Virus record (IMG/VR): IMGVR_UViG_3300009448_000011
Span: 41,688 to 105,687 of that record
Reading direction: 5' to 3' (one strand)
Length of the DNA: 64,000 nt
Source of the DNA: a virus
Shown one piece after another: positions 1-64,000 of the stretch. A model generated the notes under the pieces. The model was not told the DNA's origin and ran no database searches. It saw only the letters and a list, made by a program, of their open reading frames with translations. Numbering within the stretch: position 1 is the first letter of the stretch; each line of letters starts with the position of its first letter. The translations under genes were made by a program, and so were the position numbers.

Positions 1-139
1 TAAGTACCCTTTATTTTTAGAAAAACAAAACGGACAATCTACTGTACCTTTATTTTTATTAAATCCAATATTTAACTCCATCCAGCTATTACTTTCTCTT
101 GCTAATTCAATTCTATTTAAAAATAAGGAATCCATATTT

Positions 140-2380
140 TTATTGTATCCATTTTAAATACGAAGGATCTATAAAACAACATTTAATTAAATCTTCAGGA
201 GTTCCTACGATAACAAGTCCTTCGGGAGTTTTAACTCTACTCAAAGCAGTATAAATCATGCCACTTTGTTTAGATAAGAATCTTTGTCCCTCGCCGTTAA
301 TACATAATTGAACTTTATCTAAGGTAAGTCCTTGAACTCTGTGTATAGTAGCCGCGCTAGCTAATCTAGCTCTCATAACAGTTAACTTTCCTATGGCTTC
401 TTGTTTGTTTGCAAAACGATTTTTACTAAAATCAAAATGAAGTAATTCTTGAGGTTTTAAAAATATTTCTTTATTTTTTCTAAGTAATGAAAGATATAAA
501 GTATTTTTCCATAAATCAGTAACTATGGCAGTATCCCCGTTAGCAAACCCTTCTTTTAAATTATTATATAATAATTGAACTAATGAACCTTTTTTAACTT
601 CTAGCTTTAAAGGAAAATTATTCCAAGTAGGATGGGGCACACCTGTTAAAGTTGCATAATAACACCTACTTTCTCCTCGTAGTCTTTCAAGACAAATTTT
701 ATTATGCATTTCTACTTCATTATTTGTTGAAAAAAAAGTAGTACCTCTAAAATAACTATCTACTTCTGGCACAAAACTAATATTATTTTTAAGCCAATCT
801 AAACATTCATGAATTTTTCCTTTTCTTATACAACTTAAAGCTTCTATAAACTCTTTATTATCTTGTCTTTTAACTTCTGTTAAATACTTTATTTCAAATC
901 TTTGCCAACATTTAGCTCTAAAAATAGGGGCCCCTTCTACTGGGGCTAATTGGGCTAAATCTCCACTAATTAATAATCCTAAATCTTTATTATAGTCTTT
1001 ATTAAATCTATCTAAAGATAAAACAATTAAATCTAATACGCTGGCGCTTATTAAGGAAATTTCATCAATTACTATATTATTATATTTCTTAGCAATCTTA
1101 CTTAATGATTTATCTATTGTTTTTGTACAAAACGCTCTTAATAAACTTTCTGCATTAAAATATCCTAACGCTGAATTAATAGTGGTAGCTTCTGTAGCAT
1201 CTCTAATAGATCCTAAATTTAAAGCAGCTATCCCTGTGGTAGCAGTTCTTAACGCAAATTTAGGATCTTCTTGTATTTTTGAGTTTATATAATAACTATT
1301 ATGTGTGACTACAAAGTTTTCCACTACATATGTGTGTAAAGGATTTTCTACCTGTATACATCTGCCATCTTTTTTTCCTACATAAATTATGTCAACTATT
1401 TTTTTATTTAAAATATCTCCTATTTTTCCTTCTATAAATAAGTCACTTTTTCGTTGTAATGAAAATATATTTAAATTAATTCTAATAGAAACATTGTATT
1501 CTGTTGGAAAATTTTCATTACCTATATATTGTTCTAATTTAGCTATACCCCCTAACGATCTAACTAAAAACATTACATCATTTGCTAATTTATTAGATGT
1601 AGTATTAAATGTCATTTTTTTAACTTTAGAAGGGCTTAAATTAATATCTCCCCTACTATCCATTAATCCTTTTAATATTTTTAATCTATCTGAAATTGAC
1701 GAATATAAATAGTTATTAGGAATAAATTTACAGGAATTATAAAACCACAATAAACCTAAATCTGAAAGATATTGTTTTATTTCACTAGATAGCGTAAATG
1801 TACCTGAAGACTTATTTAAAGGTGTTTGTAATAATGTAGTTTTAATATTTAAAGGTAATAAGTTATCAAAAATAAGTTTAATTTCTATTGCATCTTTTAA
1901 AGGACAACTAACTGTTATTTGTTCCTGAAAATTTCCATTTCCTAACATATATCCTAATATATAAGGATGTAATGTTAACAGTTGTGCGTTTATATTAATA
2001 GGACTACATAAAGGAATAGAATATTTATAGCTTTTTATTTTATTATCACTTTTAAAATCTTTTAACATTTCTTTTGTAGAAAGCACTTTATACTTATTTC
2101 TCTTTAATGATTTTAAGTTTGTTGTTTGTACTTTCCATAAATGATCTTCACAAGCTTCTATAAACGTGTCGTCATTAAATACTACTTTATATATATTTAA
2201 GTCTTTTCCTTCCCATATATTTAAAATTTTAGTGGGATTTCCATCCTCACATATTACTTCACTATTAATTGTTAATTCTTTATTCTTAATATATCCTTCA
2301 GGCGTTAACACTAATGTTTCATTTGTTAGTAATTTTCCAGTTCCTGCTGAACCAAATAAAGCGTTTAATCTAGTTTCCAT
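140..2380 (-). CDS. Pif1/RecD-like SF1B DNA helicase containing an intein
   Basis: Walker A GSAGTGK|S is split by the intein; also TATTGIAA, IVIDEIS, GDLAQL, RQDN, TIHRVQGLTL and YTALSR. Confidence 0.9.
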   Translation of the reverse strand: METRLNALFGSAGTGKLLTNETLVLTPEGYIKNKELTINSEVICEDGNPTKILNIWEGKDLNIYKVVFNDDTFIEACEDHLWKVQTTNLKSLKRNKYKVLSTKEMLKDFKSDNKIKSYKYSIPLCSPININAQLLTLHPYILGYMLGNGNFQEQITVSCPLKDAIEIKLIFDNLLPLNIKTTLLQTPLNKSSGTFTLSSEIKQYLSDLGLLWFYNSCKFIPNNYLYSSISDRLKILKGLMDSRGDINLSPSKVKKMTFNTTSNKLANDVMFLVRSLGGIAKLEQYIGNENFPTEYNVSIRINLNIFSLQRKSDLFIEGKIGDILNKKIVDIIYVGKKDGRCIQVENPLHTYVVENFVVTHNSYYINSKIQEDPKFALRTATTGIAALNLGSIRDATEATTINSALGYFNAESLLRAFCTKTIDKSLSKIAKKYNNIVIDEISLISASVLDLIVLSLDRFNKDYNKDLGLLISGDLAQLAPVEGAPIFRAKCWQRFEIKYLTEVKRQDNKEFIEALSCIRKGKIHECLDWLKNNISFVPEVDSYFRGTTFFSTNNEVEMHNKICLERLRGESRCYYATLTGVPHPTWNNFPLKLEVKKGSLVQLLYNNLKEGFANGDTAIVTDLWKNTLYLSLLRKNKEIFLKPQELLHFDFSKNRFANKQEAIGKLTVMRARLASAATIHRVQGLTLDKVQLCINGEGQRFLSKQSGMIYTALSRVKTPEGLVIVGTPEDLIKCCFIDPSYLKWIQ
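1298..2332 (-). mobile_element. Intein (345 aa), class 3-like, with degenerate LAGLIDADG domain
   Basis: Starts LLTNETLVLT after GTGK and ends VVTHN|S; block B ACEDHLW and block F GRCIQV; LAGLIDADG-like YILGYMLGNG and LKGLMDSRG. Confidence 0.85.
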
Positions 2381-2598
2381 TATAAAGAAGTCCTTTTCAA
2401 ATTATCTACTGAAAGTTTTTTAACAATAGTATCGCCGTGCACCCAAGCAAGCTCATGTTCATTCAAATAAATTTGTTTATATAAGTCAATCATTTTAGCA
2501 AATAATTCTGTATATTCCATACCACTTTGAGTTTTAACAAAGTTGATAAAATAGGAGGATTCTCCTTTTAATACAAGTGTAATAGTAAGTTCATTCAT
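2380..2598 (-). CDS. Hypothetical protein
   Basis: Short ORF abutting the helicase start. Confidence 0.5.
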   Translation of the reverse strand: MNELTITLVLKGESSYFINFVKTQSGMEYTELFAKMIDLYKQIYLNEHELAWVHGDTIVKKLSVDNLKRTSL

Positions 2599-2610
2599 TT
2601 TTTAAAGAAT

Positions 2611-2883
2611 TTAAAATCCTAATTGAATTTTATTTAAATTGTCAAATAAATTGTTATGTGTTTTGGTATCCAGTATTAAATTAGTAAAATTCAAAGACTG
2701 ATTAAACCTTAAAGCTTGCGCGGGTGTTAAACTAACACAATATAAATTAAGATCTTTATGTGTATTTATCCTAGCCCTTAATTCTAATTTTGATAAATTT
2801 TCTTTACTTAAAATTAATTCTGTATCAAATCTTTTTAGTACAGAAGAATACAAAAATACATAAATTTTTTCTTGAGATTTCAT
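2611..2883 (-). CDS. Hypothetical protein
   Basis: ORF in the same-strand gene string. Confidence 0.5.
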   Translation of the reverse strand: MKSQEKIYVFLYSSVLKRFDTELILSKENLSKLELRARINTHKDLNLYCVSLTPAQALRFNQSLNFTNLILDTKTHNNLFDNLNKIQLGF

Positions 2884-2935
2884 GTTATAAAAAAAAAGGG
2901 GCTCCCCCCTCTAAATATTAAATTAATTCGAAAAT

Positions 2936-3730
2936 TTAAACTAGTGAATTAAATTGTGTAAATATTCCTTGCCAACGCCAATCAAATTCAATTTCAGGCA
3001 TCCAATATATTCCTTTATGTTTATCACTATAATTAGTAGAAGGCTTAGTTCCCCAAGGATCATAGATTAAGAATCCTTTAGTTTTATCATAATCAACAAT
3101 TACAATAATATGCCCCCCAGCTCTAAAACTTTTTGTTAAACCTTTGTGGTAAATATTAACACAAGTAATTTTAGTTTTATCTAATTCTTCTAAAAGTGCT
3201 TTTTTACCTGCATTGGAATACTTACATTTAACTCCAAAAGACTTACAAACATTATGTACTATATCCCATGAAGCAGAATTGTTATTAGCATATTTTCCAT
3301 ATTTATTAGAATATACCCTAGTAACAAATTCATTGTCATTTACTAACTGCCCTTTATTATTTTTTCTTAATATAAAATCTACATACATTGAGTGGCTAGA
3401 AGAACTACAAGAAATTGCCCAAGATTGAACATTATCTCTTTGACTAAAATACTTAATAGATAAATCTTCTGCTTTTTGTGTATTTTGTTGAAATAAATTA
3501 GTCCGCCATAACGCAATAAACTTATCAAGCGTTGGTTTACTTAATTGTAATTCTAACCAACTTAGATCTGCCTCTGTAGCCTCAATCCAATCAGAACTTT
3601 TTATTAACTTTAATTTTGTAGCCGCAGGAGTCTTTAATAATAAATTACCCAGATACTCTACTGCCTCAATTTGATGCGGTTCTTTTTTATAATACTTCTT
3701 AACATTAATAAGCGATATATTTGTGCTCAT
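2936..3730 (-). CDS. C39-like cysteine peptidase domain protein (possible cell-wall hydrolase)
   Basis: YFSQRDN..SCSSSS, GGHIIVIVDYD and YDPWG give a Cys/His/Asp pattern. Confidence 0.7.
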   Translation of the reverse strand: MSTNISLINVKKYYKKEPHQIEAVEYLGNLLLKTPAATKLKLIKSSDWIEATEADLSWLELQLSKPTLDKFIALWRTNLFQQNTQKAEDLSIKYFSQRDNVQSWAISCSSSSHSMYVDFILRKNNKGQLVNDNEFVTRVYSNKYGKYANNNSASWDIVHNVCKSFGVKCKYSNAGKKALLEELDKTKITCVNIYHKGLTKSFRAGGHIIVIVDYDKTKGFLIYDPWGTKPSTNYSDKHKGIYWMPEIEFDWRWQGIFTQFNSLV

Positions 3731-4214
3731 CTATTTCTATTTACTTCTATTTTTACATTTTACATTTTACATTTTAAGTTAAAATTAACGGTAAAAAGTA
3801 ATTAAAACATTAAAATTAAAATTAAAATAAATTTTCTAATTAATTCAAAACATACTCTTACTACTTTTTCAATAAAAGAATAAAAAGGATTTAATACATA
3901 TATCTGCACAATAATTAGTGTTTGTTCAGGATAATGTAAAAAGTAAAAATACCCTTCTTTTACTTTATTTATTAAGTTTTTCATAAGCTTTTTATTATTT
4001 TTTTAATGGTAATTAATTTACCTAAAATTTTAATACTTGGTTTTTTGTTTTGTAAGACACAATATAGACAATATTTTAACCAAGTCTCTCTACAAAAGTA
4101 AGCACAATACATATGTACGTATATACTTACAGATAATTTGTTTAATAAAGATTTCATTTTTTTAATTAAATGAGAATTCCCCCGTCAAGCAAGTGCGCTA
4201 TAACGGTGGATAGT

Positions 4215-4631
4215 TCACATTAGGCGTATTTTCAATTCAGTATATTTTAAATTATGGGATAGTTTAAAAACTTCTACGTCATATAAACAACAGATCTTTT
4301 CAAACACATCATAACCTTTCCAAGTACTTAAGCCTTTGCCAAACAAAACAATTAATAATTTTTTAGGAGGATTAAAAAAATAAGAATAACACAAAATTTG
4401 GCCTAGGGCTTCTTTTGCATTAGTATATATTTTGAATTCTACTATATATTTTTGAGTAACTAGATCAATATAACCTAAAGGAGTTTTAACTTCTGATTTT
4501 CCTAAATGTCTAAAATTATCTACACATTGTTTTTCTTGACCTTTATTAGGTGTTTTAATTTTACGGGGCTTTTTTGCTTTAATTAAGGCATTAGCTAGTA
4601 ATTGTTGTCTAGGTGACGTAGGCTTAGTCAT
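4215..4631 (-). CDS. Small PD-(D/E)XK family nuclease
   Basis: SEVKTPLGYIDLVTQKYIVEFK...ALGQILCY. Confidence 0.65.
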   Translation of the reverse strand: MTKPTSPRQQLLANALIKAKKPRKIKTPNKGQEKQCVDNFRHLGKSEVKTPLGYIDLVTQKYIVEFKIYTNAKEALGQILCYSYFFNPPKKLLIVLFGKGLSTWKGYDVFEKICCLYDVEVFKLSHNLKYTELKIRLM

Positions 4632-5181
4632 TTAAAATAGTAAACACAAGGTCATATATAGCATCTGTAAATAATTGCGAACCATCATTTTGTATTACAG
4701 TAGTACATATATCAGGCCCTAAATCTAAATAGCTTCTACTATCCCCGTTAAATGTATGCCCTTCTCTTTCAATTTTTACTAGAATTATATTATGAGCTCC
4801 GTATTCTTTTATTAACACTTCAGCTTCTTCTGTGAATCCACTATCAGAAATAACAATTAATTTATTGTTATACTCTTTTAATTCTTCTGCTAAGATTTTA
4901 CCAAATATATTTTTTCCATGAGTTGGTTTAAAATATAATTCAGATACATTTATATATGCTTGACGTGGTGTAATTCCATAAAAGTCACAATTAGGAAGAT
5001 CTTTTACTTCTTCATAATAATTATAAGGACGATTAATAAATCCATATAAGGCATGAGTCTTTTCTTTAAGGATGCCTGCAAATTTTACTTGTCTAGTATT
5101 TTTAAAAGTTTTAACTATATAAGTTGCTGCAAAATCTTTGCCACTACTAGGTGGCCCATTAAGTAATATAATTTTCATCAA
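4624..5181 (-). CDS. Deoxynucleoside monophosphate kinase-like P-loop protein
   Basis: LNGPPSSGKD, KFAGILKE, TPRQ, ISDSGF..E. Confidence 0.75.
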   Translation of the reverse strand: MMKIILLNGPPSSGKDFAATYIVKTFKNTRQVKFAGILKEKTHALYGFINRPYNYYEEVKDLPNCDFYGITPRQAYINVSELYFKPTHGKNIFGKILAEELKEYNNKLIVISDSGFTEEAEVLIKEYGAHNIILVKIEREGHTFNGDSRSYLDLGPDICTTVIQNDGSQLFTDAIYDLVFTILND

Positions 5182-5240
5182 ATAACAATATAAATTTTTT
5201 TGTAATCAATTCCCTTCAGACATACCTATCCTATGTCAAC

Positions 5241-6836
5241 TTAATTCTTGCTCTCCAATTGAGTAGTTTTATTATTAACTTTTAAGCCAGCGTATTCGTC
5301 TTTTATAGCCTTAATGGTTATATTAATTAAGTCAGCATATGCCTTTGCAACTTCACATTTAATAACTGAAACATTATTAATTTTGTGAAATATTAATTGT
5401 TGCGATAATTCTTCGTTAGGTTGTTCGTTAATAGGAAAAGCAGAACCTGAAATTGTGGCGAATCCAAATTGATCAATATTAACTACTGTTTTGTTATCAA
5501 CACCTAGTGCTTGATTAAGTAACAAAACATTATTATATGAAACTCTTGCTTCAACTTTAGACATAGGTTTTAATTCAATTTGTAATATATTAGACAATTG
5601 TTTTAATTTAATTAAAGCTGAACTTAATAGAATACCGCCATCGTGTTGATACGATACAGATTCATTATGCAAATCTTTCAAATATTCTCTTTCATATCTT
5701 TGAAGATTCTCAGATGTTTTGGCCATTTTGGAAAATGATTTACAAGTTTGCATCCATTTGCTTAATTTCTTTGTAAACTTTTTAAGTGCAGTACCTAGCA
5801 CTATTAATACTTTCAATTGACCAAGGAAGTTCAACTTACCTGCAATTTCATCATTCAAAATTAACTTTTGCAAAGTAAATCTATTTTTAGACGCCACTTT
5901 GTTAAGAGTTCTAGGAATACGCGCACCGTTCAAAACACTTAAAAATGCAATTTTTAAACTTCCTTTTGTTAATTCAGGAATATTAATTTCATTATTAAGA
6001 ATTCCTTCTAGCCCACTAGAGTCAAACATTTTTGTTAAATGTTGATGTGCAATAGTAATATGACATTTAACTGCGTCAACATTAATAGTCTCAGCTCCTG
6101 ACATCGAGTAAGACCTTAATTCTTTTGATAGATTCAAATAGCCGCCGCCAACCTCATACAATCTACAACCCTGTACAGGTTCAATATACTCAGGAATATA
6201 CTTAAATATACCACTTGAAAAATCTCTTGAAGTAGTACGCGCCAACATTGCTTGAAAACACCGTATATTGTGCGCCAACTTTAATTTTAAACTTTTTCTT
6301 TTTTTTAAATTTGTTTGTTGTTTAAACTCGGTATGAATATTTCGTAATCCCGCTATAATACCAAAAGCATTAAAAGGACATTCTTTCTGATCTTTGAATT
6401 TAAATCTATTTTTTTTAATTAAAGATTTTGCACTCAACGAAACATTTTCCAAAACAGAATAAGTACGTTTTTTTAAACCACTTTTAACCAACAATTCTTT
6501 AATTGCCAAATCATCTAAAGTTTCAATCACAATAGGTGCAACTTTAAAAGCTGTACAAAAATGACGATATTGATTATATCCTGATTTTGTAATTAAACCT
6601 TTGGCGATTAAAGAATTAACATTGGCGCCTTGAAAAAACTTTTGTTTAAAAGACCAAGGAATAGGCACGCCTAGCCAATTATCATCTTTGTTTACAGCCA
6701 AATTATTTAAATGACAATTTAACAAATGAATGAACCACATTTTTGTTTTTTCATTTTCACCCAATAACAAATCTTGCAAATATTCATTTTGCAATTTATA
6801 GACTCTTAAAGAACATTGAGTGAATAATTTAGTCAT
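5241..6836 (-). CDS. Unknown 531-aa protein with possible degenerate polymerase-palm motifs
   Basis: Long ORF; RLY..., NVDAVKCH and YQHDG are reminiscent of PolA/RNAP motifs. Confidence 0.35.
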   Translation of the reverse strand: MTKLFTQCSLRVYKLQNEYLQDLLLGENEKTKMWFIHLLNCHLNNLAVNKDDNWLGVPIPWSFKQKFFQGANVNSLIAKGLITKSGYNQYRHFCTAFKVAPIVIETLDDLAIKELLVKSGLKKRTYSVLENVSLSAKSLIKKNRFKFKDQKECPFNAFGIIAGLRNIHTEFKQQTNLKKRKSLKLKLAHNIRCFQAMLARTTSRDFSSGIFKYIPEYIEPVQGCRLYEVGGGYLNLSKELRSYSMSGAETINVDAVKCHITIAHQHLTKMFDSSGLEGILNNEINIPELTKGSLKIAFLSVLNGARIPRTLNKVASKNRFTLQKLILNDEIAGKLNFLGQLKVLIVLGTALKKFTKKLSKWMQTCKSFSKMAKTSENLQRYEREYLKDLHNESVSYQHDGGILLSSALIKLKQLSNILQIELKPMSKVEARVSYNNVLLLNQALGVDNKTVVNIDQFGFATISGSAFPINEQPNEELSQQLIFHKINNVSVIKCEVAKAYADLINITIKAIKDEYAGLKVNNKTTQLESKN

Positions 6837-6843
6837 TCAGATA

Positions 6844-7284
6844 TTATAACACATGTTTAAGATGAAGGTGAGAAAAAATAGAATCAAGGTTAGAACATTT
6901 TTCAAAATTAAGAAAAAAAGGATGGTGATAGAATTTTGGAGGGAGTCCCACCAAAATTACTCGTTTTCCAAGTTCTAGGGCCATGCCCAATTCCAGTAGA
7001 GTGCCTATCATAGGAAGATGCCCCAAAGTATCTACCTTTGCAATGATGATATCTGAGTGTTTAATGTCCCAGCGATCACGTCGTAGAATATACAAAGGAT
7101 TGGTGGTTAAGTTCGCATCATTTAAAATTTCGGTAGAAAGATATTCAAGTGAATTTAAATAGCGAGTAGGTGACAAAACATTATATCCGTATTTTGTTAA
7201 TGAAGTCCCAAGAGTTTCTCGCCACTGAGTAGCTTCCTTAAAAATTAATCCGTTAATACTGCCTGCCAAATAGACTGTTTTCAT
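6844..7284 (-). CDS. Nucleoside 2-deoxyribosyltransferase family protein
   Basis: VYLAGSI, RDRWDIKHSDIIIA, GTLLELGMA. Confidence 0.8.
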   Translation of the reverse strand: MKTVYLAGSINGLIFKEATQWRETLGTSLTKYGYNVLSPTRYLNSLEYLSTEILNDANLTTNPLYILRRDRWDIKHSDIIIAKVDTLGHLPMIGTLLELGMALELGKRVILVGLPPKFYHHPFFLNFEKCSNLDSIFSHLHLKHVL

Positions 7285-7288
7285 TATT

Positions 7289-7723
7289 TTAAAGTTTTTT
7301 TTCCTGATAAGAACCCGACAATATTAAATCACCTTGACTTAAATCTTTGTTTTGTTTGTACCCAAAAGTCCGCCTTGTTTTAAAAGAATCGTTTAAAAAT
7401 ACAATTTTTTCATCAAAAATGACATTATTATAGATTGTAAGTGTATGCAATACTTTGTGTGAAATAGAAAGAATGCGGGAAGTAGTAGGATGAGAGGTAA
7501 AGTAGCCAGAGCCCCGTTGTATTTGAGTATCGTCGTTAAAAGTACAATTAAAAGAACCTTTGCCGTTAATGGAAGACCAAACAACGTCATAATAGTTAAC
7601 AAAAGGATTAGTCCAAGTAAAGGTAGTAATGAAACTTTTGATAGTGCCGGAAGTAGGATAAAGATAAGTACGATGACTTTCCCAAGTACCCAAACTGCGA
7701 TTAAAAAAAGAAGTTAATTTCAT
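7289..7723 (-). CDS. CpcS/CpeS/CpcV-type phycobiliprotein lyase
   Basis: FFNRSLGTWESHRTY N-terminus, RGSGY, FDEKI, KTRRT and GSYQEK fit the S-type lyase pattern. Confidence 0.7.
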   Translation of the reverse strand: MKLTSFFNRSLGTWESHRTYLYPTSGTIKSFITTFTWTNPFVNYYDVVWSSINGKGSFNCTFNDDTQIQRGSGYFTSHPTTSRILSISHKVLHTLTIYNNVIFDEKIVFLNDSFKTRRTFGYKQNKDLSQGDLILSGSYQEKKL

Positions 7724-9219
7724 AAAAGGTTAATATTTTCTTTACCATATATAGTAGTAGCAATTTGAATTCTATTTTGGGATTGATTTTTAAACCAAAA
7801 CTGAGTATCTATAAAATCAATAACAGTAGGAAATTGTTTGCCGTCTTTCTTACGTAATAAACGGCCGACGCGTTGTATAAAATCATTACTAGATTTACCT
7901 GCGGCGGCCAAAATAATACTAGAAAGACTAGGAATATTGATACCTGCAGTAAGAACTTTAGGACCAGCAATAACGCCATTTATTTTACTATCCTTTAAAT
8001 CTTGAATAATAAGTTCTCTTTTTTTCTTAGAAAGATAGCCACTAATAATAGGAAAATTCAAACCATGTTGTGATAAGAGAGAAGAAATAATATCAGCATG
8101 ATTGCCATCGCCTTTAACTTTATTAACAATAATAATAATAGGACCTTGTTTCTTATTAACTTCTTCAATTGCTTTAGTAACAATAATATGATTACGACCT
8201 GAATTATTTATAATTAAATTATTATAAACAAGAGGTAAAATTTTATATCTATGAGAGTCAGAAAGAGTACTAATATTAGCGGCATTTTTTTGCAAAGAAG
8301 TAGGTAAAAACCCTTTAGGAGAAGTATAGAAATAAAATTTAGGTTGCATTATAATATTTTGTTGTATTAAATCCAGTTCAGAGATAGTACAAATACGAGA
8401 ACCAAAAAAGGCTTCTAAAAAGAGAGAGTGAGGGCCAACAATGTCGGGAGTAGCAGAAAAAGCCAAAGAAATGCGGCGATTAGTTAAGTGTTCAATTAAA
8501 GATTGAAAAGTAGGATTACAAGTTAAATGACATTCATCAGTCAACAAAACATCGACAGAATTTAAATAAGATTTTGATTTAGATAAATTAGATAAAGAAT
8601 TAGGAATACCGACAGTGACATCATTAAAGATATAATGTCCATCGCCGACAATACCGATATTAATTAAAGGAGAATGAGAGAGAGAAAAATAGTCATTAAT
8701 ATCGTGAGTCATTTGATATAACAAATTAATAGTAGGAACTGTAATTAATACTTTCAAATGATCTTGAGTAAATATTTTAACTAATTCGCCGATACAGAAA
8801 CTTTTCCCAGAACTAGTAGGAGATTTTACAATGCCGCGTTTAAATTGTAAACAAGAGGTTACAATTTGTTTTTGGTGAGGACGTAAGATAGAGCTAAGAG
8901 AGAGAGAGTGAGGAATATATTTAGGAATAGTAGAAACAATTTCCAAATCAGAGCGTGAAATAACGGTATTATCGTCCCAAATATCTGTTAAGAGTCTAGA
9001 AATAAAACCTGAGTACAAAAAAACATCCCAAGTATTATTATTATTTTTAGTAGCTTTAAAGAGATATTTTTTAGTAGCGGCAAGAGTCAAACAATTAGGA
9101 CTAAAAAGAGATAGAGTAGCTTCATCAATAAAGTGTACTAATTCTTTAGATAAATACTCTACATACTCTCGGGGACATTCTTTCAATATAGAATATGTAG
9201 GTGAATATTTTATTTTCAT
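7720..9219 (-). CDS. SF2 DExH helicase (UvsW-like)
   Basis: LRPHQ, SPTSSGKS, DECH, SATP, GINIPSL, QRVGRLLR. Confidence 0.9.
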   Translation of the reverse strand: MKIKYSPTYSILKECPREYVEYLSKELVHFIDEATLSLFSPNCLTLAATKKYLFKATKNNNNTWDVFLYSGFISRLLTDIWDDNTVISRSDLEIVSTIPKYIPHSLSLSSILRPHQKQIVTSCLQFKRGIVKSPTSSGKSFCIGELVKIFTQDHLKVLITVPTINLLYQMTHDINDYFSLSHSPLINIGIVGDGHYIFNDVTVGIPNSLSNLSKSKSYLNSVDVLLTDECHLTCNPTFQSLIEHLTNRRISLAFSATPDIVGPHSLFLEAFFGSRICTISELDLIQQNIIMQPKFYFYTSPKGFLPTSLQKNAANISTLSDSHRYKILPLVYNNLIINNSGRNHIIVTKAIEEVNKKQGPIIIIVNKVKGDGNHADIISSLLSQHGLNFPIISGYLSKKKRELIIQDLKDSKINGVIAGPKVLTAGINIPSLSSIILAAAGKSSNDFIQRVGRLLRKKDGKQFPTVIDFIDTQFWFKNQSQNRIQIATTIYGKENINLL

Positions 9220-9362
9220 ATGACATATTTAATCTTTTTAAATACCAGTTAATATATTTTAACACAATTTTTATTTTACCTAAAACATATTAACTAGTTA
9301 ATTTAAAAAAAATAAATTAAAGAGGGAGAGAGAGAGAAGTTAAGGAAGAATAATATATTTAA

Positions 9363-10616
9363 TTAAAAAGGCATACTATCGAGATCATAATCAGAAGGCT
9401 GAGAGATAGTACGAATAGAAGGAGAAGGAGAAGGAGAAGGAGAGGAAGGGACATTAATAGTACCATCGACTTGAATAGAAGTAGAAGGTTCAAGAGTTAA
9501 AGATTCAATAGTAGGAGAAGGAACTTCAACGGACCAAGATTTAAAAGCACGAGAATACTCAGGAATAAAAACTGCGCCGAGACTTCCAAAATGAGCTTGA
9601 AAGAGAGGAGAAGGGCCAGGGCTTTTGCGATAAGTCAAAGAAAGATAGTGAAATACAGGATTACGGAGGGGATCACGAGAATTTTTAAATTGGAAATGTA
9701 AGTCGCGACAATAAGATTCAAAACCAACGACAGAAAGATCAGGATCTCTTTTACCATTAGAGGATTTAATAGAGCGACCTTGAATATTAGTTTTACTTAA
9801 AGGAACTTCCATAAAAACAAATTCGCCAATATTGTTGCCATTAAGATCTAAAAGAGAAGAAACAGGATAGCTAACATTAGACATAACATAAGAAGATTTG
9901 CCATTAGCATCAGTTGTTTTAACATTTTTACGAACAAGGACTTCAAAAACAGCGAGATAAAGTTTGCCACGAGGGTCGCAAGAAATACGTTTATCAGAAC
10001 CACCGTCACCAATACCGGGAATAACTTCAGTAGAGAAGCCACATTTAATACAATCAGAACAACTAGTAGTTTTTTCGCCTCTATAACCGACTAAGCCCAA
10101 TTTTTCCACAGAAGGATTAGGTTTAGTATTATTAACAGACCATTTATTAGTAGACATATCCTTTTCAAAAGCATACTTCATACCATAAGGAACAGTAGGA
10201 AGAGCTTTAATTAATTGACCTTTCTCTGTATAGCCAAGAACAGAACAAAGAACATTTGTTTTTTCACCATCAAAATATCTTAATTCATCACGTTGTTGAT
10301 AGAGCATTACAGCGCCACGAAGTTCAATTACATTACCTAATTCAATAGGCTCACCACCTTCTTCTTTAGGAGGTAGAAATAGATATTCACTTTCTCTAAT
10401 AGAGGGATTACCATCATTATGTAAAGAAGTCCATTTAATAACACCATCAGATTTATGTGTATCAAAAACACTTCTAATTTTTTTAGGACGAGAATAAGAA
10501 GTAGATTTTTTACTACCACCTCCTGAATAAAAATCAGAAGAACTATCCAAGTTAATATTTAATTCTTCCGCCAATAACAATAAATCATTATTATTTGTTT
10601 TAATTAAATCCGACAT
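9363..10616 (-). CDS. Putative ssDNA-binding or annealing protein
   Basis: Lies in the replication cluster; Pro/Ser linker and acidic-aromatic C-terminus DYDLDSMPF. Confidence 0.4.
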   Translation of the reverse strand: MSDLIKTNNNDLLLLAEELNINLDSSSDFYSGGGSKKSTSYSRPKKIRSVFDTHKSDGVIKWTSLHNDGNPSIRESEYLFLPPKEEGGEPIELGNVIELRGAVMLYQQRDELRYFDGEKTNVLCSVLGYTEKGQLIKALPTVPYGMKYAFEKDMSTNKWSVNNTKPNPSVEKLGLVGYRGEKTTSCSDCIKCGFSTEVIPGIGDGGSDKRISCDPRGKLYLAVFEVLVRKNVKTTDANGKSSYVMSNVSYPVSSLLDLNGNNIGEFVFMEVPLSKTNIQGRSIKSSNGKRDPDLSVVGFESYCRDLHFQFKNSRDPLRNPVFHYLSLTYRKSPGPSPLFQAHFGSLGAVFIPEYSRAFKSWSVEVPSPTIESLTLEPSTSIQVDGTINVPSSPSPSPSPSIRTISQPSDYDLDSMPF

Positions 10617-10635
10617 TTTAAATTTCCTTATTTGA

Positions 10636-11463
10636 TTAATTTAGATTAAATAAATTACGAACAGTAGAAACAGTTAAGTTTGAATAATTATGTACTACAT
10701 AATCAAAAATAAATACAGCTTCTTGTATTCTTATTTTTCCTTTATAGAACGCATCTTTAAAAATCATGTAATATAAAAGTAATTGAGGAGCATAAGTTTC
10801 GAGACTTTTAAAAACCTGAGAATTATTATGAGGGCCTCGTATAAAAAGTAGAAACAAATCAGTTGTGTTTATATGTAATAAATACTTTTTAGAATCAGTG
10901 GCATACATATTTAATAAATAAGTTTTAGAAGCATCGCTTGTTTTATTATATAGAAAATCCAAATCTGGAATAGAAAATTTTTTATTACCTCGTTCTTGAT
11001 AAAGAAAAAATAAATAACGAACTTCATTTTTCCATTTAGTAGGATTAGAGTTAAATTTTTTTATACAATATTCTGACCAAAAATAAGGCCAAGCATCTAT
11101 ATCTAAAATAGAAGACACACATAAAATTTCATGTTGATATTGCAGAGGACATAAAGAAAATTCTGTTACCCCTTCTAACTCTAAAAATCGTTTATATACC
11201 TTAGTATTTTTAATTATTAAATACGTTTTATTATTCTTATTTTGCCTATACTCTTTTTTTAATATTTCTTCTCCTTCATAATTAACAATATAAATAGTCA
11301 TATTAAGTTCTCCTAAAGAATCATAAGAAACACTATTAAGGAGAGTATTAGAAATATGTAGTAGAGAATTAGTAGTAGAAAAAGAGAGTAATTTTTGTTC
11401 TACATTAGTATTAAGAATATGATATTTTACAAGATTAAAAGGAGAATTACTAATTATTAACAT
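10636..11463 (-). CDS. Hypothetical protein (possible clamp-loader small subunit)
   Basis: Overlaps the 3' end of the clamp-loader gene; function inferred from position only. Confidence 0.3.
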   Translation of the reverse strand: MLIISNSPFNLVKYHILNTNVEQKLLSFSTTNSLLHISNTLLNSVSYDSLGELNMTIYIVNYEGEEILKKEYRQNKNNKTYLIIKNTKVYKRFLELEGVTEFSLCPLQYQHEILCVSSILDIDAWPYFWSEYCIKKFNSNPTKWKNEVRYLFFLYQERGNKKFSIPDLDFLYNKTSDASKTYLLNMYATDSKKYLLHINTTDLFLLFIRGPHNNSQVFKSLETYAPQLLLYYMIFKDAFYKGKIRIQEAVFIFDYVVHNYSNLTVSTVRNLFNLN

Positions 11464-12694
11464 AATACTTTAGATATTCCGACCAAGTAGTAAAAGAAAA
11501 ATTAGCCATTTTAATTGGCTTTGAAGTTAAAGGTTTTCCAACCAATTTTTCTAATTGAGAAGTAACTAGTTTACTAACTTTTACTACATTTAAACTTTGA
11601 GGTGGAGATTGAGATTGAGATTGATTTAAAGATTGAGATTGAGATTGAGATTGAGATTGAGATGAAAGAGATAATAAACATTTACCTTGATAAAGTTTAA
11701 AAATAGAAACAACAGGAATTTTATAAGAAGATTGAAGCCAAAAAGACAAAGAACTAAGAAAGTGAATACCTTCGAGATTCAAATTTTGAGAAACCAAAAA
11801 GGATAAAAAATAAGAAATAGCAACTTCTTCATTAGTTAAAATAGTTTTAAAAAAAGAAGAGGTATTATCCCAAGAGTTAGATTGAAGACTAAGAAGTAAA
11901 GAGTGACAAGATTCAAGATTCAAGCCGCCTAATTTTTCAGAAGAAATATGAGAAGGAGTTAAGAGAGAAAGAGAGCCTTCAGATTTAGTAATAAAATACT
12001 GTAAAGTTTGCCAAGCTTTTCTAACATTACCGTTAGACAAATAGGCGATTAAATCAGCACAAGAAGGATGAAGATCCGAATAAAAAAATTGAAGTTTAGA
12101 ACTAATAGAAGAAGAAGAAATAGGAGATAAAGAAAGTTCAATACAGCGACTTTCGATAGCCTCTCTAACGATAGAATCCATTTTATCTAAATCCATAGAA
12201 ATCAAAATAACGGTAACATTATCAAGAGCAAATTCTAAGGAATCAAGAAAGGGGCTAATAGATTGACGAGAAGCAGATTGAACTTCATCAATAATAATAA
12301 ATCTACGATTATTATCATGTCTAACATTATCATGAGTTAAAACTGTAGTAGATTTAGTAAGACTAATTAAATCAGAAACAGCTTCCTTAAACACTGAAGC
12401 TTCTGTAATAGAATAATAAGTAATATTAGGATGTTGATTTTTATGTATGGTTTTAGAACAAGAAGAACAGTGATTACAAGGTTGAAAATCGTGTTCTAAA
12501 CGTTGTTCACAAAGAGTAGCTTTAACATAGAGTTGAGCAATAGTAGTTTTACCTGAGCCACTACCGCCACTAATAATCAAGCCACTAGGATGTTTATTAG
12601 TTTTAATAACAGATTTCAAATAATTAGCGGCGCCATCTTGTTCTAGATATTCATCCCAAGTAGAGGGACGATAGTCATTAATAGAGTTAGTCAT
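11450..12694 (-). CDS. Clamp loader AAA+ subunit (DnaX gamma/tau-like)
   Basis: YRPSTWDEY, GGSGSGKTT, C..PCNHCSSC zinc module, IIDEVQ, SRC motif. Confidence 0.85.
   Translation of the reverse strand: MTNSINDYRPSTWDEYLEQDGAANYLKSVIKTNKHPSGLIISGGSGSGKTTIAQLYVKATLCEQRLEHDFQPCNHCSSCSKTIHKNQHPNITYYSITEASVFKEAVSDLISLTKSTTVLTHDNVRHDNNRRFIIIDEVQSASRQSISPFLDSLEFALDNVTVILISMDLDKMDSIVREAIESRCIELSLSPISSSSISSKLQFFYSDLHPSCADLIAYLSNGNVRKAWQTLQYFITKSEGSLSLLTPSHISSEKLGGLNLESCHSLLLSLQSNSWDNTSSFFKTILTNEEVAISYFLSFLVSQNLNLEGIHFLSSLSFWLQSSYKIPVVSIFKLYQGKCLLSLSSQSQSQSQSQSLNQSQSQSPPQSLNVVKVSKLVTSQLEKLVGKPLTSKPIKMANFSFTTWSEYLKYYVNN
11605..11662. repeat. (GAGATT)n hexamer repeat encoding a Ser-Gln linker
   Basis: Tandem gagatt units. 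Confidence 0.8.
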
Positions 12695-13491
12695 AAAGTT
12701 TCTTTTAAACCCATTACATTATTATAATTTGTAACAACCAATTTTTTAATTAAGATCATATCTTGATTCCAATGCCAAGTAGGAGAGCCCACAATAACAG
12801 GTTTAATAGGTTTAGTAGATTGAACAGAGAGTTTACCTTTTAGATTTAGGCTACTAGAAGAAATGTCCATAGCAGTATAGCGAGAGATGTCGAGAGGATT
12901 AAAAGTAATTAAAGTAGGGTGAGTAGAATTATAAGTAAAGACGGTACGACGACTAGAATAGAGTTTTTGATTGGGATGTAATAATTTAGCAGCTTCAGTG
13001 CCACAAAGTAAAATAGGGCAAGTAGGATTATATTTAGAAATAACATTTATTTCTTTTTCGAGCCATTTTATTTTACAAGAGCGAATATAGTGATCTTTAA
13101 TATCAACTTTATCGCCTCTAGAATCAAAAGGACTGCATTTAAGTATATTAGTAAAAGCAATTTTATCATAGAAAGGTTTTAAAGTTTGTGGAAAATGAAC
13201 ATCCCAATCAAAATGAAAGATAGTAGAATATTGAAAAAAGCGGCCGGCATTAGGCTTATCTATAGATTCTGTTTTAAGATTAGGAGCAAAACTAAAACCC
13301 TTTTTAAGTTCTTCTCGAGAAGGAAAAGGAGCAATAATAATTAAATTAACATTAGAAAGGCCGCCAAAAGTATGACCACCGATTGCGGAGCCACAAGAAA
13401 GAGCACAATTATTACAATTAGAATCAAAATCTGGTAATAGTCTATAAACTCTTTTAGAAGGAGGAGAAGAAGGCAAGTGACCTTTAAGCAT
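12691..13491 (-). CDS. Uracil-DNA glycosylase family 4-like protein
   Basis: CNNCAL Fe-S motif, PSREE, AG, FTNILKC, WLEKEI, LCGTEA. Confidence 0.6.
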   Translation of the reverse strand: MLKGHLPSSPPSKRVYRLLPDFDSNCNNCALSCGSAIGGHTFGGLSNVNLIIIAPFPSREELKKGFSFAPNLKTESIDKPNAGRFFQYSTIFHFDWDVHFPQTLKPFYDKIAFTNILKCSPFDSRGDKVDIKDHYIRSCKIKWLEKEINVISKYNPTCPILLCGTEAAKLLHPNQKLYSSRRTVFTYNSTHPTLITFNPLDISRYTAMDISSSSLNLKGKLSVQSTKPIKPVIVGSPTWHWNQDMILIKKLVVTNYNNVMGLKETL

Positions 13492-13502
13492 AAATAATAG
13501 AA

Positions 13503-13892
13503 TCAGACATATTGTTTAAAAACAGAGGAATTTACTTCAAACAAATCAATAAAAGAAGTTTGTAAGACAACTAAATTAGCAATAGGAAAAAGAGGGTCAA
13601 GAGTAAGAGGTTGTGTAGATAGCAAAGAGAGAGACAAAGAAGTAGATTGTTTAGGGGCAACAACTTGACAAGAATCGACAATAGAACAAAGAGGTAAAAG
13701 AGGTAAAAGAGTATATAACAAAGTAATAGGGGATTCACTATAAAGAAGAACGCCTAAATCTAAAGTAGTAATTAAATTTGGAGATAAAGTAAGAGAAAAA
13801 GGAGAATAGACTTTATAGCCAGTAGGCAGACAAAATTCTAACTGACTATTATGGCTAGAAATTGTTTTAGTAAAAATTATTTTATTTATCAT
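13503..13892 (-). CDS. Degenerate trimeric dUTPase-like protein (start moved to 13892)
   Basis: LSPNLITTLDLGV, IVDS and PIANLVV resemble the dUTPase fold; the moved start removes the overlap with the HNH gene. Confidence 0.45.
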   Translation of the reverse strand: MINKIIFTKTISSHNSQLEFCLPTGYKVYSPFSLTLSPNLITTLDLGVLLYSESPITLLYTLLPLLPLCSIVDSCQVVAPKQSTSLSLSLLSTQPLTLDPLFPIANLVVLQTSFIDLFEVNSSVFKQYV

Positions 13893-13905
13893 AGTTGTAA
13901 AAGAA

Positions 13906-14508
13906 TCACAAAAATTTAAGAGACATATTAAAAATAAGTTTGGATTGTTGAAAAGGAAGATTAAGCAACAATTCTTTAAACAAATCGGCCCCAAAGTTTT
14001 GACTAGTGGCCTTAATAGATCTGATGAGAAGTTCACAAAAGTTCCCAACGCCAAACAAATTAACGCGATCAATATCAAATTTAACTTCTGCGTTATGGTA
14101 GTAGGCACTAGTAGAACAGCAAACAGAAGTAATATCAGCGATAACTTTGTTATTTGTGGGGGTAGTATACCAAAGATTGGAAATATGATTATCAGAAGGA
14201 TTGTGATTTAAGTGATGAACTTCCACAGAACCTTTCAAAATCTTATGACCAAAATAGAGTTTTTTCCAACCTTTCCAGACATATAGAACTACTTGATGCA
14301 TGCCCACAATTTGTTTTTTCTTGTTTGAGGCATGTAGTTTAAAGAAACAAGCATTTTTCAACAATTTAAACAAGGCTGGATTTTGGGTTTGAGTTAAAAA
14401 CTTATAGCCATTTTTGTTAACAAAAAACCTAGCAGAAGGCAACAAAGTTTTAATTTTCTCTAATTTAACTTTGAGACTTTTTATACTTTGATTGTTAAAT
14501 TGTTCCAT
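13906..14508 (-). CDS. HNH endonuclease (copy 1)
   Basis: MHQVV...EVHHLNHNPSDNHISNL. Confidence 0.85.
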   Translation of the reverse strand: MEQFNNQSIKSLKVKLEKIKTLLPSARFFVNKNGYKFLTQTQNPALFKLLKNACFFKLHASNKKKQIVGMHQVVLYVWKGWKKLYFGHKILKGSVEVHHLNHNPSDNHISNLWYTTPTNNKVIADITSVCCSTSAYYHNAEVKFDIDRVNLFGVGNFCELLIRSIKATSQNFGADLFKELLLNLPFQQSKLIFNMSLKFL

Positions 14509-14547
14509 GATTTTTTATTATTTTTATTATTTTAATTATTTTAATTA

Positions 14548-14866
14548 AAAAATAAAAGCAATCAGAAATAGATCTAATTGCTTTTAAAGTAGTATTAAGT
14601 GCGCCTTTAACTGTATTTTAATAATTCGGATAGTCACAGTAAAACTATCTATGCTTTCCTACTGCACAACCATTTAAACAAAACTTTTAAAAAAAGTAAA
14701 ATCTAAGGGGCTCTGGACTAGGTGATGGGTGCCTATCCCTTCTGATGATTAAAGTCGAGTCTTCTAGACAGATATTTAATTTTAAGGTAACAAGTAAAGG
14801 CTAAGATTAATATCTATACTCCTAATCAGGACAATATAGATATTAATCTTAGAAATATTATAACAT
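14548..14866 (-). ncRNA. Candidate structured ncRNA or leader upstream of the HNH gene
   Basis: Extended -10 TGTTATAAT near 14865-14857, perfect 18-bp inverted repeat (14801-14818/14835-14852), GC-richer core, terminal hairpin with U tract. Confidence 0.35.
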
Positions 14867-14880
14867 AAAATTACTTAAAA

Positions 14881-16053
14881 TTAACAATTAGCCTCATAAA
14901 TAATAACATCACTAGAGACGTCATCTTGTTTATGAGAACACAAATGAATAACTTTAATAGGAGTTGAGTTTTTAACATCAATTTTTTTAATATTAATTTG
15001 AACAGTATCAAGAGGAAGAATTTTATGTTTAGGGCCACCCATAGCGCGAAGAGCTTTAATAATATGGCCAACAGAAAGATTAATTTTCTCAAAAATACCT
15101 TGAGTAGAAACTTTCAAAGAAGAAGGAATAATAATATTACTTTTACTACTATCAATTTTAATATGAAATTGGGAGAGTTCGAGATCAACTTCAAAGTTAA
15201 TAATATTAGTTTCAGTAGAATCATAACTTTGCCATTTAATACTTTCAGTAATATCTTCATATTCGACTTGAATAAAGGAATTACAAGGTTGAGAAATAAT
15301 AGTATCAACTTTAAGAACAATATTATTAGGAGAATTATCAACTATAAAACACATTTCGCCTTCATTAGAATAAAACTTAAGAGAGTTAAGAGAAGAGCTA
15401 AAAGAAAGCATTACCTGATCGCCGAGGAGAGGAATAATACGAAGAAGAGCGGGTCTAATAGCGCCTTTAAAATGGCCAGTACTATTAGTAGAAGTAATAG
15501 ATTTATAGCGAATATAGCTAGTTTCAGTAAATTGAACATACATAAAGATAGTAGAAGAATTAGTAGTAACAAATATTTCTCTATCATTATAAGAATTAGC
15601 ACAAGCAATAGGAATCAAGTCCAAGAAATAAGAAAGAGAGGGACAAATATCGACATAAGAAAGAGGATCAAATAATTTATCAGAAAGAAGACTATCTTGA
15701 CTAAAATATTGATTATCAACAATAGAGCCAAAAGGTTTCATTTCATAATGTAAAAGATTATTATTACTAGAGATTTCCAAGCCATATTTAGGATTAAGCT
15801 TAGCAGTCATTGCTTTTAATTTATTAGAGAGAACAATTTGGCGACCTTCTTCAACAATATCAACTAAAAGTTTCAATTTAACAGAATGACTAGTCAAATC
15901 AACAGTAGTAATTTCGAGAGTCCCTTCCGCTTTATTTGTTTTTAACTCAATACATTGTTCCACACTATTAAGTTGTTTTCTTATACTAGGAATCGAGCAA
16001 ATAGCATTAATGATTTTTTTATAATCAGCTATATTTTCTATTCTAACTTTCAT
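14881..16053 (-). CDS. Sliding clamp (DnaN beta-like)
   Basis: 390 aa; N-terminus LEITTVDLTSH..VEEG; located near the clamp loader. Confidence 0.55.
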   Translation of the reverse strand: MKVRIENIADYKKIINAICSIPSIRKQLNSVEQCIELKTNKAEGTLEITTVDLTSHSVKLKLLVDIVEEGRQIVLSNKLKAMTAKLNPKYGLEISSNNNLLHYEMKPFGSIVDNQYFSQDSLLSDKLFDPLSYVDICPSLSYFLDLIPIACANSYNDREIFVTTNSSTIFMYVQFTETSYIRYKSITSTNSTGHFKGAIRPALLRIIPLLGDQVMLSFSSSLNSLKFYSNEGEMCFIVDNSPNNIVLKVDTIISQPCNSFIQVEYEDITESIKWQSYDSTETNIINFEVDLELSQFHIKIDSSKSNIIIPSSLKVSTQGIFEKINLSVGHIIKALRAMGGPKHKILPLDTVQINIKKIDVKNSTPIKVIHLCSHKQDDVSSDVIIYEANC

Positions 16054-16093
16054 AATATTATTTATATTCTTTATTATTAATAATCAATTACAT

Positions 16094-16123
16094 TTGACAT
16101 ACTAAGTTATGGTATGTTATACT
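16094..16123 (+). promoter_or_regulatory. Sigma70-type promoter of cassette copy 1
   Basis: TTGACA-18 nt-TATACT with extended -10 TG. Confidence 0.7.
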
Positions 16124-16147
16124 TTAAAAAAGGAAAAAGAGAATAGA

Positions 16148-16732
16148 ATGAATTTAGAAACTTGTCAAAACTTAAGCTTGATAATAGAAAAAGACCAAAC
16201 AATTGAAGTAATTGAAATTTGGGCAAAAGTATTATATATAAGAAGAAGCAAAGGAAGAAATTCATTTTATTCGAAGAAAGGAATAACAAAAGAAACAGAA
16301 GGAATATTTTGTAATAACTTAAAAGTTTCAGAAAATTATAAAAGCCTTTTTAAAAAATACCACCCCGATTTAAACAAAGGAAAAGAAAGTTATGTTGACA
16401 TTTCAAAAAACATTAATAGATGGAAAAACTTATTACTTGAGAGTGGACAAAGAGAGTTTGATCAACAATTATATACAGAGCTTATTGAGTTTTGTGGACC
16501 ACTCACATCCATTTTCACTATTGGAACCAGAGCAAGTTTTATCGCAAAACAAACGTGCGGATCTATCAACATCCCTCAATTTAGTTCTGAACAGGAATTT
16601 GTTGAGTGGAAAGCAGCGCCAAAGCAAGTTGCTTCCAGGCAAGCGTTCCTTGATAGCCAACTTACTAGAGCTCAAATCATCAAAAAGTACGGTAAATCCT
16701 ACTATGATTATGAAAGAGATCTTCCTTTTTAA
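16148..16732 (+). CDS. Cassette ORF-A copy 1 (IEIW domain, partial J-domain, PF tail)
   Basis: MNLETCQNL aligns with the other copies; YKSLFKKYHPDLNKG; ends ERDLPF. Confidence 0.75.
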   Translation: MNLETCQNLSLIIEKDQTIEVIEIWAKVLYIRRSKGRNSFYSKKGITKETEGIFCNNLKVSENYKSLFKKYHPDLNKGKESYVDISKNINRWKNLLLESGQREFDQQLYTELIEFCGPLTSIFTIGTRASFIAKQTCGSINIPQFSSEQEFVEWKAAPKQVASRQAFLDSQLTRAQIIKKYGKSYYDYERDLPF

Positions 16733-17138
16733 TCCTGACCAGGACACTATAATACGTCCTTACGGATTAGAAAAAAATCAAATGTATAGTAATTATATGC
16801 CAACGGGCAAAGAAAGCAAAAATTATTTAAGGAGTTACATTAATAAAGCAGAATCTTTAGGGATCAAAGTCAAAGCTTTCAATTTTAACATTTGCGGTCC
16901 TGTTGTCACACAAGAAGCTATTGAATTCGCCAATTACATGAATATTGCAATTAAAGAATTAAATGGAGTGAAAATACAAATCAATGTATTCACTTTGGAA
17001 CAATTAATCAAAGAATTAATGACAAATATAAATGGAAACAAATGGTTCATCACTTCGCAAGTTCCAAGTATATGCTGGGGAAAAGATCAGGTACAATATT
17101 TAATTTCAGAAAAAAAAGCTATATTAACAGAAAGTTAA
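16392..17138 (+). CDS. Cassette ORF-B copy 1, PD-(D/E)XK endonuclease (free-standing)
   Basis: E...EPEQ..KRADL...LLELK; homologous to the three other copies. Confidence 0.7.
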   Translation: MLTFQKTLIDGKTYYLRVDKESLINNYIQSLLSFVDHSHPFSLLEPEQVLSQNKRADLSTSLNLVLNRNLLSGKQRQSKLLPGKRSLIANLLELKSSKSTVNPTMIMKEIFLFNPDQDTIIRPYGLEKNQMYSNYMPTGKESKNYLRSYINKAESLGIKVKAFNFNICGPVVTQEAIEFANYMNIAIKELNGVKIQINVFTLEQLIKELMTNINGNKWFITSQVPSICWGKDQVQYLISEKKAILTES

Positions 17139-17222
17139 CGTTCTGATTCATCTATTCCTTCAGACTTATCAATTTTATTCATTTCGCCCCAAAGACCATC
17201 TAAATTTTCTTCATCAGAACCC

Positions 17223-17696
17223 TCATTGTTCTGATGATTCTTTTTTTTTCTCAACCTTACTAAAGTCTTCAGTTACAGTATTAAAAATTTTAATAATAGC
17301 TTGTTTTTCTTGTAGAAACTTCATTAAGGCACTTGTTAGTGAAGTATTACATTCACTAACAACATGCATAGAATATTCAAGATAAAGATCATCAGGGTTC
17401 AAAGAACTAAGAGAAAGAATACCTTCAAGACCAGGCTGAACACTCATAATAATATTAATCAAAAAATCGGGGCTTATAAAAAGAGGAACTTCTATAGGCA
17501 AAACAATACGAATTAAATGATTAGATAAAGGATAAATTTGAGAAAAACCGTACGAAGTTTCTCCTTCAATTAACCACCCTTTATCTTCTAAAAATTTAAC
17601 ATTACAAAATTCTAAATATTGAAATAATATTTTATTATTACGAATAGAAAGCATATATTCGTAAGGATTAAAATTAGGATTAGGAGTAGAAAGCAT
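17223..17696 (-). CDS. Hypothetical protein (may extend to 17135 by frameshift)
   Basis: ORF with an A9 run before the stop and an acidic continuation in the +1 frame. Confidence 0.55.
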   Translation of the reverse strand: MLSTPNPNFNPYEYMLSIRNNKILFQYLEFCNVKFLEDKGWLIEGETSYGFSQIYPLSNHLIRIVLPIEVPLFISPDFLINIIMSVQPGLEGILSLSSLNPDDLYLEYSMHVVSECNTSLTSALMKFLQEKQAIIKIFNTVTEDFSKVEKKKESSEQ

Positions 17697-17719
17697 ATAT
17701 TCGTAAGGATTAAAATTAG
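17645..17719. repeat. 33-bp direct repeat (42-bp period)
   Basis: tagaaagcatatattcgtaaggattaaaattag at 17645-17677 and 17687-17719. Confidence 0.85.
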
Positions 17720-17751
17720 TTTTAAAAAAATTGACTTTTTGTTATTTTGAT

Positions 17752-19306
17752 TTACCTAAAATAGCAGAATGCCCCCATCAGAACGGTACTCCGTTTGGTG
17801 GCGGGATGAATGCGAGTGAGGCGACGATTGCCTGTCCTCCTTCCGAGATCTACCGATTGTCGGGATTGTCGGACAGGCATAAGGAGACGAACAAATTCAT
17901 TGCTTATTCAATGTTTTATCTGAGTTTTTCTGGATAAAATTATGCTATCATAGTTTCATGATAGTTAGAGAAGCCAAGCTAAAATACGGTACAGCAGAGC
18001 AATATTCTGCCATTGATAAAGCCATCCGAACAGCACAGTTCATTCGGAACAAAGCCGTTCGCTATTGGATGGACAATCAAGGTACGAGTAAAGCCGATCT
18101 GTACAGTATCTGCAAAGACTTGGCTAAAGAGTTTGACTTTGCTAAAAAGCTTAACTCCGCTGCTCGTCAGGCTAGTGCTGAACGTGCTTGGGTTGCTATC
18201 TCTAGCTTCTACACCCGATGCAAAAAGCGGCTCACTCCAGTTGGGTCTCCCAACCATGGAAGTAAGACAAAACAAGGCGTAGGCAAGAAAGGTTTTCCAA
18301 AGTTTAAGAAACATTGTCGTTCTGTTGAGTATAAGGTTTCAGGATGGAAACTATCGAAAGATTGCAAATCGATCGCATTCACTGATGGTTTTGAGATTGG
18401 AACATTATCGATATTTTGCAACAATGAAACTCAAGAAGACTTGCATAGGCTGAAAATTAATCGTGTGCGGATCGTGCGGAGAGCAGACGGGTATTATGCC
18501 CAATTCTGTTTTGATGCAGATCGTAAAGAGCAAGGGGAATATTCAGGCAATGTTGTCGGATTGGATTTAGGGTTGAAGTTTTTCACCAAAGACCAAAACG
18601 ATAATGCTGTAATATATCCACAGTTCTTGAGAAAGGCCCAGATGCAACTCAAGAAAACTCAACGTCGATTAAGCAAGAAATTTGTGAAGGGTGCCAAACC
18701 CCAATCAAACAACTACCACAAGGCGCAAAAACAACTAGGAAGAATTCATCTCAAAATTCAACGCCAGCGAAAAGATTGGGCGATAAAAGCCGCCCGAAAC
18801 GTAGTGATATCTAACGATGTCGTGGTGTATGAAAATTTGAAGATTGCGAACATGGTCAAAAATCATCATTTGGCTAAGTCAATTTCCGATGCTGGTTGGT
18901 ATCAATACACTCAATGGCTGGACTACTATGGCAAGATTTGGGATAAAGCAGTTGTGGCAGTATCGCCAAACTATACGTCTCAAGATTGCTCTAATTGCGG
19001 TCATCGAGTGAAAAAGTCTCTTAGTACCAGAACGCACTCATGCCCCAACTGCAAAATTGAAATTTGTCGCGATACGAATGCGGCTTTGAATATCTTGCAC
19101 AAGGGATTGAACATTCTTGGTGTTGAGTGGGACAAAAACAGTACTTCTGGGCAAGAAGGATCTGCCTCTGAGAATGAGGGAAAGCGCGGGGAGAGATGTA
19201 CCTCTACAGTCGATGAGTAATTAAAGACTGCAAGTAATTCTCTGTGAACCGCGAATAAGAATCCCCCGCTATATCGGTACTTCGATTAGCGGCGGGAGTA
19301 TGTCAA
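17752..19306 (+). mobile_element. IS200/IS605-family tnpB-only element (IS1341-like)
   Basis: Preceded by TTGAT and ends in TCAA; related subterminal hairpins at about 17772-17805 and 19263-19296; GC visibly higher than the flanks. Confidence 0.85.
17958..19220 (+). CDS. tnpB: RNA-guided endonuclease TnpB
   Basis: RuvC motifs GLDLGL, VVYENL and RDTNAA; zinc finger CSNCG..CPNC; GFPKFKK. Confidence 0.93.
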   Translation: MIVREAKLKYGTAEQYSAIDKAIRTAQFIRNKAVRYWMDNQGTSKADLYSICKDLAKEFDFAKKLNSAARQASAERAWVAISSFYTRCKKRLTPVGSPNHGSKTKQGVGKKGFPKFKKHCRSVEYKVSGWKLSKDCKSIAFTDGFEIGTLSIFCNNETQEDLHRLKINRVRIVRRADGYYAQFCFDADRKEQGEYSGNVVGLDLGLKFFTKDQNDNAVIYPQFLRKAQMQLKKTQRRLSKKFVKGAKPQSNNYHKAQKQLGRIHLKIQRQRKDWAIKAARNVVISNDVVVYENLKIANMVKNHHLAKSISDAGWYQYTQWLDYYGKIWDKAVVAVSPNYTSQDCSNCGHRVKKSLSTRTHSCPNCKIEICRDTNAALNILHKGLNILGVEWDKNSTSGQEGSASENEGKRGERCTSTVDE

Positions 19307-19349
19307 AAAAAGTCAATGAAAAAAGTAAAAAAATTAATAGTTAAAAAAA

Positions 19350-19772
19350 TTAATAGTTAAAAATATCTATAGTTGTATTATTGTTAGTTCGTTTAAAGAT
19401 ATAACTATTATTTTGATAGAGGGTGTATTCTTTTAATTGAATACCAGGAGTGATCAAGTCATAATCAAAAGCAACAATAGCATAGCCAGTGCCATCATTA
19501 ATAGTCCAGGTTATATAGAACTTACTTTTCAAATATTGATCATAGCTAGTATCCATGTCGTAGTAGATACCGTAGGGGGTAGTATTTTCCAGGTAAATTT
19601 GGCTAGAAGAAGTAGCACAATAATTCGATTCTGTCAAACCCAACCACATATTATCGGGAGAACAAGTATTTTGAGAATTTGGCTCGGTTAATTGAAGTTC
19701 TGCAGAGGCAGAAGAACCGCTGATCAAAATACTTAAAATAACTACAATGCCGATTTTCAAATTATTAAACAT
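19350..19772 (-). CDS. Secreted hypothetical protein
   Basis: N-terminal signal-peptide-like segment. Confidence 0.55.
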   Translation of the reverse strand: MFNNLKIGIVVILSILISGSSASAELQLTEPNSQNTCSPDNMWLGLTESNYCATSSSQIYLENTTPYGIYYDMDTSYDQYLKSKFYITWTINDGTGYAIVAFDYDLITPGIQLKEYTLYQNNSYIFKRTNNNTTIDIFNY

Positions 19773-19900
19773 TATTTTTTTTATAGTAAATAGTGAATAT
19801 TAAATAAATTACATATTTTCAATTAAAGCAGCAAAATGTCCTCCTTCGGACTAGTATTCCAGTTAAAGGAGGGTAAGGAAGTAATGTTAACAATTTTTTT

Positions 19901-20503
19901 TCATTTAGCGGCCCAACTAGTACCCAATTTACATTCTGCTTTAGAAGGAAAATCAGGCACTAATTTATGTAATAATTCATCCATTGCTTTTTTCATTCCT
20001 AATTCTTGTGCAGCAGCATATTCATAAGAAATATCTTGAAATTTATATTCAGGAATATAAACTTCCCCATCTTTTCTTACATTTACTACTTCACCTTGTC
20101 CAGGGATATAAGTAATACATTCATCATGAACTAAGCCTACGATATAGCCTGGAGAAGAATGTTGTTTATACTTAGTATTAAGCTGAGTAAAAAACTGATC
20201 GATATAATGTGCGGCGCGTTTTGTCATAATACTAGAAAGGCCTTGTATAATGGTATTACAACCTTTACGCATAGTAGCGCCATCATTTTCTATTCCGTGA
20301 GCATTACCTTCGCCAACGAAATAGCGTCTATTTGTTATAGGACATTGTACCCATTTTTGATATCTAGCCAAAGAACTAGTATTATCAATATAGACTTGCA
20401 ATTCTGGAAATAAATTAAAATAGTTTTTAAGAAGTTGTTCAGCAACCTTAATATCTATTTGAAGAGCGGTAGAAATTCTATTAGCACTTCCACCATAAAT
20501 TAC
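19901..20503 (-). CDS. polA: PolA polymerase subunit, exon 3
   Basis: VIYGG, NTIIQG and motif C VHDE; the exon begins after the intron's terminal G at 20504. Confidence 0.9.
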   Translation of the reverse strand, partial: VIYGGSANRISTALQIDIKVAEQLLKNYFNLFPELQVYIDNTSSLARYQKWVQCPITNRRYFVGEGNAHGIENDGATMRKGCNTIIQGLSSIMTKRAAHYIDQFFTQLNTKYKQHSSPGYIVGLVHDECITYIPGQGEVVNVRKDGEVYIPEYKFQDISYEYAAAQELGMKKAMDELLHKLVPDFPSKAECKLGTSWAAK

Positions 20504-20556
20504 CTTAAACCCTAAATTTTCATCTAGGTTTGGACTATACCTTTTAATGTAATTAT

Positions 20557-20586
20557 TTGACATACATTAAAACACCGTGTTATAAT
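20557..20586 (+). promoter_or_regulatory. Sigma70-type promoter of cassette copy 2
   Basis: TTGACA-18 nt-TATAAT with extended -10 TG. Confidence 0.8.
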
Positions 20587-20613
20587 TAGTATAACAAAGA
20601 AACATTTTAGATA

Positions 20614-21192
20614 ATGGACATACAAACAGCGGCGAATTTACAAGAATTAATAGAACAAGATCCTTTAATAGAATTAATCGAAATATGGGATAAAGTTTTA
20701 TACATAAGAAAAGTAAAAGGCCGAGGAAGGTTTCATACTAAAAAAAATATTACTTTGTTAAAAAGTGGAATATACATCAATACAAAATATATACTCCAAG
20801 AATACAAAAGACTTCAAAAAAAATATCACCCTGATTTAAACAAAGGAAAAAAAAATTATGTTGAAATTTCAAAAAGCATTAATCAATGGAAAGACTTATT
20901 ATTTGAATGTGACGAAAGAGAACTCAATAGAACAGTATATCAGTTACTTATTACAACATGTGGACCGCTCACATCCATTTTCAGCATTGGAAAATCAGCA
21001 GACTTTATTTGGGGGCAAGAGGCCGGATTTCTCCACATCCCTAGATTTAATTCTGAACAGGAATTCAAGGAATGGAAAATTCCCTTTAGGAATTGGGCGG
21101 AAAAACTCGATGATTGCCGATTGCCTAGAAGTAAAAGGAAGTTCTCAGATGTTGAGCACTACGGAGTTAATGAAAGAGATCTTCCTTTTTGA
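20614..21192 (+). CDS. Cassette ORF-A copy 2
   Basis: IEIWDKVLYIRK, YKRLQKKYHPDLNKG; ends ERDLPF. Confidence 0.75.
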   Translation: MDIQTAANLQELIEQDPLIELIEIWDKVLYIRKVKGRGRFHTKKNITLLKSGIYINTKYILQEYKRLQKKYHPDLNKGKKNYVEISKSINQWKDLLFECDERELNRTVYQLLITTCGPLTSIFSIGKSADFIWGQEAGFLHIPRFNSEQEFKEWKIPFRNWAEKLDDCRLPRSKRKFSDVEHYGVNERDLPF

Positions 21193-21589
21193 TGCAGCAG
21201 AAACTATTGTTCCTACTTATGATGTTTCTATGTCTGATTTTCAATCTCAATATTTTCCATTGGGGAAAGAAAGCAAGAATTATTTCAGAAGTTATGTGCA
21301 GGAAGCACTTAATAGAGGCATCAAAGTGAAATCATTTACTTTTTGGTTTGCGGGCCCTCTAGTGTCTATTGAAGCCATCAAATTTTCTATTTATTGGAAT
21401 CGCGTGATCAAACAAATAGGTGGAATTCAAGTAGAAATCAAAGTTTTGTCTTTGGAACAATTAATTAATTACATCATTTCCAATATTCCAACAAAAAAAT
21501 GGTATGTATTAAATCAACATCCTTCTGTTTGTATGAGTAGAGCGCAGGTTGAAGCTCTAATAGAAGCTCAACTAGCCATTTTAGTATAA
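20858..21589 (+). CDS. Cassette ORF-B copy 2, PD-(D/E)XK endonuclease
   Basis: LENQ..KRPDFS...CLEVK. Confidence 0.75.
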   Translation: MLKFQKALINGKTYYLNVTKENSIEQYISYLLQHVDRSHPFSALENQQTLFGGKRPDFSTSLDLILNRNSRNGKFPLGIGRKNSMIADCLEVKGSSQMLSTTELMKEIFLFDAAETIVPTYDVSMSDFQSQYFPLGKESKNYFRSYVQEALNRGIKVKSFTFWFAGPLVSIEAIKFSIYWNRVIKQIGGIQVEIKVLSLEQLINYIISNIPTKKWYVLNQHPSVCMSRAQVEALIEAQLAILV

Positions 21590-21616
21590 TCTTTTAATAT
21601 CTAATTATCTTTAAGT

Positions 21617-21649
21617 CGCCTTGTACATTAATGTATTTAGGCGTTTTTT
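21617..21649 (+). terminator. Intrinsic terminator of cassette copy 2
   Basis: cgcct...aggcg hairpin followed by T6. Confidence 0.7.
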
Positions 21650-21787
21650 ATTATGTATTCTTAAAAGTCTCTGAACCATTTTATAAACTTTCATTTATAG
21701 CTGGCTGCTGATTGACATATAGTATTTTTTAAACTACTTAGTGTTCCAGCAATTGAGTGTTTTTTACTTCACCATAATTTACAATTT

Positions 21788-22051
21788 AGTGAAGCCGCAG
21801 ACTTTACCACGGTCTCTTCTTGTCCATCCATTCATATCTTTTTTAGCTTCTTTAATAACATTCCATTTAGGAACAGTAGCTAATTCAGGGTACATTCCAA
21901 TAGCCGAAACTACATGAAGATCCCCGTCAGGATTAGGATATGTTTCTTTTGTATGTGGATTAATAAGAAAGGGATTATGCACTTCGGCATCGAAAAACGC
22001 ATTAATCATTCTCTCTATTTTTGCTATACAAGCAATAGCTCTTACTTCTTG
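21788..22051 (-). CDS. polA: PolA polymerase subunit, exon 2
   Basis: QEVRAIA...GDLH...RDRGKVCGFT. Confidence 0.9.
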
Positions 22052-22271
22052 CAATATAGTTTTATTCTATACTGGCACTACTCTTCACCATCTCTATTAA
22101 GTACAGGTGTTTTACGTCAGTGCTCTACTCTTGCCCAATTAATATAATAGAATAATAGTTCTAATTAATTTGCTAGATCGGGATTAGTTTACTATCACTT
22201 TCCCCGAATTGGTAAAATATTTTTTATACTATTTCTAATATAAACGACCCTTTTTTATTGTATTTATTTGT

Positions 22272-22300
22272 TTGACATTCAGCCATATAAGAGATACAAT
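22272..22300 (+). promoter_or_regulatory. Sigma70-type promoter of cassette copy 3
   Basis: TTGACA-17 nt-TACAAT. Confidence 0.8.
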
Positions 22301-22327
22301 AAAAAAAAGACAAAAAACAAATAAGGT

Positions 22328-22900
22328 ATGGATGCTCAAACTTGTAGAAACCTACAAACATTAATTGATAAAGATAATAATATTGAACTCATAGAAATAT
22401 GGGCCAAGGTACTTTATCTAAGAATGAAAAAAGGAAAAAACAAGTTTTGCAGTAAAAAAGGAATAACTAATTTAAGCTCAGGAATTTATTTAAACTTAAC
22501 TAACTTTAAAAATGAATACACAAAATTGCAACGAAAATATCACCCAGACAAAAATGCAAAACATTTTGAAATTTCAAAAGGTATTAATCAATGGAAAGCA
22601 TTTATATTTGAATGTGACAAACGAGAACTTAATAGAACAGAACTTAATACATTACTTGAATCATGTCCCCCCAACACATCCTTATTCTCTCTTAGAGAAC
22701 CAGCAAGTTATTTACAACAACAAGAGACCGGACTTTTCAACCACCTTGACGACATTGCCAGGCACTATTGGGCCACTGTTACGCCTAAGCAAAGAGCTGA
22801 GGCAGAAGCTAGGGAAGAAGAATGGCTTGCTCGTCGATGTGGTAGAAACAAAGATGGAAGTAAATACGTCGACCCTTATGAAGGAACTTGTCCCTTTTAA
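22328..22900 (+). CDS. Cassette ORF-A copy 3
   Basis: IEIWAKVLYLRMKKG, LQRKYHPDKN; ends YEGTCPF. Confidence 0.75.
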   Translation: MDAQTCRNLQTLIDKDNNIELIEIWAKVLYLRMKKGKNKFCSKKGITNLSSGIYLNLTNFKNEYTKLQRKYHPDKNAKHFEISKGINQWKAFIFECDKRELNRTELNTLLESCPPNTSLFSLREPASYLQQQETGLFNHLDDIARHYWATVTPKQRAEAEAREEEWLARRCGRNKDGSKYVDPYEGTCPF

Positions 22901-23300
22901 AGAAGATGCACAACAATTTGTTGATTCATCTTTTAGAAAGGAACAATTTACTTTTAATGCAGAACGCGTTGTCAATTATAAATGTTACATAAGCAATTAT
23001 GTGAAAGCTGTTCAACAAAAAAAAGGTAAAGTAAAACAAATTACTTTTGCTTTTGTAGCTCCAAAAATAACAGTAGATGCATATGAATTGGCGTGGATTT
23101 TAACACATAGTCCAATTTACAATAATATTGGTGGCGTTAAAATCATAGTAGAATTATATACATTAGAAGCTTTTATCGAAAAACTGATTAATATAATCCC
23201 AGCCAATAAATGGTTCATTAAAAGTTCAATTCCTTTTAATTGTGTAAATGGGAGAGATGTAGATCTTCTAGTTAAAGAAAATAGAGCTATTATTATTTAA
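22512..23300 (+). CDS. Cassette ORF-B copy 3, PD-(D/E)XK endonuclease
   Basis: LENQ..KRPDFS...VVETK. Confidence 0.75.
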   Translation: MNTQNCNENITQTKMQNILKFQKVLINGKHLYLNVTNENLIEQNLIHYLNHVPPTHPYSLLENQQVIYNNKRPDFSTTLTTLPGTIGPLLRLSKELRQKLGKKNGLLVDVVETKMEVNTSTLMKELVPFKEDAQQFVDSSFRKEQFTFNAERVVNYKCYISNYVKAVQQKKGKVKQITFAFVAPKITVDAYELAWILTHSPIYNNIGGVKIIVELYTLEAFIEKLINIIPANKWFIKSSIPFNCVNGRDVDLLVKENRAIII

Positions 23301-23326
23301 TTTATTTATTTTTTATCTTTAGTAAT

Positions 23327-23356
23327 AAACTCAGTATATAGGTGTATACTGAGTTT
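23327..23356 (+). terminator. Probable terminator hairpin of cassette copy 3
   Basis: aaactcagtata/tatactgagttt inverted repeat followed by T-rich sequence. Confidence 0.6.
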
Positions 23357-23373
23357 CAATTTATATTTAGTTA

Positions 23374-23460
23374 AGCCGAGTAATCACTAATACCCACACA
23401 CATACCTTTAGGCGCCGCACCTAAAGCTTTTCTTACCGTTGTTGTAATTTCATATGACAT
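23374..23460 (-). CDS. polA: PolA polymerase subunit, exon 1 (29 codons, missing from the ORF track)
   Basis: MSYEITTTVRKALGAAPKGMCVGISDYSA; the spliced product is 29+88+200 = 317 aa. Confidence 0.85.
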
Positions 23461-23522
23461 ATTTAATTTTAAATTTGGTTTAATTAATGAAAAAGAATAA
23501 ATAGCAATAGAATTAAAATATT

Positions 23523-23876
23523 TTAAACAATATTATGTTTCAACAAAACAAGAATGATTTGTTTAATAATATCGCCATGACAATCATTAGGTTTGCACCA
23601 ACAAGCAAGTTTAAAATCTACCCCTTTTTTTTCTAATTGAGCTAAGCGAATCAATTCATCATAAACAGAGCCTTTTTTCAAAGAATACATTTGAAGAATC
23701 CAGGCCTTATAGAGCTGTAGACTTTCTGCAAGAGTTCTATTATGTCTAACTGCATAAGGATTATTTAAAGGGCTAGCTTTTAAATTGTAATAAGCATTTT
23801 TACGGCCAATGTAGATAATATCTTCGCCAACAAATCCGTCTTTTTTCCCATTGATAATGTGCATAGAGTTGTTCAA
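23523..23876 (-). CDS. DUF4326-like protein
   Basis: IYIGR..SPLNNPY...LACWCKPNDCHGDII. Confidence 0.8.
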   Translation of the reverse strand: MNNSMHIINGKKDGFVGEDIIYIGRKNAYYNLKASPLNNPYAVRHNRTLAESLQLYKAWILQMYSLKKGSVYDELIRLAQLEKKGVDFKLACWCKPNDCHGDIIKQIILVLLKHNIV

Positions 23877-23883
23877 TTAAATA

Positions 23884-25173
23884 TCAAAATTGATGTTGAT
23901 CAATAGAAATAACAGCAAGAGTAGAAGAAACTTGTTGTAAATTAGCAGAGCCACTAGAACTCATGCGACCTGTACTAGAACCTATAGAAGAAAAACCGAC
24001 ATGTACGTTATTAGTAGTACTATTAATAATAGAGTTATACTTCAAACATTCAGACCAAAGTTTACTATATTTTTTATAACGTAACAAATTTTTAATTAAA
24101 TTAATATGACTATATTTAGAAATCAAATAATTCTCATCAAATAAAGGTTCTTTTTCTTCATCAAGGGCTTCTTGTTTTAGTAGATCAAGATATAATTTTA
24201 TTTCATCTGCTTGCAAGCTAGATAAAGAAGCGCCGCCTAATTTAGTCAAATAATCATTAATAAAAGAAACTAAGCCCTTATTATTATTAAGTAAAGTTTT
24301 GACTTTATCAGGAATAACATACTTAAGTTCCCAATGACCTTGAGCATTAAGATCAGTATCAGTATAGATAGTAAAACCTAATTCATGTACTAAATAAGAT
24401 CTATGAAGATTAGTTTGTTCTTCGGCATAAGAAGTAATCTTAGCTAATAGAGAAGTATCGAGACACATGCCGTAATATTCCATTTTTGCACAAATAACAG
24501 TAGCTTGCTGATCTGATTCGTATGCAAATTGTTGATGAAGAAGATCAAGTTGAGTTTTAAATAAATAATAACCTTCAATTAATATAGAATTAATAGAAGA
24601 AAGTTTAGGAGCGCCAACATCTAAAGCGGCATAACCTAATTGGCTAGTAGTTAAAGGTCGTTCACCCCAAGAACTAGTAGCTTCACTTTTATCGAGATGG
24701 ATATCAAAATAATCCCTTGCTAAATCTTTAAGACCATGGCCTCTAAATATAGAAGCTTTCATTCCTGTAGTAATGGCCAAACTTTTCATTAAAGTCAAAG
24801 AACAAACAGTATTAACGGGCCAGGATTTAAACTCGTTATAAAATTGTTTTAAATCAAATTGACTATAGTGAAGTATTTTTAATATATTTTCATTAAGCAA
24901 TACTTTTGTATTAAATAAAGATTTAGCAGAAGAACTCAATAATATAAAATCTAAAATATAAGGAATAGAATGATTTATACTATTTAATTGAACTAAAGAT
25001 ATTTTAGAACTATGAGGATCCAAAGCACTAGGATTTACTTTAGATAAATCAATCATAGTTTCAGTATCCAGTGCAATTTCCTTACTTTCTACACAAAAAT
25101 CAATTATTGCCTCTATATCTTTATCTTCTGTTACATAATAAATATCAATTTCCGCTGTTTCTATTAATTTCAT
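23884..25173 (-). CDS. polA: PolA N-terminal subunit (3'-5' exonuclease and thumb)
   Basis: ALDTET, FDLK, YAALDV, TGRMSS..NLQQ; the ORF stops before motif A. Confidence 0.88.
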   Translation of the reverse strand: MKLIETAEIDIYYVTEDKDIEAIIDFCVESKEIALDTETMIDLSKVNPSALDPHSSKISLVQLNSINHSIPYILDFILLSSSAKSLFNTKVLLNENILKILHYSQFDLKQFYNEFKSWPVNTVCSLTLMKSLAITTGMKASIFRGHGLKDLARDYFDIHLDKSEATSSWGERPLTTSQLGYAALDVGAPKLSSINSILIEGYYLFKTQLDLLHQQFAYESDQQATVICAKMEYYGMCLDTSLLAKITSYAEEQTNLHRSYLVHELGFTIYTDTDLNAQGHWELKYVIPDKVKTLLNNNKGLVSFINDYLTKLGGASLSSLQADEIKLYLDLLKQEALDEEKEPLFDENYLISKYSHINLIKNLLRYKKYSKLWSECLKYNSIINSTTNNVHVGFSSIGSSTGRMSSSGSANLQQVSSTLAVISIDQHQF

Positions 25174-25235
25174 ATTAAAAAAAATATATAATTCTAATTA
25201 AATATTTAATTAGAGTATATAATATAGAATTAGGA

Positions 25236-25679
25236 TTAAGAAGACAAAGTAGAAATATCTTGTTTCAAAGATTCTATTTCAGAAGAAACAGCTAAAGAAT
25301 TAAAATCAAATTCAACAGAAGAAGAAAGGTCAGGATTAGGGGAAGAATCTTGTTGAAGTTGTTGAGAGACATAAGAATCTGCATCAAAAACAGAAAAGCC
25401 AGAAGATTGATCTAGAGAATTGGGGGCAACTCTAGGAATAGAGGGGGCCTCAGTAGAAATAGTGACTTGATTTTTGTCAGTATAACGAGGTTGAAAAGGA
25501 GAATCATTAGAGGAAGAAAGAGAAGAGTTGCGAGAATATAAAGAAGATGTAGAGCTTTTAACTGCTTCTGCGGCGGTATTTAAGATACAATCAATTTGAT
25601 ATGTTTTCTCTATTAATTCTTTCCGAGCAGCAACTAATTCTGAAACAGACATAGTTTTATAAGATTTCTTTTTTATCAT
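25236..25679 (-). CDS. Hypothetical Ser-rich protein
   Basis: ORF between recA and polA. Confidence 0.5.
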   Translation of the reverse strand: MIKKKSYKTMSVSELVAARKELIEKTYQIDCILNTAAEAVKSSTSSLYSRNSSLSSSNDSPFQPRYTDKNQVTISTEAPSIPRVAPNSLDQSSGFSVFDADSYVSQQLQQDSSPNPDLSSSVEFDFNSLAVSSEIESLKQDISTLSS

Positions 25680-25684
25680 AGGAT

Positions 25685-26779
25685 TTAAGAAAGATTTAGA
25701 ATAGAATTTAATTGAAGTTGGAGATCGAGATAAGAGTCGGGATGTTCCAAATAATAGTCGTAAACTTTTTGAAGACCTGCGACTTTTTTATCTAAATGAG
25801 GAACATAGAACCAAGCACCGTGTTGTTGAATAATATTTGCATCAAGAGATAAATTAACGGTATCAGCAAAAACATCAACACCTGCTATTATAGTATCATT
25901 TCGTTTAATAGGAAAAATAAAAGGAATTTCCACTTTTTTAAAGGGGGTAGAGGTTTTATTTTTAACAGCTTGAATAGAAACAATTTGACCTATTTTTTCT
26001 TTAGCGTCTTCAAGCCAACTAACACGATTTAAATCTAATCTAACAGAACAATAATAGTGAACAGCTCTACCTCCACAAGTAGTAGATTTAGAACCATAAC
26101 CAAGAAGATTCTGACCACGTTCTTGATTAAGTAAGATAATAGAAATATTACGTTCAGCAGCAAGAGTAACTAATTGTTTAAGAGCATTACTCATTAAGCG
26201 TGCTAAAGAACCAATCATAGTAGTACCCATTTCTTTTTTTTCATCTAGATCGCCACTAGGAACAAGAGCTGCTACAGAATCAAGAACAATTAAATTTAGT
26301 ACAGGATTACCAGCACTATCTTGTAATTTTATACCTGTTCGTATAGCCTCTAGAGCTTCTTCTGCAGAATTAGGTGCAAAGGTACAAAGTTTATCTAAAT
26401 TAACGCCACAATATATCATAAAGTCAGGATCTATAGCATGTTCAGCATCGACCCACATACAAAGTTTGTTTTGTTTTTGATAACTAGAAACAATATGGGA
26501 AGCCAAAGTACTTTTACCAACACTAGTATCTCCAAAAATCTCTATAATTCTGCCTACGGGGAGACCGCCGCCCAAAACGTTATTTAAACTTAAACAATCT
26601 AATTTAACTCTACCGACGCTTTCAAATTTATTTTTATTACGAAATCCAGCATATTGAGTACCAAACTTTTTACTAAGAGTTTTATCAAATAATTCTAAAG
26701 ATTCAAAGTCAGTTTCAGGTAGATCAGTTTCAAGTAGATCAGTTTCAAGTAGATCAGTTTCAGGTAGATTTTTTTTCAT
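25685..26779 (-). CDS. recA: RecA recombinase
   Basis: GGLPVGRIIEIFGDTSVGKST, DAEHA, DSVAAL, ARLMS, KNK; N-terminal ETDL(L/P) repeats. Confidence 0.93.
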   Translation of the reverse strand: MKKNLPETDLLETDLLETDLPETDFESLELFDKTLSKKFGTQYAGFRNKNKFESVGRVKLDCLSLNNVLGGGLPVGRIIEIFGDTSVGKSTLASHIVSSYQKQNKLCMWVDAEHAIDPDFMIYCGVNLDKLCTFAPNSAEEALEAIRTGIKLQDSAGNPVLNLIVLDSVAALVPSGDLDEKKEMGTTMIGSLARLMSNALKQLVTLAAERNISIILLNQERGQNLLGYGSKSTTCGGRAVHYYCSVRLDLNRVSWLEDAKEKIGQIVSIQAVKNKTSTPFKKVEIPFIFPIKRNDTIIAGVDVFADTVNLSLDANIIQQHGAWFYVPHLDKKVAGLQKVYDYYLEHPDSYLDLQLQLNSILNLS

Positions 26780-27542
26780 CTTTAAAATTAGTAATAGAGT
26801 TATATAAATAAATTAATTCAAAAAAAGTAGATTCAGACATACCAACATAGGAACCGACTTTATTTGTATATATATAGCAAAAATTACTACCAAAACTATT
26901 ATCAAAAGACTGAGTAGTAATTTTGGGCAATTCTTGTAGAGCAAAAAGGTAAGAAGAAGAAGGAGAAGAAGAAGTTAAAGTAAATAGAAATTTATAGATG
27001 CCCTGAGAAAAAGATTGAAAATGGTGTATAAGTAATAAAGGAAAAGTAGTTAAAAAAGTAGTCCAAATAGTAATAAAAGTTTTATAATCTAAATAAAAAT
27101 AAGAGTTATGAGTAAGGACTAAATGAATAATAATAAGTTTAATATTCTGAGAATAAGATTCTTTGTATTCTTTTAAAGAAGGTAAAAAAGAAGAAGTAGA
27201 TTTAAATCTACATTTAATTTCCACTTTAAGTTTACCTATATTGGATAAATAGAGAGAAGCATCGCCATCGCCATTAATAGAACCACTACCTCTAGTAGGA
27301 TTAAAAAAAGGTAAATTTTTTATAACAACTAATTCTTTAGTCTTACCCAATTTACTATAAGAGACTGCTTTAGATTTTTGAACAATATTTGCGGGATGTT
27401 TATTAATATCTTTATTAATAGGAGAATATAGTAAATACTTACTTTTTAAATTAGCTTTACATTCATGACATCTAGTTTCATAGTTTTTACAATTCAAAAA
27501 ATATTCAGCGGGACAGTTCTTTAATATAATTTCTTCTAACAT
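26760..27542 (-). CDS. Putative Holliday-junction resolvase or PD-(D/E)XK nuclease
   Basis: GSGSINGDGD...VEIK. Confidence 0.45.
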   Translation of the reverse strand: MLEEIILKNCPAEYFLNCKNYETRCHECKANLKSKYLLYSPINKDINKHPANIVQKSKAVSYSKLGKTKELVVIKNLPFFNPTRGSGSINGDGDASLYLSNIGKLKVEIKCRFKSTSSFLPSLKEYKESYSQNIKLIIIHLVLTHNSYFYLDYKTFITIWTTFLTTFPLLLIHHFQSFSQGIYKFLFTLTSSSPSSSYLFALQELPKITTQSFDNSFGSNFCYIYTNKVGSYVGMSESTFFELIYLYNSITNFKDEKKST

Positions 27543-28067
27543 ATGACTACTAATTTAAATTTAAAATATTCTATTACATTTAGTGCAGCCACAAAAGTAA
27601 TAGACAATAATGCTGAATTTTCATCTGAGGATATAGCGCAACAACAATTACAATTCAATAGCAATAGTTTAATTAATTCTGCGGCAAAAAGAATAGAGAT
27701 ACAATTATACCCTACACCTTATTTAACTCCGTCTATACATAGAGTATATGATTTAGATTTAAATTCTTTAAAAATTGGGTTTCTGAGAATGATTTATATT
27801 AAATCAGAAACCCAATTTTTATATTCAACAGCAGACAGTTTAATTAATTTAGGAACTGCACCTAGAGAATTAACACAATGTTATGTAATAGATAAAGGAT
27901 TCATGCCTTCACCTACTATATTCACCCCAGATATTCCTTATGCTAAATTTATTAGATTAATCAATCCTCTTGAAATTAATGGAGGAGGTTCAGGAAATAG
28001 TGAGGCAGATATTCCTATACTAGTTAGTTTATTAATTGTGTCTACGCCTGCTACTCCCCTTATTTAA
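27543..28067 (+). CDS. Hypothetical protein
   Basis: 174-aa ORF filling the gap between divergent genes. Confidence 0.55.
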   Translation: MTTNLNLKYSITFSAATKVIDNNAEFSSEDIAQQQLQFNSNSLINSAAKRIEIQLYPTPYLTPSIHRVYDLDLNSLKIGFLRMIYIKSETQFLYSTADSLINLGTAPRELTQCYVIDKGFMPSPTIFTPDIPYAKFIRLINPLEINGGGSGNSEADIPILVSLLIVSTPATPLI

Positions 28068-28354
28068 ATGGTAGGTTTATAAACAACAGGTTCTGCCGCC
28101 TCTTTATCACGTAAACCTACATAAATAAAAGGATTGCCTTTAAAAGAGGTAGATTTAATATATTCTCTATAGCCTGCGGGAACTATAAAACTAACTTCTA
28201 GATTAGTATTAGGTCTCATTTTTTTACCATTTAACTCTTTAAATTCACCACTAATAATAGTCAAAGTTTTATTATTATAGGGATTTTGTAGTTCAGTTCT
28301 AATAATCATATCTTCGTCACCAGGCAAAGAAAAATCAAAATCATCAATATCCAT
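28064..28354 (-). CDS. Hypothetical protein
   Basis: ORF. Confidence 0.5.
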   Translation of the reverse strand: MDIDDFDFSLPGDEDMIIRTELQNPYNNKTLTIISGEFKELNGKKMRPNTNLEVSFIVPAGYREYIKSTSFKGNPFIYVGLRDKEAAEPVVYKPTI

Positions 28355-28355
28355 A

Positions 28356-28781
28356 TCAACTTCTCCTAATATTATTTAATTCACTAAGTAGTAATTTCAT
28401 AAAAACGGGGTTATTTTTTCTAAAATCATCTGTGTATTCTTCTAAATTAACACAAGCTAAATCTTTAAAATACGCAATATTTTTATTAGTTTGAATTACT
28501 GCAATGTTGCTCCAATCTTTTAAAACAACAGTATTAAAAGCAACATTATATCTTTCTTCATAAGCTAAACGATAATAAGTTTCTGTAGATAAACAAAAAG
28601 CTATTTCTTTTGTTAGTTTATGACAACTAATTTTACGCATAGCTTGTGTTAATGAATATATAGGAATAAGAGAAGGATTTCTTTTACGAGTAAAGAACCC
28701 TTTTTTTATTAACTTTAATAATAACTTTTCTTTGGTATTTTTTATATGTGGCACATTTAGTAGCATAAGAATTAACTTCAC
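28356..28781 (-). CDS. Hypothetical protein (true start probably downstream)
   Basis: ORF overlaps the 3' end of DHFR. Confidence 0.4.
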   Translation of the reverse strand: MKLILMLLNVPHIKNTKEKLLLKLIKKGFFTRKRNPSLIPIYSLTQAMRKISCHKLTKEIAFCLSTETYYRLAYEERYNVAFNTVVLKDWSNIAVIQTNKNIAYFKDLACVNLEEYTDDFRKNNPVFMKLLLSELNNIRRS

Positions 28782-29238
28782 TAAAAAGGTTATTTATACT
28801 AGCAGGATACTCATCTAACTTAACAATATCTCCTTCTATTTTAATAACTTCTTCTTTATTAATAATAGTTAAATATAATTCATCCCATATATTTAATGTT
28901 TGTTTATATATCGAACCTCCTCCTATAATAAAAATATCTTTAGTAGGATATTTTAATTGGGCGCTTTCTATTGCATAAAAAATATCTGTAAAAACACAAG
29001 CATGAGTATTTTCTATTAAATTAAAAGTTCCAGTTTTACTTATTACATAATTTATTCTATTAGGTAAGCACTTTTTACCCAAACTTTCCCAAGTATTTCG
29101 ACCCATGATTACGACATTATTAGTAGTAAGCTGTTTAAAATGTTTTAAATCTTCAGAAACATTCCAAGGAATAGAGTTATTACAACCAATAATTCCATCT
29201 TCATTTATAGCAACAATTGCAATAATTTTAGTACTCAT
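28684..29238 (-). CDS. folA: Dihydrofolate reductase
   Basis: IPWNVSEDLKHFK, VIMGRNTWESL, LPNRINYVIS, IIGGGSIY. Confidence 0.93.
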   Translation of the reverse strand: MSTKIIAIVAINEDGIIGCNNSIPWNVSEDLKHFKQLTTNNVVIMGRNTWESLGKKCLPNRINYVISKTGTFNLIENTHACVFTDIFYAIESAQLKYPTKDIFIIGGGSIYKQTLNIWDELYLTIINKEEVIKIEGDIVKLDEYPASINNLFSEVNSYATKCATYKKYQRKVIIKVNKKRVLYS

Positions 29239-29635
29239 CCTAATTCTTAATAATAGTTAAACTCATGTGTTTCCTCATTAAATACCAGTAAATTACCCTT
29301 ATATTTTTTTAAAGATTGTCGTACAGGGGTATATTCTTTTGTATTTTTTGTTTTTAATTTGGCAATTGCCAGACGTAAACTAGTCATTAAATCATCAGAC
29401 ATAATATTAATTCCTTATTTTTAAAAATTGATATTATATTCCGTTCAGTCTTTCCTCAAAATAACAGGAAGATTGTTATGAACAAAAGGAATATAATAAT
29501 TTTGTTTATTGTGTATTTTGTACAAAGCAACATCATAAAAGTGGATATGTTTATGTACTACCCAAACACCCCACAAATTTTCCAATTCAATCTCATCCGT
29601 AAGTCTAAATGTATCATTAATATCTATCATAGAAA

Positions 29636-30454
29636 TTAAAGAGCCAAAGGTAATTTAATAATAGGGCCACTTTGATAATTAATTAATTTAAAGTGATCTA
29701 AAGTAAAATCTTGAATATTGTTAACAATATCAATTATTTCGACTTGAGGATTTGAATAAGATTTGCGTTCCATAGATTTAAGGGGCTCGATATGATTATT
29801 ATAAATATGTAAATCATTCATATAATAAGTAAGAGTACCAGGTATTTTATTAGTAAGAATAGACAACATAATAAGTAGAAGGGAATAACTAACCCAATTA
29901 TGTTGTAGTCCACAACCTACGTCATTGGAACGCTGTAAAGTAGACATATGTAGTACATTATTATTATCAACTATTAATTGAGTAGTTAAACCATGACAAA
30001 CATATAAGCTACCTAAGTCAGCGTGGGAAGGATTATAAGTAGTCAATAAAATACGTCTACTAAAAGGGGAGGTTTTAATAGTATGAATAACATTATGTAA
30101 TTGATTAATGCCTTGATGATTAAAATCAGTAAGTTGAGTGCCGTACATAGGACCTATTGTGCCATCGTTTTGAGCAAAATCTTGCCACCACTTATAAGCA
30201 GAACCGCCATAGGATTTTAAATCTGCTATAGAATTACTACCACTAATAAACCAAAGTAATTCTCTTAAAGTATTTTTAAAAGAAGCATGTTTACAAGTAA
30301 TAAGAGGAAAACTTTGCATTAAATTAAACTTAACCATATGGCCAAATATTCGTTTAGTACCGACACCGGTTCTATCGTTATGATCTTCGCCATAAGTTAA
30401 AATCGCGTCAATTATATCAAAATAAGCTTGATCTGCGGGGGTAATTTCATTCAT
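29636..30454 (-). CDS. thyA: Thymidylate synthase
   Basis: DRTGVGT, ELLWFISG, GPMYG, VCH, QRSND, DLHIYNNH. Confidence 0.93.
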   Translation of the reverse strand: MNEITPADQAYFDIIDAILTYGEDHNDRTGVGTKRIFGHMVKFNLMQSFPLITCKHASFKNTLRELLWFISGSNSIADLKSYGGSAYKWWQDFAQNDGTIGPMYGTQLTDFNHQGINQLHNVIHTIKTSPFSRRILLTTYNPSHADLGSLYVCHGLTTQLIVDNNNVLHMSTLQRSNDVGCGLQHNWVSYSLLLIMLSILTNKIPGTLTYYMNDLHIYNNHIEPLKSMERKSYSNPQVEIIDIVNNIQDFTLDHFKLINYQSGPIIKLPLAL

Positions 30455-30526
30455 ATATGATTACTAATTACTATATTTTTTTTCTTATTATAATAGGAAC
30501 AACTTAATTACTTATATATATATATT

Positions 30527-31309
30527 ATGTCTAGACGTAAAAAAGCTCAAGCCTTTATTGAACAAGCTCACGCTAATTTTACTAATGAAAATGCAAAGTT
30601 ATATTCAGCGCATTCAAAAATAGAAACTACAACATATATAAGAAGTGTTAATGTTCACCAAAAACAATTTGTTAAATCAATTAAAAACAATATTTTAACG
30701 TTAGGCAGTGCTCCTGCGGGTTGTGGAAAAACCCTATTAGCGTTATTTACAGGAATACAACTAATTAATGATAAAGAATCTCCCATTGAAAAAATCTTAT
30801 ATGTTAGGGCTAACATTGATGATAGAGAAGAAAAAGAGTTAGGGGCGCTACCCGGGGAACTTTTAGATAAAACTAAACATTTAGCTTACCCCATCCTAGA
30901 TAATTTAGAAATGTTTATGAAAAAAGAAGCAGTAGAGAGTGCCTTAACTTCTTCTAAAATAGAAGTACTTCCTTTCCAAATGATGAGAGGTAGAAGTTTT
31001 CATAATACATTTGTAATACTTGACGAAACACAAAACGCAACAAAAAAACAATTAAAAACATTAATGACGAGGTTATGTGAAACATCGAAATTAATAATTA
31101 TTGGAGATCCAAGCCAATGTGATATAGATGCGTTTAAGAATGGATTAATTGATTTAGAATGGCGGTTAAATAAAAAAGCAAATACAAGTATTACAGAAGA
31201 AAACAAATATCAAGCACAAGTTAATTATGGAGTAATACACTTTGATTATGAAGATATACTTAGATCAGAGTTAACCAAATTTGCAATAGATTTATATAAT
31301 ATTAAGTAG
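30527..31309 (+). CDS. phoH: PhoH family protein
   Basis: APAGCGKT, MRGRSF, LDETQN, TRL, GDPSQCD. Confidence 0.92.
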   Translation: MSRRKKAQAFIEQAHANFTNENAKLYSAHSKIETTTYIRSVNVHQKQFVKSIKNNILTLGSAPAGCGKTLLALFTGIQLINDKESPIEKILYVRANIDDREEKELGALPGELLDKTKHLAYPILDNLEMFMKKEAVESALTSSKIEVLPFQMMRGRSFHNTFVILDETQNATKKQLKTLMTRLCETSKLIIIGDPSQCDIDAFKNGLIDLEWRLNKKANTSITEENKYQAQVNYGVIHFDYEDILRSELTKFAIDLYNIK

Positions 31310-31373
31310 TCAATCCTAGCTAGTGATATACTTAGGGAGTCAATAAATACACTTTTTATAAAAATACAAAATA

Positions 31374-32885
31374 ATGGTAGATCCGTTAAAAATTGCGGTC
31401 AAAGGAAGTCCTTTAACTTGTGATGAATTTGATGAAGCATTAGACATATTACAAAATAGAGCTAACCACGTAGGAACTCAAAGTTGTAATACTATTAATG
31501 ATTTAGATGTATGTTTAATAACTTCTAGTACAGTAATTGCTATTAATACATCTATAAGCCAAACAACAGCAAGAGTAACTAATTTAGAAAATACATTATC
31601 TGCTAGTGGGAGTATTGCTAATGATTTAAATACATTGGAAGCAACATTAACGGCAGATATAAATCAAAATAGAGCGTCTATTACTGCGCTTGAAACAGAA
31701 GTTGATTTATTACAAACTAATGTACAAGGAGTTGAATTTAATTTAGCCAGCCTAACTACGTTAGTTACTAGTAATAAATCTGATTTAGAAATTCAGATAG
31801 ATAATGTTGAAGCAGTTAATGTTACACAAAATGCTCGATTAACCACAGTAGAAAATAGAGCTACTGTATTAAATAGTAATATATTAAGTGAAGCAGCAGC
31901 GAGACAATTAAAAGATAATAGTCTTCAAGCAGAAGTAGATGCAGAAGAAATTAATAGAATTAACGATATATCTACGGTGAATTTAAGTATTGTAGATGAA
32001 ATTACTGCAAGGACTGCAGGAGACGTAAGTTTAAATAATAGTATTACTGCTACAAATCTTGCAATTGACACTAAAATACTTACTGAAAAAAATGCACGTA
32101 TTGCGGCGGATGCAAATTTACAAGTAGAAATTAATAATTTAGCTAGTTCTTTAACTAATGCAATACCTACAGGGACCATATTACCTTATGCAGGTAATTT
32201 TAATACTATACCTAGTGGATATTTATTATGCGCAGGGGCTGCAATTTCTCGTACAACGTATTCTAATCTGTTTAATATTATAAATACTAGATACGGAATA
32301 GGAAATGGAACAACTACGTTTAATATTCCTGATTTAAGAGATAAAACTTTATATGGGGCTTTTGCGGGCAACTTAGATAGTTCGCCCCCAATAATAGGCG
32401 AGAATGTTAAAGCTATTACAGTAGGAAACTTACCACCTCATAGCCATACAGTATCTGCAGGAAATCATAGTCATGAAGTAGATACAGATCATTTCCATGG
32501 ATTATATATACATAATCATACCCATACTAGTGGTAATGTGGGAAGCCATAGTCATAGTTTAAATCCTTATCGTAAAGTAGCTTTGGGCGGAGGAAATAAT
32601 GATGAAGCAGGTGCAGAATTAACTACCATACCTGTTAATGATGGTAGTAGTAATGTTTATCCTAATACTGCTGCTGCGGTTGCTTCAGGACCAGTTATTA
32701 ATGCCTCACCTGTACAAATATATCCACCACCTTTCACAGGAATAAATAAAACAGACAATGGAGGAGGAGTTAAGGTAACAAACCTTAATGGAGGATATAC
32801 AACATCTACATCTACAATAGGGAGTAATGTTGATTTTGATGTTAGACAGGCAGGGTTACGTGTAAACTTTATGATTAAAAGCTAA
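31374..32885 (+). CDS. Tail fibre protein with collar domain
   Basis: Coiled-coil repeats, PTGTILPYAG..GYLLCAG..TTFNIPDLR collar motif, HxH repeats. Confidence 0.85.
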   Translation: MVDPLKIAVKGSPLTCDEFDEALDILQNRANHVGTQSCNTINDLDVCLITSSTVIAINTSISQTTARVTNLENTLSASGSIANDLNTLEATLTADINQNRASITALETEVDLLQTNVQGVEFNLASLTTLVTSNKSDLEIQIDNVEAVNVTQNARLTTVENRATVLNSNILSEAAARQLKDNSLQAEVDAEEINRINDISTVNLSIVDEITARTAGDVSLNNSITATNLAIDTKILTEKNARIAADANLQVEINNLASSLTNAIPTGTILPYAGNFNTIPSGYLLCAGAAISRTTYSNLFNIINTRYGIGNGTTTFNIPDLRDKTLYGAFAGNLDSSPPIIGENVKAITVGNLPPHSHTVSAGNHSHEVDTDHFHGLYIHNHTHTSGNVGSHSHSLNPYRKVALGGGNNDEAGAELTTIPVNDGSSNVYPNTAAAVASGPVINASPVQIYPPPFTGINKTDNGGGVKVTNLNGGYTTSTSTIGSNVDFDVRQAGLRVNFMIKS

Positions 32886-33478
32886 TGCATAAAACAATTA
32901 AATATTATAATGATAAATTTGATATTGATGGAATACAATTTCCAAATTCAATAGTTAAAACAACTAAACCGTCTTTTGCCTGCGAAGATGAAATAAAAGA
33001 ATTATTTTATAAAGAAGCGTCAGGTCAAAATCAAATAGTGTTTAAAGATGATTCTATAAAAAATATTTCTGATTTTGACCCTTTTTATAATGAATTAATA
33101 TTATTAGCTTCTTATTTTGAATTTGAATATAAAGAAATTTTATTTAAAGAAACTCAAATAATTATAGATAAACCGCTTCCTATTGTAGATTTTAAAGAAC
33201 TTTTTGCGCACGACATTACTGCAAAAAAACAAAGTATTAAGATAAAAATAGTAGAAGAATTAATAGGAAAAGAAATACTAACAGATAAATTTTATTTTAA
33301 TATCCTAGATAGATTGAAAAAAACTTTATTAATTCAAAGTGATTGGACTCAACTACCCGATGTTCAATCTTCTTTTTCTGATGAAGAAAAACAATCCTGG
33401 ATTATGTATAGGTTATCGTTACGTAATTTAGATAATGTTACAGATCCTTTAAAAGCAAGATTGCCTAAATACCCTTAA
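32885..33478 (+). CDS. Tail fibre assembly chaperone
   Basis: SDWTQLPDV...W..YR..LRNL...P. Confidence 0.75.
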   Translation: MHKTIKYYNDKFDIDGIQFPNSIVKTTKPSFACEDEIKELFYKEASGQNQIVFKDDSIKNISDFDPFYNELILLASYFEFEYKEILFKETQIIIDKPLPIVDFKELFAHDITAKKQSIKIKIVEELIGKEILTDKFYFNILDRLKKTLLIQSDWTQLPDVQSSFSDEEKQSWIMYRLSLRNLDNVTDPLKARLPKYP

Positions 33479-33489
33479 TTTCAACTTCA

Positions 33490-35856
33490 TTAAAACATTT
33501 TGTGAAGATTTAATTTGTGTTCCATTAAATTAATATAAAATAAAAAATCTTTTTCTTCTATACTAATTTCCGATTGAAAATAATTTTTAACACGGTAGTA
33601 TTTAAGAAAAGGAAGTTTAGTTAAATAATCCTGACATTCATTATATATATATATACATTCTTTTTGTATTTTTAAGGGTACTTTAAGGTCAACAAAAAGT
33701 TCATTATATCCTTTTTGTTGTAAACTTTTCTTCATTAATTGTAAATCATTATTAATTAATAAAGCATAGCTTTCTAATTCTTTATTGTTATTTAAATATT
33801 TTAGTGCTCCCTGATATTGATTATTTAAGTAACCAAATAAACTATTTTTTTCAGACAAGTTTTTATAATTAAAAAGAAGAAAAACTTCTTGATGATTTTG
33901 GAAGTAATAGTAAATAAAAAGATTTAGGCCTAAGAGATTTAAATTAGATTGATGAATTAAATAATCTTGTTTAATAACGTCTAACAAATTAACCCAATTA
34001 GAGCTAGTGAAATTCTTAGTTAAAGTAGGGATATAGTAAATATTAGATATAGAAATTTTTTTATAAATTAAATAGTTATTTAATCTTTCTATAAAATTTT
34101 GGATAACTTCTGGATATCTAGTAGTAATACCTAAATTTAGAAAAGGCACTAAATTCTGGGATAATTCTTCTTCATTTAAAAAATAACAAGTGCGAAGGGG
34201 AGCTTTTAACACTTTTATTTCTTTACACCACGCGCCTAAACCTCGAGCTCTTTCTCTTTGTTTAGTTTTGTGTAATTGTAATATAGTAAATACATTTGTA
34301 TTAGAAGGTTTTTTTTTAACAAAAGGATTATCTTCATTAAATTCTTTAATAATATTAGATAAATATACTGTATCTAAAGTTCTAAGAATCCATGGTTGTA
34401 CTTTATCTAAATCTACAGAAGAAACACAAATAAAATTAGTGTCACTTAATTGTTCCCTATTTTTTTGGATATAAGCTTTTAAATATTTTTTATAATTATT
34501 ATATTTACTATCTTGTACACATAATATATACTTATTTTTTCCTGTATAAATAGTACTAGTTTGTATTTTATTTAATACATCAATTTCTTTAGATTTTAAT
34601 TTAGACCAGGATTTATCTAATTTATAGACTTTAAAAGTATCAGGGAGTTCTTTTTCGATAAAAATAGCATAAAACTTATCAAAAGAAAGGTTTTCAGGTT
34701 GCCAAGTTAATAAACTTAAAAATTTTGTACGTAATATATTAGGATAATTTACATAAGAAATAGTTGCGGAAATAAAGTCAGGGTTATGAATTAAATCAAT
34801 ACGCAAATATTTATAAAATTCTATAAAAAAAAGATATAAATATTGATAAAGTTCTAAGCAAGTTTTTTTAGTATATTGTAAATTTTCTCTAGAGGCAGAA
34901 ATATCTAAAGTACCTATAGGGACGTTAATCTCAAAAGAATACAAACATAAAACGTCAATAAATGTAAAAAACAACTCAGTATTTTTTAGATTGTCTATGT
35001 AATAAGGACAATTAGTAGTTATATAATATAAAACTTCGGGTGTAATATTACTAAAAGAACTTTTTAATAATTCTAAATCTAATTTATAAGGAATATCATA
35101 TATAACGACTACGTGTTTACAACCGTGTTTAGCTTCCCAATAATTAGTATCTACTAATAATAACGACCATAGTTTACCAAAATAGTTATAAGTATTTGTT
35201 TTTAAAGTTAAACGAGCTTCTAAAGTTTTATTTAAAAAATTAAACTTACTTTTAGTATATGTTAAATACAAAGATAAGCTTTTGAAAATATGAGTTAAAT
35301 CTTTTGTATTAAAAGGAACACTAACTTTTGTTCCAGGTAAAAACTCAATAATATTACTATCATTTTCTTCTAATAAAGTTAAAGAGCCTACCCGAGACTC
35401 ATCAATATATTGAACCCATTTTCTATAAATATTTATATTATTTTCTACAGTATAAGTTTCAATCCAAAAATGATCAGAATAAGCTAAAGCAGATTTACTA
35501 CCTAAGCCCCAACCACCTTGAAGATTATTATCTTCTCTTTTATCAGATTTTCCCATTTTAGAATACACATTAAAAATAATATCTTTATCCATAGAGTGGC
35601 CATAATCTCTTATAGAAAAGATATTAGACCCAAAGAGATATTCAATATTAATATCTATGGGAAGATCTATGTTAGCTTTTGTATGCGCGTCTACTGCATT
35701 GCTATAGAGTTCTCGTACAAAAGAAGAAATAGGATCTGTATAAATATTATTCCTCAATAAATTCATAATAGTTGAGGTATTTTCTAAATCTAGACTCATT
35801 TGTGTAGAAAGTTTCCCTTCAAAATGTCTAGACGTATTAACATTATTTAATTTCAT
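33490..35856 (-). CDS. rIIA-like GHKL/HSP90-type ATPase protein
   Basis: IYTDP..VRELYSNAVDAH, IRDYG, GGWGLGSKS, SASRENL. Confidence 0.8.
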   Translation of the reverse strand: MKLNNVNTSRHFEGKLSTQMSLDLENTSTIMNLLRNNIYTDPISSFVRELYSNAVDAHTKANIDLPIDINIEYLFGSNIFSIRDYGHSMDKDIIFNVYSKMGKSDKREDNNLQGGWGLGSKSALAYSDHFWIETYTVENNINIYRKWVQYIDESRVGSLTLLEENDSNIIEFLPGTKVSVPFNTKDLTHIFKSLSLYLTYTKSKFNFLNKTLEARLTLKTNTYNYFGKLWSLLLVDTNYWEAKHGCKHVVVIYDIPYKLDLELLKSSFSNITPEVLYYITTNCPYYIDNLKNTELFFTFIDVLCLYSFEINVPIGTLDISASRENLQYTKKTCLELYQYLYLFFIEFYKYLRIDLIHNPDFISATISYVNYPNILRTKFLSLLTWQPENLSFDKFYAIFIEKELPDTFKVYKLDKSWSKLKSKEIDVLNKIQTSTIYTGKNKYILCVQDSKYNNYKKYLKAYIQKNREQLSDTNFICVSSVDLDKVQPWILRTLDTVYLSNIIKEFNEDNPFVKKKPSNTNVFTILQLHKTKQRERARGLGAWCKEIKVLKAPLRTCYFLNEEELSQNLVPFLNLGITTRYPEVIQNFIERLNNYLIYKKISISNIYYIPTLTKNFTSSNWVNLLDVIKQDYLIHQSNLNLLGLNLFIYYYFQNHQEVFLLFNYKNLSEKNSLFGYLNNQYQGALKYLNNNKELESYALLINNDLQLMKKSLQQKGYNELFVDLKVPLKIQKECIYIYNECQDYLTKLPFLKYYRVKNYFQSEISIEEKDFLFYINLMEHKLNLHKMF

Positions 35857-35912
35857 TTGTAAAATTTGTTAAAAATATTAAAGAAGGTTTCAATACGACC
35901 TTCCTTAATAAT

Positions 35913-38285
35913 TTAAGTTTTAATAATATATAGTGCTTTACCGGCAGTTTTAGGAACTTCCACTGTTGTATTAATGACCCACAATAAATTAGTATTTTTA
36001 ATTTGGGAAGCAGTAGGAAAAACACAATAACCATCTGAAGCAATAATGCTTAAAATAGGGGTATATTTTTTAATACCGTAAAGTAGAGGAGTTACCATAT
36101 CAGTGCCCCCACCACCTTCAGCGCGAATCCACCCGTTTTTAATTTTATCTAAAAAGTTAGCGCCATCAGCTTTAACAATATATTCACTACGAACTTTTGT
36201 ATCTGCAAAAATCAAAGCAATTTCTACATTAGTTTGTGTTTGAACATTTTGTATTTCTGTACAAAACATAGTTAATTCTTCTTCATTAAAACAAGAACCA
36301 CTAGTATCTATTATTACTAACATTTTATCTAGACCCTTTTTATTTAAAAGACCAGGCATATAAACATTAGGGTTAGGTAAAGAGCCCATTCTTCTTGCAG
36401 GTTTACTCCACGTTTGTTCTAAAACAGGCATACACCTTTTAATTAAATATTTACGTAATTCTACATGCCAAGAAATTTGAGGTTTATAAACATCAGGATT
36501 AACTTTACCTAATATAGAATTGTTAGAATTAAGTGATTGAGCTTTAGCCCTATTATATCTTTGTGTCCATTGAAAATCATCTATTTGTGAAGAAGTAGAA
36601 TCTTCTTTATTGGCTTCTTTTATATCATCGCCTGCAAATAATGTATGTTTGCTTGCTAATTTTTTAGATAATTCTTCTACTTCTTTTTCTAATTTTTCTA
36701 ATACACTTTCTTCATTATTAGAAGAATCAGGAGGTTTTTTACTATTATTAGCCTTGCCCCCTTTTTTTTTATTTTGGGACTTTGACTGATTTTCTACTTG
36801 TTTTTGTAAATTATCTCGTAATGTTTTAATTAAATATTCATATAAACTTTCTGAGGTCCAGTGACTAAAATGTTTTCTTTCACTTTGCGCAATATTACAC
36901 TCAGAATATATACTCTCTAAATTAACTACTTCTTTTTTATTTAAATATAAATAGGAGGGTGATCCTACTTTTTGTTCATCTTTAAATCCAATACTTTCAT
37001 TTATAATTGCATCACAATTATGAGTCACTACATTACTTGCAAGATATATGTGCGTTTCAGTTTCAATGTTATACACTAATCCTTCATAATATTGCTTAGA
37101 AATATGTTTAATAGGAGTTAATATATAATCCTTAGTAGTTTTCCATATTTGACTATTATTTACATTTCTAGAAGATTTAGTAGTTTTAATATATGACAGT
37201 AAATAGCCACTTTCTACATAATCAATAGTTAAAAATTTATTATGTTTTGCAAATAATAATTGTAATTGTCTAGCTAATAAATTTGAAGATGTCCACGCAG
37301 TTAATTTATTTTTATTTCGGTGCCCTTCCCCATCAAAATAACCTTTAATAAAACTAGCAGTTAAATTATTAGGTAAATCTAAAAGCCAATTCGGCAATTC
37401 TGTTTTTTCTTTTATTAAAATTGAATTACAAATAGATACAATATAATAATAGTAGGAAAGAAAAGTAGAAGAAATTAAGGCTAAAGAATTAAAATAAGAT
37501 GAGATTCGATTATTTGGAATTAAATCAAAAGAACCTTTAGCCAGAAAATAGCCTATGGAATATAATAAATCATTTGTAAGGAGAAAGTTAGAAGGAAAAG
37601 GAGGGAGAATAGGAGGAATTAAAGAAGAATGAAGTTTAGGGATACATAAATAATCTTGAGTAATATTTAACTCTTGTGCTGTTTTCCAACTATAATTAAT
37701 TTGGTTATTAGAGTTAAAGTTAGCAACGTAAAAAGGATGATCTTGGGTAGCTTCAATATTCAAACAACCAGTGGGTTTAATAGTATACATATCATCTTGA
37801 TATATATTTTCCATAGTGTTTGTAATAGTGCCGCCAACTAAAGTGGTATCGCCTATGATTAAATCTTCTATATTCTTGAAACCTTCTAAGGTAAGAATAG
37901 GTTCTCCTGGTTTAAAACAAGCAATATTATATAAATTGCTAATTCTTTTTTTACCACGTATACAATGTCTAAATACAATATGAAGCATTTCATGAATAAT
38001 AACTGCACATTGTACAGGAATTTCTAATGAAAAAAATCTATCAGCAAAAAACATTTCATCGCCATTAGTATAAGCCACCTGTTCAAAATAAGGGTGAGAA
38101 TCAGGGACTACAGAACTAGGAACAAAAGTCAATAAGCCTTGTAGAGAATTATCTTCACATATAATACGAGCTCTTAAATTATGTAAAATCCTAATTTTTT
38201 TATCATAAGAAATATTAGAAGGAGGAAAACTATCTGCTAATTTTTCATCAGACATAGAAAATAAAGAAGTTTCAATCATAGTCAA
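35913..38285 (-). CDS. DUF2201-type metallopeptidase-like/VWA protein with intein
   Basis: AYTNG, HEMLH, NIA|CDAIIN, DTSGS, GGGGTD. Confidence 0.85.
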   Translation of the reverse strand: MTMIETSLFSMSDEKLADSFPPSNISYDKKIRILHNLRARIICEDNSLQGLLTFVPSSVVPDSHPYFEQVAYTNGDEMFFADRFFSLEIPVQCAVIIHEMLHIVFRHCIRGKKRISNLYNIACFKPGEPILTLEGFKNIEDLIIGDTTLVGGTITNTMENIYQDDMYTIKPTGCLNIEATQDHPFYVANFNSNNQINYSWKTAQELNITQDYLCIPKLHSSLIPPILPPFPSNFLLTNDLLYSIGYFLAKGSFDLIPNNRISSYFNSLALISSTFLSYYYYIVSICNSILIKEKTELPNWLLDLPNNLTASFIKGYFDGEGHRNKNKLTAWTSSNLLARQLQLLFAKHNKFLTIDYVESGYLLSYIKTTKSSRNVNNSQIWKTTKDYILTPIKHISKQYYEGLVYNIETETHIYLASNVVTHNCDAIINESIGFKDEQKVGSPSYLYLNKKEVVNLESIYSECNIAQSERKHFSHWTSESLYEYLIKTLRDNLQKQVENQSKSQNKKKGGKANNSKKPPDSSNNEESVLEKLEKEVEELSKKLASKHTLFAGDDIKEANKEDSTSSQIDDFQWTQRYNRAKAQSLNSNNSILGKVNPDVYKPQISWHVELRKYLIKRCMPVLEQTWSKPARRMGSLPNPNVYMPGLLNKKGLDKMLVIIDTSGSCFNEEELTMFCTEIQNVQTQTNVEIALIFADTKVRSEYIVKADGANFLDKIKNGWIRAEGGGGTDMVTPLLYGIKKYTPILSIIASDGYCVFPTASQIKNTNLLWVINTTVEVPKTAGKALYIIKT
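37017..37919 (-). mobile_element. Intein (301 aa) with LAGLIDADG-like domain
   Basis: Starts CFKPG, has ATQDHPF and FIKGYFDGEG, ends VVTHN|C. Confidence 0.9.
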
Positions 38286-38685
38286 TTCCTAATAATTCTG
38301 TTAAAGCAAACTGAGCATCAAATAATTGAATAGTGTTAGGTCTACTAAACTCAAATAAATATTGTTGAAATACGCCTAAAGATTTTTCATAATATTTTTC
38401 AACAATAGCATTTACAATAAGTTTTTCATCAAATAAAAAAGTAATTTCTTGGTATTGAGCTGCGGTGCCTAAATAGACAGTAAATCTAATAGTAGGATCT
38501 ACTACATCAACTCCCTGACTATTTTGATAAGTAGGAAAAAATATCAAAACAGCAAATTTTACTATATCTTCGTGTGTAAAATTACGAGAAGATAGAATTT
38601 CATACCCTCGATTAGTAAAACTATAGTAAGCCAATAATTCTGCTATTACTTTTAATTTGTTTTTATATTCTAAGTTTTTTGTCAC
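38272..38685 (-). CDS. Hypothetical protein
   Basis: ORF between the AAA+ and VWA genes. Confidence 0.55.
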   Translation of the reverse strand: MTKNLEYKNKLKVIAELLAYYSFTNRGYEILSSRNFTHEDIVKFAVLIFFPTYQNSQGVDVVDPTIRFTVYLGTAAQYQEITFLFDEKLIVNAIVEKYYEKSLGVFQQYLFEFSRPNTIQLFDAQFALTELLGIDYD

Positions 38686-38715
38686 GGGGAGTTTCTCCTT
38701 ATATAATTTTAAAAA

Positions 38716-39507
38716 TTAAACAGATATTAAATCACTAAAAGCTTGCATATGTTCTTTGCGCATTGCTTTATATGCCTCAGACTTACCAATTTTGTAGGGT
38801 AGTTTTTTATTATCTATTTTTTGTGCTTTACTAAATAGAGTAATCACACTTGTCACTAAAATTTCTTTACGAGGTAAATTATCTTCAATACTTCCTAATA
38901 CATTAAATACATAACATGCCGCTATAAATTCTTCTTCTGTTTTACAATACGACGGTAATGAATAACTTAATCCATATAAACCAGTTATTTTAGTAGGAAG
39001 AATATTTTTAATTAAGCGATCATCTTGGAGGACACCTAGACGAATATATTCAGACATAGGGGCAAGGCTAGCTAATTCTTCAATAACAAAAAAGAATTCA
39101 TGAGCAGTAGCGGCGCCTAAAAGACCTGGTAAAATAATTTTTAATTGTTGTTCATCAGTAATTTTCTCCATAATATTGGAACATTTTTCCCATGAACGGC
39201 TAGAAGGATTAATTTTATCATCATTATCTGCGACTGATTTAAAACCTTCGTCAAGAAATTCAGGACGAGCTCTTAAAAAAGCTTTAATAGAAGGAATAAT
39301 AGGGCGGCCGTTTTCTGCGCGATGGGCTTCCCATTTTAACCAAGCATTTACAGAAGTCATTACGTCAAAATGAATAAAACGATCTGAGATAGCACTAGAT
39401 AACTCATAGGCTATAGCACCATCTTCTACTCTATTTCCTGCTGCAATAATCATTACATTATCAGGAACTTTATATTTATCAATTTTTCTATCTAATATTA
39501 ATTCGTA
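38716..39507 (-). CDS. MoxR-like AAA+ ATPase, exon 2
   Basis: YELILDR, IAAGNR, DRF, SSRSWE. Confidence 0.88.
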   Translation of the reverse strand, partial: YELILDRKIDKYKVPDNVMIIAAGNRVEDGAIAYELSSAISDRFIHFDVMTSVNAWLKWEAHRAENGRPIIPSIKAFLRARPEFLDEGFKSVADNDDKINPSSRSWEKCSNIMEKITDEQQLKIILPGLLGAATAHEFFFVIEELASLAPMSEYIRLGVLQDDRLIKNILPTKITGLYGLSYSLPSYCKTEEEFIAACYVFNVLGSIEDNLPRKEILVTSVITLFSKAQKIDNKKLPYKIGKSEAYKAMRKEHMQAFSDLISV

Positions 39508-39752
39508 CATTAATATACCTTTAATTTTCATTAAAGAACGGAATACATTTTAATCTTTACTATATTTATATAGTATTAAGACTTGGACACTCTAGGTAAA
39601 ATTATAGTCTGTTTAACTTAAGACATCATTTACTACTCTCTACATTATTATTAAACATTACTTTAATAATTAACACGGGATTACCTTATAGTTTCCTACT
39701 TAGGTTTCCCCGTTAGCCTAATCTCTATTTGTTCTTTTTTGATTAAACCCTA

Positions 39753-39781
39753 TTGACTTATTAAAACCAATACATTATAAT
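39753..39781 (+). promoter_or_regulatory. Sigma70-type promoter of cassette copy 4
   Basis: TTGACT-17 nt-TATAAT. Confidence 0.8.
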
Positions 39782-39820
39782 ATATTTAAATACACACACA
39801 TTTACAAATAAGAAATTCAA

Positions 39821-40411
39821 GTGGACATACAAAGTTGTAAAAATCTTCAAGCATTAATTGATAAAGACAATAATATTGAACTCATAGAAATATGGGCTAA
39901 TATATTGTATTTAAGAATGCGAAAAGGAAAAAACAAATTTTGTAGTAAAAAAAGAATAACTAATTTAAAAGAAGGTGTTTATTTAAATATCTATACTTTT
40001 TCTAAAAATGAATACAAACAATTACAGCAAAAATATCACCCTGACACCAGCTCAAAATATTTACACATTTCAAAAAGTCTTAATCAATGGAAAGATTTAT
40101 TATCTAGATGTGACTACAGAGTCCAAAATAGAAGCATATATCTTGACATTGCTGCAACATATTCCAACAACCCATCCATATTCTCTATTGAAAAATCAAT
40201 TAGAATATTCAGTATGGCAAAAGAGGCCCGACTTTTCGACGGACTACTCGAGGATACCGCAGAGTGGGCAGAAGGATGTGATGAAGCCTGGCTCGCTCAA
40301 CAAAGAGCTGAGAGCCAATCTAGGTGGAAAGAATGGTCTAACTGGCAACGTGGTCGAGATAAAGAAGGAAATAAAATTAGAGACACTTATGACGGAACTC
40401 TTCCTTTTTAA
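39821..40411 (+). CDS. Cassette ORF-A copy 4
   Basis: IEIWANILYLRMRKG, LQQKYHPDTS; ends YDGTLPF. Confidence 0.75.
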   Translation: MDIQSCKNLQALIDKDNNIELIEIWANILYLRMRKGKNKFCSKKRITNLKEGVYLNIYTFSKNEYKQLQQKYHPDTSSKYLHISKSLNQWKDLLSRCDYRVQNRSIYLDIAATYSNNPSIFSIEKSIRIFSMAKEARLFDGLLEDTAEWAEGCDEAWLAQQRAESQSRWKEWSNWQRGRDKEGNKIRDTYDGTLPF

Positions 40412-40814
40412 TACAGAAGAAGAAGTATTTCTTGCTCCTCTCGGTAAAACTCACGATCAATTTCTAAAAGAAAATCCTATAGAAACTTCTTCATCTAAAA
40501 TGTATATACTTGCCACTAAACTTCATGCACAAAAATTAGGATTTAAACTAAAAAGATTAAATATGACTTTTGTGGCGCCTCTTGTTTCTAACAAAGCATT
40601 ACAATATGAACAATATCATAACAAAGCTATTAAAAATATAGGAGGAATTGCAGTAGATTTAAAAGTATTTACCTTAGAACAATTCATTAATGAATTATTT
40701 ACTTTAATTCCCGACAGTAAATGGTACATAAAAGATAATCATATTCCTTTTATCGCCTTGTCAAAATCTAAAGTAGAAATATTACAAGAAAATAATTTAG
40801 CCGTTATAATGTAA
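40008..40814 (+). CDS. Cassette ORF-B copy 4, PD-(D/E)XK endonuclease
   Basis: LKNQ..KRPDFS...VVEIK. Confidence 0.75.
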   Translation: MNTNNYSKNITLTPAQNIYTFQKVLINGKIYYLDVTTESKIEAYILTLLQHIPTTHPYSLLKNQLEYSVWQKRPDFSTDYSRIPQSGQKDVMKPGSLNKELRANLGGKNGLTGNVVEIKKEIKLETLMTELFLFNTEEEVFLAPLGKTHDQFLKENPIETSSSKMYILATKLHAQKLGFKLKRLNMTFVAPLVSNKALQYEQYHNKAIKNIGGIAVDLKVFTLEQFINELFTLIPDSKWYIKDNHIPFIALSKSKVEILQENNLAVIM

Positions 40815-40832
40815 TCATATTCATTTTTATTT

Positions 40833-40876
40833 AAATCTCTCTTATTGTGTTATTGCTTTAAGAGAGATTTTTATTT
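40833..40876 (+). terminator. Terminator hairpin of cassette copy 4
   Basis: aaatctctctta/taagagagattt followed by a T-rich tail. Confidence 0.65.
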
Positions 40877-40939
40877 GGTACGCAATAGTTTGCCCAGTTT
40901 TACTTATATATTTCTATATAAGGTGCCTACGAATATTTA

Positions 40940-41305
40940 AGCACTTGCTTGTAAACGCGGTTCAGCCGCACTTAATTCATCTAGAAAAATAATACAACCT
41001 TCTTTACCCCAACTAGCAATCATTTCTTCTGTTGGTAAAAATTCAGGTAAATAATAAATAGTTTTTTTACTTTCTTGATGTAGATAAGGAAGTCCTGTTA
41101 AATCAGTACTATCCATTCTAGTAAGTCTTAAATCAATTAGCCCCCAATTTAATTCTGTAGCTATTTGTCTTACAATATCAGATTTACCACAACCAGGTTG
41201 TCCATGTATATATACAGCATTTTTACGTAAGTCTGTATCTTTTGCCATTGTTAAAATACAATTTTTAATTAAATCAGGCGTAGTGGGAATAGTATTAATT
41301 GTCAT
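40940..41305 (-). CDS. MoxR-like AAA+ ATPase, exon 1
   Basis: Walker A GQPGCGKS, DLTGLP, Walker B IFLDEL; the spliced product is 385 aa. Confidence 0.88.
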
Positions 41306-41544
41306 GTTTTTTCCTATATAAAAAATTAAATCAATTATTTTTCCAAAAGAAGACTTTCAGTTTGACTGATGAGATGAATTTTGGTTAAGAATAGTAGAAG
41401 CAATAAGATAAATATCCTTGCCAATAGCGACAGGCTTCCCATGCCACTTAGTGACCAAAGCTTGCATTAAACTTTCATTAAGAATTAACGTTAATTCTAA
41501 TTTAAGTAATTCAGAAGGTTGAATGTTTTTTTGATTTTGAAATG

Positions 41545-42714
41545 TCATAATTTTTTTTCAGTTTTATACAAAATTTTCACAATAGGAAATCTCAAACTTC
41601 CTTCAGGGGTTTTCCCAAAAAATTTAACGGTAACAATTCCCCCAATATATTGTTCTTTTTCTTCTAGAACTTTTCTACAAAAATCCCAAGAACCCGCCAT
41701 ATTGGGGTAGACTAGTATGTCATTAACAGAAATCATAATTTTCGCAGCCATACCCGCATTATTGCCGTCGCCTTCAATGATATCCAAAATAGTAAATTCG
41801 GCATCTTGAAATTGTTTAACTTTAAGCAAATCTTTTGTTCTTGTATTTTGTTGATATTTAGCATTTATTTTTCTCAAGATTGCGCCTTCATAGCCTTGTT
41901 GTACAAATTTATTATGCATTCTAGTAACTTCTGTTAAATCTTTAACATAAGAACCCTCAAGTAAAACAACAGAAGAAGGAAATTCTAAAGATAAATTATT
42001 TAATAAAAGAGCTCGTTCTTTATATATAGAATGATTAATAAGATCATAAACAAAAAAAGAAATACTTTTTCTAATTAATTGTTGTTCAGTATTATCTTGT
42101 TTTAATTCTCTTCTAATTGTGCCTGAGATAACATCAAAACCCAGAGTGTGATTATATAATTCTCCATCTAAAATTACATGAGGATATGTATTAAAAAATT
42201 GCTGCATAGGTTGTGTAATATGAGGTGCCCCTAAAATCAAAGCACCGTTTCTACTATATGCGCCATCTTTAGAAAGAATCATTCTAATGCCATCAAGTTT
42301 TCTTTGAATTATTATTCCGTCTCTAAACTCAGTAGTAGAAGGAATATTATTTTTAATTTTAGAGTTTTTAGACTCTGGATTAAAAGTTTCAGAATAATAA
42401 GTCGCGGCCAACATAGGTTTTATAAATGTAGGTTTATATAAATCATTTTTAGAGATAACATAAGAACCTTTAGAGGTTTTATGGTTATATTTAGCTTTTA
42501 TTTCTTTTGAAGCTTGTTGAAATGAATTAAGAGCATTTTTTTTACCTGTGTTTGTAGCAATAGCAGTAGTCCATGCACTAATAGTGTATTGTCCTAATTC
42601 GAGACCACTAACTGTTCTATAACGTTCTCCTTCTTGTTCAACAAACCATTCTAATATTTTTCCTGAAAGATTCAGTTTGTATAAAACAGGATGCACTAAG
42701 TTAACAATATTCAT
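41545..42714 (-). CDS. ATP-dependent DNA ligase
   Basis: KPMLA, KLDGIR, LDGELY, EGAILR, LLKVK, LRFP. Confidence 0.93.
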   Translation of the reverse strand: MNIVNLVHPVLYKLNLSGKILEWFVEQEGERYRTVSGLELGQYTISAWTTAIATNTGKKNALNSFQQASKEIKAKYNHKTSKGSYVISKNDLYKPTFIKPMLAATYYSETFNPESKNSKIKNNIPSTTEFRDGIIIQRKLDGIRMILSKDGAYSRNGALILGAPHITQPMQQFFNTYPHVILDGELYNHTLGFDVISGTIRRELKQDNTEQQLIRKSISFFVYDLINHSIYKERALLLNNLSLEFPSSVVLLEGSYVKDLTEVTRMHNKFVQQGYEGAILRKINAKYQQNTRTKDLLKVKQFQDAEFTILDIIEGDGNNAGMAAKIMISVNDILVYPNMAGSWDFCRKVLEEKEQYIGGIVTVKFFGKTPEGSLRFPIVKILYKTEKKL

Positions 42715-43117
42715 TTTAAGTTTTTTTCAGTTAAGTTAAAAAAACATTCCACTTAATTTTAAGTGGAATATCTACATTTATAATTAATTAATTAATTAAT
42801 TATAAGAAATAATTTTGGAATCAAGGTTTGTAATTAAATTAATAGCTACTACTGTTTTAAATTCAGTTTGTAGTTCTATTTGCATAAAATAATCAATAGA
42901 TTCATTTAAACACTTAAATTGATAGCACCACATAGTAGCATTATTAATTATGTGTGATTTAGTAGAAAGACAAAACCAATTATCTTCGTGAGTCAAAAGT
43001 TGAAAAAGATGGGGAGAAATGTGAAGGCCGCCCATTTTATAAGTAGCCTTAATAGTAGAAGTAATAATATATTTTAATTCTTCTTTCATTAATTAATTAA
43101 TTAAATCAGGGGGTGTA

Positions 43118-46075
43118 TTAAGCTTCACAAGAAGAACATTCTTGAAAAGAAGAAGTAACAGGAGAAAGAGAAGGAACAGAGTTTAGAGAAGAAGTGTTAT
43201 AAGATTTATTATTATTAATATTAGTAAATTCTAATAAATCATGATAGCCGCCAATAAAATGACCTTCTAGCCAAATTTGAGGAACAGTGTTCCAAGTAAA
43301 ATGTGTAACAGTATCAAGAGAATACTCAGAATAAGAAATACCTAAAGTAGTAAATAATTCTTTTGCTTTAGTACAATAAATACAATCAGGTTTAGTAATA
43401 ATATGTGCTTTATTTTTTACTTTATCAATTATTTTTTCACTAGAAGATTTAGTATAGTAAGTACTTTTAACACCACTTTTCCAGGTTTTAAAAATCAAAT
43501 CATTTAGTTTTTTAATAGGAATATTAGGATGAACAAATCTATTAAGAGATTGACCTTGATCAATATAAGGAGTTCTATCTGCGGCTTGAATAAGAAGAGC
43601 TTCAGGATCTATTTCGCGAGCAGTAGCAAATAATAGTTTTTCATTAATGTCTAAAAAGTCTAAATGAAAAACAGAGCCATTATGATAAAGAATACTATCC
43701 CAAACTTCATAAGTATTTTTATTTTTAGTTTCTAATAAAGCTTCAAGCATATGATTTTTTCTAATAAAAGAACCTTTGGCTTGTTTTGCAGTATAACTAT
43801 TACTATCACTAGGTTCTATACCAGGACTATGAGCGCCACTAATTACACAATTAGTTCTAGTAGGAGCGGTTGCTCTTAATAAGGAATGACGCATTTTTGT
43901 GCCTTCAGACCATTCACATCCCCCATACTCTAGGTACATATCCCTACTAGCTTTTTCAGTTAATTGTTTAATATATTTATGTATTTCTATATTAAGATTT
44001 CTACTATCAAAAGAATGAAAAGGAAGATTTTTCTGTTGATATAAATAAGCTAAACCCATAGTACCAATACCTAATGCGCGACCTTTTTGAGCACTACGAA
44101 CAGCATTAGCTAAGCCTGGTTCTTTACTACCCCTAAAAATAAAATCATCCATAACAGCATCTAATAAATATACTGCTAATTCAGGTACAGTTTTATTTGT
44201 ATTTTGAGATTTATAATCTTTCCAATCTTCCCATAAAGATAAATTTAAAGAACATAAACAACATACAAAAGTATGGAGAGGGTCTGCGTATTCTAAAATC
44301 TCGGCACAATTTCCCACTAAAATACCGTTAAACATACCTAAATTTCTTAAAGGTTCTGTAAAACAATAAGTATCCTCTGTATATGAAAGATGTTCAACTT
44401 TTTTTATTTTAATAAATTGAGTTGCCTCTCGATTAGCTTTGCTACTCTTAATGCATAATCTATGGCAATTTAAACCTAGCTTTAATAAAGTCTCTACTCC
44501 AGAAGAAGCTATAACAAGTCTATAACATTCTTTACAATTAAATTCACGTAAAAGACCTGTACCATTATTTGCAGGCAAGAAGTAGATTCCTTCTGTTTTA
44601 TTTTTAGTTATTTTGGAATAAACCCCTAACATTTGAAGAAACAATTGTACTTCTTTTATAAAAGGTAAATTTATAGAAGTTATTTGTAAACCCTGAGTAT
44701 TGTATTGTTTATTAGTTAATAAACAACCATCTGAGTCTAAAAGTCCTGCAAACCAATCTAATCTACTTTGTAAACTATACGTTACATTAGGGATAAAAAA
44801 TTTAGAAAATAAAGTAGTATAATTTCCTACTAATCTATCAGAACATTTTGACTCAGTAAACTTACAAGTAAATAAGTGGGCTAATTTTTTCTTTTTTCCG
44901 TATAAATAAATTTGTTGTTTATTTTTTACTTTAGTACCGTCTCCAGTATAAAAGCCATTAGCATACGCATTTTCTAAAATTTTGTCACCTTGTTGTAATA
45001 AAGGCAACTCAAATTTTATTAATTTATCATTTACTAATAAATCTTGTGCGTCTTTAATTACAATATTTTTTTTAGAGCCTGAGTGCAAATGAAATTTATG
45101 GTAAGGAGTACAAATTAGTTCTTGTCCAGAATCAGTAGTAATTTTCAATAAAGATTGATTAACTCCTGTTTTGTACACAGTAGTTTGAGAAAATACTTCT
45201 CCATTCCAAACTTCAATTGTCTTATTTTCTAATTCTTTAATAGGAATATGCCCTTCACTAGTTAATATTTTTGTATCACCTACTACGCATAAGTTAGAAG
45301 TTTTAATAAATAAATTATGTAATTTATAGGCTTCACTTCTTTGATTATTAACATTATCAATAAACAATAAATAGGGAGTTCCTACTTTTAGATTCATTTC
45401 TAATGTTTTGCCCCAAATCTTATGGGCTTTCTCATCTCCTGCTAACACTTTTTGCATAAAAGCATCTGTAATAGTAAAAGCAATATTGCTATCTAACATA
45501 TTACGAGGATCTCCTTCCAAATGATCTTTTGCTAATAAAAAATCATAAGCATCTGGATGTTCTATTGGAATATAATGCGCAAATGATCCTCTACGTGTAT
45601 TTCCTTGTGATACTGAACTAGAACAAAGATCAAATTGTTTAGCCCAAGTTAAAACAGAACCACTAGTACCATTATTTTTACCTATAGGACTACCGGCGGG
45701 TCTAAGATCACCATAATATAAACCATGACCGCCCCCTGCTTTAGAAAGAAGAGCAGCTTCTCGTAAAGATTTATAAATACCGTCAACACTATCGGAAATG
45801 ACTGCGCTAAAACAAGAAATAGCTTGGCCTTTATTAGTGCCAAAATTAGAAGCAACAGGAGTAGAAAGACCTATATAAGCTTTATAAAGAACATCAAAAA
45901 AATCTTGCTGAAGTTCAGGTTTATTAAGATATTTAGCAGCAGTATGAGCTACTCTAAGATAAAGATCGCGAGGACATTCACCGGGTAATAAATAACCTGC
46001 TTCAAGTGTACGAAGTCCTTCGTCACTTAACCAGTGAGGACAAGGAGCATAAGAACTTACATTTAATTTTTCCAT
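43118..46075 (-). CDS. nrdA: Class Ia ribonucleotide reductase alpha subunit with intein and fused glutaredoxin
   Basis: STP, SCF, SNL|C.E, APT, DQGQS, KSTYY; CIYC/TVPQIW glutaredoxin domain; terminal CSSC. Confidence 0.93.
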   Translation of the reverse strand: MEKLNVSSYAPCPHWLSDEGLRTLEAGYLLPGECPRDLYLRVAHTAAKYLNKPELQQDFFDVLYKAYIGLSTPVASNFGTNKGQAISCFSAVISDSVDGIYKSLREAALLSKAGGGHGLYYGDLRPAGSPIGKNNGTSGSVLTWAKQFDLCSSSVSQGNTRRGSFAHYIPIEHPDAYDFLLAKDHLEGDPRNMLDSNIAFTITDAFMQKVLAGDEKAHKIWGKTLEMNLKVGTPYLLFIDNVNNQRSEAYKLHNLFIKTSNLCVVGDTKILTSEGHIPIKELENKTIEVWNGEVFSQTTVYKTGVNQSLLKITTDSGQELICTPYHKFHLHSGSKKNIVIKDAQDLLVNDKLIKFELPLLQQGDKILENAYANGFYTGDGTKVKNKQQIYLYGKKKKLAHLFTCKFTESKCSDRLVGNYTTLFSKFFIPNVTYSLQSRLDWFAGLLDSDGCLLTNKQYNTQGLQITSINLPFIKEVQLFLQMLGVYSKITKNKTEGIYFLPANNGTGLLREFNCKECYRLVIASSGVETLLKLGLNCHRLCIKSSKANREATQFIKIKKVEHLSYTEDTYCFTEPLRNLGMFNGILVGNCAEILEYADPLHTFVCCLCSLNLSLWEDWKDYKSQNTNKTVPELAVYLLDAVMDDFIFRGSKEPGLANAVRSAQKGRALGIGTMGLAYLYQQKNLPFHSFDSRNLNIEIHKYIKQLTEKASRDMYLEYGGCEWSEGTKMRHSLLRATAPTRTNCVISGAHSPGIEPSDSNSYTAKQAKGSFIRKNHMLEALLETKNKNTYEVWDSILYHNGSVFHLDFLDINEKLLFATAREIDPEALLIQAADRTPYIDQGQSLNRFVHPNIPIKKLNDLIFKTWKSGVKSTYYTKSSSEKIIDKVKNKAHIITKPDCIYCTKAKELFTTLGISYSEYSLDTVTHFTWNTVPQIWLEGHFIGGYHDLLEFTNINNNKSYNTSSLNSVPSLSPVTSSFQECSSCEA
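44309..45289 (-). mobile_element. RIR1-type intein (327 aa) with LAGLIDADG endonuclease
   Basis: Starts CVVGDT, has CTPYH, GFYTGDG and AGLLDSDG, ends ILVGN|C. Confidence 0.9.
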
Positions 46076-47101
46076 TTATTTTACAAAAGTAGAATGTTTT
46101 TGATTAGCCCAATTAAAGTCAACGTTACTATAATTAAAATTATTAAAATCTTGTTTTAAAAGACTAGTATAATTATCACCATTGATTGCTTGCGCAAAAA
46201 AGTCGTGTGAAGATTGTCCAATTACTTCATTTAAAAACCAATTAGAAATATTGTACGCTCTTTTATCAAAACTAAAAATAGGCGTTAATCCTAATGCTTC
46301 TAATCTATTATTAGCCCTTAGATACATGTATTGTTTTAAATCTTCACTATTAATAAAAGGTAAAAGTCTATTGTTAAATATTTGATTAATAAAATTAAAT
46401 TCATTATCTAATACAGTTCTAAACCCTTCATATATTAATTCTTCTTCTTCTTCTGTTATTCCTTTTTCTAATACTAAATCTTTGAATAATGCACAACCCA
46501 TATCACTATGTGTCATTTCATCAGATATACTCCAACTAATAATTTGAGCTAATCCTTTATATCTTCCATTACGAGATAAAGATAACAGAACTGCAAAACT
46601 AGAAAATAAAGCGACGCCTTCTCCCGCACCACTAAATACTGCAAGAGATACTAATTTATTAGGATGCTCTACAAAATATTCTATTTTTGTTTTAGTCGTA
46701 GGATCATCAAGAAACGCATTATAATCATTTAATCCTAAACAATCACTTAAATGAGAATATGCCTGACTATGGATAACTTCAAAAAAAGCAAAAGCTCTAC
46801 ACGCCGCTACAATCTCGTGTTTAGGAAATATTTTAGGCACTATGTCTGACCAATAATCCCCTATTCGTGTTTCTAAAATAGTAAACCCTTTTAAAATACC
46901 TTGAATAATTTCTTGTTCTTCTATACTCCCTGTTTGATAATTAAGAATATCACTATTCATGTCTACTGTTTCTACACGCCATACCGTAGATAACGCTTGT
47001 TTAAAATACTCAAAATATTTGGGATGTGAAAACGGTTTATACGCAACCCTAAGGTCTTGTATTCCTAAATTATAAGTATTGTTTATTTCTATATGTGACA
47101 T
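46076..47101 (-). CDS. nrdB: Ribonucleotide reductase beta subunit
   Basis: EVIHSQAY, EGVALFSSF, DEMTH, DFF. Confidence 0.93.
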   Translation of the reverse strand: MSHIEINNTYNLGIQDLRVAYKPFSHPKYFEYFKQALSTVWRVETVDMNSDILNYQTGSIEEQEIIQGILKGFTILETRIGDYWSDIVPKIFPKHEIVAACRAFAFFEVIHSQAYSHLSDCLGLNDYNAFLDDPTTKTKIEYFVEHPNKLVSLAVFSGAGEGVALFSSFAVLLSLSRNGRYKGLAQIISWSISDEMTHSDMGCALFKDLVLEKGITEEEEELIYEGFRTVLDNEFNFINQIFNNRLLPFINSEDLKQYMYLRANNRLEALGLTPIFSFDKRAYNISNWFLNEVIGQSSHDFFAQAINGDNYTSLLKQDFNNFNYSNVDFNWANQKHSTFVK

Positions 47102-48142
47102 TTAATCTTTCTATTTTAATTTTTTATTAATCAATTTAACTTTTGACATCATTAATTATACTTTTCTGTATACGTTAATATTTCACTCAAATACTCATTA
47201 TCCCCCACTATATCGTAATATTTTAGTGAAGGGTTTGTAATATGAGGTACTACGTCTCCACTAAAAGAACCAAAAATATCATAAATTTCTAAATTAGGGC
47301 CGGGATCGGAGGCAACAAATTGAAATAAATAACTAGAACAATATGCATGTTGTTCGTTATTTATTATTAACACTTTATTGTAATAGTCTTGTGTATTTTC
47401 AGTAATACGTACTATAGCAAAAGGTAGATTTTCAAATAGAATAGTAACAAGATAAGCATAAGTGATTTCTTTAAAAGGTTCTAGGGGGCGTTTAATCAAA
47501 TGTTGATTTAACCATTTAATTTTTACTTTATTTTGATTTTTTAAATTAGTTTTTGTAGTAATATTAGGCGCCCCTGAAATACCTAATCCTGCAAACAAAT
47601 CTGTATATTGTCCTATATAACTATTAATATTAGTATTAGAGTTAGTAGTAAGCAATATTTGGGCCAAGTAATCATTAATATTCATTATGAATATAATTCA
47701 TCTATTAATTGTAATTTATTTTTCCAGGATAATAAATTACCTGAGTCAATTAAGTTCAAATTTACTTTTAATAATTTAAATAAAGAATCTTGATTATGAA
47801 ACGTCATGTCATAATAAATTTCTGTATCCATATTTTTTAAAACAGGCTCTATTTCTAGTTCTTTTTCTAAATAAATAAAAATATTAGGTTTAACTGTTAT
47901 TTTATTTTGGATATATAAAAAATTAGTATTATTGAAGATTTCTTGGGCACTATAGACACAGATTCTATATTCAAAAGGAAAGGTCCAAATTCCTGATTTT
48001 AAGAAAAAATTATTACTATCAGGATTATTAGAACTAGTATTAAAACATAAACCATCAGTATAAACTGTAACATCTACTCCATTAATAGGAAAACTAATAC
48101 TCATGTGAAAAGTTTTTTTTTGTATATAATCGACGTGTTAAT

Positions 48143-48742
48143 TTAAACATATTTTAAATTAATTTCTTTTAATTGTTCAAAAGTAACAGGTCTATAATTT
48201 ACAATTTCTACACAACTATTTAAATATCGCATGTCTTTTTTATGTTCCTTTTTAATATGATAATCATGAGTATGTCCCGCTATATTATAATCAAACCTAA
48301 CTTTTCCTTCTAAATGTATTTGAGGGCCTAAAAAACTAGGATGGATAGGAACATGTGATAAAATACATTTAATTTTAGGTAAATATAATACTCCGTATAT
48401 TTTATCAAAACACTCTATGTATGTATTAATATCACTCTTATTATCATGATTTCCCATAATTAAATGTTTTGATCCTTTTTTCATATATTTTAAAATCTGA
48501 GGCCCCCTTTTTTTATCTAACCAAACATCTCCTAAAAAGTATACAATATCGTTATCTTTAACAATAGAATTGTAATTATCTACCATTACTTTTTCACATG
48601 CGTACATAGAACTAAATGAACGCATATTTCTATCACCATCTGCAGAAGGAAATTTATATGCATTGGAGTGTCCCAAATGAAGATCTCCCCAAAAGTAAAT
48701 ATTTCTAATCATATTTTTAAATCCCTGTATATTAATTGTCAC
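48143..48742 (-). CDS. Metallophosphoesterase
   Basis: GDLHLGH, LGD, GNHD, SHVP, GHTH. Confidence 0.88.
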   Translation of the reverse strand: MTINIQGFKNMIRNIYFWGDLHLGHSNAYKFPSADGDRNMRSFSSMYACEKVMVDNYNSIVKDNDIVYFLGDVWLDKKRGPQILKYMKKGSKHLIMGNHDNKSDINTYIECFDKIYGVLYLPKIKCILSHVPIHPSFLGPQIHLEGKVRFDYNIAGHTHDYHIKKEHKKDMRYLNSCVEIVNYRPVTFEQLKEINLKYV

Positions 48743-49861
48743 GGCTTATAATATTCCATTCGCACAATCTGTTCATCCAAATAATCTTCATATTGATGTT
48801 GTAGAACAGCTTCTCTAAATAGAAATTCATTATATAAAAATTGTGCATAATTATTATAAGAAACCCCATTATAAGATTTAAAATCTTGTATTAATGGAAA
48901 TATTTTGCTTGTTTGAATCGCAATACTTATATCTCTTAAACATAATAATATATGATTATCTTCTAATTCCCAAATAGGAATTTCTACTTTATGTAAAGAT
49001 AACCATTTAATATTTTTATATAACAATCTATTTTCACTTAATTCATTTAATGAAGTTGAACTTGATAGTTTAAATTGTAAGTCAATCATAGTTAATCCCA
49101 AAGATGAGGGTAAGGGTATATAGGGTACGAAATATTTTTATAATCTATAAAAAACGGTATATAAACTGCCAGTTCTCTTTTCCAATAAAAAGTTCCGATT
49201 TCAAATCTATTTTTAAAAGTATTAAATGTAAGTCTTTCTAAATAATATTCTTGTTCCATTTTTTTTAAATATAAATTTTCAAAAAATTCATTTTTAGAAA
49301 AAACTTCTTTTCTGGCACTAATTAGTTTATCATCCCATGCGCTTGCTATCTGTTTTATTTTTTTATCAGTATAATATCCTTCTTCTCTTAATTCTTCTGC
49401 AGATTTTTCTAACCCTTTTTTATAATTTTTGGTCTTAGGTCTTGCAAAATAATGTGCGTGTTCTATATTTCTTCTAGTTCTAGACATATGAATACCTAAG
49501 TTCCCTTAATCTTTCAAGTACAAAGTCTTGTCTTTACAAGTTTTAAATTTACAGGCTTCTACTACACTAAAATCATCAGTGCCGTCTAATCTAGAATACT
49601 TCACAATGAAACAATTAAAACTAACTAAACCTGTTTCCATATTATAATTATCTAGAGCTTCTCCTAAAGCAATCCATATGTGGTCATATTCTGCTACACA
49701 TTTTTGTTTACCCCTACACCTAGTAATTTGAACTTCTTTTAAACATGCTTTATTATTTTTAATTAAACTAATTTTACCGACAATTCTTAATTTGATTCTT
49801 TTTTCATAAAATTTTTCTAATTCTATTCGATACATTTTTAACTAAAACCTTTTTGTTAATA

Positions 49862-50476
49862 TTAAAATTCCTCACAAAGTCCTTTTAATTTTGATATTAT
49901 TAGATCTACCGGATCAATAATACGTCTGGGTTTAAATGTTTCTTGAAACTCTTTTTTAATGATTGAGTAATGCGAACACCCCAACAAAATAGTAGAAGTA
50001 CACGCAATATTTAAACGCTCAGTATATTGCATTAAATTGTGGGTAATTAACCCTCCTTTTTCAATATCACTAGACAATATGCTACAAGGAACTTCTATGC
50101 AATAATTAAATCGGCCACTATTTATTGTTTTGGGTGTTGCAAAAATTGTTGTGTTATTTGTTAAAAAAGGTAAACATGTAATTAAATCTAGAACAAGAGT
50201 ATTAGGCTTACTTAAAGATTTTAAAAACTCTAAGCAGTTACTAGACAAAGTCATACAAGCCACAATGATTATATCTGGCTTACCTTTGCTATAGATGTAA
50301 TCCATATGTAATTTGCATAAAACACATAATCTTTCCGTAGAAATATTGGAATAAGTTTCAAATATCAAAGGGGCATACCTGATAGTTGTAATCGAAGGAA
50401 ACAAAATATTTAATTGTTGTTCTAGATATTTGCCGCCCGCCCCAGAATCAATCACCCCAATTGTCGTAAATTTCAT
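49862..50476 (-). CDS. Glutamate racemase-like protein
   Basis: IGVIDSGAGG, IVACMT, ATPKTINSG, LGCSHY; both catalytic Cys present. Confidence 0.75.
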   Translation of the reverse strand: MKFTTIGVIDSGAGGKYLEQQLNILFPSITTIRYAPLIFETYSNISTERLCVLCKLHMDYIYSKGKPDIIIVACMTLSSNCLEFLKSLSKPNTLVLDLITCLPFLTNNTTIFATPKTINSGRFNYCIEVPCSILSSDIEKGGLITHNLMQYTERLNIACTSTILLGCSHYSIIKKEFQETFKPRRIIDPVDLIISKLKGLCEEF

Positions 50477-50559
50477 TTTAAATAACCTGCTTATTTTTTT
50501 CCTAGATTAATGTATTAAATTAAAAAAGCGTTGTCAATATATTAATACAAAACCTTTTT

Positions 50560-51057
50560 ATGAATTTTAATTTTAAAGATACTGTTGAAAAATTATTAAA
50601 TAGAAAAGCTACTAATTTAATAACTAAAGTAGTGGAAGCCCCTATTGAGATTACAGAAACATCAGAAGAAGCATCGACAGAAATAAAAACAGAAGGTGCT
50701 CTTCAAACTGATAACTATCTAACGTTAATAGAATTAATTAAATTAACTTCTCAATCAAGTATAAAAACTCAACCTACCCAAAGTTTATTTACTGCTAAAT
50801 CTGTTTTAATAGTATTTGCTTTTTTATTAACTAGTATTCTTGTTCAGTTAGATAACGCTTTAGCTGATGATGTTTTTTCCTTTAAAGAAGGTATTCAAGT
50901 AGCTATTGCTCTAATTGGGGCCATATCTACAGTAGCTGCTAGAGGTTCTGAAGGAAATACAGGAATATATACCCCTAATTATATGCTTGGTTTAAATAAA
51001 GAAGATTATTCTTCCAATATTTCTGATAATACAAATTCTGAAACTACTTTTTTTTAA
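50560..51057 (+). CDS. Two-TM membrane protein (holin-like)
   Basis: Two hydrophobic helices. Confidence 0.4.
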   Translation: MNFNFKDTVEKLLNRKATNLITKVVEAPIEITETSEEASTEIKTEGALQTDNYLTLIELIKLTSQSSIKTQPTQSLFTAKSVLIVFAFLLTSILVQLDNALADDVFSFKEGIQVAIALIGAISTVAARGSEGNTGIYTPNYMLGLNKEDYSSNISDNTNSETTFF

Positions 51058-51800
51058 TTTTTAATTAATTTAATTTGGCTAAATGCTTTATCTAAATTGT
51101 ATATTTTAAATATAAAATAATCTAAATTTACTAGCCAATCATACACATCTTTTGCTAGCCATATATATTGCGTTTTATATGGCATTATTAACATGTGTTT
51201 TTCTAAATCTTCTTTTATATCTTTTAATTTAACTGTTGTATTTATTTCTTTTAATATTTGTCGTACAGTTACCGCTTTTATAAGATTAGGTTTACTTGAT
51301 AAAGCAAGTCTTTTATAAAAACATAAATGAGGCGTTAAACTAGCATATTTCTCTGAAAAAATATTAGGCGGATAATTTATATATTTATTGATGCTATCTA
51401 AGTAAGGATATAATGTGTCTTTTTGCTCCATATGATATTTGTATAACGTATATTCATATAATAGCTGCGACACCGAAAATAAACTCATTTTACAAAAAAT
51501 ACGATTTATTAACGTATTATTTAATGTTCTATACGCTGCTTTTAGCAGAAATCCTCTCTTTACATACTTCCTGCTCAGCCCTTTTCCTTGTCCTAACACA
51601 TCTATATAACTATTTAAATTGGTAATATATTCTGAGATTGCTTCTCTACTAGAAAAAGTATAATTATGAAAAAATATTATATATTCTTCTTTAGAAGCTA
51701 AATATTTAAATTCTCCTGTGCAATGGCATAGTAAAACAAAATAAGAAACTTCTATAGGTTTTTTATTTATATAAATTTTATAAGTTTTTTCTAAATACAT
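51054..51800 (-). CDS. Hypothetical protein
   Basis: 248-aa ORF. Confidence 0.55.
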   Translation of the reverse strand: MYLEKTYKIYINKKPIEVSYFVLLCHCTGEFKYLASKEEYIIFFHNYTFSSREAISEYITNLNSYIDVLGQGKGLSRKYVKRGFLLKAAYRTLNNTLINRIFCKMSLFSVSQLLYEYTLYKYHMEQKDTLYPYLDSINKYINYPPNIFSEKYASLTPHLCFYKRLALSSKPNLIKAVTVRQILKEINTTVKLKDIKEDLEKHMLIMPYKTQYIWLAKDVYDWLVNLDYFIFKIYNLDKAFSQIKLIKN

Positions 51801-52230
51801 TTGTTTTTTTCTTAAATGCGAATATCGATAATAGCATACAAAGTGAAACTATTAAATTGTATACAAAATGTAATTCCAATCGGGGTAGCAAAAATGATCC
51901 TATACTTATTCGGTCCTTTAAAGGAATTTTGTTTAACCATTGATTTAACAAAATTACATGCTCCAAATAATGATACGTTTGTATCCCTATCCCTACATTC
52001 CACCAAAATTTGTTGGTAACTTTGTAGTAGAAATAATTCATCCCTACCAACATATATATTGCAAAAAAATAATGTAGTAATTCATTTTGTATTAATAACG
52101 GATACTTTAAACCAATTAAACCTAAACAATCAAGTCTAGGCCAGTTTAAAAAGTATAATTGGTATACTTGCGCTAAGTGTTCACAAAAATGAATTAATAC
52201 AATTATTAAAAAAAGAAAATAGGTAAACAT
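51778..52230 (-). CDS. Membrane protein with conserved-looking His motifs
   Basis: HFCEH, ELLH, HYLEH and ELHFVYN within TM segments. Confidence 0.55.
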   Translation of the reverse strand: MFTYFLFLIIVLIHFCEHLAQVYQLYFLNWPRLDCLGLIGLKYPLLIQNELLHYFFAIYMLVGMNYFYYKVTNKFWWNVGIGIQTYHYLEHVILLNQWLNKIPLKDRISIGSFLLPRLELHFVYNLIVSLCMLLSIFAFKKKTNVFRKNL

Positions 52231-53763
52231 TAATTAAAATTTTGTAATAATTGTTCTATCTGTTTAGCCAAATCTTTTAACTCAGCCCTAGATAATTCTT
52301 GTCTGGGTTTTTTGGGTACATGCGTTACTTCTTTACGCTCTACAGGAATAACGTCTGTCATTCCTATAGTATATAACCAAGTATTTAAACATCTTTTATC
52401 ATATTTAACATTAACTTCTAACCCTAAACGAGCGGCTTCTAACTTTGCTTGACGCATAGTTATTTTTTTAACTTTTTTGTTTTTTTTCATCTGTAATTCT
52501 AAGTATTTAATTAGTTTAAAATTAAAAATCTTTATAGCAAAATTGTTATAAAGATTTTTGAAGTCTATGTATATTTTTTTAATCTAGAACATTTCAAGCG
52601 AATTATCTAGCATATACTCTAGGGAGGCATTACTTGCTTCTGCAACAACTTCTAACTCTAACGAATTTAATCCTAAAGATATTACTGAAGCATTTTGTAC
52701 ATCTATGAAAGAATTAGAACTTTCTGTAACAGTAGTATAACTATCATTAGATACTCCTTCCATATTGTTTACTGCGTTTAAAAAAGCTTCTTCAAAAGAA
52801 GTGCCTTCACTATTTTCTAGTACATTATTATTAATATTTTGTAAATTAGAATTAATAAGATTATTAATACTATTCACTACATTTACTTGTTGAGTAGTAA
52901 TTTGTTCTAATGTATTTTCATACAATTCATTGAAATTATTACTTAACCCATAATCTATATTAGGCGGTATATCCATATCAGGATTAATTATACAACTCAT
53001 TATGTTTTTAATTTAATATTTTTAATTATTTAAGCGTAGTTATTATGTTTAAAAAAAAAACACATAACGTATTTGTTTGGTGTAAGTATTTCACTTAAGA
53101 ATCAAAAATAGTATCAAAATTTTGATTAACACTTACTACAGGGGGTACTTTTTGAGGTGTAACAATATCGGCAATTTCGTAGTCATCCAAAAAATCCCCG
53201 ACAATTGTATCAACAATTAAATCTTTTGTATTTTTAAATTTATTTAAATTTACCCTTAGATTTTTTGTTTTTTTTAATAAGGTCATTAAAGTTTGTTTTT
53301 CTTCATCAGAAACATAAGTATTAAAAATAAATACAAGAGTAGTAAATAGAACTAGGTAAGGATGATCCAAAGTGAATAACAAAAATCCGGAGGCTAGCAA
53401 ATATTTAAGTATATTTTTCATTTAAATTTTTAATATGTGGGTTGGGTTTCAATCCAATCTTTAGTGTAGGAAGCCAAAATTAAGTCTTGTTGAACAAAAG
53501 TATAGCCTTGTATATTTTCTACAATGAATATATGTTTACGTTTAAAAAAAGTAACAAGATTTTCTCCAAACATAAGTTCACCAATTAAGTAGTTTTTAAC
53601 ACTACCGTTAAATTGGCCAAAATAATAAAGATAAGAAGAAGGTTCTGCTGAATTTTTTGTAGTGGAACTACCTGAAAAAAACTGACAATATTGTTTTTTA
53701 AAAATTCTATATAGTTTTTGTTCAAGTAGAATACTAGGAGTAAGGGAGGTTATTTTGTTTAAT

Positions 53764-54132
53764 TTAAACTTCTGCGTCATAAAAAGCGTTTTTAAAAATA
53801 GAATAAGCTTGATTTAAAATTGCAAAAGCATTAGGGTGCCCATCCCTATCAGGATGAAATGTTTTAGATAAAGTTTTATACTTTTGTTTTATAGTAAATA
53901 AAGAATCGTTACTAGAAAAGTTTAAAATTTTTATTGCTTTAGTAGCAGCTACTACAGGATCATCCCCAAAATATTCTTCTGGTAATATGTTAATCCATTC
54001 TGATTGGGGGCCTAAAATTTTACTAATATTCTTAAAAGAACTTTTTTTATATATAGGGGCTCCTTTACCAGTAGTAAGATAGATAATAGTTTTTTTAAAT
54101 CTTCGATCTAATAATTTAATGTTTATGTTCAT
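53764..54132 (-). CDS. DnaJ J-domain protein
   Basis: IKQKYKTLSKTFHPDRDG..FAILNQAY. Confidence 0.8.
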   Translation of the reverse strand: MNINIKLLDRRFKKTIIYLTTGKGAPIYKKSSFKNISKILGPQSEWINILPEEYFGDDPVVAATKAIKILNFSSNDSLFTIKQKYKTLSKTFHPDRDGHPNAFAILNQAYSIFKNAFYDAEV

Positions 54133-54158
54133 TTGTAAGTGTGGGTGTAAAATAGGGG

Positions 54159-55052
54159 TTAAAAAGTAGATATTATTTTATCTATAGTTTTTTCATGAGA
54201 CTGAATTAAACATTTAGCATCTAGAGTTAAATGTTCAAAATTCCGATAAGATACATCATCAATATCATCATTTGCATGTAGTAACTGAGTATCCAAATTA
54301 TAGTAAGTTAAGCTTTCATTAGAGTACAACATAGTAGTAATATTAGTTTGGCCACTAGTAAAAATATTAAAACAAGGTCCAATCCATTTATAAGGATTAG
54401 ATCCTTTTATAAAATCATAATTTCGAGTAGTTATTCCTGTGCCAATATCCACAATAGCCAAGTCTTGCAATTTAATATTTTTATTGAGAGCCAATTTAAT
54501 ACCTATAGAGGTAGGATTATTAGCACAAAAAGCACCATCAATTAAGATCATATTGTGATAGACGTAAGGATCCCAATATATAGGAGCGGCACTAGAAGCA
54601 ATAACACTATCAACTAGATTAAAATCGTTCACCAAGAAATATTTCTCATTATTTTCATATTCTAATGTATTAAAAATAACTGCCTTACTATTTTTAATAT
54701 CATAAGAAGTAGCTGCAAAATCAAAATTAATTACAGAAGTTTTATTTTGGAGCAATAAATTTAAAGCTTCTATTTTTTTAGAAGTATTATACAAAGAAGT
54801 TGCAAAGCCGCCTAAATTAAATTTATTAGGATAAAACAAAGAATGTTTTAGTGTATGTCTAAATATGTCACCAATATACCATGCGGGTAAATTGTCTAAT
54901 AATAATCCAATCAAAGCACCACTACTTGTTCCCACTATTAAATCAAACATGTCAGATATCTTTTTACCTGATGTTTTCTCAATATAGGCTAATACTTCTA
55001 AAGTTAAATATCCTCTAGAACCTCCCCCACTTAATGCTAATATTTTGTACAT
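54159..55052 (-). CDS. Patatin-like phospholipase
   Basis: LSGGGSRG, GTSSG, ASSAAP, IDGA..ANNP. Confidence 0.9.
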   Translation of the reverse strand: MYKILALSGGGSRGYLTLEVLAYIEKTSGKKISDMFDLIVGTSSGALIGLLLDNLPAWYIGDIFRHTLKHSLFYPNKFNLGGFATSLYNTSKKIEALNLLLQNKTSVINFDFAATSYDIKNSKAVIFNTLEYENNEKYFLVNDFNLVDSVIASSAAPIYWDPYVYHNMILIDGAFCANNPTSIGIKLALNKNIKLQDLAIVDIGTGITTRNYDFIKGSNPYKWIGPCFNIFTSGQTNITTMLYSNESLTYYNLDTQLLHANDDIDDVSYRNFEHLTLDAKCLIQSHEKTIDKIISTF

Positions 55053-55732
55053 AGTTTTGTGTGTTAATTAAAAATCAATTCCAAAGATTGAGATAGAATT
55101 TAGAAAAGAGAGAGAGACCACGTTTACATCGAGACAAATTTAGTTTATCTTGTAGAAAAGCTTTTTTATATAATTCTTCATCAGTATAAATAAGGTCAAT
55201 AGTTTTAAAGACAAAAGAAGAAGGGAGAGAAGAAGGGAGAGAATTAAATTGTACATCTGCAATATAGTGAGAAGAGACAGAGGGATATCCGCGTTCTATA
55301 TAACTAAAAGTCCAGACTAATTCTTCTAAAAGTTCATTCCAAGCATAACTATCTTCTAACTCAGAAGGATAACTATAATTATCCACCCAATTTTTTAAAT
55401 ATAATAAACGGGGTAAAATATACCTAGCAAAATGAATATCTAAAGCCCAACATTGTTCTTCTAGTTCAGGTATCATTAAGTGGATCTCCGTTAATATTTA
55501 CTACAGTATATTTTTGTTTTAAACAAAGGCGAAAAGTTTCCAATCCTCTTGAAGCTCCTGTAATATTCAAATCAGGAACAAAACACTTAGAAGTAGTATA
55601 CAATTTCCAAGAACCCAAGTTTTCTAAGGTAGGTTCAAAGACAAATAACTCAATAGTTCCTTCTTCAGATCGTTTCCATTGAACTTTGTTTTTAATCATG
55701 GATTTTAATTAAGGGTTAATGTATTAAAAATA

Positions 55733-56062
55733 TCACATCAAATATTTAATATTATATTCAAGGATGAGCCACATTTTTTGGATATAATTTGCATTAATAT
55801 ATTCTTCAGTCCAAGTCAACAAATTACCAAATTGTTGTTTTAATTTAGGGGAAGCGTTTAAAGCATTAAAATTAGAAGTAGTAAAGTAACAATTTCCAGG
55901 TTCACCCCAATAGATAGAATGTTTACTACAAAACCTGCAACTTCCTTTAAGAAAATAAATACACAAACAATTAGAAAAAACTCTAATTGCAATTACTTCT
56001 TTACCTGTTTCTTGTGAAATAGTTAAAGCTAGTGCATTAACTAATTTAAATATTTTAGTCAT
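55733..56062 (-). CDS. Hypothetical protein resembling the ORF-A N-terminal domain
   Basis: IAIRVFSNCLCIYFLKGSCRFCSKH compared with IEIWAKVLYLRMKKGKNKFCSKK. Confidence 0.5.
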   Translation of the reverse strand: MTKIFKLVNALALTISQETGKEVIAIRVFSNCLCIYFLKGSCRFCSKHSIYWGEPGNCYFTTSNFNALNASPKLKQQFGNLLTWTEEYINANYIQKMWLILEYNIKYLM

Positions 56063-56140
56063 TTTATTAATTTATATAAATATAAAAAATATCTGTGTAT
56101 GTAAAAGTAATATACAGATATTAAAAGAGGAGAAATTAAA

Positions 56141-56362
56141 TTAAAATAAAGTTGATTTTAGAATAGAAGCAAAGGTGTGATCTTTGTAAGCGAGGTGTAC
56201 AAAAAGATCTTTACAGAGATCTATTGCTTGTTCTCGAGAGAGTAAATTTGCGGATTCAATTTGTTGTCTAATCATAAAAGATTTATGTAGAGATAATTTT
56301 GCAATTATTTGATTACGACTTTCATCATTAGAAGGTGAATTTAAATTTGGGGGTTGTAACAT
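56141..56362 (-). CDS. nblA: Phycobilisome degradation protein NblA
   Basis: LSLHKSFMIR...LSREQAIDLCKDLF.HL..KD..F..ILK follows the NblA pattern. Confidence 0.8.
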   Translation of the reverse strand: MLQPPNLNSPSNDESRNQIIAKLSLHKSFMIRQQIESANLLSREQAIDLCKDLFVHLAYKDHTFASILKSTLF

Positions 56363-56377
56363 AGAGAGTGAGTGAGT

Positions 56378-57223
56378 TTAAATAAGAAATAATTTAATTT
56401 CTGCTTTGCGTCTATTAACTAAACCTTGTAGAATTTTATTATTGCCACCTTTAGTCCACATTAAAAAACAATCAGCAGCGACAGAATAATTTTTATTATT
56501 TAATTCTTTTAATAAAGTAGATCTTACAAAATTTGCGACACCAATATTGTAAATTAAAGAAGTTAAAGCATCAAACATTCCTTGTGTAATAGGAACGGAA
56601 ACATAGAGCTTAAGTGCGGATTCAAACTGAGCTAAATCAGCTTTAAAATAGAGATCAGCTTGTTGTGTAGTAATAATGGAGCCTAACTTAACAGGGGCAC
56701 CATTAATACGAGTAGTACCATAACCAATAGTAATAGGAAGTCCATCAAAAGAGCCGGGATCCTTATAAGCTTTTAAACTTAAGCCTTCAAAAAAGTGCAT
56801 TAATTTGAGGCCTGGAAGTTGGATAGAATAAGTAGAAACAGGGTTATAAATACTAACTGGAAGTAAAGGGGGCAAAGTAAAAAGAGAGAGGTAAGGAGAA
56901 TTATGTAAAGGAAGAGGAGGTAAATTTCCAATTACTCTACTAATGGAGTCTAGAGAATAATCAATGGAATGAAGTTCCTCAAAATGTTTAGTTAATCTTG
57001 CTAGTAATAAAGAGAGACAAAGAAGTCTTTGTTCTAGAACAGGTTTAATGCCCACTACATTATTATAAGTAGCATCTAAGGGAGGTTTAGGGGGAAGTGC
57101 AGATACTGTACGAAGAGCGGCGTCTAATGTAATATCTAAAGGTTGTGTTAAATTAGAGGCATTTTTTTTCAAATAAGAAATAGCTAGTGTTCTATAAATA
57201 TTCAAATCTTTCATTTTTTTCAA
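56378..57223 (-). CDS. GH24 lysozyme (endolysin)
   Basis: FEGLSLKAYKD, TIGYGTT, FDALTSLIYNIG, GLVNRRKAE. Confidence 0.92.
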   Translation of the reverse strand: MKKMKDLNIYRTLAISYLKKNASNLTQPLDITLDAALRTVSALPPKPPLDATYNNVVGIKPVLEQRLLCLSLLLARLTKHFEELHSIDYSLDSISRVIGNLPPLPLHNSPYLSLFTLPPLLPVSIYNPVSTYSIQLPGLKLMHFFEGLSLKAYKDPGSFDGLPITIGYGTTRINGAPVKLGSIITTQQADLYFKADLAQFESALKLYVSVPITQGMFDALTSLIYNIGVANFVRSTLLKELNNKNYSVAADCFLMWTKGGNNKILQGLVNRRKAEIKLFLI

Positions 57224-57902
57224 TTACCTTGACATAAGTAGTGGATATATATTATATCAAGATAACAAAAAAAAGGATTAAACAATAATCAAAGAAGAAT
57301 CCTGACAAAGTTTTTGAACAATCAATTTAGGAGTAATAGAGTTATGTGGGTTGGGTTTCAATTCAGGAGAATTCAAAAAATGAATTCTATCGGCCCAACT
57401 TTTAATAAAATAACTTTTAATAGTAGTATTAATACCGACATTAATTAATTTCAAATAATGAGTTTTAGAGATATAGGCACAATCCATAGATAATTCCAAA
57501 GAATGACCTACAGTAATTTGATCAATAATGTCATGTTGAGAAACAATAGAGCCATCAGGGTTAAATTTATAGCTAATTTCAAGAATCAAACGTTCTTCTT
57601 TAACATCAGGATATAAGCTAAGTTTAGTAACAGTAGAAGTAGTGTTGTTTAAATTAATTAAATTAACAGCCAACCTAACAGAGCCATATTTTAAGGGAAC
57701 GTCATTAATTAAAACACCAGTGCGTTCTGCTTGTTTTTGTCTTTCAATATGACATGCAACTTTGGATAAAACTATTCCTTGAGCAATAAACTTCATAATT
57801 ATTTTTCCTATATAAATTAAGTTAATTATGTTTCGACTTAAAAAAAGAAAAGATATTATTTCGAAATAATATCTTTTATTAAGTAGTAATGTGTGAGTTG
57901 AA

Positions 57903-58679
57903 TTAGAAACGAAGACCTACAAAACCAGTAATAACAGGGTTAGAGGAATTAGAACCCGAGAGAGGAAGTTTAAGATCAAGACCAGTAACAGTATTTTTAG
58001 AGAGATTAAGATCTAAGCCAGCATTAAGAATAGGAACAACATCACTAGAGCCAGTTAATTGACCGCCATTATTCCAATTAGCAGCAGAGCCAGCACCAGC
58101 ATAGACACTAAAAGTATCAGATAGAGAGGCATCAATAGTAGCAGAAACACCTGCAGTAGAATCAGACATAACAAAAGGACGAACTGAAATACTAAAAGTA
58201 TCTGACAAGGAAACTACTTGAAATTTACCTAAAAGGTGTACATTAGAGACGTCGTCAGAATTTTCATTAGAGACGCCGTAGCCTAGACCTAAAGCAAGAT
58301 AGTTATTATTTTGAACAAGAGATTTTGCTTTAATTTGATCAATTTCAGTTAAAGCTTGCATAAGAACAATTTGCTGATTTACTAGTTCTTCATACAACAA
58401 ATTATTTTCTAATGTAATAGATTCTAATACTTTAGCTTCTAAGAGATCTAAACCTTGAAGTAAAGAGTGAGCATATTCTTGACGAGTAAGGGTAGAAGAA
58501 GGGCGAAAAGAGCCGTCGGGATAACCGGACATAATACCGAGATCAAGAAGAGTTTGAACGCTTTCTTTGGACCAAGGAGCAATGTGAGAGTCATCAGTAT
58601 AAGGAGTAGCGCCAGAAGGAGCAGCAAAACTAAGAATTAAAGCAACAGTAGATAAAGAGGCAAAAATTTGATTACGCAT
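57903..58679 (-). CDS. SLH-domain outer-membrane beta-barrel protein
   Basis: Signal peptide, SLH motif GIMSGYPDGSFRP..LTRQE, coiled coil, beta-strands ending GLRF. Confidence 0.8.
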   Translation of the reverse strand: MRNQIFASLSTVALILSFAAPSGATPYTDDSHIAPWSKESVQTLLDLGIMSGYPDGSFRPSSTLTRQEYAHSLLQGLDLLEAKVLESITLENNLLYEELVNQQIVLMQALTEIDQIKAKSLVQNNNYLALGLGYGVSNENSDDVSNVHLLGKFQVVSLSDTFSISVRPFVMSDSTAGVSATIDASLSDTFSVYAGAGSAANWNNGGQLTGSSDVVPILNAGLDLNLSKNTVTGLDLKLPLSGSNSSNPVITGFVGLRF

Positions 58680-58759
58680 AATAATAATAAGTATAAGTAT
58701 ATGTATTAAATCAATTAAAGGAATTAAATCAATTAAAGGAATTAAAGGAATTAAAGAAA

Positions 58760-59455
58760 TTAAGAAGGATAATCGTGTTGTAATTTATCGTAGAGATATT
58801 GAAAAATCAAATGAGGAGAATCCACAAAAAGTTGTTGAGTAGAAGGGTCTGCCAAATACATTTCGAGAAAGACATTATCTTCTAAAAAAGAATGAGGAAG
58901 AAGGGGAGAAGGCCAAAGTTTAATATAGGAACCAGATTTATAGCCATGATGTTGTCTAAAAAGATTCAAAACATTTTTACTAACATACATTTTAAAAATA
59001 GAATCATGAGAAAGATTCAAATGAGTACAAAGGGAGGCCAAGAGAGACAAATAGGAAGGATCACGTTGTAAAAGAGAAAGAACGAAAGATTCTGTAGAAA
59101 GAAGAATAGAATGTGTAGAGAGAGGAGAAGGAGAGAGAGGAGAAGGATGAAGATAGAAATGTTGATAAAAATCCTGAGCAGCATTAAGTCTAAGGCCCAA
59201 ATATTGATCTTCAATATATTTAGACAAAATAAAATGAATAATATCAAGACATTCAATTTGAGCTTGAGGTAAGTTAAAAGAGTGTTGTTTCCACCATTTA
59301 TAGCCAACATGATCGACCAATTCTGCACATTCAACCCAAGCTGCTCTAAGCCAATCATGACTGTTATCTTTCCAATTAGGATCAACAATAGAATTCAAAT
59401 TTTCTTGCAAAAGAAACATTGTCTGTACTTGTTGAAATTCTTTTATATTTTGCAT
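58760..59455 (-). CDS. Dimeric (all-alpha) dUTPase
   Basis: ECAELVDHVGYKWWK, ECLDIIHF, KNVLNLFRQHHGY, EDN. Confidence 0.88.
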   Translation of the reverse strand: MQNIKEFQQVQTMFLLQENLNSIVDPNWKDNSHDWLRAAWVECAELVDHVGYKWWKQHSFNLPQAQIECLDIIHFILSKYIEDQYLGLRLNAAQDFYQHFYLHPSPLSPSPLSTHSILLSTESFVLSLLQRDPSYLSLLASLCTHLNLSHDSIFKMYVSKNVLNLFRQHHGYKSGSYIKLWPSPLLPHSFLEDNVFLEMYLADPSTQQLFVDSPHLIFQYLYDKLQHDYPS

Positions 59456-59637
59456 TAATTTTTGATTTAAAGAAGGAGTAAGAGAGAAAGAAGGGCCAAG
59501 AGATTAAAATAGTTCATTAGGGCCATGCTGATTAAACCTATTGAGCTCATTACGATAAGAGATCAAAGATTGACGTTGAGAAATCAAATTAGAGATAACA
59601 ATTTGTTGAGAGTCAATGAGACGTTGAAGATCGCCGA

Positions 59638-60258
59638 CTATATGAGCCATGTTATAGGATGGTGGTAAAGAGGAAAGAATGTGTCTAAACTGTTTGATGT
59701 TTTCTTTAGCCATTGTTTAAATTTAGAAATATTTATTATTTTTTTAAAAGTAGAAGAACTTGCTTTAAGAGTACGAATCAAGACATACATTACAAAATGT
59801 TTAATATTTTGTACAGAACGACCTTGTTTGTTCCAAAAAGGAATAGAGTGCAATTTACGAAGAACGCCCATGCCTTTAAAAGAGGAACGAAAAGTTTTAA
59901 TATACTTACACAATCTACGTTGTAATGTAGAGATTTCGGTATGAAGAAGGCGAGGAATATAGACCAAGTTAGAGGAAGAATTATCCAAAGTATTGCCATT
60001 CAAGTGATGAATTTCGACTTCAGAGCTATCACAAACAAAGCCACGTTTAAGGGCATGAACACCGCCACAATGAAAGAAGGCAACAATTTGGTGGTAATAG
60101 ACCAAGTAGCCATTATTTTTAATATTAAAAGAAAAAAAGCCAGAAGAAAGCAACCAAGATTTAAGAGGTAAATTTTGTTTTAAATTAAGGTTAAAGGCCT
60201 TATAGCGTTGGGGCCATTTACCAATTAAAGAAGAGTGAAAAGAGTGTAATTCTTGCAT
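59638..60258 (-). CDS. HNH endonuclease (copy 2; start moved to 60258)
   Basis: YHQIVA...EIHHLNGNTLDNSSSNL; similar to 13906-14508. Confidence 0.85.
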   Translation of the reverse strand: MQELHSFHSSLIGKWPQRYKAFNLNLKQNLPLKSWLLSSGFFSFNIKNNGYLVYYHQIVAFFHCGGVHALKRGFVCDSSEVEIHHLNGNTLDNSSSNLVYIPRLLHTEISTLQRRLCKYIKTFRSSFKGMGVLRKLHSIPFWNKQGRSVQNIKHFVMYVLIRTLKASSSTFKKIINISKFKQWLKKTSNSLDTFFPLYHHPITWLI

Positions 60259-60307
60259 TATTATACAATTAGGAGATAGGAAAAAGAGGAGGAAAAAAAA
60301 GCATCTA

Positions 60308-60419
60308 TTGCCTTTGACACAAAATGCTACCATTTAACAGATGATTTAATTTAGGGAGAGGATTAGACAAAAGAAAACACCTGTTGCCTTTGACACAAAA
60401 TGCTACCATTTAACAGATG
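60308..60419. repeat. Exact 36-nt direct repeat x2 separated by 40 nt
   Basis: ttgcctttgacacaaaatgctaccatttaacagatg at 60308 and 60384. Confidence 0.9.
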
Positions 60420-60752
60420 TTTTAATTTAATTTACCCATACTTATTTTTGACACAAGTGTGAGCAAAGCCTCAATATTTTTTTACTAACCGGGAAAAGAT
60501 TAACGTCTGGTGTAAGTAAGAGTACTTATCTTTATTTTATACTTTTAAGTAATTGAGCCAAGGGAACAAAAACAAAATGAAAGACCAACGGGTTAGGCCG
60601 GATTTGTATCCCCCTCGTGTTAAAAATCTTAGAACGAATCTAGATTTAGAGTAGGGCCACCACTTAACTAATAATCAAGTTAAGATTCGTCAACCGACAT
60701 AAATATATAATAACACAAAGAAATTAAAAAAGCAAAGAAGAATAATTTATGT

Positions 60753-61217
60753 TTAAGGAAGAATATAGATGGGATCAAAATAAGTAACAAAAGAAGAAAA
60801 CTCTAAAATATCGGATGGAGACATACGAACACAACCGCCCAAACTTTCTTGTTGAGAAAGGGAAATAGAAGGAGTAGGAGTTTGATGAAAGCCAATATGA
60901 ATACCTTGTGTAGTAGTAAGAATACCGATCCAAATAGGACCTAGAGGATGAGAATTTTTTTCAAATATTTGTTTAGTAAAAGGATTTTGCCATGTAAAGC
61001 CGTGAGTATACTTAGTTAAAACAAAAAAAGGACCACCAAGAGGAGTAGGATGAGTTTTATTTCCTGTAGCTACAGGCCAACATTTATCAGCTTTAGTACT
61101 ACAGACTACTTTTGAAGTTAAATGTAAATAGATAGAGTTAATGTTTTGATTTTGAGCAGAGGCAGGAGAAACATAAAGGGGTAAAAGAAGAAGAAGTAAA
61201 ATAAATAATTTTTTCAT
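60753..61217 (-). CDS. L,D-transpeptidase (YkuD) family protein
   Basis: Signal peptide, PVATG..PTP.G, PLGPIWI, GFHQT...GGCVRM. Confidence 0.82.
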   Translation of the reverse strand: MKKLFILLLLLLPLYVSPASAQNQNINSIYLHLTSKVVCSTKADKCWPVATGNKTHPTPLGGPFFVLTKYTHGFTWQNPFTKQIFEKNSHPLGPIWIGILTTTQGIHIGFHQTPTPSISLSQQESLGGCVRMSPSDILEFSSFVTYFDPIYILP

Positions 61218-61271
61218 TTAAGGTTAAGTTTAAGATTTAAACTTGAGGTGTGGAGTATGTGACAAGAGGAG

Positions 61272-61940
61272 TTAAAAACCAGCAGGAACTACAGAAGGTA
61301 CATCTAATTTTGCAGCTAATTGTGAAAGCATTAAACGTAATTCAGCATTATCTTTACGTAATTGATCAAGTTCTAAATTAGTAGGAGGAACAACAAGAGG
61401 AGGAGAAATAGGAGGAGAAATACGGGGAACAATATCGGATTTACAATTTTTAAGTAAAAGAAGAGAACCACTATGATTAATTATATTGTAGTTTTCTTTA
61501 TCGACATTTGCACATACAGAAGCATAAGTTTGTTCAAAAGCCAATAAATCACTTTTAACTTGTGTATCCAAAGCACTTTTAACTAATTTTCTAGAAGCAC
61601 CACCTAAGGGAACATTTAGACCTAAAACTACTTGATATTCGCTATTAGAATCACCATATTTAGAGCCAACAAAATTCAAATTTAGAGTTGTTTCAGGAAT
61701 TTTAAAAGAATTATATTCAAGTCTATTACTATTATTATTAACTTGAATATTTTGAAGACTGCTACTTTGGCTACTACTAGAATCTGCGCTAGAATCTGCA
61801 TCAGATTTAGTAGATTGATTTTGGTTTAATTTACCAATATTAGTAGTATTATCTTGATTTTGATTTTGATTTTGATTTTGTTGTTGTACTGGAGTAGTAA
61901 TAACAACAGGGGGAGTAGAAGGTGGAACAGGAATAGTCAT
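61272..61940 (-). CDS. Hypothetical low-complexity protein
   Basis: QN repeats and a C-terminal coiled coil. Confidence 0.55.
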   Translation of the reverse strand: MTIPVPPSTPPVVITTPVQQQNQNQNQNQDNTTNIGKLNQNQSTKSDADSSADSSSSQSSSLQNIQVNNNSNRLEYNSFKIPETTLNLNFVGSKYGDSNSEYQVVLGLNVPLGGASRKLVKSALDTQVKSDLLAFEQTYASVCANVDKENYNIINHSGSLLLLKNCKSDIVPRISPPISPPLVVPPTNLELDQLRKDNAELRLMLSQLAAKLDVPSVVPAGF

Positions 61941-63290
61941 ATTTTTAAATTAATGGTTAAAATTCTAGATCAGCAGCAACAAAGCCTTTATAAGTAAAGT
62001 ATTTATTTAAATTACAAATAGGAGCTGTTAAAAATTGGCGTATTCGAATATTAATAAGCTTATCAGTAATAATAGAGTGACCTAAATCAAAATAATTATC
62101 ATCGTCATCTTTTGTTAAAGATAACAATTTAACTTTACTAGCAGCAACAAGGCTAAAATATTCATGAGGAATCATGACGTCTGTGGAAAATTTATAAAGC
62201 CAAGGACTATGAGGATTATTAGGTAAACAATATTTATTTTGAGAAAAAGGTCTAGAATTATAGACTAAACCATCTTTTACATATATTGTAGTCAAAAAAC
62301 AATTAACTCGTTGCATAATAAATATCATTTAAGAGATGTATAACATAAGATTTTATTAAAGGGTCTTGAAGACCCCTATCATTACAAAATTTCTTATCTT
62401 CATTGAGTAGATATAGAATTAATTGTTCAAAGAAAGAAAAATAGTGATCAAAAAAAGAACAATTAATTTGATTACCCAAAACAAGTAGTTCCAAATAATC
62501 CAAGAAAAAAATCTGCAATAAATTAGTTTTAGAAACTAATTCTTTATAGGAATTTAAAACATTATCATTATTATGAGAGTTTTTATTGAGAAATAGAGGA
62601 GCCCGGCTTAATAAGGATAAAATTTCAGGACTGCGCCCGCCATAATATCGTAATTGTAATTCTCGTATATTACCAAGTAATTCAGTGTACATTATTTGTT
62701 AAATTAAAGAAAAGCTGAGCTTGTTTTTCTTCGTGTCGAGCCGCTCTTAATTTAAGCTTACGGGTACTAAATTCTTTAGCAATTTTAAGATAAACTTGAT
62801 TTTCTGGTAAATTCTGCCATTCTAATAAAGAAATTTCAGTATCAGGGGTTAAAGCTTGTAATCGTTTAATTTCGGCAAGAACGGTAAGACTTTGCAACAA
62901 AGGAGATTTAACAGTGTGACTAACAAAGTCACACAATTCTTTTAATTCTTTTTTAGATAAAATTGGTTTATGAATTTCCATATTAATTGACTTTTAAAAA
63001 TTGATAAAAAATAGTTGCAAGTAAAACAAGTAAGTTTAAGATAAGGCTAGTATACACAAAATCTTCCATATTAATTTTCTATTAAGGATTGTAGTTTTAA
63101 ATATTTTTGATACTGAAGTTCGTCTTGAGTAGTCCACACAATGCCAGGCACTTGATTATTTCTAATTGCGAGCATAGCTTCTTCCCCATTTTCAAATAGT
63201 GTTAATTTTTTATTTGGGGGTACAAAGCCTTCTGCAGTGAGATAATTAATATCTTTTTTCAACTGTTCGTATTTTTCTTTATTCATATTT

Positions 63291-63650
63291 TTAAATGTAA
63301 TGAAAATGTTTTAAATTTGTTTTAGAAATTAATACAGATTCTTGATTAAAATGTTGTTTAAAAAGAGAACCTAATTGTAACAAAGTAAAATAATCAGCTT
63401 CATTAGAAGAAATAGAAGAAATAATTAAACTATTTTCCAAAAAAGTTGTTTTATTTAGAGAGGTATAAACCCCTTTAGCATTAACAATAGTAACGTTAAT
63501 TTCACTTTTTTCAGCAAAATCCAATATATAATTAAGTACTTCGTGCTCAGAATAAGTGAAATAATTTTCAGATTGAAGGCCAACATACAAGTCAACTTTA
63601 AACATAGTCAGTTCAATGGCGCAACAAAAGATTTTTTCTAAGCGCATCAT
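63291..63650 (-). CDS. DUF3574/SAM-lyase-like small protein
   Basis: LYVGL...TIVNAKGVY...EN...FNQESVL. Confidence 0.45.
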   Translation of the reverse strand: MMRLEKIFCCAIELTMFKVDLYVGLQSENYFTYSEHEVLNYILDFAEKSEINVTIVNAKGVYTSLNKTTFLENSLIISSISSNEADYFTLLQLGSLFKQHFNQESVLISKTNLKHFHYI

Positions 63651-64000
63651 TTTGCAAAGAATTAATCAAGATAAGAACTTGCCAGTCAAATAGTAAAGGA
63701 TTTTTGATAGGGGGGCTAGATGTTAAACAATATCCCCAAGATTCATTATTTACAAAAATATGAGGGTATAACACATATTTTTTGTTTTTTGGACAAATTA
63801 ATTTCATATTTTTATTTAAATATAAGAAAAACATATAACTGCTATAATTTTTTAATTAAAACAGTTATATGTTTTTAAATAGTGCAAAAAGAGTATTAAA
63901 AAATATATTTATATATATTAAAAACGGTTACCAACTTCATGAGTAAAGTTGAGGCCAGTGAAATTAAAACCAGATTCTGTAGTAATTGTTGCATTTTCAG

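What the first reader, a model, noticed from the sequence alone, without database searches (positions are those of the whole stretch)
16094..40939. Four-copy promoter/ORF-A/ORF-B nuclease cassette sitting antisense inside three group I introns and once free-standing
Seen: four diverged copies at 16094-17138, 20557-21649, 22272-23356 and 39753-40876. Each has a TTGAC(A/T)-17/18 nt-TA(T/C)A(A/C)T promoter, ORF-A and ORF-B, and three have a terminator hairpin. Three copies lie on the opposite strand inside group I introns. Known: intron homing endonucleases are normally single ORFs on the intron's sense strand (LAGLIDADG, GIY-YIG, HNH; PD-(D/E)XK for I-Ssp6803I). Inference: this is an undescribed two-gene, independently transcribed mobile nuclease module that uses intron loops as safe harbours. 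It could provide homing, phage-phage competition, or a nuclease paired with a chaperone or inhibitor.
Basis: partly seen in the sequence, partly recalled or inferred. Interest (0 to 1): 0.95.

Follow-up and report, generated by a model that had tools for sequence, protein, structure and literature searches.

The report
Two-gene nuclease cassette inside phage introns
A cyanophage-like virus carries four diverged copies of a self-contained mini-operon, in which a J-domain-like gene overlaps a restriction-enzyme-like nuclease gene in a second reading frame; three copies sit backwards inside self-splicing introns of replication genes, so it looks like a new kind of homing-endonuclease element.

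Summary
Four copies, 35-55% identical as protein, each have a near-consensus sigma-70 promoter, ORF-A, ORF-B and a hairpin with a U tract. They lie at the stated coordinates, and these are the only copies in the 105.7-kb virus record.

ORF-B models confidently (pLDDT 90) as a PD-(D/E)XK nuclease with a conserved E/D/ExK set. ORF-A has a sub-threshold J-domain with an invariant HPD motif, plus a low-confidence tail.

The finding text does not mention that the two genes share 335-404 nt in two reading frames. Both frames are stop-free in all four copies, where 4-14 stops are expected.

Three copies lie antisense in real group I introns: 22052-23373, 20504-21787 and 39508-40939. Each 5' exon ends in U and each intron ends in G. 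Splicing restores polymerase motifs A and B and an AAA+ ATPase without gaps. Relatives carry uninterrupted alleles at both polymerase sites.

Both gene families are very rare (18 and 22 hits in billions of proteins). They occur together in many copies on one other 282-kb contig.

The best reading is a free-standing-type homing-endonuclease cassette that has invaded introns. Transcription, cleavage and mobility are untested. Other windows of this scan noted the same cassette.

The parts
16094..16123 (+). Cassette 1 promoter (TTGACA, 18 nt, TATACT)
   Evidence: 11 of 12 consensus positions
16148..16732 (+). Cassette 1 ORF-A (J-domain-like). The conserved start is 16148; an upstream ATG at 16109 is not conserved.
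16392..17138 (+). Cassette 1 ORF-B (PD-(D/E)XK nuclease), +1 frame, overlapping ORF-A by 341 nt
17211..17237 (+). Hairpin plus T-run downstream of cassette 1; it overlaps the 3' end of the neighbouring minus-strand gene
20557..20586 (+). Cassette 2 promoter (TTGACA, 18 nt, TGnTATAAT). Its spacer and -35 region overlap P3' and P8 of intron 2 on the other strand.
   Evidence: 12 of 12
20614..21192 (+). Cassette 2 ORF-A
20858..21589 (+). Cassette 2 ORF-B; this copy was modelled (E21/E25, D57, E91, K93)
21617..21649 (+). Cassette 2 terminator hairpin plus T-run
22272..22300 (+). Cassette 3 promoter. The internal guide sequence of intron 1 (GGCUGA, 22284-22279 on the minus strand) lies in its spacer.
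22328..22900 (+). Cassette 3 ORF-A
22512..23300 (+). Cassette 3 ORF-B (389-nt overlap with ORF-A)
23327..23356 (+). Cassette 3 terminator hairpin
39753..39781 (+). Cassette 4 promoter (TTGACT, 17 nt, TATAAT)
39821..40411 (+). Cassette 4 ORF-A (GTG start)
40008..40814 (+). Cassette 4 ORF-B (404-nt overlap with ORF-A)
40833..40870 (+). Cassette 4 terminator hairpin
22052..23373 (-). Group I intron 1 in the second polymerase gene, at motif A (DYSA|QEVR). Cassette 3 lies between the 5' splice site and the guide sequence, in the P1 loop.
20504..21787 (-). Group I intron 2, at motif B (CGFT|VIYGG). P1 is CUUCACU/GGUGAAG; the R element is at 21677-21666 and the S element at 20543-20532. Cassette 2 lies between P7 and P3'.
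39508..40939 (-). Group I intron 3 in the AAA+ ATPase gene (QASA|YELILD). P1 is GUGCU/GGCAC and P10 is UACGA/UCGUA. Cassette 4 lies in the loop of a P2.1-type hairpin.
19901..23460 (-). Second polymerase gene (palm and fingers): exons 23460-23374, 22051-21788 and 20503-19901. The spliced product is 317 aa.
38716..41305 (-). AAA+ (MoxR-like) ATPase gene: exons 41305-40940 and 39507-38716

Best explanation
This is a self-contained selfish nuclease cassette of the homing-endonuclease type.

What it encodes. A host-type sigma-70 promoter drives one short transcript that ends at an intrinsic-terminator-like hairpin. The transcript encodes two proteins from partly the same DNA:
- ORF-A (about 190 aa) has a small alpha/beta N-terminal part, a J-domain-like module with an invariant HPD, and a poorly ordered tail that ends in a conserved ...PF.
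- ORF-B (243-268 aa) is one PD-(D/E)XK nuclease domain. Its start lies inside ORF-A in the +1 frame. Its catalytic D and ExK residues are encoded by the same nucleotides as the ORF-A tail.

How it works (inferred). ORF-B cuts the cassette-free or intron-free allele of a co-infecting relative. Recombinational repair then copies the cassette, with the surrounding intron, into the cut site. Each diverged lineage would serve its own target site.

Why it is tolerated. The unit has its own promoter and does not depend on translation of the host gene. It can therefore live between genes (copy 1) or backwards in places where the ribozyme tolerates an insert (copies 2-4). RNA splicing removes it from the polymerase and ATPase mRNAs.

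ORF-A (weakest step). It most likely recruits host DnaK/Hsp70 through the HPD motif, to fold, release or restrain the nuclease. The overlap locks the two genes together so that they are inherited as one unit.

Shown: the anatomy, the dual coding, the nuclease fold and motifs, the intron ends, and intron-free alleles in relatives. Inferred: transcription, cleavage, homing and Hsp70 recruitment.
For: Copies and rarity. There are four copies and no others in the record. The ORF-B family has 18 representatives among 1.84 billion proteins. The ORF-A family has 22 among 5.8 billion. At least 5 of each sit on a contig of 282,341 nt, taken to be one ENA contig because the source and length match.

Dual coding.
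- In the overlap both frames have 0 stops and the third frame has 15-18. Outside the overlap the other frame has 6-15 stops.
- Resampling synonymous codons predicts 11-14 stops in frame A, or 4-7 in frame B. It gave an open frame in 0 of 3000 trials, or in at most 0.17% of trials.
- The pattern of variation by codon position switches from frame A to frame B just after the HPD motif.

ORF-B. The AlphaFold2 model has pLDDT 90 and pTM 0.86 over the whole protein. About 30 of the best 35 structural matches are PD-(D/E)XK nucleases: NucS Z 8.0, AF1548 7.9, FokI 7.5, BspD6I, Can2, EcoRII and others (weakly). R(P/A)D on a strand and (L/V)ExK on the next strand are conserved in all full-length members.

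ORF-A. HPD is invariant in 22 of 22 sequences. DnaJ (PF00226) is hit by 14 of 22 members, best E 2.4e-5. Residues 1-125 of the model are confident and the tail is below pLDDT 50.

Introns. Each 5' exon ends in U and each intron ends in G. The spliced proteins align without gaps to Ma-LMM01 gp178 and to the Atu_ph07 ATPase. Rfam Intron_gpI gives partial hits at E 2.5e-4 and E 0.08. Exact R and S elements flank cassette 2.

Polymorphism in relatives. Relatives about 65% identical have uninterrupted alleles reading ...DYSAQEVR... and ...CGFTVIYGG.... Others are broken at exactly these sites.

Lineages. Window copies interleave with copies from the 282-kb contig in the ORF-A tree. There are no terminal inverted repeats or target-site duplications.
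Against: - There is no experimental or RNA evidence. No sequencing runs could be obtained.
- No locus with the same intron but without the cassette, and no empty intergenic site, could be fetched. Mobility of the cassette itself is therefore inferred from its distribution only.
- Structural matches to nucleases are moderate (Z at most 8). No sequence profile links ORF-B to a named family.
- The J-domain match is below Pfam's cut-off, and the structural matches to J-domains are weak (Z about 3).
- Cassette 2 lies between P7 and P3', an unusual place for an insert, so that intron might splice poorly.
- A transcript antisense to the intron could interfere with splicing.
Confidence: 0.6

Rival explanations
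1. The cassette is a competition or exclusion module rather than a homing element. The nuclease degrades host DNA or the DNA of competing phages, or it marks boundaries of genetic exchange. ORF-A protects the phage's own DNA or tunes the host chaperone network. The multiple copies would come from duplication and divergence.
For: The PD-(D/E)XK fold is shared with restriction and defence nucleases such as Can2, NucC, Shedu and SduA. Phage J-domain proteins that act on host DnaK are known (Rki of RB43, cited in PMC12619734). The loop between the PD and ExK motifs is variable.
Against: Three of the four copies lie inside mobile-type introns, at different ribozyme positions, in sites that are polymorphic among relatives. 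That is the signature of homing elements. Each copy's nearest relative is in another genome.
Confidence: 0.17
2. The cassette is a toxin-antidote (addiction) pair. ORF-B is a toxic nuclease and ORF-A is its inhibitor or regulator. The overlap enforces co-inheritance and a fixed ratio of expression.
For: The two genes are always together and are overlapped. A two-gene module of an antitoxin-like gene and a putative homing endonuclease has been reported in large aquatic phages (PMC12619734).
Against: ORF-A resembles a J-domain co-chaperone, not a known antitoxin fold. This reading also does not exclude homing.
Confidence: 0.12
3. A programmed +1 ribosomal frameshift at the conserved CCY-UUU-URA end of ORF-A fuses ORF-A to the C-terminal 135 aa of ORF-B. 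This product could be made instead of, or in addition to, full-length ORF-B.
For: All four window copies end ORF-A on P-F-stop, with a run of at least four U that lets tRNA-Phe re-pair in the +1 frame next to a stop codon, as in prfB. Frame B is coding downstream of that point.
Against: The catalytic D57, E91 and K93 and the first strands of the fold are encoded upstream of the site. The N- and C-terminal halves model as one domain, so a fusion would lack the active site. Three homologues end in PW, which has no UUU slip codon. Full-length ORF-B is called as a gene in other assemblies (P0003 and P0004).
Confidence: 0.08
4. The ORF-A tail is not translated, or is translated but has no function. 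The open frame would be a by-product of constraints on ORF-B.
For: The tail models poorly (pLDDT below 50). The overlap evolves mainly like frame B.
Against: With the ORF-B protein held fixed, 11-14 frame-A stops are expected and none is seen in any of four diverged copies. 17 of 22 homologues end at the same ...P(F/W), and they share a conserved GRxKxG...PF pattern.
Confidence: 0.03

Closest known systems
Free-standing homing endonuclease genes of T4-type phages (seg, mob), and 'collaborative homing' of F-CphI with the psbA intron of cyanophage S-PM2 (reviews PMC2988022 and PMC3984707; PMC6083498)
   Same: A nuclease gene with its own expression signals lies between genes or next to or inside group I introns of phage replication or metabolic genes. 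Invasion of an ORF-less intron by a free-standing endonuclease gene is the proposed origin of mobile introns.
   Different: Those are single genes of the GIY-YIG, HNH or Endo VII type, and when they are intronic they lie on the sense strand. Here the nuclease is PD-(D/E)XK, has a second overlapping gene, and lies antisense to the host gene in every copy.
I-Ssp6803I, the PD-(D/E)XK homing endonuclease of a cyanobacterial tRNA-fMet group I intron
   Same: It shares the catalytic superfamily, the cyanobacterial or cyanophage setting, and residence in a group I intron.
   Different: No sequence similarity was detected: a profile search of PDB sequences found nothing at E up to 10. It is also not among the 50 best structural matches. 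I-Ssp6803I is a single sense-strand ORF with no partner gene.
Antisense His-Cys box homing endonuclease genes in nuclear rDNA group I introns of myxomycetes (I-DirII; L2066 introns, PMC9548176)
   Same: The endonuclease gene lies on the strand opposite to the intron and is expressed on its own.
   Different: Those are eukaryotic, transcribed by Pol II, contain spliceosomal introns, encode a single His-Cys box protein, and have rRNA host genes.
CcdA/HicB-like antitoxin plus PacI-like putative homing endonuclease modules in 'moraphages' (PMC12619734)
   Same: A multi-copy two-gene module, an accessory gene plus a putative homing nuclease, in large aquatic phages.
   Different: The protein families differ, and no long dual-coding overlap, intron residence or J-domain partner was reported for them.
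Phage J-domain protein Rki of RB43 (cited in PMC12619734)
   Same: A small phage protein with an HPD J-domain that is thought to act through host DnaK.
   Different: Rki is a stand-alone gene. It is not linked to a nuclease or to a mobile element.

Membership tests
PD-(D/E)XK nuclease superfamily (ORF-B) | Restriction-endonuclease-like alpha/beta core fold | tested here: met
   The model has pLDDT 90. Most of the top 35 VIA-align rows are PD-(D/E)XK nucleases, with a best match of Z 8.0, rmsd 2.7 over 102 residues. The Z values are moderate.
PD-(D/E)XK nuclease superfamily (ORF-B) | Catalytic D ... (D/E)xK on adjacent strands, plus an acidic residue on the first helix | tested here: met
   D57 (R-P/A-D), E91-x-K93 and E21 are conserved in all full-length members and lie on the predicted strands and helix.
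PD-(D/E)XK nuclease superfamily (ORF-B) | Match to a curated sequence family | tested here: inconclusive
   No hit in Pfam, PHROGs or PDB sequences. The protein atlas gives only leads below 0.9, to MunI and PDDEXK_18.
Homing endonuclease (functional class) | The gene resides in a self-splicing intron, or stands free, at sites that are occupied in some genomes and empty in others | tested here: inconclusive
   Intron residence and one free-standing copy are shown. Intron-free and intron-occupied alleles exist at the same two polymerase sites in relatives.
Homing endonuclease (functional class) | Site-specific cleavage of the empty allele, followed by gene conversion | not testable with these tools
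   This needs enzyme assays and phage crosses.
J-domain (DnaJ, PF00226) (ORF-A) | HPD tripeptide between helices II and III | tested here: met
   HPD is invariant in 22 of 22 sequences. Helices at 60-70 and 80-98 flank it in the model.
J-domain (DnaJ, PF00226) (ORF-A) | Score above Pfam's gathering threshold | tested here: not met
   The best score among the window copies is 24.4 bits, against a cut-off of 27.8. 14 of 22 members hit at E up to 0.01. One relative, P0025, carries a precomputed PF00226 hit. I therefore call it J-domain-like.
J-domain (DnaJ, PF00226) (ORF-A) | Stimulates the Hsp70/DnaK ATPase | not testable with these tools
   This needs biochemistry.
Group I intron (the three host elements) | P1 with a U.G pair at the 5' splice site, a terminal G, and in-frame exon ligation | tested here: met
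   All three introns meet this. The spliced products align without gaps to intact homologues, and P10 pairings are present in introns 2 and 3.
Group I intron (the three host elements) | Rfam RF00028 at the gathering score | tested here: not met
   There are no hits at the gathering score. Partial core hits score 25.6 bits (E 2.5e-4) and 16 bits (E 0.08), and intron 1 gives none. The roughly 1-kb inserts split the cores, so the model cannot span them.
Programmed +1 frameshift (prfB-like) | A conserved slippery codon next to a stop, with a functional trans-frame product | tested here: inconclusive
   The site is present in all 4 window copies, but 3 homologues end in PW. A fusion product would also lack the active site.
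DNA transposon | Terminal inverted repeats and target-site duplications | tested here: not met
   None were found at the borders of any of the four cassettes.

The most novel reading that the evidence does not exclude
This would be a chaperone-coupled homing system. The J-domain-like ORF-A delivers host Hsp70 to the ORF-B nuclease, to activate it, recycle it or release it from its cut product. The 110-130-codon dual-coding overlap evolved to make the pair inseparable. The cassette promoters, which share nucleotides with ribozyme elements (the guide sequence, P3'/P8 and P2.1), couple antisense transcription to intron splicing. That would make cassette and intron one co-adapted mobile unit of a kind not described before.
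Probability: 0.25. Interest if true: 0.85.

Novelty: new variant of a known kind. Interest (0 to 1): 0.72.

Why it matters
This would add a new family of PD-(D/E)XK homing endonucleases. Only one such family, I-Ssp6803I, is well characterised, and site-specific nucleases of this kind are useful as tools.

As far as I could find in the papers searched, it would also be the first case in phages of three things:
- a homing-type nuclease gene placed antisense in group I introns with its own promoter;
- a homing-type nuclease tied to a J-domain-like partner;
- a mobile element in which two conserved proteins share more than 330 nt in two reading frames. The statistical support is very clean, so this is a good natural model for how overlapping genes evolve.

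The cassette occurs both free-standing and at three different ribozyme positions. This gives a direct snapshot of the proposed route by which free-standing endonuclease genes invade ORF-less introns.

Tried and rejected
Intron 2 junction. I first placed it at RDRGK|NLGF. That needed an A before the splice site or a homopolymer error. The end of the intron encodes a decoy 'NLGFK'.

Intron 3 acceptor. I first took G 39529. The homologue alignment showed a 7-residue insertion. G 39508 removes it and gives a 5-bp P10.

'Intron' between the exonuclease part and the rest of the polymerase. Rejected. Ma-LMM01 has the same natural split into gp180 and gp178, and the second gene here has its own ATG at 23460.

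Protein-protein prediction of ORF-A with ORF-B. No verdict: score 0.01 against a mark of 0.32. This is not evidence either way.

Searches that found no relatives:
- IMG/VR contigs
- JGI metagenome contigs
- GTDB genomes
- GenBank phages
- close polymerase relatives in IMG/VR

ORF-A whole-model fold search. Only Z up to 3.3, dominated by the low-confidence tail helices. A few J-domains appear at Z about 3.

Transposon reading. No inverted repeats or duplications at the borders.

A hairpin at the ORF-A stop of copy 2 (21133-21189) is not conserved in the other copies.


Full report
**The observation.** The window is part of a 105,687-nt IMG/VR virus record estimated to be 62% complete. Its nearest named relative is Microcystis phage Ma-LMM01, whose polymerase is only about 32% identical as protein. 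DNA repeat search finds four diverged copies of one unit. Six-frame searches of the whole record find exactly four matches to each ORF. Each unit has four parts:
- a promoter matching 11-12 of 12 sigma-70 consensus positions, the best-scoring site in its region and at a homologous position in every copy;
- ORF-A, 190-207 aa;
- ORF-B, 243-268 aa;
- a stable hairpin followed by a U-rich tract.

All four units lie on the + strand, opposite to the flanking replication genes.

**Dual coding.** ORF-B starts inside ORF-A in the +1 frame, and the two share 335-404 nt.
- In that stretch frames A and B have no stop codon in any copy, while the third frame has 15-18. Downstream, frame A has 8-15 stops. 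Upstream, frame B has 6-11.
- With the ORF-B protein held fixed and codons resampled from the phage's own usage, frame A should carry 11-14 stops and was never open in 3000 trials. In the reverse test frame B should carry 4-7 stops and was open in at most 0.17% of trials.
- Variation by codon position follows frame A up to the HPD motif. All three positions are constrained over the next 70 nt or so. After that the pattern follows frame B.

Gene callers miss this. In the databases ORF-B mostly appears as a 139-150-aa C-terminal piece that starts at an ATG 20 nt before the ORF-A stop.

**ORF-B.** The family is tiny: 18 representatives among 1.84 billion proteins, with no Pfam, PHROG or PDB sequence match. 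With a 15-sequence alignment, AlphaFold2 gives one compact domain over the whole length (pLDDT 90, pTM 0.86). An exhaustive structural comparison returns almost only PD-(D/E)XK nucleases at the top: NucS Z 8.0, AF1548 7.9, FokI cleavage domain 7.5, BspD6I, Can2, EcoT38I, McrC, EcoRII and others. Foldseek agrees weakly. E21/E25 on helix 1, D57 (R-P/A-D) at a strand, and E91-x-K93 on the next strand are conserved in every full-length member. These residues are encoded inside the overlap. The short database form, or a frameshift fusion, would therefore lack the active site.

**ORF-A.** There are 22 relatives among 5.8 billion proteins. The HPD tripeptide is invariant and sits in a KYHPD context typical of J-domains. 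The DnaJ family is hit below threshold by 14 of 22 members. The model is confident for residues 1-125: a helix, four strands and the J-like helices. It is below pLDDT 50 for the tail. The tail still ends in a conserved ...P(F/W) in 17 of 22 sequences. Structural matches to J-domains are weak, at Z about 3.

**The introns.** Rfam finds nothing at its gathering score, because each core is split by a 1-kb insert. Short-range scans give partial core hits in two of the three introns. I located the ends from P1 and P10 pairings and from homologues.
- Intron 2 (20504-21787): P1 is CUUCACU/GGUGAAG. Exact R and S elements flank the cassette. Splicing gives ...RDRGKVCGFT|VIYGG..., which is polymerase motif B.
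- Intron 1 (22052-23373): splicing gives ...DYSA|QEVR..., which is motif A. Its guide sequence GGCUGA lies in the spacer of the cassette-3 promoter.
- Intron 3 (39508-40939): P1 is GUGCU/GGCAC and P10 is UACGA/UCGUA. Splicing gives ...RLQASA|YELILD... in an AAA+ ATPase.

All 5' exons end in U and all introns end in G. The spliced products have no internal stop and align without gaps across the junctions to Ma-LMM01 gp178 and to the Atu_ph07 ATPase. Folding the introns with the cassette replaced by a tetraloop recovers P1, P2, P4-P6, P8 and P9-like helices.

The cassettes occupy three different places in the ribozymes: the P1 loop, a P2.1-type hairpin loop, and the junction between P7 and P3'. 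Copy 1 is intergenic. The polymerase is also naturally split into two genes, as in Ma-LMM01. The DUF4326 gene lies between these two genes, not in an intron.

**Relatives.** Polymerase relatives 55-68% identical include uninterrupted genes of 322-324 aa that read straight through both junctions. Others begin exactly at QEVR or at (V/L/T)IYGG. At least five further break points occur elsewhere. The introns of this polymerase are therefore polymorphic, as expected for mobile introns.

At least five ORF-A and five ORF-B genes lie on a 282,341-nt contig, taken to be one ENA contig because source and length match. In the ORF-A tree the window copies interleave with those copies. The lineages are therefore older than, or exchanged between, these genomes. 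No inverted repeats or target duplications flank the cassettes.

**Interpretation.** The simplest reading is a homing-endonuclease cassette of the free-standing type that has entered introns, with a J-domain-like partner locked to it by overprinting. Transcription, cleavage, homing and Hsp70 recruitment remain inferences. Other readings are an exclusion nuclease, a toxin-antidote pair, and a +1 frameshift fusion. They are less well supported, but the first two are not excluded.

Antisense endonuclease genes in group I introns are known in myxomycete rDNA (PMC9548176). A two-gene endonuclease module has been noted in large aquatic phages (PMC12619734). I found no description of this combination.

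Noticed in passing
window 23884-25173 (-), 23523-23876 (-), 23374-23460 (-): The family A polymerase is split into two separate genes, an exonuclease/N-terminal part and a palm/fingers part with its own ATG at 23460. The split is at the same point as Ma-LMM01 gp180/gp178. A DUF4326 gene is inserted between the two genes.
   Followed up: yes
relatives P0042-P0075 of window 19904-20503 (-): Related polymerase genes are broken at seven or more different conserved positions: motif A, motif B, before GESNAKG, ACNT|LIQG, IM|TKKA, after WY, and HD|E. This suggests that the gene is an intron hot spot in this phage group.
   Followed up: partly
window 20504-20525 (-): The last 20 nt or so of intron 2 encode 'NLGFK' in the exon-3 frame. 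This is a near-copy of the real exon-2 end 'VCGFT', it creates a false junction, and it may be a relic of the target site.
   Followed up: partly
window 22279-22284, 20563-20580, 39753-39758: Cassette promoter elements share nucleotides with ribozyme elements on the other strand. The guide sequence of intron 1 lies in a promoter spacer. P3'/P8 of intron 2 lie over the spacer and -35 box. The 3' strand of the closing helix in intron 3 abuts the -35 box.
   Followed up: partly
window 17958-19220 (+): A TnpB-type IS605 OrfB gene (Cas12f1-like TNB domain plus OrfB_IS605) lies just downstream of cassette 1. The DNA at 19000-19265 is 77% identical to a 'transposase accessory protein' region of Pseudanabaena phage PA-SR01.
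   Followed up: partly
window 35913-38285 (-): A DUF2201 metallopeptidase/VWA-like gene is interrupted by an intein with a LAGLIDADG endonuclease domain.
   Followed up: partly
Copy-1-type cassettes may therefore sit in polymerase introns elsewhere.
   Followed up: no
window 26709-26768 and 17632-17715: A 15-nt tandem repeat (four overlapping units) lies inside a minus-strand ORF. A 42-nt direct repeat (90% identical) lies at the start of the gene at 17223-17696.
   Followed up: no

Follow-up and report, generated by a model that had tools for sequence, protein, structure and literature searches.

A PolA encoded by two genes in a cyanophage-like virus, with two probable group I introns that carry antisense cassettes

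The DNA polymerase of an uncultured, cyanophage-like virus is encoded by two separate genes in the window, the whole stretch of 64,000 nucleotides that was analyzed. We consider it very probable that the enzyme is a two-subunit PolA of the Ma-LMM01 type and that its catalytic gene contains two group I introns, each bearing an antisense nuclease cassette (Table 1). In this scheme, the first gene would supply the exonuclease domain together with the polymerase domain as far as TGR..NLQQ, and the second would supply the remainder, with motif A, the fingers with motif B, and motif C. The precursor mRNA of the second gene would self-splice twice to yield a 317-aa catalytic subunit, which would associate noncovalently with the 429-aa N-terminal subunit. 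On the strand opposite each intron, a consensus sigma-70 promoter, an ORF A overlapping an ORF B, and a terminator hairpin would form a cassette that carries the introns into intron-less polymerase alleles.

Table 1. Features of the polymerase locus, in positions of the window
Feature	Position	Strand	Evidence
PolA N-half gene, 429 aa	23884..25173	-	ORF, Pfam, PHROG, relatives ending at the same place
DUF4326 gene between the PolA halves	23523..23876	-	Pfam PF14216, 51.7 bits
C-half exon 1, 29 codons, own ATG, ends DYSA in motif A	23374..23460	-	ORF, joined product
Intron 1, 1322 nt, probable group I, DYSA/QEVR	22052..23373	-	Homologues, covariation
Intron 1 cassette, in P1 loop	22272..23356	+	ORFs, promoter scan, profiles, structure model
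Intron 1 cassette parts: promoter; ORF A; overlapping ORF B; hairpin	22272-22300; 22328-22900; 22512-23300; 23327-23356	+	
Intron 1 ribozyme core	22052..22250	-	Three-way alignment, covariation
C-half exon 2, 88 codons, QEVR.. to ..RRDRGKVCGFT (first half of motif B)	21788..22051	-	ORF, alignment
Intron 2, 1284 nt, probable group I, GFT/VIYGG	20504..21787	-	P1, local Rfam match, folding
Intron 2 cassette, in P8 loop	20557..21649	+	ORFs, promoter scan, hairpin
Intron 2 cassette parts: promoter; ORF A; overlapping ORF B	20557-20586; 20614-21192; 20858-21589	+	
C-half exon 3, 200 codons, VIYGG.. via motif C ..LVHDE.. to stop	19901..20503	-	Pfam, PHROG, alignment

Division of PolA between two genes

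The first gene encodes the 3'-5' exonuclease domain and the start of the polymerase domain as far as TGRMSS..NLQQ, followed by a semiconserved tail of 14 aa and a stop codon (C-terminal end, ..STGRMSSSGSANLQQVSSTLAVISIDQHQF). The preliminary description had ended this exonuclease/thumb ORF just after TGRMSS..NLQQ and placed a DUF4326 gene next to it, and both ORFs were confirmed. In Pfam, the N-half matched DNA_pol_A_exo1 (77 bits) and positions 60 to 132 of the 381 in the DNA_pol_A profile (PF00476; 28.4 bits), and its match to PHROG 31382, annotated as 3'-5' exonuclease, spans the full length. Gene callers label this half "exonuclease" and overlook the 29-codon exon of the second gene altogether.

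The proposed encoding of PolA in two genes was borne out by the relatives. Sixty-seven of 83 homologues were 412 to 491 aa long, and those with a recognizable TGR motif (n = 61) ended a median of 29 residues past it; two further homologues were the same N-half with an intein, bringing those ending at the break to 69 of 83. In L017, L019, and L020, the halves are 2 to 5 kb apart, with genes for RNA ligase, nucleotidyltransferase, and DUF4326 in between, and a linker bridges the break position in the unsplit relatives L010 and L011 and a Microcoleus phage. Every C-half has its own conserved ATG, and PHROGs holds a separate family for each half. Judged from these comparisons, the split after TGRMSS..NLQQ is a real, old, and clade-wide conserved arrangement and not damage. 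L017 and L020 likewise have a DUF4326 homologue downstream of the N-half; by this sequence evidence, the gene is a conserved N-half neighbor in close relatives and no insertion peculiar to the present genome, a point overlooked in the preliminary description.

The closest known system is the cultured, viable Microcystis phage Ma-LMM01 (Fukuivirus), whose PolA is divided at the corresponding position, directly behind TGR..(N)xQQ, and whose halves are annotated as gp180 ("3'-5' exonuclease," 427 aa) and gp178 ("DNA polymerase," 320 aa), so that sizes and gene order match. As in that type, TGR is followed by about 29 aa in the N-half studied here, and a separate C-half begins at its own start before motif A. 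However, identity to the Ma-LMM01 proteins is about 30%, and the phage has no introns and only a 51-aa ORF between its halves. Our literature search found no paper that discusses the Ma-LMM01-type PolA split. T7-like cyanophages of the S-SBP1 type also have a PolA in two genes, and reassociation of the two products is predicted; there the exonuclease domain is cut off from an undivided polymerase domain, an arrangement described as the first split observed among PolAs (Czernecki et al. 2023, PMC10201439). Whereas that cut lies at a domain boundary, the one described here lies inside the polymerase domain (near profile position 135 of 381), and the predicted active site must therefore be built from both chains. 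We infer that the two halves form a heterodimer. A working precedent for such an intradomain split is the B-family polymerase of PhiKZ, which is encoded by two genes split within the palm and forms a stable interdigitated heterodimer by cryoEM (PMC13648687), although it belongs to another polymerase family and has no introns.

The halves might still be joined by a third intron, by RNA trans-splicing, or by a split intein, given that they are neighbors on a single strand here and that inteins are common in the clade (before motif A in L011 and in the exonuclease domain in P0006 and P0013); we give this almost no probability. If the DUF4326 ORF is set aside, about 70 nt of noncoding sequence is all that separates the halves, every C-half starts at its conserved ATG, and a further joining cis-splice is excluded because several genes lie between the halves in L017, L019, and L020. 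The preliminary description had seen no split-intein motifs at the break, and we agree: there was no Hint or intein domain match, the N-half has 14 residues after NLQQV and the C-half about 8 before conserved sequence, and split-intein motifs (C/S at the start of an N-intein; HN followed by C/S/T in a C-intein) were absent from both new termini.

Exons of the catalytic gene

The three exons given in the preliminary description were right to the base, and joined (29 + 88 + 200 codons) they encode the 317-aa product. Exon 1 is contained in a 29-codon ORF (23460..23371) that ends in DYSA and a stop, and its start, M(S/T/G)Y(E/K)(I/L)TTTVRKALGAAP, also occurs in the intron-less genes of L020 and L017. 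The exon 2 ORF (22054..21779) starts from a TTG, one codon ahead of the junction, and the exon 3 ORF (20563..19901) extends 20 codons back into the intron. Exon 3 matched Pfam DNA_pol_A over profile positions 214 to 342 with 64.8 bits (cut-off, 34.3) and PHROG 35406, "DNA polymerase."

In a global alignment with the uninterrupted ORF L020:5799-6746, the joined product had 220 of 317 identities (69%), and both junctions were gapless (..GISDYSAQEVRAIACI.. and ..CGFTVIYGGSANRIS..), which places DYSA/QEVR and GFT/VIYGG at motifs A and B exactly as had been proposed. The product also aligned as a single piece with unsplit PolAs, among them P0067 and L011. By sequence comparison, such a gapless alignment of joined exons is far beyond chance. 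Family A polymerases were recognized by a PF00476 match together with motif A DYSxxExR, motif B RxxxKxxxFxxxYG, and motif C HDE, and the joined product contains all three motifs, as DYSAQEVR, RRDRGKVCGFTVIYG, and LVHDE. In this clade, motifs A, B, and C stand out as a hot spot for the insertion of introns and inteins.

With two 1.3-kb insertions in catalytic motifs, a TnpB element just downstream, and an incomplete record (about 62% by CheckV, so that a second polymerase could lie elsewhere), the catalytic half might be a dead gene wrecked by mobile elements while another polymerase replicates the genome. We regard this as very unlikely, since the exons contain neither frameshift nor stop, their identity to an intact homologue is as high as stated above, motifs A, B, and C are preserved, both insertions are exact to the codon, and PF00476 had no match in the 105.7-kb record beyond the two halves.

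Structure of the two probable introns

Group I introns follow an exon that ends in U and themselves end in G, and both inserts have this exon-final U and intron-final G. A one-base shift of junction 1 (gc/..t plus g caa) would leave the protein unchanged; the unshifted version is favored because it is the only one with both signatures. The consensus strings of group I introns were also present, namely, GGGGAAA..AAUCCC in P4/P5, AGAGAC in J6/7-P7, and AAGAGAUGGUC and AAGGUAUAGUC in J8/7.

The core of intron 1 runs in the order guide GGGUCG (22250-22245), P2, P3, P4-P5, P6, P7, P8, J8/7, and P9 plus the terminal G. An ORF-less homologue of 355 nt occupies the same codon in L019 (3609-3963), and comparison of the near-identical phages L002 and L007 revealed a 507-nt insert at the same codon boundary, which in L007 matched Rfam Intron_gpI over the full group I model (37.4 bits; E, 5e-8). 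In the three-way alignment of this family, which comprises nine helices, 23 of 50 pairs were changed on both sides, and 91.7% of cells paired, versus 36 to 43% (about 40%) with slid partners. P2, P3, P7, and P9 all covaried, and P3 and P7 cross as a pseudoknot. P1 pairs exon CGGCU with guide GGUCG (22249-22245), and L007 shows a compensatory change, with exon CGAGU and guide GCUCG. A point against this structure is that the two sides of P1 in intron 1 must pair over a distance of about 1.1 kb.

In intron 2, P1 is a perfect 7-bp helix between exon CUUCACU and GGUGAAG (21773-21767), 13 nt inside the intron, with a G.U at the splice site. A local Rfam match in a 216-nt search (25.6 bits; E, 7e-5) covered P4-P6-J6/7-P7 (21751-21666), J8/7 and P7' read AAGGUAUAGUC (20543-20533), and P9 (20531-20507) has a GAAA loop. 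Without its cassette, the intron folds into P1, P4-P6, P8, and P9. P3 and P7 were read by eye, and P8, P9, and J8/7 come from folding and inspection; no homologue of intron 2 was found, and its helices therefore carry no covariation support.

The gathering score of Rfam RF00028 (50 bits) was reached by no insert, and the group I model had no match in a 7-kb scan, in the whole record, in the intron 1 3' core, or in the L019 homologue. It also missed an ORF-containing intron in L019 that has the same consensus strings by eye, and it seems insensitive to AT-rich introns bearing inserts. The assignment to group I in the preliminary description was nevertheless upheld: structure, covariation, the ORF-less homologues at the same codon, and the local Rfam matches below the gathering score indicate that both inserts are most likely group I introns, and both would be spliced.

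The missed gathering score, together with cassette proteins of a very rare family whose function is only putative, could instead point to removal by other means, such as DNA-level excision by these proteins or an undescribed ribozyme class. We think this highly improbable in view of the canonical group I topology and consensus strings, the U.G in P1, the terminal G, the covarying helices of intron 1, the full-model match of L007 and local match of intron 2, and the ORF-less homologues, which have no protein for their own excision. Nor is it at all likely that there is no splicing and that the catalytic half consists of three polypeptides (29, about 90, and about 220 aa) assembling with the N-half. 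Each piece does have a possible start (ATG 23460, TTG 22054, and ATG 20563), and phages are known in which mobile nucleases have fragmented genes, as is a split PolB (PMC13648687). However, the breaks fall inside motifs A and B, one piece would have merely 29 aa, the 355- and 507-nt homologues conserve RNA structure and not protein, and the exon ends follow the U/terminal-G rule, with a P1 pairing that covaries with the exon.

Self-splicing introns at the most conserved PolA motifs are known from other phages, cyanophages included. SPO1 and Bastille have group I introns in their DNA polymerase genes, according to work cited in PMC3984707, Pf-WMP3 has one with I-PfoP3I (PMC3428280), and Mic1 has a 298-bp "intron" in motif A (PMC7156551). 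Those introns either lack an ORF or encode an HNH or similar endonuclease on the sense strand, in contrast to the antisense two-ORF cassettes found here.

Antisense cassettes

Each intron carries on its opposite strand a self-promoted two-ORF cassette that the preliminary description had overlooked. The best two promoter matches of the region lie just upstream of the two ORF A starts, that of intron 2 being a 12/12 consensus with TG, and a hairpin follows each ORF B (in intron 2, a terminator hairpin at 21617-21643 and then a U-run). Four paralogous copies were found, all on the + strand, in P1, in P8, in a third intron in an AAA ATPase gene, and once free-standing. The different ribozyme loops and the free-standing copy suggest that the cassette moves independently of the introns.

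ORF A matched Pfam DnaJ with 24.4 bits, under the cut-off of 27.8, all 35 matches of its profile in the PDB were J domains (best E, 2.5e-4), and HPD is invariant in the four copies; we describe its sequence as J-domain-like. ORF B had no sequence match in Pfam, PHROGs, or the PDB. Its predicted structure (pLDDT, 88.7) has a fold whose structural neighbors are almost all PD-(D/E)xK nucleases (top Z, 7 to 7.8), the top ones being AF1548, NucS, FokI, Can2, BspD6I, and EcoRII (Z, 5 to 7.8; Foldseek E, 0.016 or weaker), and all four copies share D57, E91, and K93. On this model, ORF B is a probable PD-(D/E)xK nuclease. The protein family is very rare, with 18 clusters among 1.84 billion representatives.

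Nuclease activity of ORF B and homing are both inferred; the most likely role of the cassette is that of a homing endonuclease unit through which the introns spread. An endonuclease gene opposite the ribozyme strand is known from the nuclear rDNA group I intron Dir.S956-2 of Didymium, and P1 and P8 are recorded insertion sites (PMC3679873), but such introns are from eukaryotic rDNA and encode His-Cys box enzymes. We found no phage or bacterial precedent in the literature for an antisense endonuclease gene in a group I intron. The cassette would be transcribed head-on into the mRNA of an essential two-piece polymerase, and it speaks against the scheme that strong promoters in antisense direction within an essential gene might disturb the mRNA of that gene. 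We tentatively suggest, at somewhat less than even probability, that the cassette is a previously undescribed homing unit, an autonomous antisense operon with a J-domain-like protein overprinted on the catalytic portion of a PD-(D/E)xK nuclease, and that it may, through this head-on transcription, time or throttle polymerase production. If true, an antisense endonuclease cassette would here be seen for the first time in phage group I introns. The introns offer a natural setting for studying such a self-promoted nuclease cassette.

The PolA split and introns in phage polymerase genes each have precedents, and their combination is without precedent. The only published PolA split that we found lies at the exonuclease/polymerase boundary, and a two-polypeptide PolA cut inside the polymerase domain is common to at least 69 sequences and to cultured Microcystis phages. 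To obtain a working polymerase, this virus would have to splice RNA twice and assemble two proteins.

Organization of the divided polymerase

All of the ORFs listed in the preliminary description were found at their coordinates on the minus strand. The N-terminal half of PolA (N-half) ended 14 residues past NLQQV, and the remainder of the polymerase was spread over three further minus-strand ORFs; joining of these exons reproduced the C-terminal half (C-half) at the proposed length. In a global alignment, the joined product shared 220 identical residues with its uninterrupted counterpart on a related metagenomic contig (L020:5799-6746) and was free of gaps at both junctions (..GISDYSAQEVRAIACI.. 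and ..CGFTVIYGGSANRIS..), and the unsplit polymerases P0067 and L011 also aligned to it in one piece. Thus, the junctions claimed within motif A and motif B are correct at codon resolution.

Coordinates of the polymerase genes, introns, and cassette copies in the window
Feature	Position	Strand	Remarks
PolA N-half ORF	25173..23884	minus	429 aa; 3'-5' exonuclease domain and Pfam DNA_pol_A positions 60-132 of 381
DUF4326 ORF	23876..23523	minus	next after the N-half
PolA C-half exons	23460-23374, 22051-21788, 20503-19901	minus	joined, 29 + 88 + 200 = 317 aa
Intron 1	22052-23373	minus	motif A; probable group I intron
Intron 2	20504-21787	minus	motif B; probable group I intron
Cassette copies 1 and 2	inside PolA introns 1 and 2	plus	
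Cassette copy	39821-40814	plus	within a 1.4-kb insert splitting an AAA/MoxR-like ATPase gene
Split AAA/MoxR-like ATPase gene	41305..40937 / 39531..38716	minus	broken after ..LDELSAAEPRLQASA
Cassette copy (ORF A and ORF B)	16109-17138	plus	intergenic, apparently in no intron

A search of 5.8 billion proteins with the N-half returned 83 clear homologues. Sixty-seven of them were 412 to 491 aa long, and the 61 of these with a recognizable TGR motif had their C terminus at a median of 29 residues past it; two more (744 and 745 aa) corresponded to this N-half enlarged by an intein of approximately 300 aa in the exonuclease domain, and 14 were unsplit (619 to 751 aa). Every homologue among the 83 with more than approximately 34% identity was of the split kind. 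The same division appears in the annotation of the cultured Microcystis phage Ma-LMM01, with gp180 as a "3'-5' exonuclease" (427 aa) and gp178 as a "DNA polymerase" (320 aa), and PHROGs holds one separate family for each PolA half. The two-gene PolA that had been claimed is a conserved arrangement of long standing and is viable.

In the closest relatives (contigs L017, L019, and L020; 51 to 68% identity), 2 to 5 kb lay between the halves, with genes for a DUF4326 protein, an RNA ligase, and a nucleotidyltransferase, and the C-halves had a common start of their own, M-x-Y-x-x-TTTVRKALGAAP. In the unsplit polymerases of contigs L010 and L011 and of Microcoleus phage My-WqHQDG, a linker of 20 to 30 residues spans the position of the break. 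Neither half showed an intein or Hint signal at its new terminus, in line with the earlier statement that no split-intein motifs are visible there. Because the halves are separated in the relatives, the C-halves have their own starts, and the termini carry no such signal, joining of the halves by another cis-splice or by a split intein is excluded. An origin of the split at an intein site was considered and rejected, since the L011 polymerase, which is unsplit, has its intein directly before motif A and not at the break.

Mapped on solved PolAs, the N-half ended just past the NLQNIP-equivalent motif, at approximately position 356 of 605 in the Klenow chain, and the cut therefore lies inside the polymerase domain. 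In contrast, the only PolA split found in the literature leaves the polymerase domain whole, with the exonuclease domain as the separate part (PMC10201439). The N-half tail after NLQQ (window 23884-23930) is semiconserved in the split clade, with the consensus QQVSNTxVxIxxxxxxF, and its last residue is hydrophobic in the closest relatives; this tail may be a docking strand for the C-half.

The window (bases 41688-105687 of a 105,687-bp IMG/VR record with 62% completeness according to CheckV) has a G+C content of approximately 29%. Among DNA and RNA sequencing runs, the only one found to contain the record was a groundwater metagenome DNA run, which may be its source. By polymerase sequence, the closest relatives in culture belong to the Ma-LMM01 group of Microcystis phages (approximately 30% identity); the Mic1 polymerase was rejected as a close relative, being absent among the polymerase homologue matches. 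Against solved structures, the N-half profile (window 23884-25173) matched apicoplast Prex polymerases best (E 2e-24), with bacterial Pol I ranking lower.

Probable group I introns at motifs A and B

Two near-identical IMG/VR phages differed by a 507-nt insertion at the codon boundary of intron 1 (GAC TTC TCG AGT/CAA GAG), and L019, a closer relative, had a 355-nt insertion with no ORF at the same site. The 507-nt insertion (contig L007) matched the full Rfam group I model (37.4 bits, E 5e-8), and the 3' 200 nt of intron 1 and of the L007 and L019 inserts had 77% column identity when aligned. The proposed structure consists of P2, P3, P4, P5, P6, P7, P8, and P9, with P3 crossing P7. In the three-way alignment, 91.7% of cells were paired on this structure versus 36 to 43% with slid partners, a percentage inflated by derivation of the structure from the window sequence, while the compensatory changes in the other two sequences are not inflated. 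Two-sided changes occurred in 23 of 50 pairs, and none of 500 shuffles reached any of five measures. Exon CGGCU base-pairs with a guide sequence, GGUCG (22249-22245), which places U.G at the splice site; the L007 counterparts are exon CGAGU and guide GCUCG. The last base of the intron is G. The 16-mer TAGAGATGGTGAAGAG had 58 matches in IMG/VR, and only contigs L007 and L008 were true relatives. No match among phage records was obtained by blastn with the polymerase region or the L019 intron, and scans of IMG/VR with single proteins likewise yielded no relatives. Additionally, in the L007 intron, the long region forming the P1 loop (L007:9502-9697) matched the HEARO RNA at 29.6 bits (E 2.6e-4), below the gathering score of 83.

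Support for intron 2 is internal, because no homologue was found. P1 comprises 7 bp between exon CUUCACU and GGUGAAG 13 nt into the intron and places a G.U pair at the splice site. The Rfam model matched locally (25.6 bits, E 7e-5) across P4-P6, J6/7, and the first (5') strand of P7; J8/7 and the 3' strand of P7 read AAGGUAUAGUC, and P9, a stem capped by GAAA, precedes the terminal G. With the cassette replaced by a tetraloop, the predicted fold contained P1, P4-P6, P8, and P9.

None of the inserts reached the Rfam gathering score. Group I scans gave no match over 19000-26000 at E<=1, nor over the 3' core of intron 1, the whole record, L017-L020, or the L019 intron alone. We take these negative scans to reflect insensitivity and not absence, because L007 and intron 2 do match locally, and the same scans missed an HNH-bearing insert of L019 even though its group I consensus strings are visible by eye. 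Judged from their sequences, both inserts would be self-spliced from the polymerase pre-mRNA.

Antisense cassettes within the probable introns

The plus strand of each PolA intron contained two overlapping ORFs, and four paralogous copies of this cassette (35 to 53% identity), all on the plus strand, were present in the record. In the 3' part of the insert in the ATPase gene, a stretch corresponding to P4-P6 matched the Rfam group I model weakly (16 bits, E 0.086). The intergenic copy is flanked by a 390-aa ORF and a 157-aa ORF; by synteny with Ma-LMM01 gp176, the former is possibly a clamp homologue. Of the sigma-70 matches in the region, the two highest-scoring (12/12 and 11/12) lay immediately upstream of the two ORF A starts in the PolA introns, and stable hairpins followed the two ORF B stops there, one with a subsequent U-run.

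The HPD motif of ORF A is invariant, and J domains were the only matches to the ORF A profile. In ORF B, D57, E91, and K93 are invariant; its structural model (pLDDT 88.7) had nearly exclusively PD-(D/E)xK nucleases as neighbors (Z 5 to 7.8), making this the probable fold class. The ORF B family had only 18 clusters among 1.84 billion representatives, and no relatives were found in IMG/VR and GTDB genomes. Approximately 110 codons (window 20858-21192 and 22512-22900) are read in two frames, as the ORF A C terminus and as the ORF B N terminus with the putative catalytic D..ExK, and both translations are kept among the four copies.

The cassette occupies the loop of P1 in intron 1 and that of P8 in intron 2. 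Insertions at both positions are on record, and some nuclear rDNA introns are known to harbor antisense endonuclease genes (PMC3679873); a literature search found no phage precedent.

Mobile elements and proposed expression of the polymerase

Within this clade, PolA is a hot spot of mobile-element insertion. Immediately behind the HD of motif C, a second insert in L019 (L019:4639-5442) combines strings of the group I consensus with an HNH-like ORF in sense orientation. In L017, an insert that contains an ORF follows ..RRYFV (L017:14159 onward); L011 has a LAGLIDADG intein immediately ahead of motif A (L011:9200-10400), and the homologous proteins P0006 and P0013 have an intein at approximately residue 104 of the exonuclease domain. 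Elsewhere in the window, a TnpB/IS605 OrfB-type gene (17958-19220; Pfam OrfB_IS605 and a Cas12f1-like TNB domain) lies in an island of 42% G+C in the 29% G+C genome, between the C-half and its usual downstream neighbor, and a DUF2201 metallopeptidase/VWA-like gene (35913-38285) contains an intein with a LAGLIDADG domain.

In the mechanism that we propose, the polymerase transcript would splice itself twice, the 317-aa product would bind the 429-aa subunit, and the cassette nuclease would cut intron-less alleles, driving homing. Precedents exist for introns in phage polymerase genes and for two-gene polymerases; the novelty lies in the combination of the split position, a catalytic subunit interrupted twice, and antisense cassettes.

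Follow-up and report, generated by a model that had tools for sequence, protein, structure and literature searches.

The same two-gene cassette lies inside three predicted group I introns of one virus genome, and the locus raises the question of whether the introns carried the cassette with them or the cassette entered each intron on its own. That endonuclease genes invade introns independently is an accepted model, although few clear cases stand behind it. We analysed a 64,000-nucleotide stretch of IMG/VR record IMGVR_UViG_3300009448_000011 (positions 41,688 to 105,687), referred to here as the window, and all coordinates are in its numbering. The host is a cyanophage-like virus whose 105-kb genome holds four diverged cassette copies. 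With a free copy and three intron-borne copies at three ribozyme sites in one genome, and with other cargo in the same loop in relatives of one of the introns, a single phage allows a direct test of the invasion model. The original prediction held that the cassette rather than the intron is the mobile unit and that it had entered unrelated introns at least three times. We consider it probable that three introns of one class were each colonised, at different peripheral sites, by one family of autonomous antisense units.

Two host genes are interrupted by three predicted group I introns

A minus-strand gene for the catalytic half of PolA is split by two intervening sequences (introns 1 and 2) and a MoxR-like ATPase gene by one (intron 3), all three on the minus strand (Table 1). 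When the introns were removed in silico and the products aligned to phage homologues, motif A, motif B and the ATPase core became gap-free again. Across introns 1 and 2 the spliced polA was colinear with Ma-LMM01 gp178, and the spliced ATPase was colinear with two phage ATPases; its junction, like those of polA, was nucleotide-exact. In each intron the 5' exon ends in a U that pairs with the guide G of P1, the intron ends in G, and an in-frame stop codon occurs 0-2 codons past the 5' splice site.

The gathering score of Rfam RF00028 (50 bits) was not reached on native sequence in the whole window, the region or the genome, as is expected where each model is broken by an insert of about 1 kb, and Rfam matches emerged only when the intron flanks were submitted alone. 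Covariance-model matches to the core were significant in all three introns: introns 1 and 3 matched R1, a model for which we used three introns of other phages verified by Rfam, and intron 2 matched Rfam on its flanks. Judged from their sequences, all three intervening sequences behave as group I introns, and self-splicing is predicted.

Table 1. Positions of host exons, introns and cassette copies in the window.
Feature	Coordinates	Strand	Boundary or components	Basis
Free-standing fourth cassette copy	16094..17237	+	between minus-strand ORFs 14881..16053 and 17223..17696	
polA catalytic-half exon 3	19901..20503	-		Pfam DNA_pol_A; alignment
Intron 2	20504..21787	-	between GFT and VIYGG	polA colinearity, Rfam matches on flanks, P1/P3/P7
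Cassette copy in intron 2	20557..21643	+	promoter 20557-20586, ORF-A 20614-21192, ORF-B 20858-21589, hairpin 21617-21643	
polA catalytic-half exon 2	21788..22051	-		alignment to Ma-LMM01 gp178
Intron 1	22052..23373	-	between DYSA and QEVR	polA colinearity, core model match, covariation
Intron 1 guide sequence GGUCG	22245..22249	-		pairs with exon end 23378..23374 across cassette
Cassette copy in intron 1	22272..23356	+	promoter 22272-22300, ORF-A 22328-22900, ORF-B 22512-23300, hairpin 23327-23356	
polA catalytic-half exon 1	23374..23460	-	29 codons	alignment
ATPase exon 2	38716..39507	-		phrog_1297 from profile position 119 onward; colinearity
Intron 3	39508..40939	-	between LQASA and YELILDR	ATPase colinearity, P1/P10, R1 and Rfam matches
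Cassette copy in intron 3	39753..40870	+	promoter 39753-39781, ORF-A 39821-40411, ORF-B 40008-40814, hairpin 40833-40870	
ATPase exon 1	40940..41305	-		phrog_1297 profile positions 14-119; colinearity

The cassette is an antisense two-gene unit

Each intron's cassette runs antisense to its ribozyme and consists of a promoter, ORF-A, an overlapping ORF-B and a terminator hairpin, all on the plus strand. The fourth copy is intergenic and outside any intron, a free-standing placement of the seg/mob type, with predicted nuclease activity. The four best promoter-like sites in the scanned regions were those 5' of each ORF-A (sigma-70-like). Where ORF-A and ORF-B overlap, both coding frames are free of internal stops, and the third frame has 15-18.

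ORF-B gave no sequence match to PDB chains, and Foldseek returned none at E ≤ 0.001. The top structural matches to its AlphaFold2 model (pLDDT 85.7) were the PD-(D/E)xK nucleases 1y88, 2vld, 2p14, 2ewf and 2fok (Z 7.2-6.6; 101-141 residues aligned); these Z scores fall short of 8, and the fold is called from the agreement among the listed matches taken together with the motif, D75, E117 and K119 (D ... E-x-K) being invariant in 6/6 full-length members. On its predicted structure, ORF-B is a PD-(D/E)xK nuclease fold with a D ... E-x-K motif. In ORF-A, all 20 members compared keep the HPD that J-domains have in the loop joining helices II and III; its best score against the Pfam J-domain (PF00226) was 24.4 bits, with a cut-off of 27.8, and J-domains top its structural list at a Z of only 5.3-4.2.

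A protein search recovered 15-18 relatives of ORF-A/ORF-B from ENA, Logan and JGI, and none was found in IMG/VR, JGI metagenome contigs, GTDB genome contigs or INPHARED phages. At least five ORF-A relatives occur on one 282-kb contig elsewhere. Of the hallmarks of an insertion sequence or transposon none was found: the four cassette copies share no terminal repeats, inverted repeats at their ends and duplicated target sites are absent, and neither Pfam nor PHROGs showed a transposase in the cassette. A Loizos-type comparison of the flanking intron sequence found no exon-junction-like sequence around the cassettes; the lone high score, in intron 1, is an artefact, the cassette there lying 16 nt from the exon.

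The cassette occupies a different site in each ribozyme

In intron 1 the cassette sits in the P1 loop, as the original prediction had it. The guide GGUCG, placed there at about 1.1 kb from the 5' splice site, was measured at 1125 nt downstream of it, and the terminator hairpin begins 17 nt past the same splice site. P1 has only five pairs, two of them wobble, including the U·G at the splice site, and it would have to form across 1.1 kb, which counts against the explanation that we favour. On the 3' side of the guide, P2 to P9 and the terminal G are uninterrupted. The core (22221..22072) matched R1 with 46.9 bits (E 1.7e-10), and five helices (P2, P3, P6, P7 and P9) show compensatory changes relative to the related introns L017, L019 and L022.

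In the case of intron 2, the predicted site between the P7 5' strand and the P3 3' strand (P7.1 region) was borne out, the two halves of the core flanking the cassette. Upstream are P1, P3 5', P4-P6 and the P7 5' strand (Rfam model positions 1-151, 24.6 bits, E 6e-4), and downstream are P3', P8, the P7 3' strand and P9 (Rfam 11.3 bits). P1 and P3 have seven pairs each, R and S are classical, and the R-to-S distance, usually 55-90 nt, is about 1130 nt. The insertion point lies between P7/P7.1-7.2 and P3', with the hairpin inside a 6-pair P7.1-like stem (21660-21665 with 21610-21615) and the promoter overlapping P8 and P3'. Relatives of intron 2 (98-108 bits) carry a 35-nt P7.1/7.2 insert exactly at this point.

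The cassette of intron 3 does lie between P2 and P4, as was first read by eye, and its site falls between P2 and P3. P1 (5 pairs), P10 (6 pairs) and P2 are upstream at 40944..40903; P3, P4-P6 and J6/7 are downstream. P4-P6 with J6/7 matched R1 with 27.1 bits (E 2.8e-5) and Rfam with 16 bits, and the 3' half (P7, P3' and P8) is a manual model, R1 having aligned that part differently and poorly. Several other P3/P7/P8 pairings would have given P8 no space and were dropped. A 6-pair stem (40883-40888 with 39750-39755) closes the site, and the cassette promoter lies in a P2.1-like stem. The three sites are non-homologous, and the central claim of a different ribozyme position in each intron stands.

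Intron cores and cassettes probably have separate histories

The reading of the three cores as having different P/Q/R/S sequences held only in part. Introns 1 and 3 agree at all 8+8 nt of P and Q and have a J6/7 hexamer in common; among P/Q/R/S these two introns differ only in R/S (P7), and intron 2 is unlike both. To call the introns unrelated is therefore too strong. R1 matches introns 1 and 3, and intron-2-type introns also score high with it; as R1 fails to tell the two P4 signature types apart, distinct IC3-like (introns 1 and 3) and IA-like (intron 2) classes were not established. As part of the overall explanation that we favour, the introns probably belong to one broad phage/cyanobacterial structural class, yet are not close relatives of one another.

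Relatives of intron 1 carry other cargo. In L019 and L017/L032, polA motif-A introns from IMG/VR contigs, a sense-strand LAGLIDADG gene occupies the same P1 loop (LAGLIDADG_3 profile, 44-55 bits), and L022, another close relative, has no ORF. The guide of L017 and L019 matches that of intron 1 in position and lies 0.83-0.86 kb from their 5' splice site. The L019 intron resembles intron 1 in its identical codon boundary, homologous core and large P1-loop insert; however, the cargo of L019 and L017/L032 is a sense LAGLIDADG gene, whereas that of intron 1 is the antisense ORF-A/ORF-B unit. Different cargo in the same loop of such relatives argues for separate gain of cargo.

The ORF-B tree separates the copies of introns 1 and 3 from those of intron 2 and the free-standing locus (support 99/99), and in it each copy from the window has nearer relatives in other metagenomes than in its own genome. 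At the coarsest level, with three tips, this split is the same as that of the core signatures (introns 1 and 3 against intron 2), and to that extent the trees are congruent. This agreement, the P, Q and J6/7 shared by introns 1 and 3, whose ORF-B copies fall in one clade, and the reach of the single model R1 over introns 1 and 3 and intron-2-type introns would suit one ancient composite, in which a single ancestral intron, or one for each ORF-B clade, took up the cassette one time, the resulting composite spread to further genes, and later rearrangement shifted the cassette relative to P1/P2. We regard this history as unlikely: transposition of a whole intron leaves an internal insert unmoved, but the cassette follows P2 in intron 3 and occupies the P1 loop in intron 1, and the core of intron 1 shares 63% identity with that of the LAGLIDADG-bearing L017 and just 45% with that of intron 3.

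Proposed explanation and alternatives

Colonisation of the introns by autonomous units draws on the junctions, core matches, cassette positions, nuclease fold and motif, and the differing cargo. ORF-B would most likely be a homing-type endonuclease, an activity predicted here, that cuts alleles of co-infecting relatives in which the cassette or the intron is missing; repair of the cut would copy the cassette and whatever flanks it. The free-standing copy indicates that the unit needs no intron, and LAGLIDADG genes in the same loop of intron 1 relatives indicate that cores and nuclease cargo are exchanged independently. Together with the three non-homologous sites, these observations sustain the view that the cassette has a history apart from that of the introns. 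It follows from independent exchange that cargo entered introns at least twice, which is well supported, and probably three times; the earlier figure of at least three entries is thus likely but unproven.

A bolder reading, which we put forward tentatively, is that ORF-A/ORF-B may constitute an undescribed family of cyanophage homing elements, autonomous and antisense, in which two frames are used and the gene for a J-domain-like partner is overprinted on that for a PD-(D/E)xK nuclease, and that these elements repeatedly colonise different peripheral sites of group I introns. On this view the promoter forms part of ribozyme helices, P3'/P8 in intron 2 and a P2.1-like stem in intron 3, so that splicing of the host gene may be linked to transcription from the opposite strand.

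The cassette could also be an accessory or counter-defence module, a nuclease with a co-chaperone-like partner, that spreads by ordinary recombination and survives best in introns and intergenic spacers as neutral places to land, with no homing. Known homing endonuclease genes have nothing that corresponds to ORF-A and its invariant HPD, the cassette borders lack target-like sequence, and the ORF-A relatives on the 282-kb contig would suit such a module as well. We nevertheless find it quite unlikely, as four diverged copies in a 105-kb genome, each interrupting a conserved gene or lying against one, and with three inside introns, are the usual signature of homing nucleases, and no defence family matched the cassette in the searches run, PADLOC aside. 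That these are dead insertions, the split genes being non-functional or working as separate fragments without RNA splicing, would accord with the absence of a gathering-level Rfam match but is highly improbable given exons that keep open frames and catalytic motifs, nucleotide-exact junctions, significant core-model matches and no direct or inverted terminal repeats.

Relation to known systems

The cassette findings fit the accepted idea that nuclease genes invade introns on their own. Nuclease genes are known to invade group I introns, as in T4 sunY/I-TevII and in collaborative homing, which involves free-standing endonucleases and ORF-less introns (PMC3984707). As in those systems, nuclease and ribozyme have had different histories, the nuclease is found outside introns too, and the inserts lie in peripheral parts of the fold. 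Unlike T4-type systems, a single cargo family here occupies three different sites in three introns of one genome; each of these copies is antisense, brings a promoter of its own and carries two ORFs that overlap, and the cassettes lack flanking target-like sequence.

Antisense homing endonuclease genes are known from nuclear rDNA group I introns, Dsq.L2066/I-DsqI and Dir.S956-2, where the gene likewise lies opposite the ribozyme strand and has an internal promoter (PMC9548176). The rDNA genes are eukaryotic and of the His-Cys box type, carry polyadenylation signals and spliceosomal introns, and lie in P9.2, whereas the present cassette belongs to a phage and has sigma-70-like promoters and a PD-(D/E)xK fold. 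A non-exhaustive literature search found no antisense nuclease gene in phage or bacterial introns, and no description there of cargo that, like this one, is antisense to the ribozyme, self-promoted and built of two long overlapping frames.

I-Ssp6803I, from a tRNA intron of a cyanobacterium, is a homing endonuclease of the PD-(D/E)xK class and resembles ORF-B in nuclease type and in its cyanobacterial/cyanophage group I intron setting (cited in PMC3943268). However, I-Ssp6803I is absent from the top 50 structural matches of ORF-B, which is similar in sequence to no PDB chain and has an overlapping partner gene. Cyanophage Pf-WMP3 also has a group I intron in a phage family-A polymerase gene, an IA2 polA intron with I-PfoP3I (PMC3428280), but its cargo is of the HNH type and not an antisense ORF-A/ORF-B unit.

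Cassette positions in the three introns

Helix mapping of each intron placed the cassette in the P1 loop of intron 1, in the gap between P7 and P3' of intron 2 and after P2 in intron 3, as the original prediction had it. In intron 2, the cassette hairpin is enclosed by a 6-pair P7.1-like stem, and the cassette promoter (20557-20586) overlaps the ribozyme, with its -35 box in the P8 loop and P3' in the spacer. Relatives of this intron (Rfam, 98-108 bits) carry a 35-nt P7.1/7.2 insert exactly at intron 2's cassette point, and their R-to-S distance is 55-90 nt, whereas that of intron 2 is ~1130 nt. The intron 3 cassette is bracketed by a 6-pair stem (40888..40883 with 39755..39750), whose 3' strand is overlapped by the -35 box of the promoter (39753-39781).

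Coordinates of introns, cassettes and neighboring genes (window numbering)
Feature	Position	Strand	Remarks
Polymerase exonuclease/N-terminal gene	25173..23884	-	
DUF4326 gene	23876..23523	-	Small gene separating the two polymerase genes
Polymerase catalytic gene, joined exons	23460..23374, 22051..21788, 20503..19901	-	Region of both polymerase genes, 19901-25173
Intron 1	23373..22052	-	1322 nt; upstream of cassette, 5' splice site + 17 nt; cassette in P1 loop, hairpin at 23356
Intron 1 guide	22249..22245	-	Downstream of cassette; then P2 to P9 without interruption
Intron 2	21787..20504	-	1284 nt; upstream, P1 to P7 5' strand (end 21666); cassette between P7/P7.1-7.2 and P3'
Intron 2 P3'	20575..20569	-	Downstream of cassette; then P8, P7 3', P9
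MoxR-like ATPase gene, joined exons	41305..40940, 39507..38716	-	
Intron 3	40939..39508	-	1432 nt; upstream, P1, P10, P2 (to 40903); cassette between P2 and P3
Intron 3 P3	39721..39717	-	Downstream of cassette; ribozyme from P3 onward
Fourth cassette	16094-17237	+	Free-standing
ORF-A/ORF-B overlaps	20858-21192, 22512-22900, 40008-40411, 16392-16732	+	Four copies
TnpB/IS605 OrfB-type gene	17958-19220	+	Adjoins free-standing cassette

Host genes and splice junctions

The source record is an IMG/VR virus of 105,687 bases (completeness estimate 62%); the window covers its bases 41688-105687 and is AT-rich, and the region's host genes are all on the minus strand. Its family-A polymerase, nearest to that of Microcystis phage Ma-LMM01 (~31% identity), is encoded in two genes; because Ma-LMM01 has the same two-gene layout (gp180/gp179/gp178), the split is older than the introns. 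The joined catalytic exons align gap-free with Ma-LMM01 gp178 at motif A (DYSA|QEVR) and motif B (GFT|VIYGG), and the joined MoxR-like ATPase exons align gap-free with two phage ATPases at LQASA|YELILDR; these joins therefore set the bounds of the three introns, which are predicted to splice. In all three, U is the last base of the 5' exon and G the last base of the intron, and an in-frame stop falls at most two codons past the 5' splice site, a feature reported for many group I introns of bacteria and phages (PMC3984707). Bases 6-23 of intron 2 (P1 loop and guide; 21765-21782) match the 18 bases that open the downstream exon (20486-20503) at 16 of 18 positions on the minus strand, and a repeat finder returned a 13-nt core of this repeat at 92% identity. 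The intron-bearing 5' junction is therefore close to a restored intron-less junction, longer by 5 bases, and the repeat may have given rise to the guide or may be an endonuclease decoy.

Group I identity and relatedness of the cores

Rfam gave no intron match on the native sequence, as expected where ~1 kb interrupts the model. When flanks were scanned alone, Intron_gpI positions 1-151, which run from P1 to the P7 5' strand, matched the intron 2 5' flank at 24.6 bits (E 6e-4); the 3' flank of this intron scored 11.3 bits over positions 173-253, and intron 3 scored 16 bits in its P4-P6 part. A 22-base signature common to introns 1 and 3, comprising their P, Q and J6/7 elements, retrieved 20 loci from IMG/VR, and 7 of 17 scanned passed the Rfam gathering score (52-89 bits). 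R1, a covariance model of the core built from three of these Rfam-verified introns, none from the genome under study, matched the full length of the intron 1 core at 46.9 bits (E 1.7e-10), reproducing our manual P3, P4, P5, P8 and S assignments. Its match to intron 3 (27.1 bits, E 2.8e-5) is convincing for the 5' part only (P3 to J6/7); P7.1/7.2, P3', P8, P7 3' (including an S-like stretch) and a GAAA-looped P9 come from a manual model in which every helix pairs and the order is correct. The P1 of intron 2 has 7 pairs, and those of introns 1 and 3 have 5 each. For introns 2 and 3, pairing by hand, outside the scripted check, gives candidate P10 helices of six pairs.

The introns had been described as unrelated. 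Global identity among the cores is indeed 45-53%, near background for such composition, and local alignment of intron 1 yielded z = 2.4 with intron 3 and no signal with intron 2. However, introns 1 and 3 have P, Q and J6/7 in common, as well as a P2 capped by GAAA, and R1 scores intron-2-type introns at 40-61 bits, so all three fall into one broad structural class.

Relatives of intron 1

Two phage contigs, L019 and L017 (L032 is identical to the latter), carry an intron in polA motif A, in L019 at a codon boundary identical to that of intron 1 and in L017 7 nt downstream. Core identity to intron 1 is 52-63%, and the differing sequences stay mutually complementary in P2, P3, P6, P7 and P9. In both, 0.83-0.86 kb separate the guide from the 5' splice site, and the P1 loop between them is occupied by an ORF of 262-279 aa on the sense strand, with a LAGLIDADG_3 match above cut-off. 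A further relative, L022, is compact and has no ORF (Rfam, 67 bits). Homologous introns thus present the same loop in three states: without an ORF, with a LAGLIDADG gene, or with the antisense cassette.

The L017 (960-2040) and L019 (2215-3263) introns are homologous, as are their LAGLIDADG genes, but their insertion sites in motif A differ by 7 nt, one being after DYAS and the other inside the codon before R; this offset shows site drift within one intron lineage. Another IMG/VR contig, L066 (79-1869), has a 1.4-kb stretch with three group I introns, all Rfam-verified, adjoining a PhotoRC-II RNA match, which suggests a heavily intron-laden cyanophage photosynthesis gene.

The cassette and its proteins

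All four copies, one per intron plus the free-standing one, contain the same four plus-strand elements: a promoter-like site, ORF-A, ORF-B and a hairpin. Their promoter-like sites match 11-12 of 12 consensus bases and are the best-scoring in the regions scanned, where the total of such sites was not above chance. ORF-B (243-268 aa) starts inside ORF-A (190-207 aa) in the +1 frame, giving overlaps of 335-404 nt (111-134 codons). In all four diverged copies neither coding frame of the overlap has an internal stop, whereas the third has 15-18; third codon positions are relaxed in the ORF-B frame, as is usual, and conservation is lower in the ORF-A frame.

In ORF-B, a D and an E-x-K are invariant. 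The protein had no sequence match in the PDB, and its confident structure model (pLDDT 85.7) matched PD-(D/E)xK nucleases almost throughout (Z 7.2-6.6); it is a putative nuclease, and its target sites are predicted. The HPD motif of ORF-A is invariant, and its matches to Pfam DnaJ are under the cut-off. Its structural list is weak, with J-domains at the top (Z 5.3), and the half encoded by the overlap is predicted at low confidence. Pfam and PHROGs searches found no transposase domain in the cassette, which also has no terminal repeats. The TnpB-type gene beside the free copy (Pfam OrfB_IS605 and Cas12f1-like TNB) lies in a stretch richer in G+C (0.38 vs ~0.29).

Number of cassette entries

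Protein searches across billions of proteins found only 15-18 family members elsewhere. One ENA contig of 282,341 bases encodes at least five different ORF-A relatives (P0026, P0027, P0032, P0033, P0035) and one ORF-B relative (P0003), so at least one other genome has the cassette in several copies. The ORF-B tree divides into two clades (99/99 support), one with intron 2, the free copy and three others, the second with introns 1 and 3 and ten others. The tree partner of the intron 1 ORF-B is a metagenomic protein, not another copy from the same genome, and the copies here are old lineages rather than recent duplicates. The deepest ORF-B split coincides with the core-signature split, so the two phylogenies may be congruent at that level.

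At least three entries had been proposed. At least two are well supported, since each ORF-B clade accounts for one and the sites are not homologous; a third is likely, given that the cassette site is not the same in introns 1 and 3 and that the nearest relatives of intron 1 have different cargo. These data are consistent with the consensus that endonuclease genes and group I introns are of separate origin and that introns were invaded repeatedly, the likely source being free-standing genes (PMC3984707). Our non-exhaustive literature search found no antisense, internally promoted intron endonuclease gene in phages or bacteria. Nuclear rDNA introns, in turn, offer documented cases of endonuclease genes that run antisense and have an internal promoter (PMC9548176); the cassette would resemble these genes in both respects.

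Follow-up and report, generated by a model that had tools for sequence, protein, structure and literature searches.

The spanin genes Rz and Rz1 of phage lambda lie on the same strand, and Rz1 is read in the +1 frame relative to Rz. A comparable layout is found in the cassette described here, in which a dsDNA phage encodes two same-strand proteins, ORF-A and ORF-B, in different frames, and this arrangement is conserved across relatives. However, the overlap in the cassette is partial (335-404 nt), it places the tail of a J-domain-like protein on the catalytic core of a predicted enzyme, and it is associated with a mobile nuclease instead of lysis. A partnership between ORF-A and ORF-B is putative. 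The overprinted genes of small viruses, such as D/E and A/B/K of phiX174, provide a second point of reference (reviewed in PMC8227390). As in these genes, a long out-of-frame overlap combines one conserved and ordered frame with another that is variable and probably disordered, and tests of frame openness give significant results. Unlike the small viruses, the phage has a dsDNA genome of more than 100 kb whose size is not evidently under pressure. A further difference from phiX174 is that the first ~25 codons of the overlap specify old, recognisable folds in both frames, and de novo birth alone is not a likely origin.

Homing endonuclease genes are known both in introns and as free-standing genes, and I-Ssp6803I is a homing endonuclease with a PD-(D/E)xK fold. 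The cassette shares several features with such genes, as it occurs in several diverged copies, is located in the most conserved motifs of polA and in an ATPase gene, has its own promoter and encodes a predicted PD-(D/E)xK nuclease. It differs from them in being antisense to the host gene and in carrying an additional, overlapping gene, and homing is putative.

The virus record to which the locus belongs is linear, 105.7 kb long and ~62% complete, with a GC content of ~29%; the window, i.e. the whole stretch of DNA that was analyzed, covers 64,000 nt of it. The best holder of its DNA is a groundwater metagenome. Reads of ~90% relatives were found in two sequencing runs, both from one other study. 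None of the listed RNA sequencing runs carried the phage sequence. Within the window the ~1-kb A/B cassette is present in four diverged copies, all on the plus strand amid minus-strand genes (Table 1). The promoter of copy 2 matches the consensus hexamers at 12 of 12 positions and has an extended -10 element, and in an alignment of the copies TTGACA/TATAAT-like boxes likewise precede the others; the upstream ATG of ORF-A in copy 1 (16109) falls within the promoter. The hairpin behind ORF-B of copy 2 has a folding energy of -10.4 kcal/mol (z = -3.6), which was equalled in none of 200 shuffles. In all four copies frame B provides its own ATG 4-7 codons past its opening. These ATGs are located in an A-rich context without a Shine-Dalgarno sequence, which is usual for this phage (Shine-Dalgarno sequences in 2 of 26 genes). 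The cassette family, comprising a J-domain protein and a PD-(D/E)xK nuclease, self-promoted and placed antisense in interrupted genes, is undescribed, with no entry in Pfam or PHROG. No match was obtained by tblastn of ORF-A and ORF-B against 50,697 phage records, and searches for related loci in viral, metagenome and genome contig collections found nothing.

Table 1. Positions of the cassette copies and associated features in the window.
Feature	Positions	Strand	Details
Cassette copy 1	16148-17138	+	ORF-A 16148-16732 (upstream ATG 16109), ORF-B 16392-17138, overlap 341 nt
Cassette copy 2	ORF-A 20614-21192, ORF-B 20858-21589	+	overlap 335 nt
Cassette copy 3	22328-23300	+	ORF-A 22328-22900, ORF-B 22512-23300, overlap 389 nt
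Cassette copy 4	39821-40814	+	ORF-A 39821-40411 (GTG start), ORF-B 40008-40814, overlap 404 nt
Sigma-70-type promoter, copy 2	20557-20586	+	TTGACA, 18 nt spacer, TG, TATAAT
ORF-A, copy 2	20614-21192	+	192 aa
ORF-B, copy 2	20858-21589	+	243 aa, single-domain PD-(D/E)xK-fold nuclease (predicted)
Dual-coded segment, copy 2	20858-21192	+	335 nt
ORF-A end, copy 2	21178-21192	+	GAT CTT CCT TTT TGA = D-L-P-F-stop; frame B there = I-F-L-F-D
Terminator-like hairpin and T run, copy 2	21617-21649	+	3' of ORF-B
Intervening sequence of family-A DNA polymerase gene	20504-21787	-	contains copy 2 antisense

ORF-B occupies the +1 frame of ORF-A in all four copies, and the third frame contains dozens of stops. 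The earlier note had described overlaps of 341, 335, 389 and 404 nt with a constant frame offset, a nuclease active site within the overlap, a common stop position of ORF-A and a conserved sequence near the start of the overlap. All of these features were recovered: K-R-(P/A)-D ... E-x-K lies within the overlap, the aligned TCC(T/C)TTTT(A/G)A ends all four A frames, and ATTTCAAAA near the start of the overlap does not vary between the copies. A sequencing frameshift error is excluded, because the same offset occurs in four paralogs and in independent assemblies from ENA, Logan and JGI.

The openness of frame A was assessed by keeping the ORF-B protein fixed and redrawing its synonymous codons from the codon usage of the phage, with the exact probability computed by dynamic programming. 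Single-genome tests of this kind for overlapping genes have been described (PMC6188560). Given the B protein, the probability that frame A is open amounts to 7e-10, 8e-8, 1e-11 and 1e-10 for copies 1-4, respectively, and none of 3000 codon permutations left frame A open. The codon-redraw test rules out that the ORF-A tail is open merely through the codon bias of ORF-B. In the reverse test, the probability of an open frame B given the A protein was between 7e-5 and 4e-3. The synonymous choices of ORF-B had a mean ln P of -1.63 in the overlap, compared with -0.89 in its own downstream part and -1.46 in off-frame controls, and the GC content of copy 2 at 20920-21160 is 0.40-0.43 versus ~0.29 phage-wide. 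The dual-coding segment is thus real, conserved and statistically secure.

A search with a profile of the four copies yielded a set of 22 ORF-A homologs, consisting of the four window copies and 18 sequences from ENA, Logan and JGI assemblies. They share 33-54% identity with copy 2 and all extend at least 85 codons beyond the HPD motif. Their lengths of 169-210 aa imply that the overlap segment is present in every one of them. The overlap part of ORF-A in the homologs was also checked for frequent stops, a finding that the earlier note held to be incompatible with dual coding, but all 22 are open. Homologs were compared at the protein level, with the compatibility of A/B pairs serving as the test of the offset. 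The sequences of two overlapping proteins leave their DNA little freedom, so that one can ask whether a single DNA could encode a given A homolog and a given B homolog at +1 offset. Such a DNA fits the pair P0033/P0003 over 91 codons. The pairs P0031/P0009, P0034/P0013, P0025/P0002, P0028/P0010 and P0036/P0014 are compatible over 12-19 codons up to the ORF-A stop, P0032/P0012 over 8 codons and P0026/P0008 over 6. A single ENA contig of 282 kb supplies five ORF-A and five ORF-B homologs. The compatible pairs indicate that no fewer than 12 modules, drawn from at least four assemblies, keep the arrangement.

Constraint is distributed unevenly between the two frames. In the first ~25 codons of the overlap, column conservation is ~0.6 for ORF-A (I-S-K...N-Q-W-K) and 0.55-0.68 for ORF-B (F-Q-K...I-N-G-K...Y-L-x-V). 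Further on, ORF-B remains at 0.5-0.8 through H-P-F-S and R-P-D and ORF-A falls to 0.2-0.4. The overlap part is the best-conserved part of ORF-B. When the four copies are compared, overlap substitutions amount to 0.41, 0.34 and 0.52 at positions 1, 2 and 3 of the B codons. They therefore track the codon phase of ORF-B, which indicates that most of the ORF-A tail is little constrained beyond staying open. Part of the conservation of ORF-A is only apparent; for example, its G-R-x-K-x-G is the shadow of V-E-x-K in ORF-B. At the terminal P-F, conservation of ORF-A climbs again. Here the proline codon varies between CCT, CCC and CCA and the stop between TGA and TAA; these changes are silent in frame A but give L, P or H and D, N or K, respectively, in frame B. 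Thus, selection at the tip acts on frame A.

ORF-B of copy 2, modelled with AF2 from its own methionine, is predicted to form one globular protein (pLDDT 89.7, pTM 0.86). In a VIA-align comparison of the model with the PDB, most of the best ~30 matches were PD-(D/E)xK nucleases, with middling Z scores of 5-7.8. The top matches were AF1548 (Z 7.8), NucS (7.6), the cleavage domain of FokI (7.5) and Can2 (7.1), and BspD6I was also recovered. These matches span residues 4-222, which indicates that the predicted fold is built from the overlap as well as from the downstream part of the protein. The motif residues E21, P56-D57 and E91-x-K93 of copy 2 are located inside the overlap. In copy 1 numbering, E21, D57, E93 and K95 are the same in all four copies and are also retained by the homologs P0003, P0004 and P0011. 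Foldseek returned no significant PDB match for ORF-B (E 0.03 or worse), no match was found in Pfam or PHROG, and a sequence search of the PDB gave none at E <=10. Correspondingly, there was no sequence match to solved nucleases, and the best 50 fold matches did not include I-Ssp6803I. The protein-atlas leads, MunI/PDDEXK, had scores under 0.9, or of ~0.9 to unnamed clusters. The best reading of the model and its matches is that ORF-B is a one-domain PD-(D/E)xK endonuclease.

Searching 1.84 billion representative proteins with the ORF-B profile retrieved 18 relatives, and no J-nuclease or in-frame fused homolog was present among these representatives. Two relatives besides the window copies are 243-253 aa long and retain E/PD/ExK, and one of 318 aa carries an unrelated N-terminal extension. 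Most of the others are calls of ~140 aa (133-152 aa) whose start methionine is located right at the ORF-A stop. Such short calls are to be expected where gene callers disallow long same-strand overlaps.

J-domain proteins are the DnaJ/Hsp40 family, of which the large T antigen of polyomavirus is a viral example. ORF-A resembles them in having an invariant HPD motif flanked by two helices that correspond to helices II and III of the J-domain, but an alpha/beta N-terminal part replaces helix I. In copy 2 this part is followed by helix II, the HPD motif, helices III and IV, a low-confidence tail and the D-L-P-F end. Comparison with the Pfam DnaJ family (PF00226) gave E=3e-5 for copy 2, below the gathering score, and the window copies reach 13-24 bits against a cut-off of 27.8; the homolog P0025 bears a precomputed PF00226 match. 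A profile of the 22 ORF-A sequences matched 49 PDB chains, nearly all of them J-domain proteins (best E=8e-7). The match extends over helix II, the HPD motif and helix III up to a K-R-E-F motif at the start of helix IV, and ISKGINQWKELLSECEKREF in the family profile is aligned with J-domain helix III of DNAJA1 and others. In the AF2 model of copy 2, residues 1-100 have a pLDDT of ~90 and comprise a helix, four strands, a helix at 60-70, HPD at 72-74 and a helix at 80-98. A further helix at 106-116 has a pLDDT of ~70-75, and residues 127-143 and 161-192 are below 50. The model matches 5nro_B locally (rmsd 2.2 over 43 columns, 40% identity). Foldseek of the model against the PDB gave nothing significant, and the protein-atlas leads, DnaJ, scored under 0.9, or ~0.9 to unnamed clusters. 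The HPD residues (H72, P73 and D74) are invariant across the 22 homologs. As the overlap begins at residue 82 of ORF-A, J-domain helices III and IV are dual-coded.

In the alignment of the ORF-A homologs, helix III is near-invariant and the middle of the tail is variable and contains indels. Together with the low-confidence model, this suggests that the tail is probably flexible and weakly conserved. The C-terminus is P-F or P-W in 17 of the 22 homologs and P-F-L in one more, with typical ends being E-R-D-L-P-F, D-G-D-L-P-F and D-G-D-I-P-W. The C-terminal hexapeptide D-D-D-I-P-F of SSB, which interacts with numerous proteins of replication and repair (PMC5872125, PMC3632105), is similar, since the poorly ordered tail of ORF-A (pLDDT below 50) leads into a terminal (D/E)-x-(D/T)-(L/I)-P-(F/W). 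A D-(L/I)-P-(F/W) terminus is found in about half of the ORF-A homologs, which have fewer acidic residues than SSB. Unlike SSB, ORF-A has no OB fold and shows Trp or Cys/Val variants. The 105.7-kb record itself revealed no SSB gene of the bacterial type.

The family-A DNA polymerase gene holds copies 3 and 2 in antisense orientation, at motif A and motif B, respectively. Joining 21788-22051 to the sequence from 20503 downwards gives ...R-R-D-R-G-K-V-C-G-F-T\V-I-Y-G-G-S-A (the backslash marks the junction) with the spacing of polA motif B, and the Pfam family DNA_pol_A matches the pieces on both sides of the intervening sequence that contains copy 2. Copy 3 lies between the exon-like pieces 23374-23460 and 21788-22051, which join to ...G-I-S-D-Y-S-A\Q-E-V-R-A-I-A (polA motif A), again with canonical spacing. 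As the joins restore the polA motifs, the intervening sequences are probably spliced out. Searches of Rfam revealed no intron or other family, either at the gathering threshold in the window or at E <=1 around copies 1-3; a weak match to RF02844 at 40833-40903 is below threshold. Copy 4, in antisense orientation, separates an AAA ATPase gene into two halves at profile position 119: the piece at 40937-41305 corresponds to positions 14-119 of phrog_1297 and the piece at 38716-39531 to positions 119-332. The presence of several copies inside conserved sites of interrupted genes points to the setting of a homing-type element.

Two readings had been offered in the earlier note, selection on two overprinted frames or a programmed +1 frameshift. 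The former is supported by homologs, profiles, models and codon statistics, and the latter is not supported, as the shift site is not kept as nucleotides in all relatives. A shift could be envisaged at the ORF-A stop, where a tRNA-Phe in the P site would move from UUU to the overlapping UUU, as in prfB, and ORF-A would be extended by the C-terminal 132 residues of ORF-B beside the separate products. Known shifty stops of the +1 type are CUU_UGA of prfB and CCC_UGA of the Listeria phage PSA. Slippage into the +1 frame is promoted both by a pyrimidine after UUU and by a stop codon in the A site. CCN TTT TRA is present at all four window copies and at five of eight reconstructed homolog ends; hence 9 of 12 modules show UUU_U before the stop with an open +1 frame beyond, similar to prfB and PSA, and in most modules the ORF-A stop is located at the same aligned place. 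However, the remaining three modules end in CCT TTC TAA, CCT TTC TGA and CCT TGG TGA, which do not allow +1 re-pairing but keep P-F or P-W. In the pairs P0034/P0013 and P0028/P0010 the ORF-A stop is located elsewhere relative to B. No stimulatory element was identified at the ORF-A stop. In contrast to prfB and PSA, the fusion product would also be structurally implausible, since according to the model the added part is half of a single nuclease fold and lacks the catalytic residues. Frameshifting at this site is therefore considered improbable. A shift or transcriptional slippage near the overlap start, at an A-run or at ATTTCAAAA, would fuse the N-terminus and HPD loop of ORF-A to the whole nuclease and make this fusion the real enzyme. 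Immediately 5' of its ORF-B ATG, copy 2 carries nine consecutive A; ATTTCAAAA is identical in all copies, and AAA_A/G would allow +1 re-pairing of tRNA-Lys. However, the A-run is interrupted in copy 1 and missing from copies 3 and 4. Moreover, such a fusion would lose the conserved, profile-matching J-domain helix III, whereas ORF-B has its own ATG in every copy, is predicted to fold alone and has no fused relative among the database representatives. ATTTCAAAA itself was rejected as a slippery site, because it is fully forced by conserved residues, I-S-K of frame A together with F-Q-K of frame B, for which the genetic code permits just ATTTCAAA(A/G). This variant is the least probable of those weighed here. 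As both readings are kept in relatives, the overlap looks like true dual coding rather than ribosomal frameshifting.

It is also conceivable that a single frame is translated in the overlap. ORF-B would then begin near the ORF-A stop and encode a non-nuclease of ~140 aa, in line with the database calls of most of its homologs (133-152 aa from the ORF-A stop), or the ORF-A tail would be functionless read-through, in line with its poor conservation and poor model. However, the short calls are the expected output of gene callers for which long overlaps are forbidden. The overlap part of ORF-B shows a column identity of 0.5-0.8 and holds E/PD/ExK, and the fold needs both halves. Likewise, frame A is open in 22 homologs, with P ~1e-8 or less per copy, and its tip is unexplained by frame B. 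Translation of a single frame is therefore unlikely, if somewhat less so than a shift at the ORF-A stop.

The explanation that we favor, with a probability of roughly 0.7, is that two partly overlapping genes, which belong to one self-promoted cassette of the homing type, genuinely share the segment in different frames and encode separate proteins. One transcript, running from the sigma-70 promoter to the hairpin terminator, would carry both genes. Translation from the first start would yield ORF-A, an adaptor-like protein with a J-domain-like HPD hairpin and the conserved, SSB C-terminal-like tip (D/G)-(L/I)-P-(F/W), and translation from the internal ATG in the +1 frame would yield the PD-(D/E)xK endonuclease ORF-B. 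Within the overlap, frame A would encode helices III and IV, the tail and the tip, and frame B the N-terminal hairpin, the first helix and the catalytic strands. The overlap would be tolerable because the demanding core of the nuclease mostly sits over the undemanding tail of ORF-A, which need only remain open and finish in the tip. The DNA would be nearly frozen over the first ~25 codons, where both frames are conserved.

We infer that both proteins are produced and that ORF-B is likely a homing nuclease. The HPD hairpin suggests that ORF-A may recruit Hsp70/DnaK, and by the resemblance of its tip it may dock on SSB-binding repair or replication proteins. A literature search for a combination of J-domains and homing endonucleases found nothing relevant. 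One could speculate that ORF-A represents a new kind of accessory factor, a J-domain adaptor whose SSB-like tip docks on host proteins or competes with SSB and which brings DnaK to the break made by ORF-B, with the overlap blocking separation of the two genes by recombination; this extended proposal is tentative and, taken as a whole, rather unlikely. The overlap probably originated by loss of the ORF-A stop together with an upstream move of the ORF-B start, both of which are described as routes to gene overlap (routes a and b of PMC2268670). It would now tie the two genes together physically.

Large dsDNA phages rarely show long overlaps in which two recognisable proteins are read out of frame with each other, and gene callers routinely remove such overlaps. 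In the case of ORF-B, most database entries are trimmed to ~140 aa and the catalytic half is gone. The cassette shows how such an overlap can persist, with a flexible tail placed over an enzyme core, next to a frozen stretch in which two folds share their codons. If ORF-A indeed aids homing via Hsp70 and the SSB interactome, this would be a new use of host repair by selfish nucleases.

The overlap of ORF-A, the J-domain-like protein, and ORF-B, the putative nuclease, was compared in copy 2 of the cassette with relatives of approximately 90% identity from two sequencing runs. The region 20794-21193, which represents this overlap, differs by only about 6%, whereas 122 bases of the ORF-B-only region directly past it (21193-21316) are too diverged for alignment. 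At the level of sequence, this difference fits an extra constraint on the dual-coded part.

The end of the overlap and the ORF-B protein itself vary among homologs. In the ORF-A/ORF-B pair P0028/P0010, found on a 14-kb Logan contig, ORF-A stops approximately 19 codons earlier relative to ORF-B, and ORF-B reads F-P-F-N-K where the ExK region is usually located. ORF-A of the pair P0034/P0013 (ENA, 282-kb contig) also stops earlier relative to ORF-B, by a few codons. Thus the overlap does not end at an absolutely fixed point. P0011, a divergent ORF-B relative of 318 aa from a 56-kb contig (Logan/ENA), carries an N-terminal extension of 61 residues that lacks the HPD tripeptide, and an insertion past the ExK strand. 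This protein may represent a variant of the cassette that lacks the overlap with ORF-A.

Two genes of the window are interrupted. The family-A DNA polymerase gene (polA) is fragmented across 19901-25173 on the minus strand, and joining of the pieces restores its motifs A and B. None of the group I and group II intron models of Rfam matched this region. Cassette copy 4 divides the AAA ATPase gene exactly at position 119 of the phrog_1297 profile; the two parts may be joined by splicing or translated as separate polypeptides.

Coordinates of mobile-type genes and of the interrupted genes in the window
Feature	Position	Strand	Remarks
HNH endonuclease gene, mobile-type	13906-14508	minus	phrog_28475 and HNH phrogs
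TnpB/IS605 OrfB-type gene	17958-19220	plus	Cas12f1-like TNB and OrfB_IS605 domains
polA piece	20503 down to 19901	minus	
polA piece	21788-22051	minus	
polA piece, short, exon-like	23374-23460	minus	after DUF4326 gene
DUF4326 gene	23523-23876	minus	next after polA exonuclease/N-terminal ORF
polA exonuclease/N-terminal ORF	23884-25173	minus	
AAA ATPase (phrog_1297) pieces	38716-39531 and 40937-41305	minus	either side of cassette copy 4

Other mobile-type genes were also detected. The TnpB/IS605 OrfB-type gene lies in a patch with a GC content of 0.38, above that of its surroundings. In two runs of another study, read depth over this gene was 10-20x that of the flanks and variants were numerous; it is therefore a multi-copy element common to other genomes in those runs. 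The HNH endonuclease gene overlaps by about 200 nt with a GTG-started ORF (13503-14108). A further segment of 506 bases (19307-19812) contains an ORF of 140 aa (19350-19772). A contig of 31.7 kb from the probable source run lacks this segment; within that sample, the segment is variably present.

The 64-kb window yielded no tRNA genes. Throughout the window, gene starts lie in A/T-rich contexts, and an AGGA, GGAG or GAGG motif precedes just two of the 26 long genes. As judged from sequence, translation in the host probably starts without the aid of a Shine-Dalgarno sequence.
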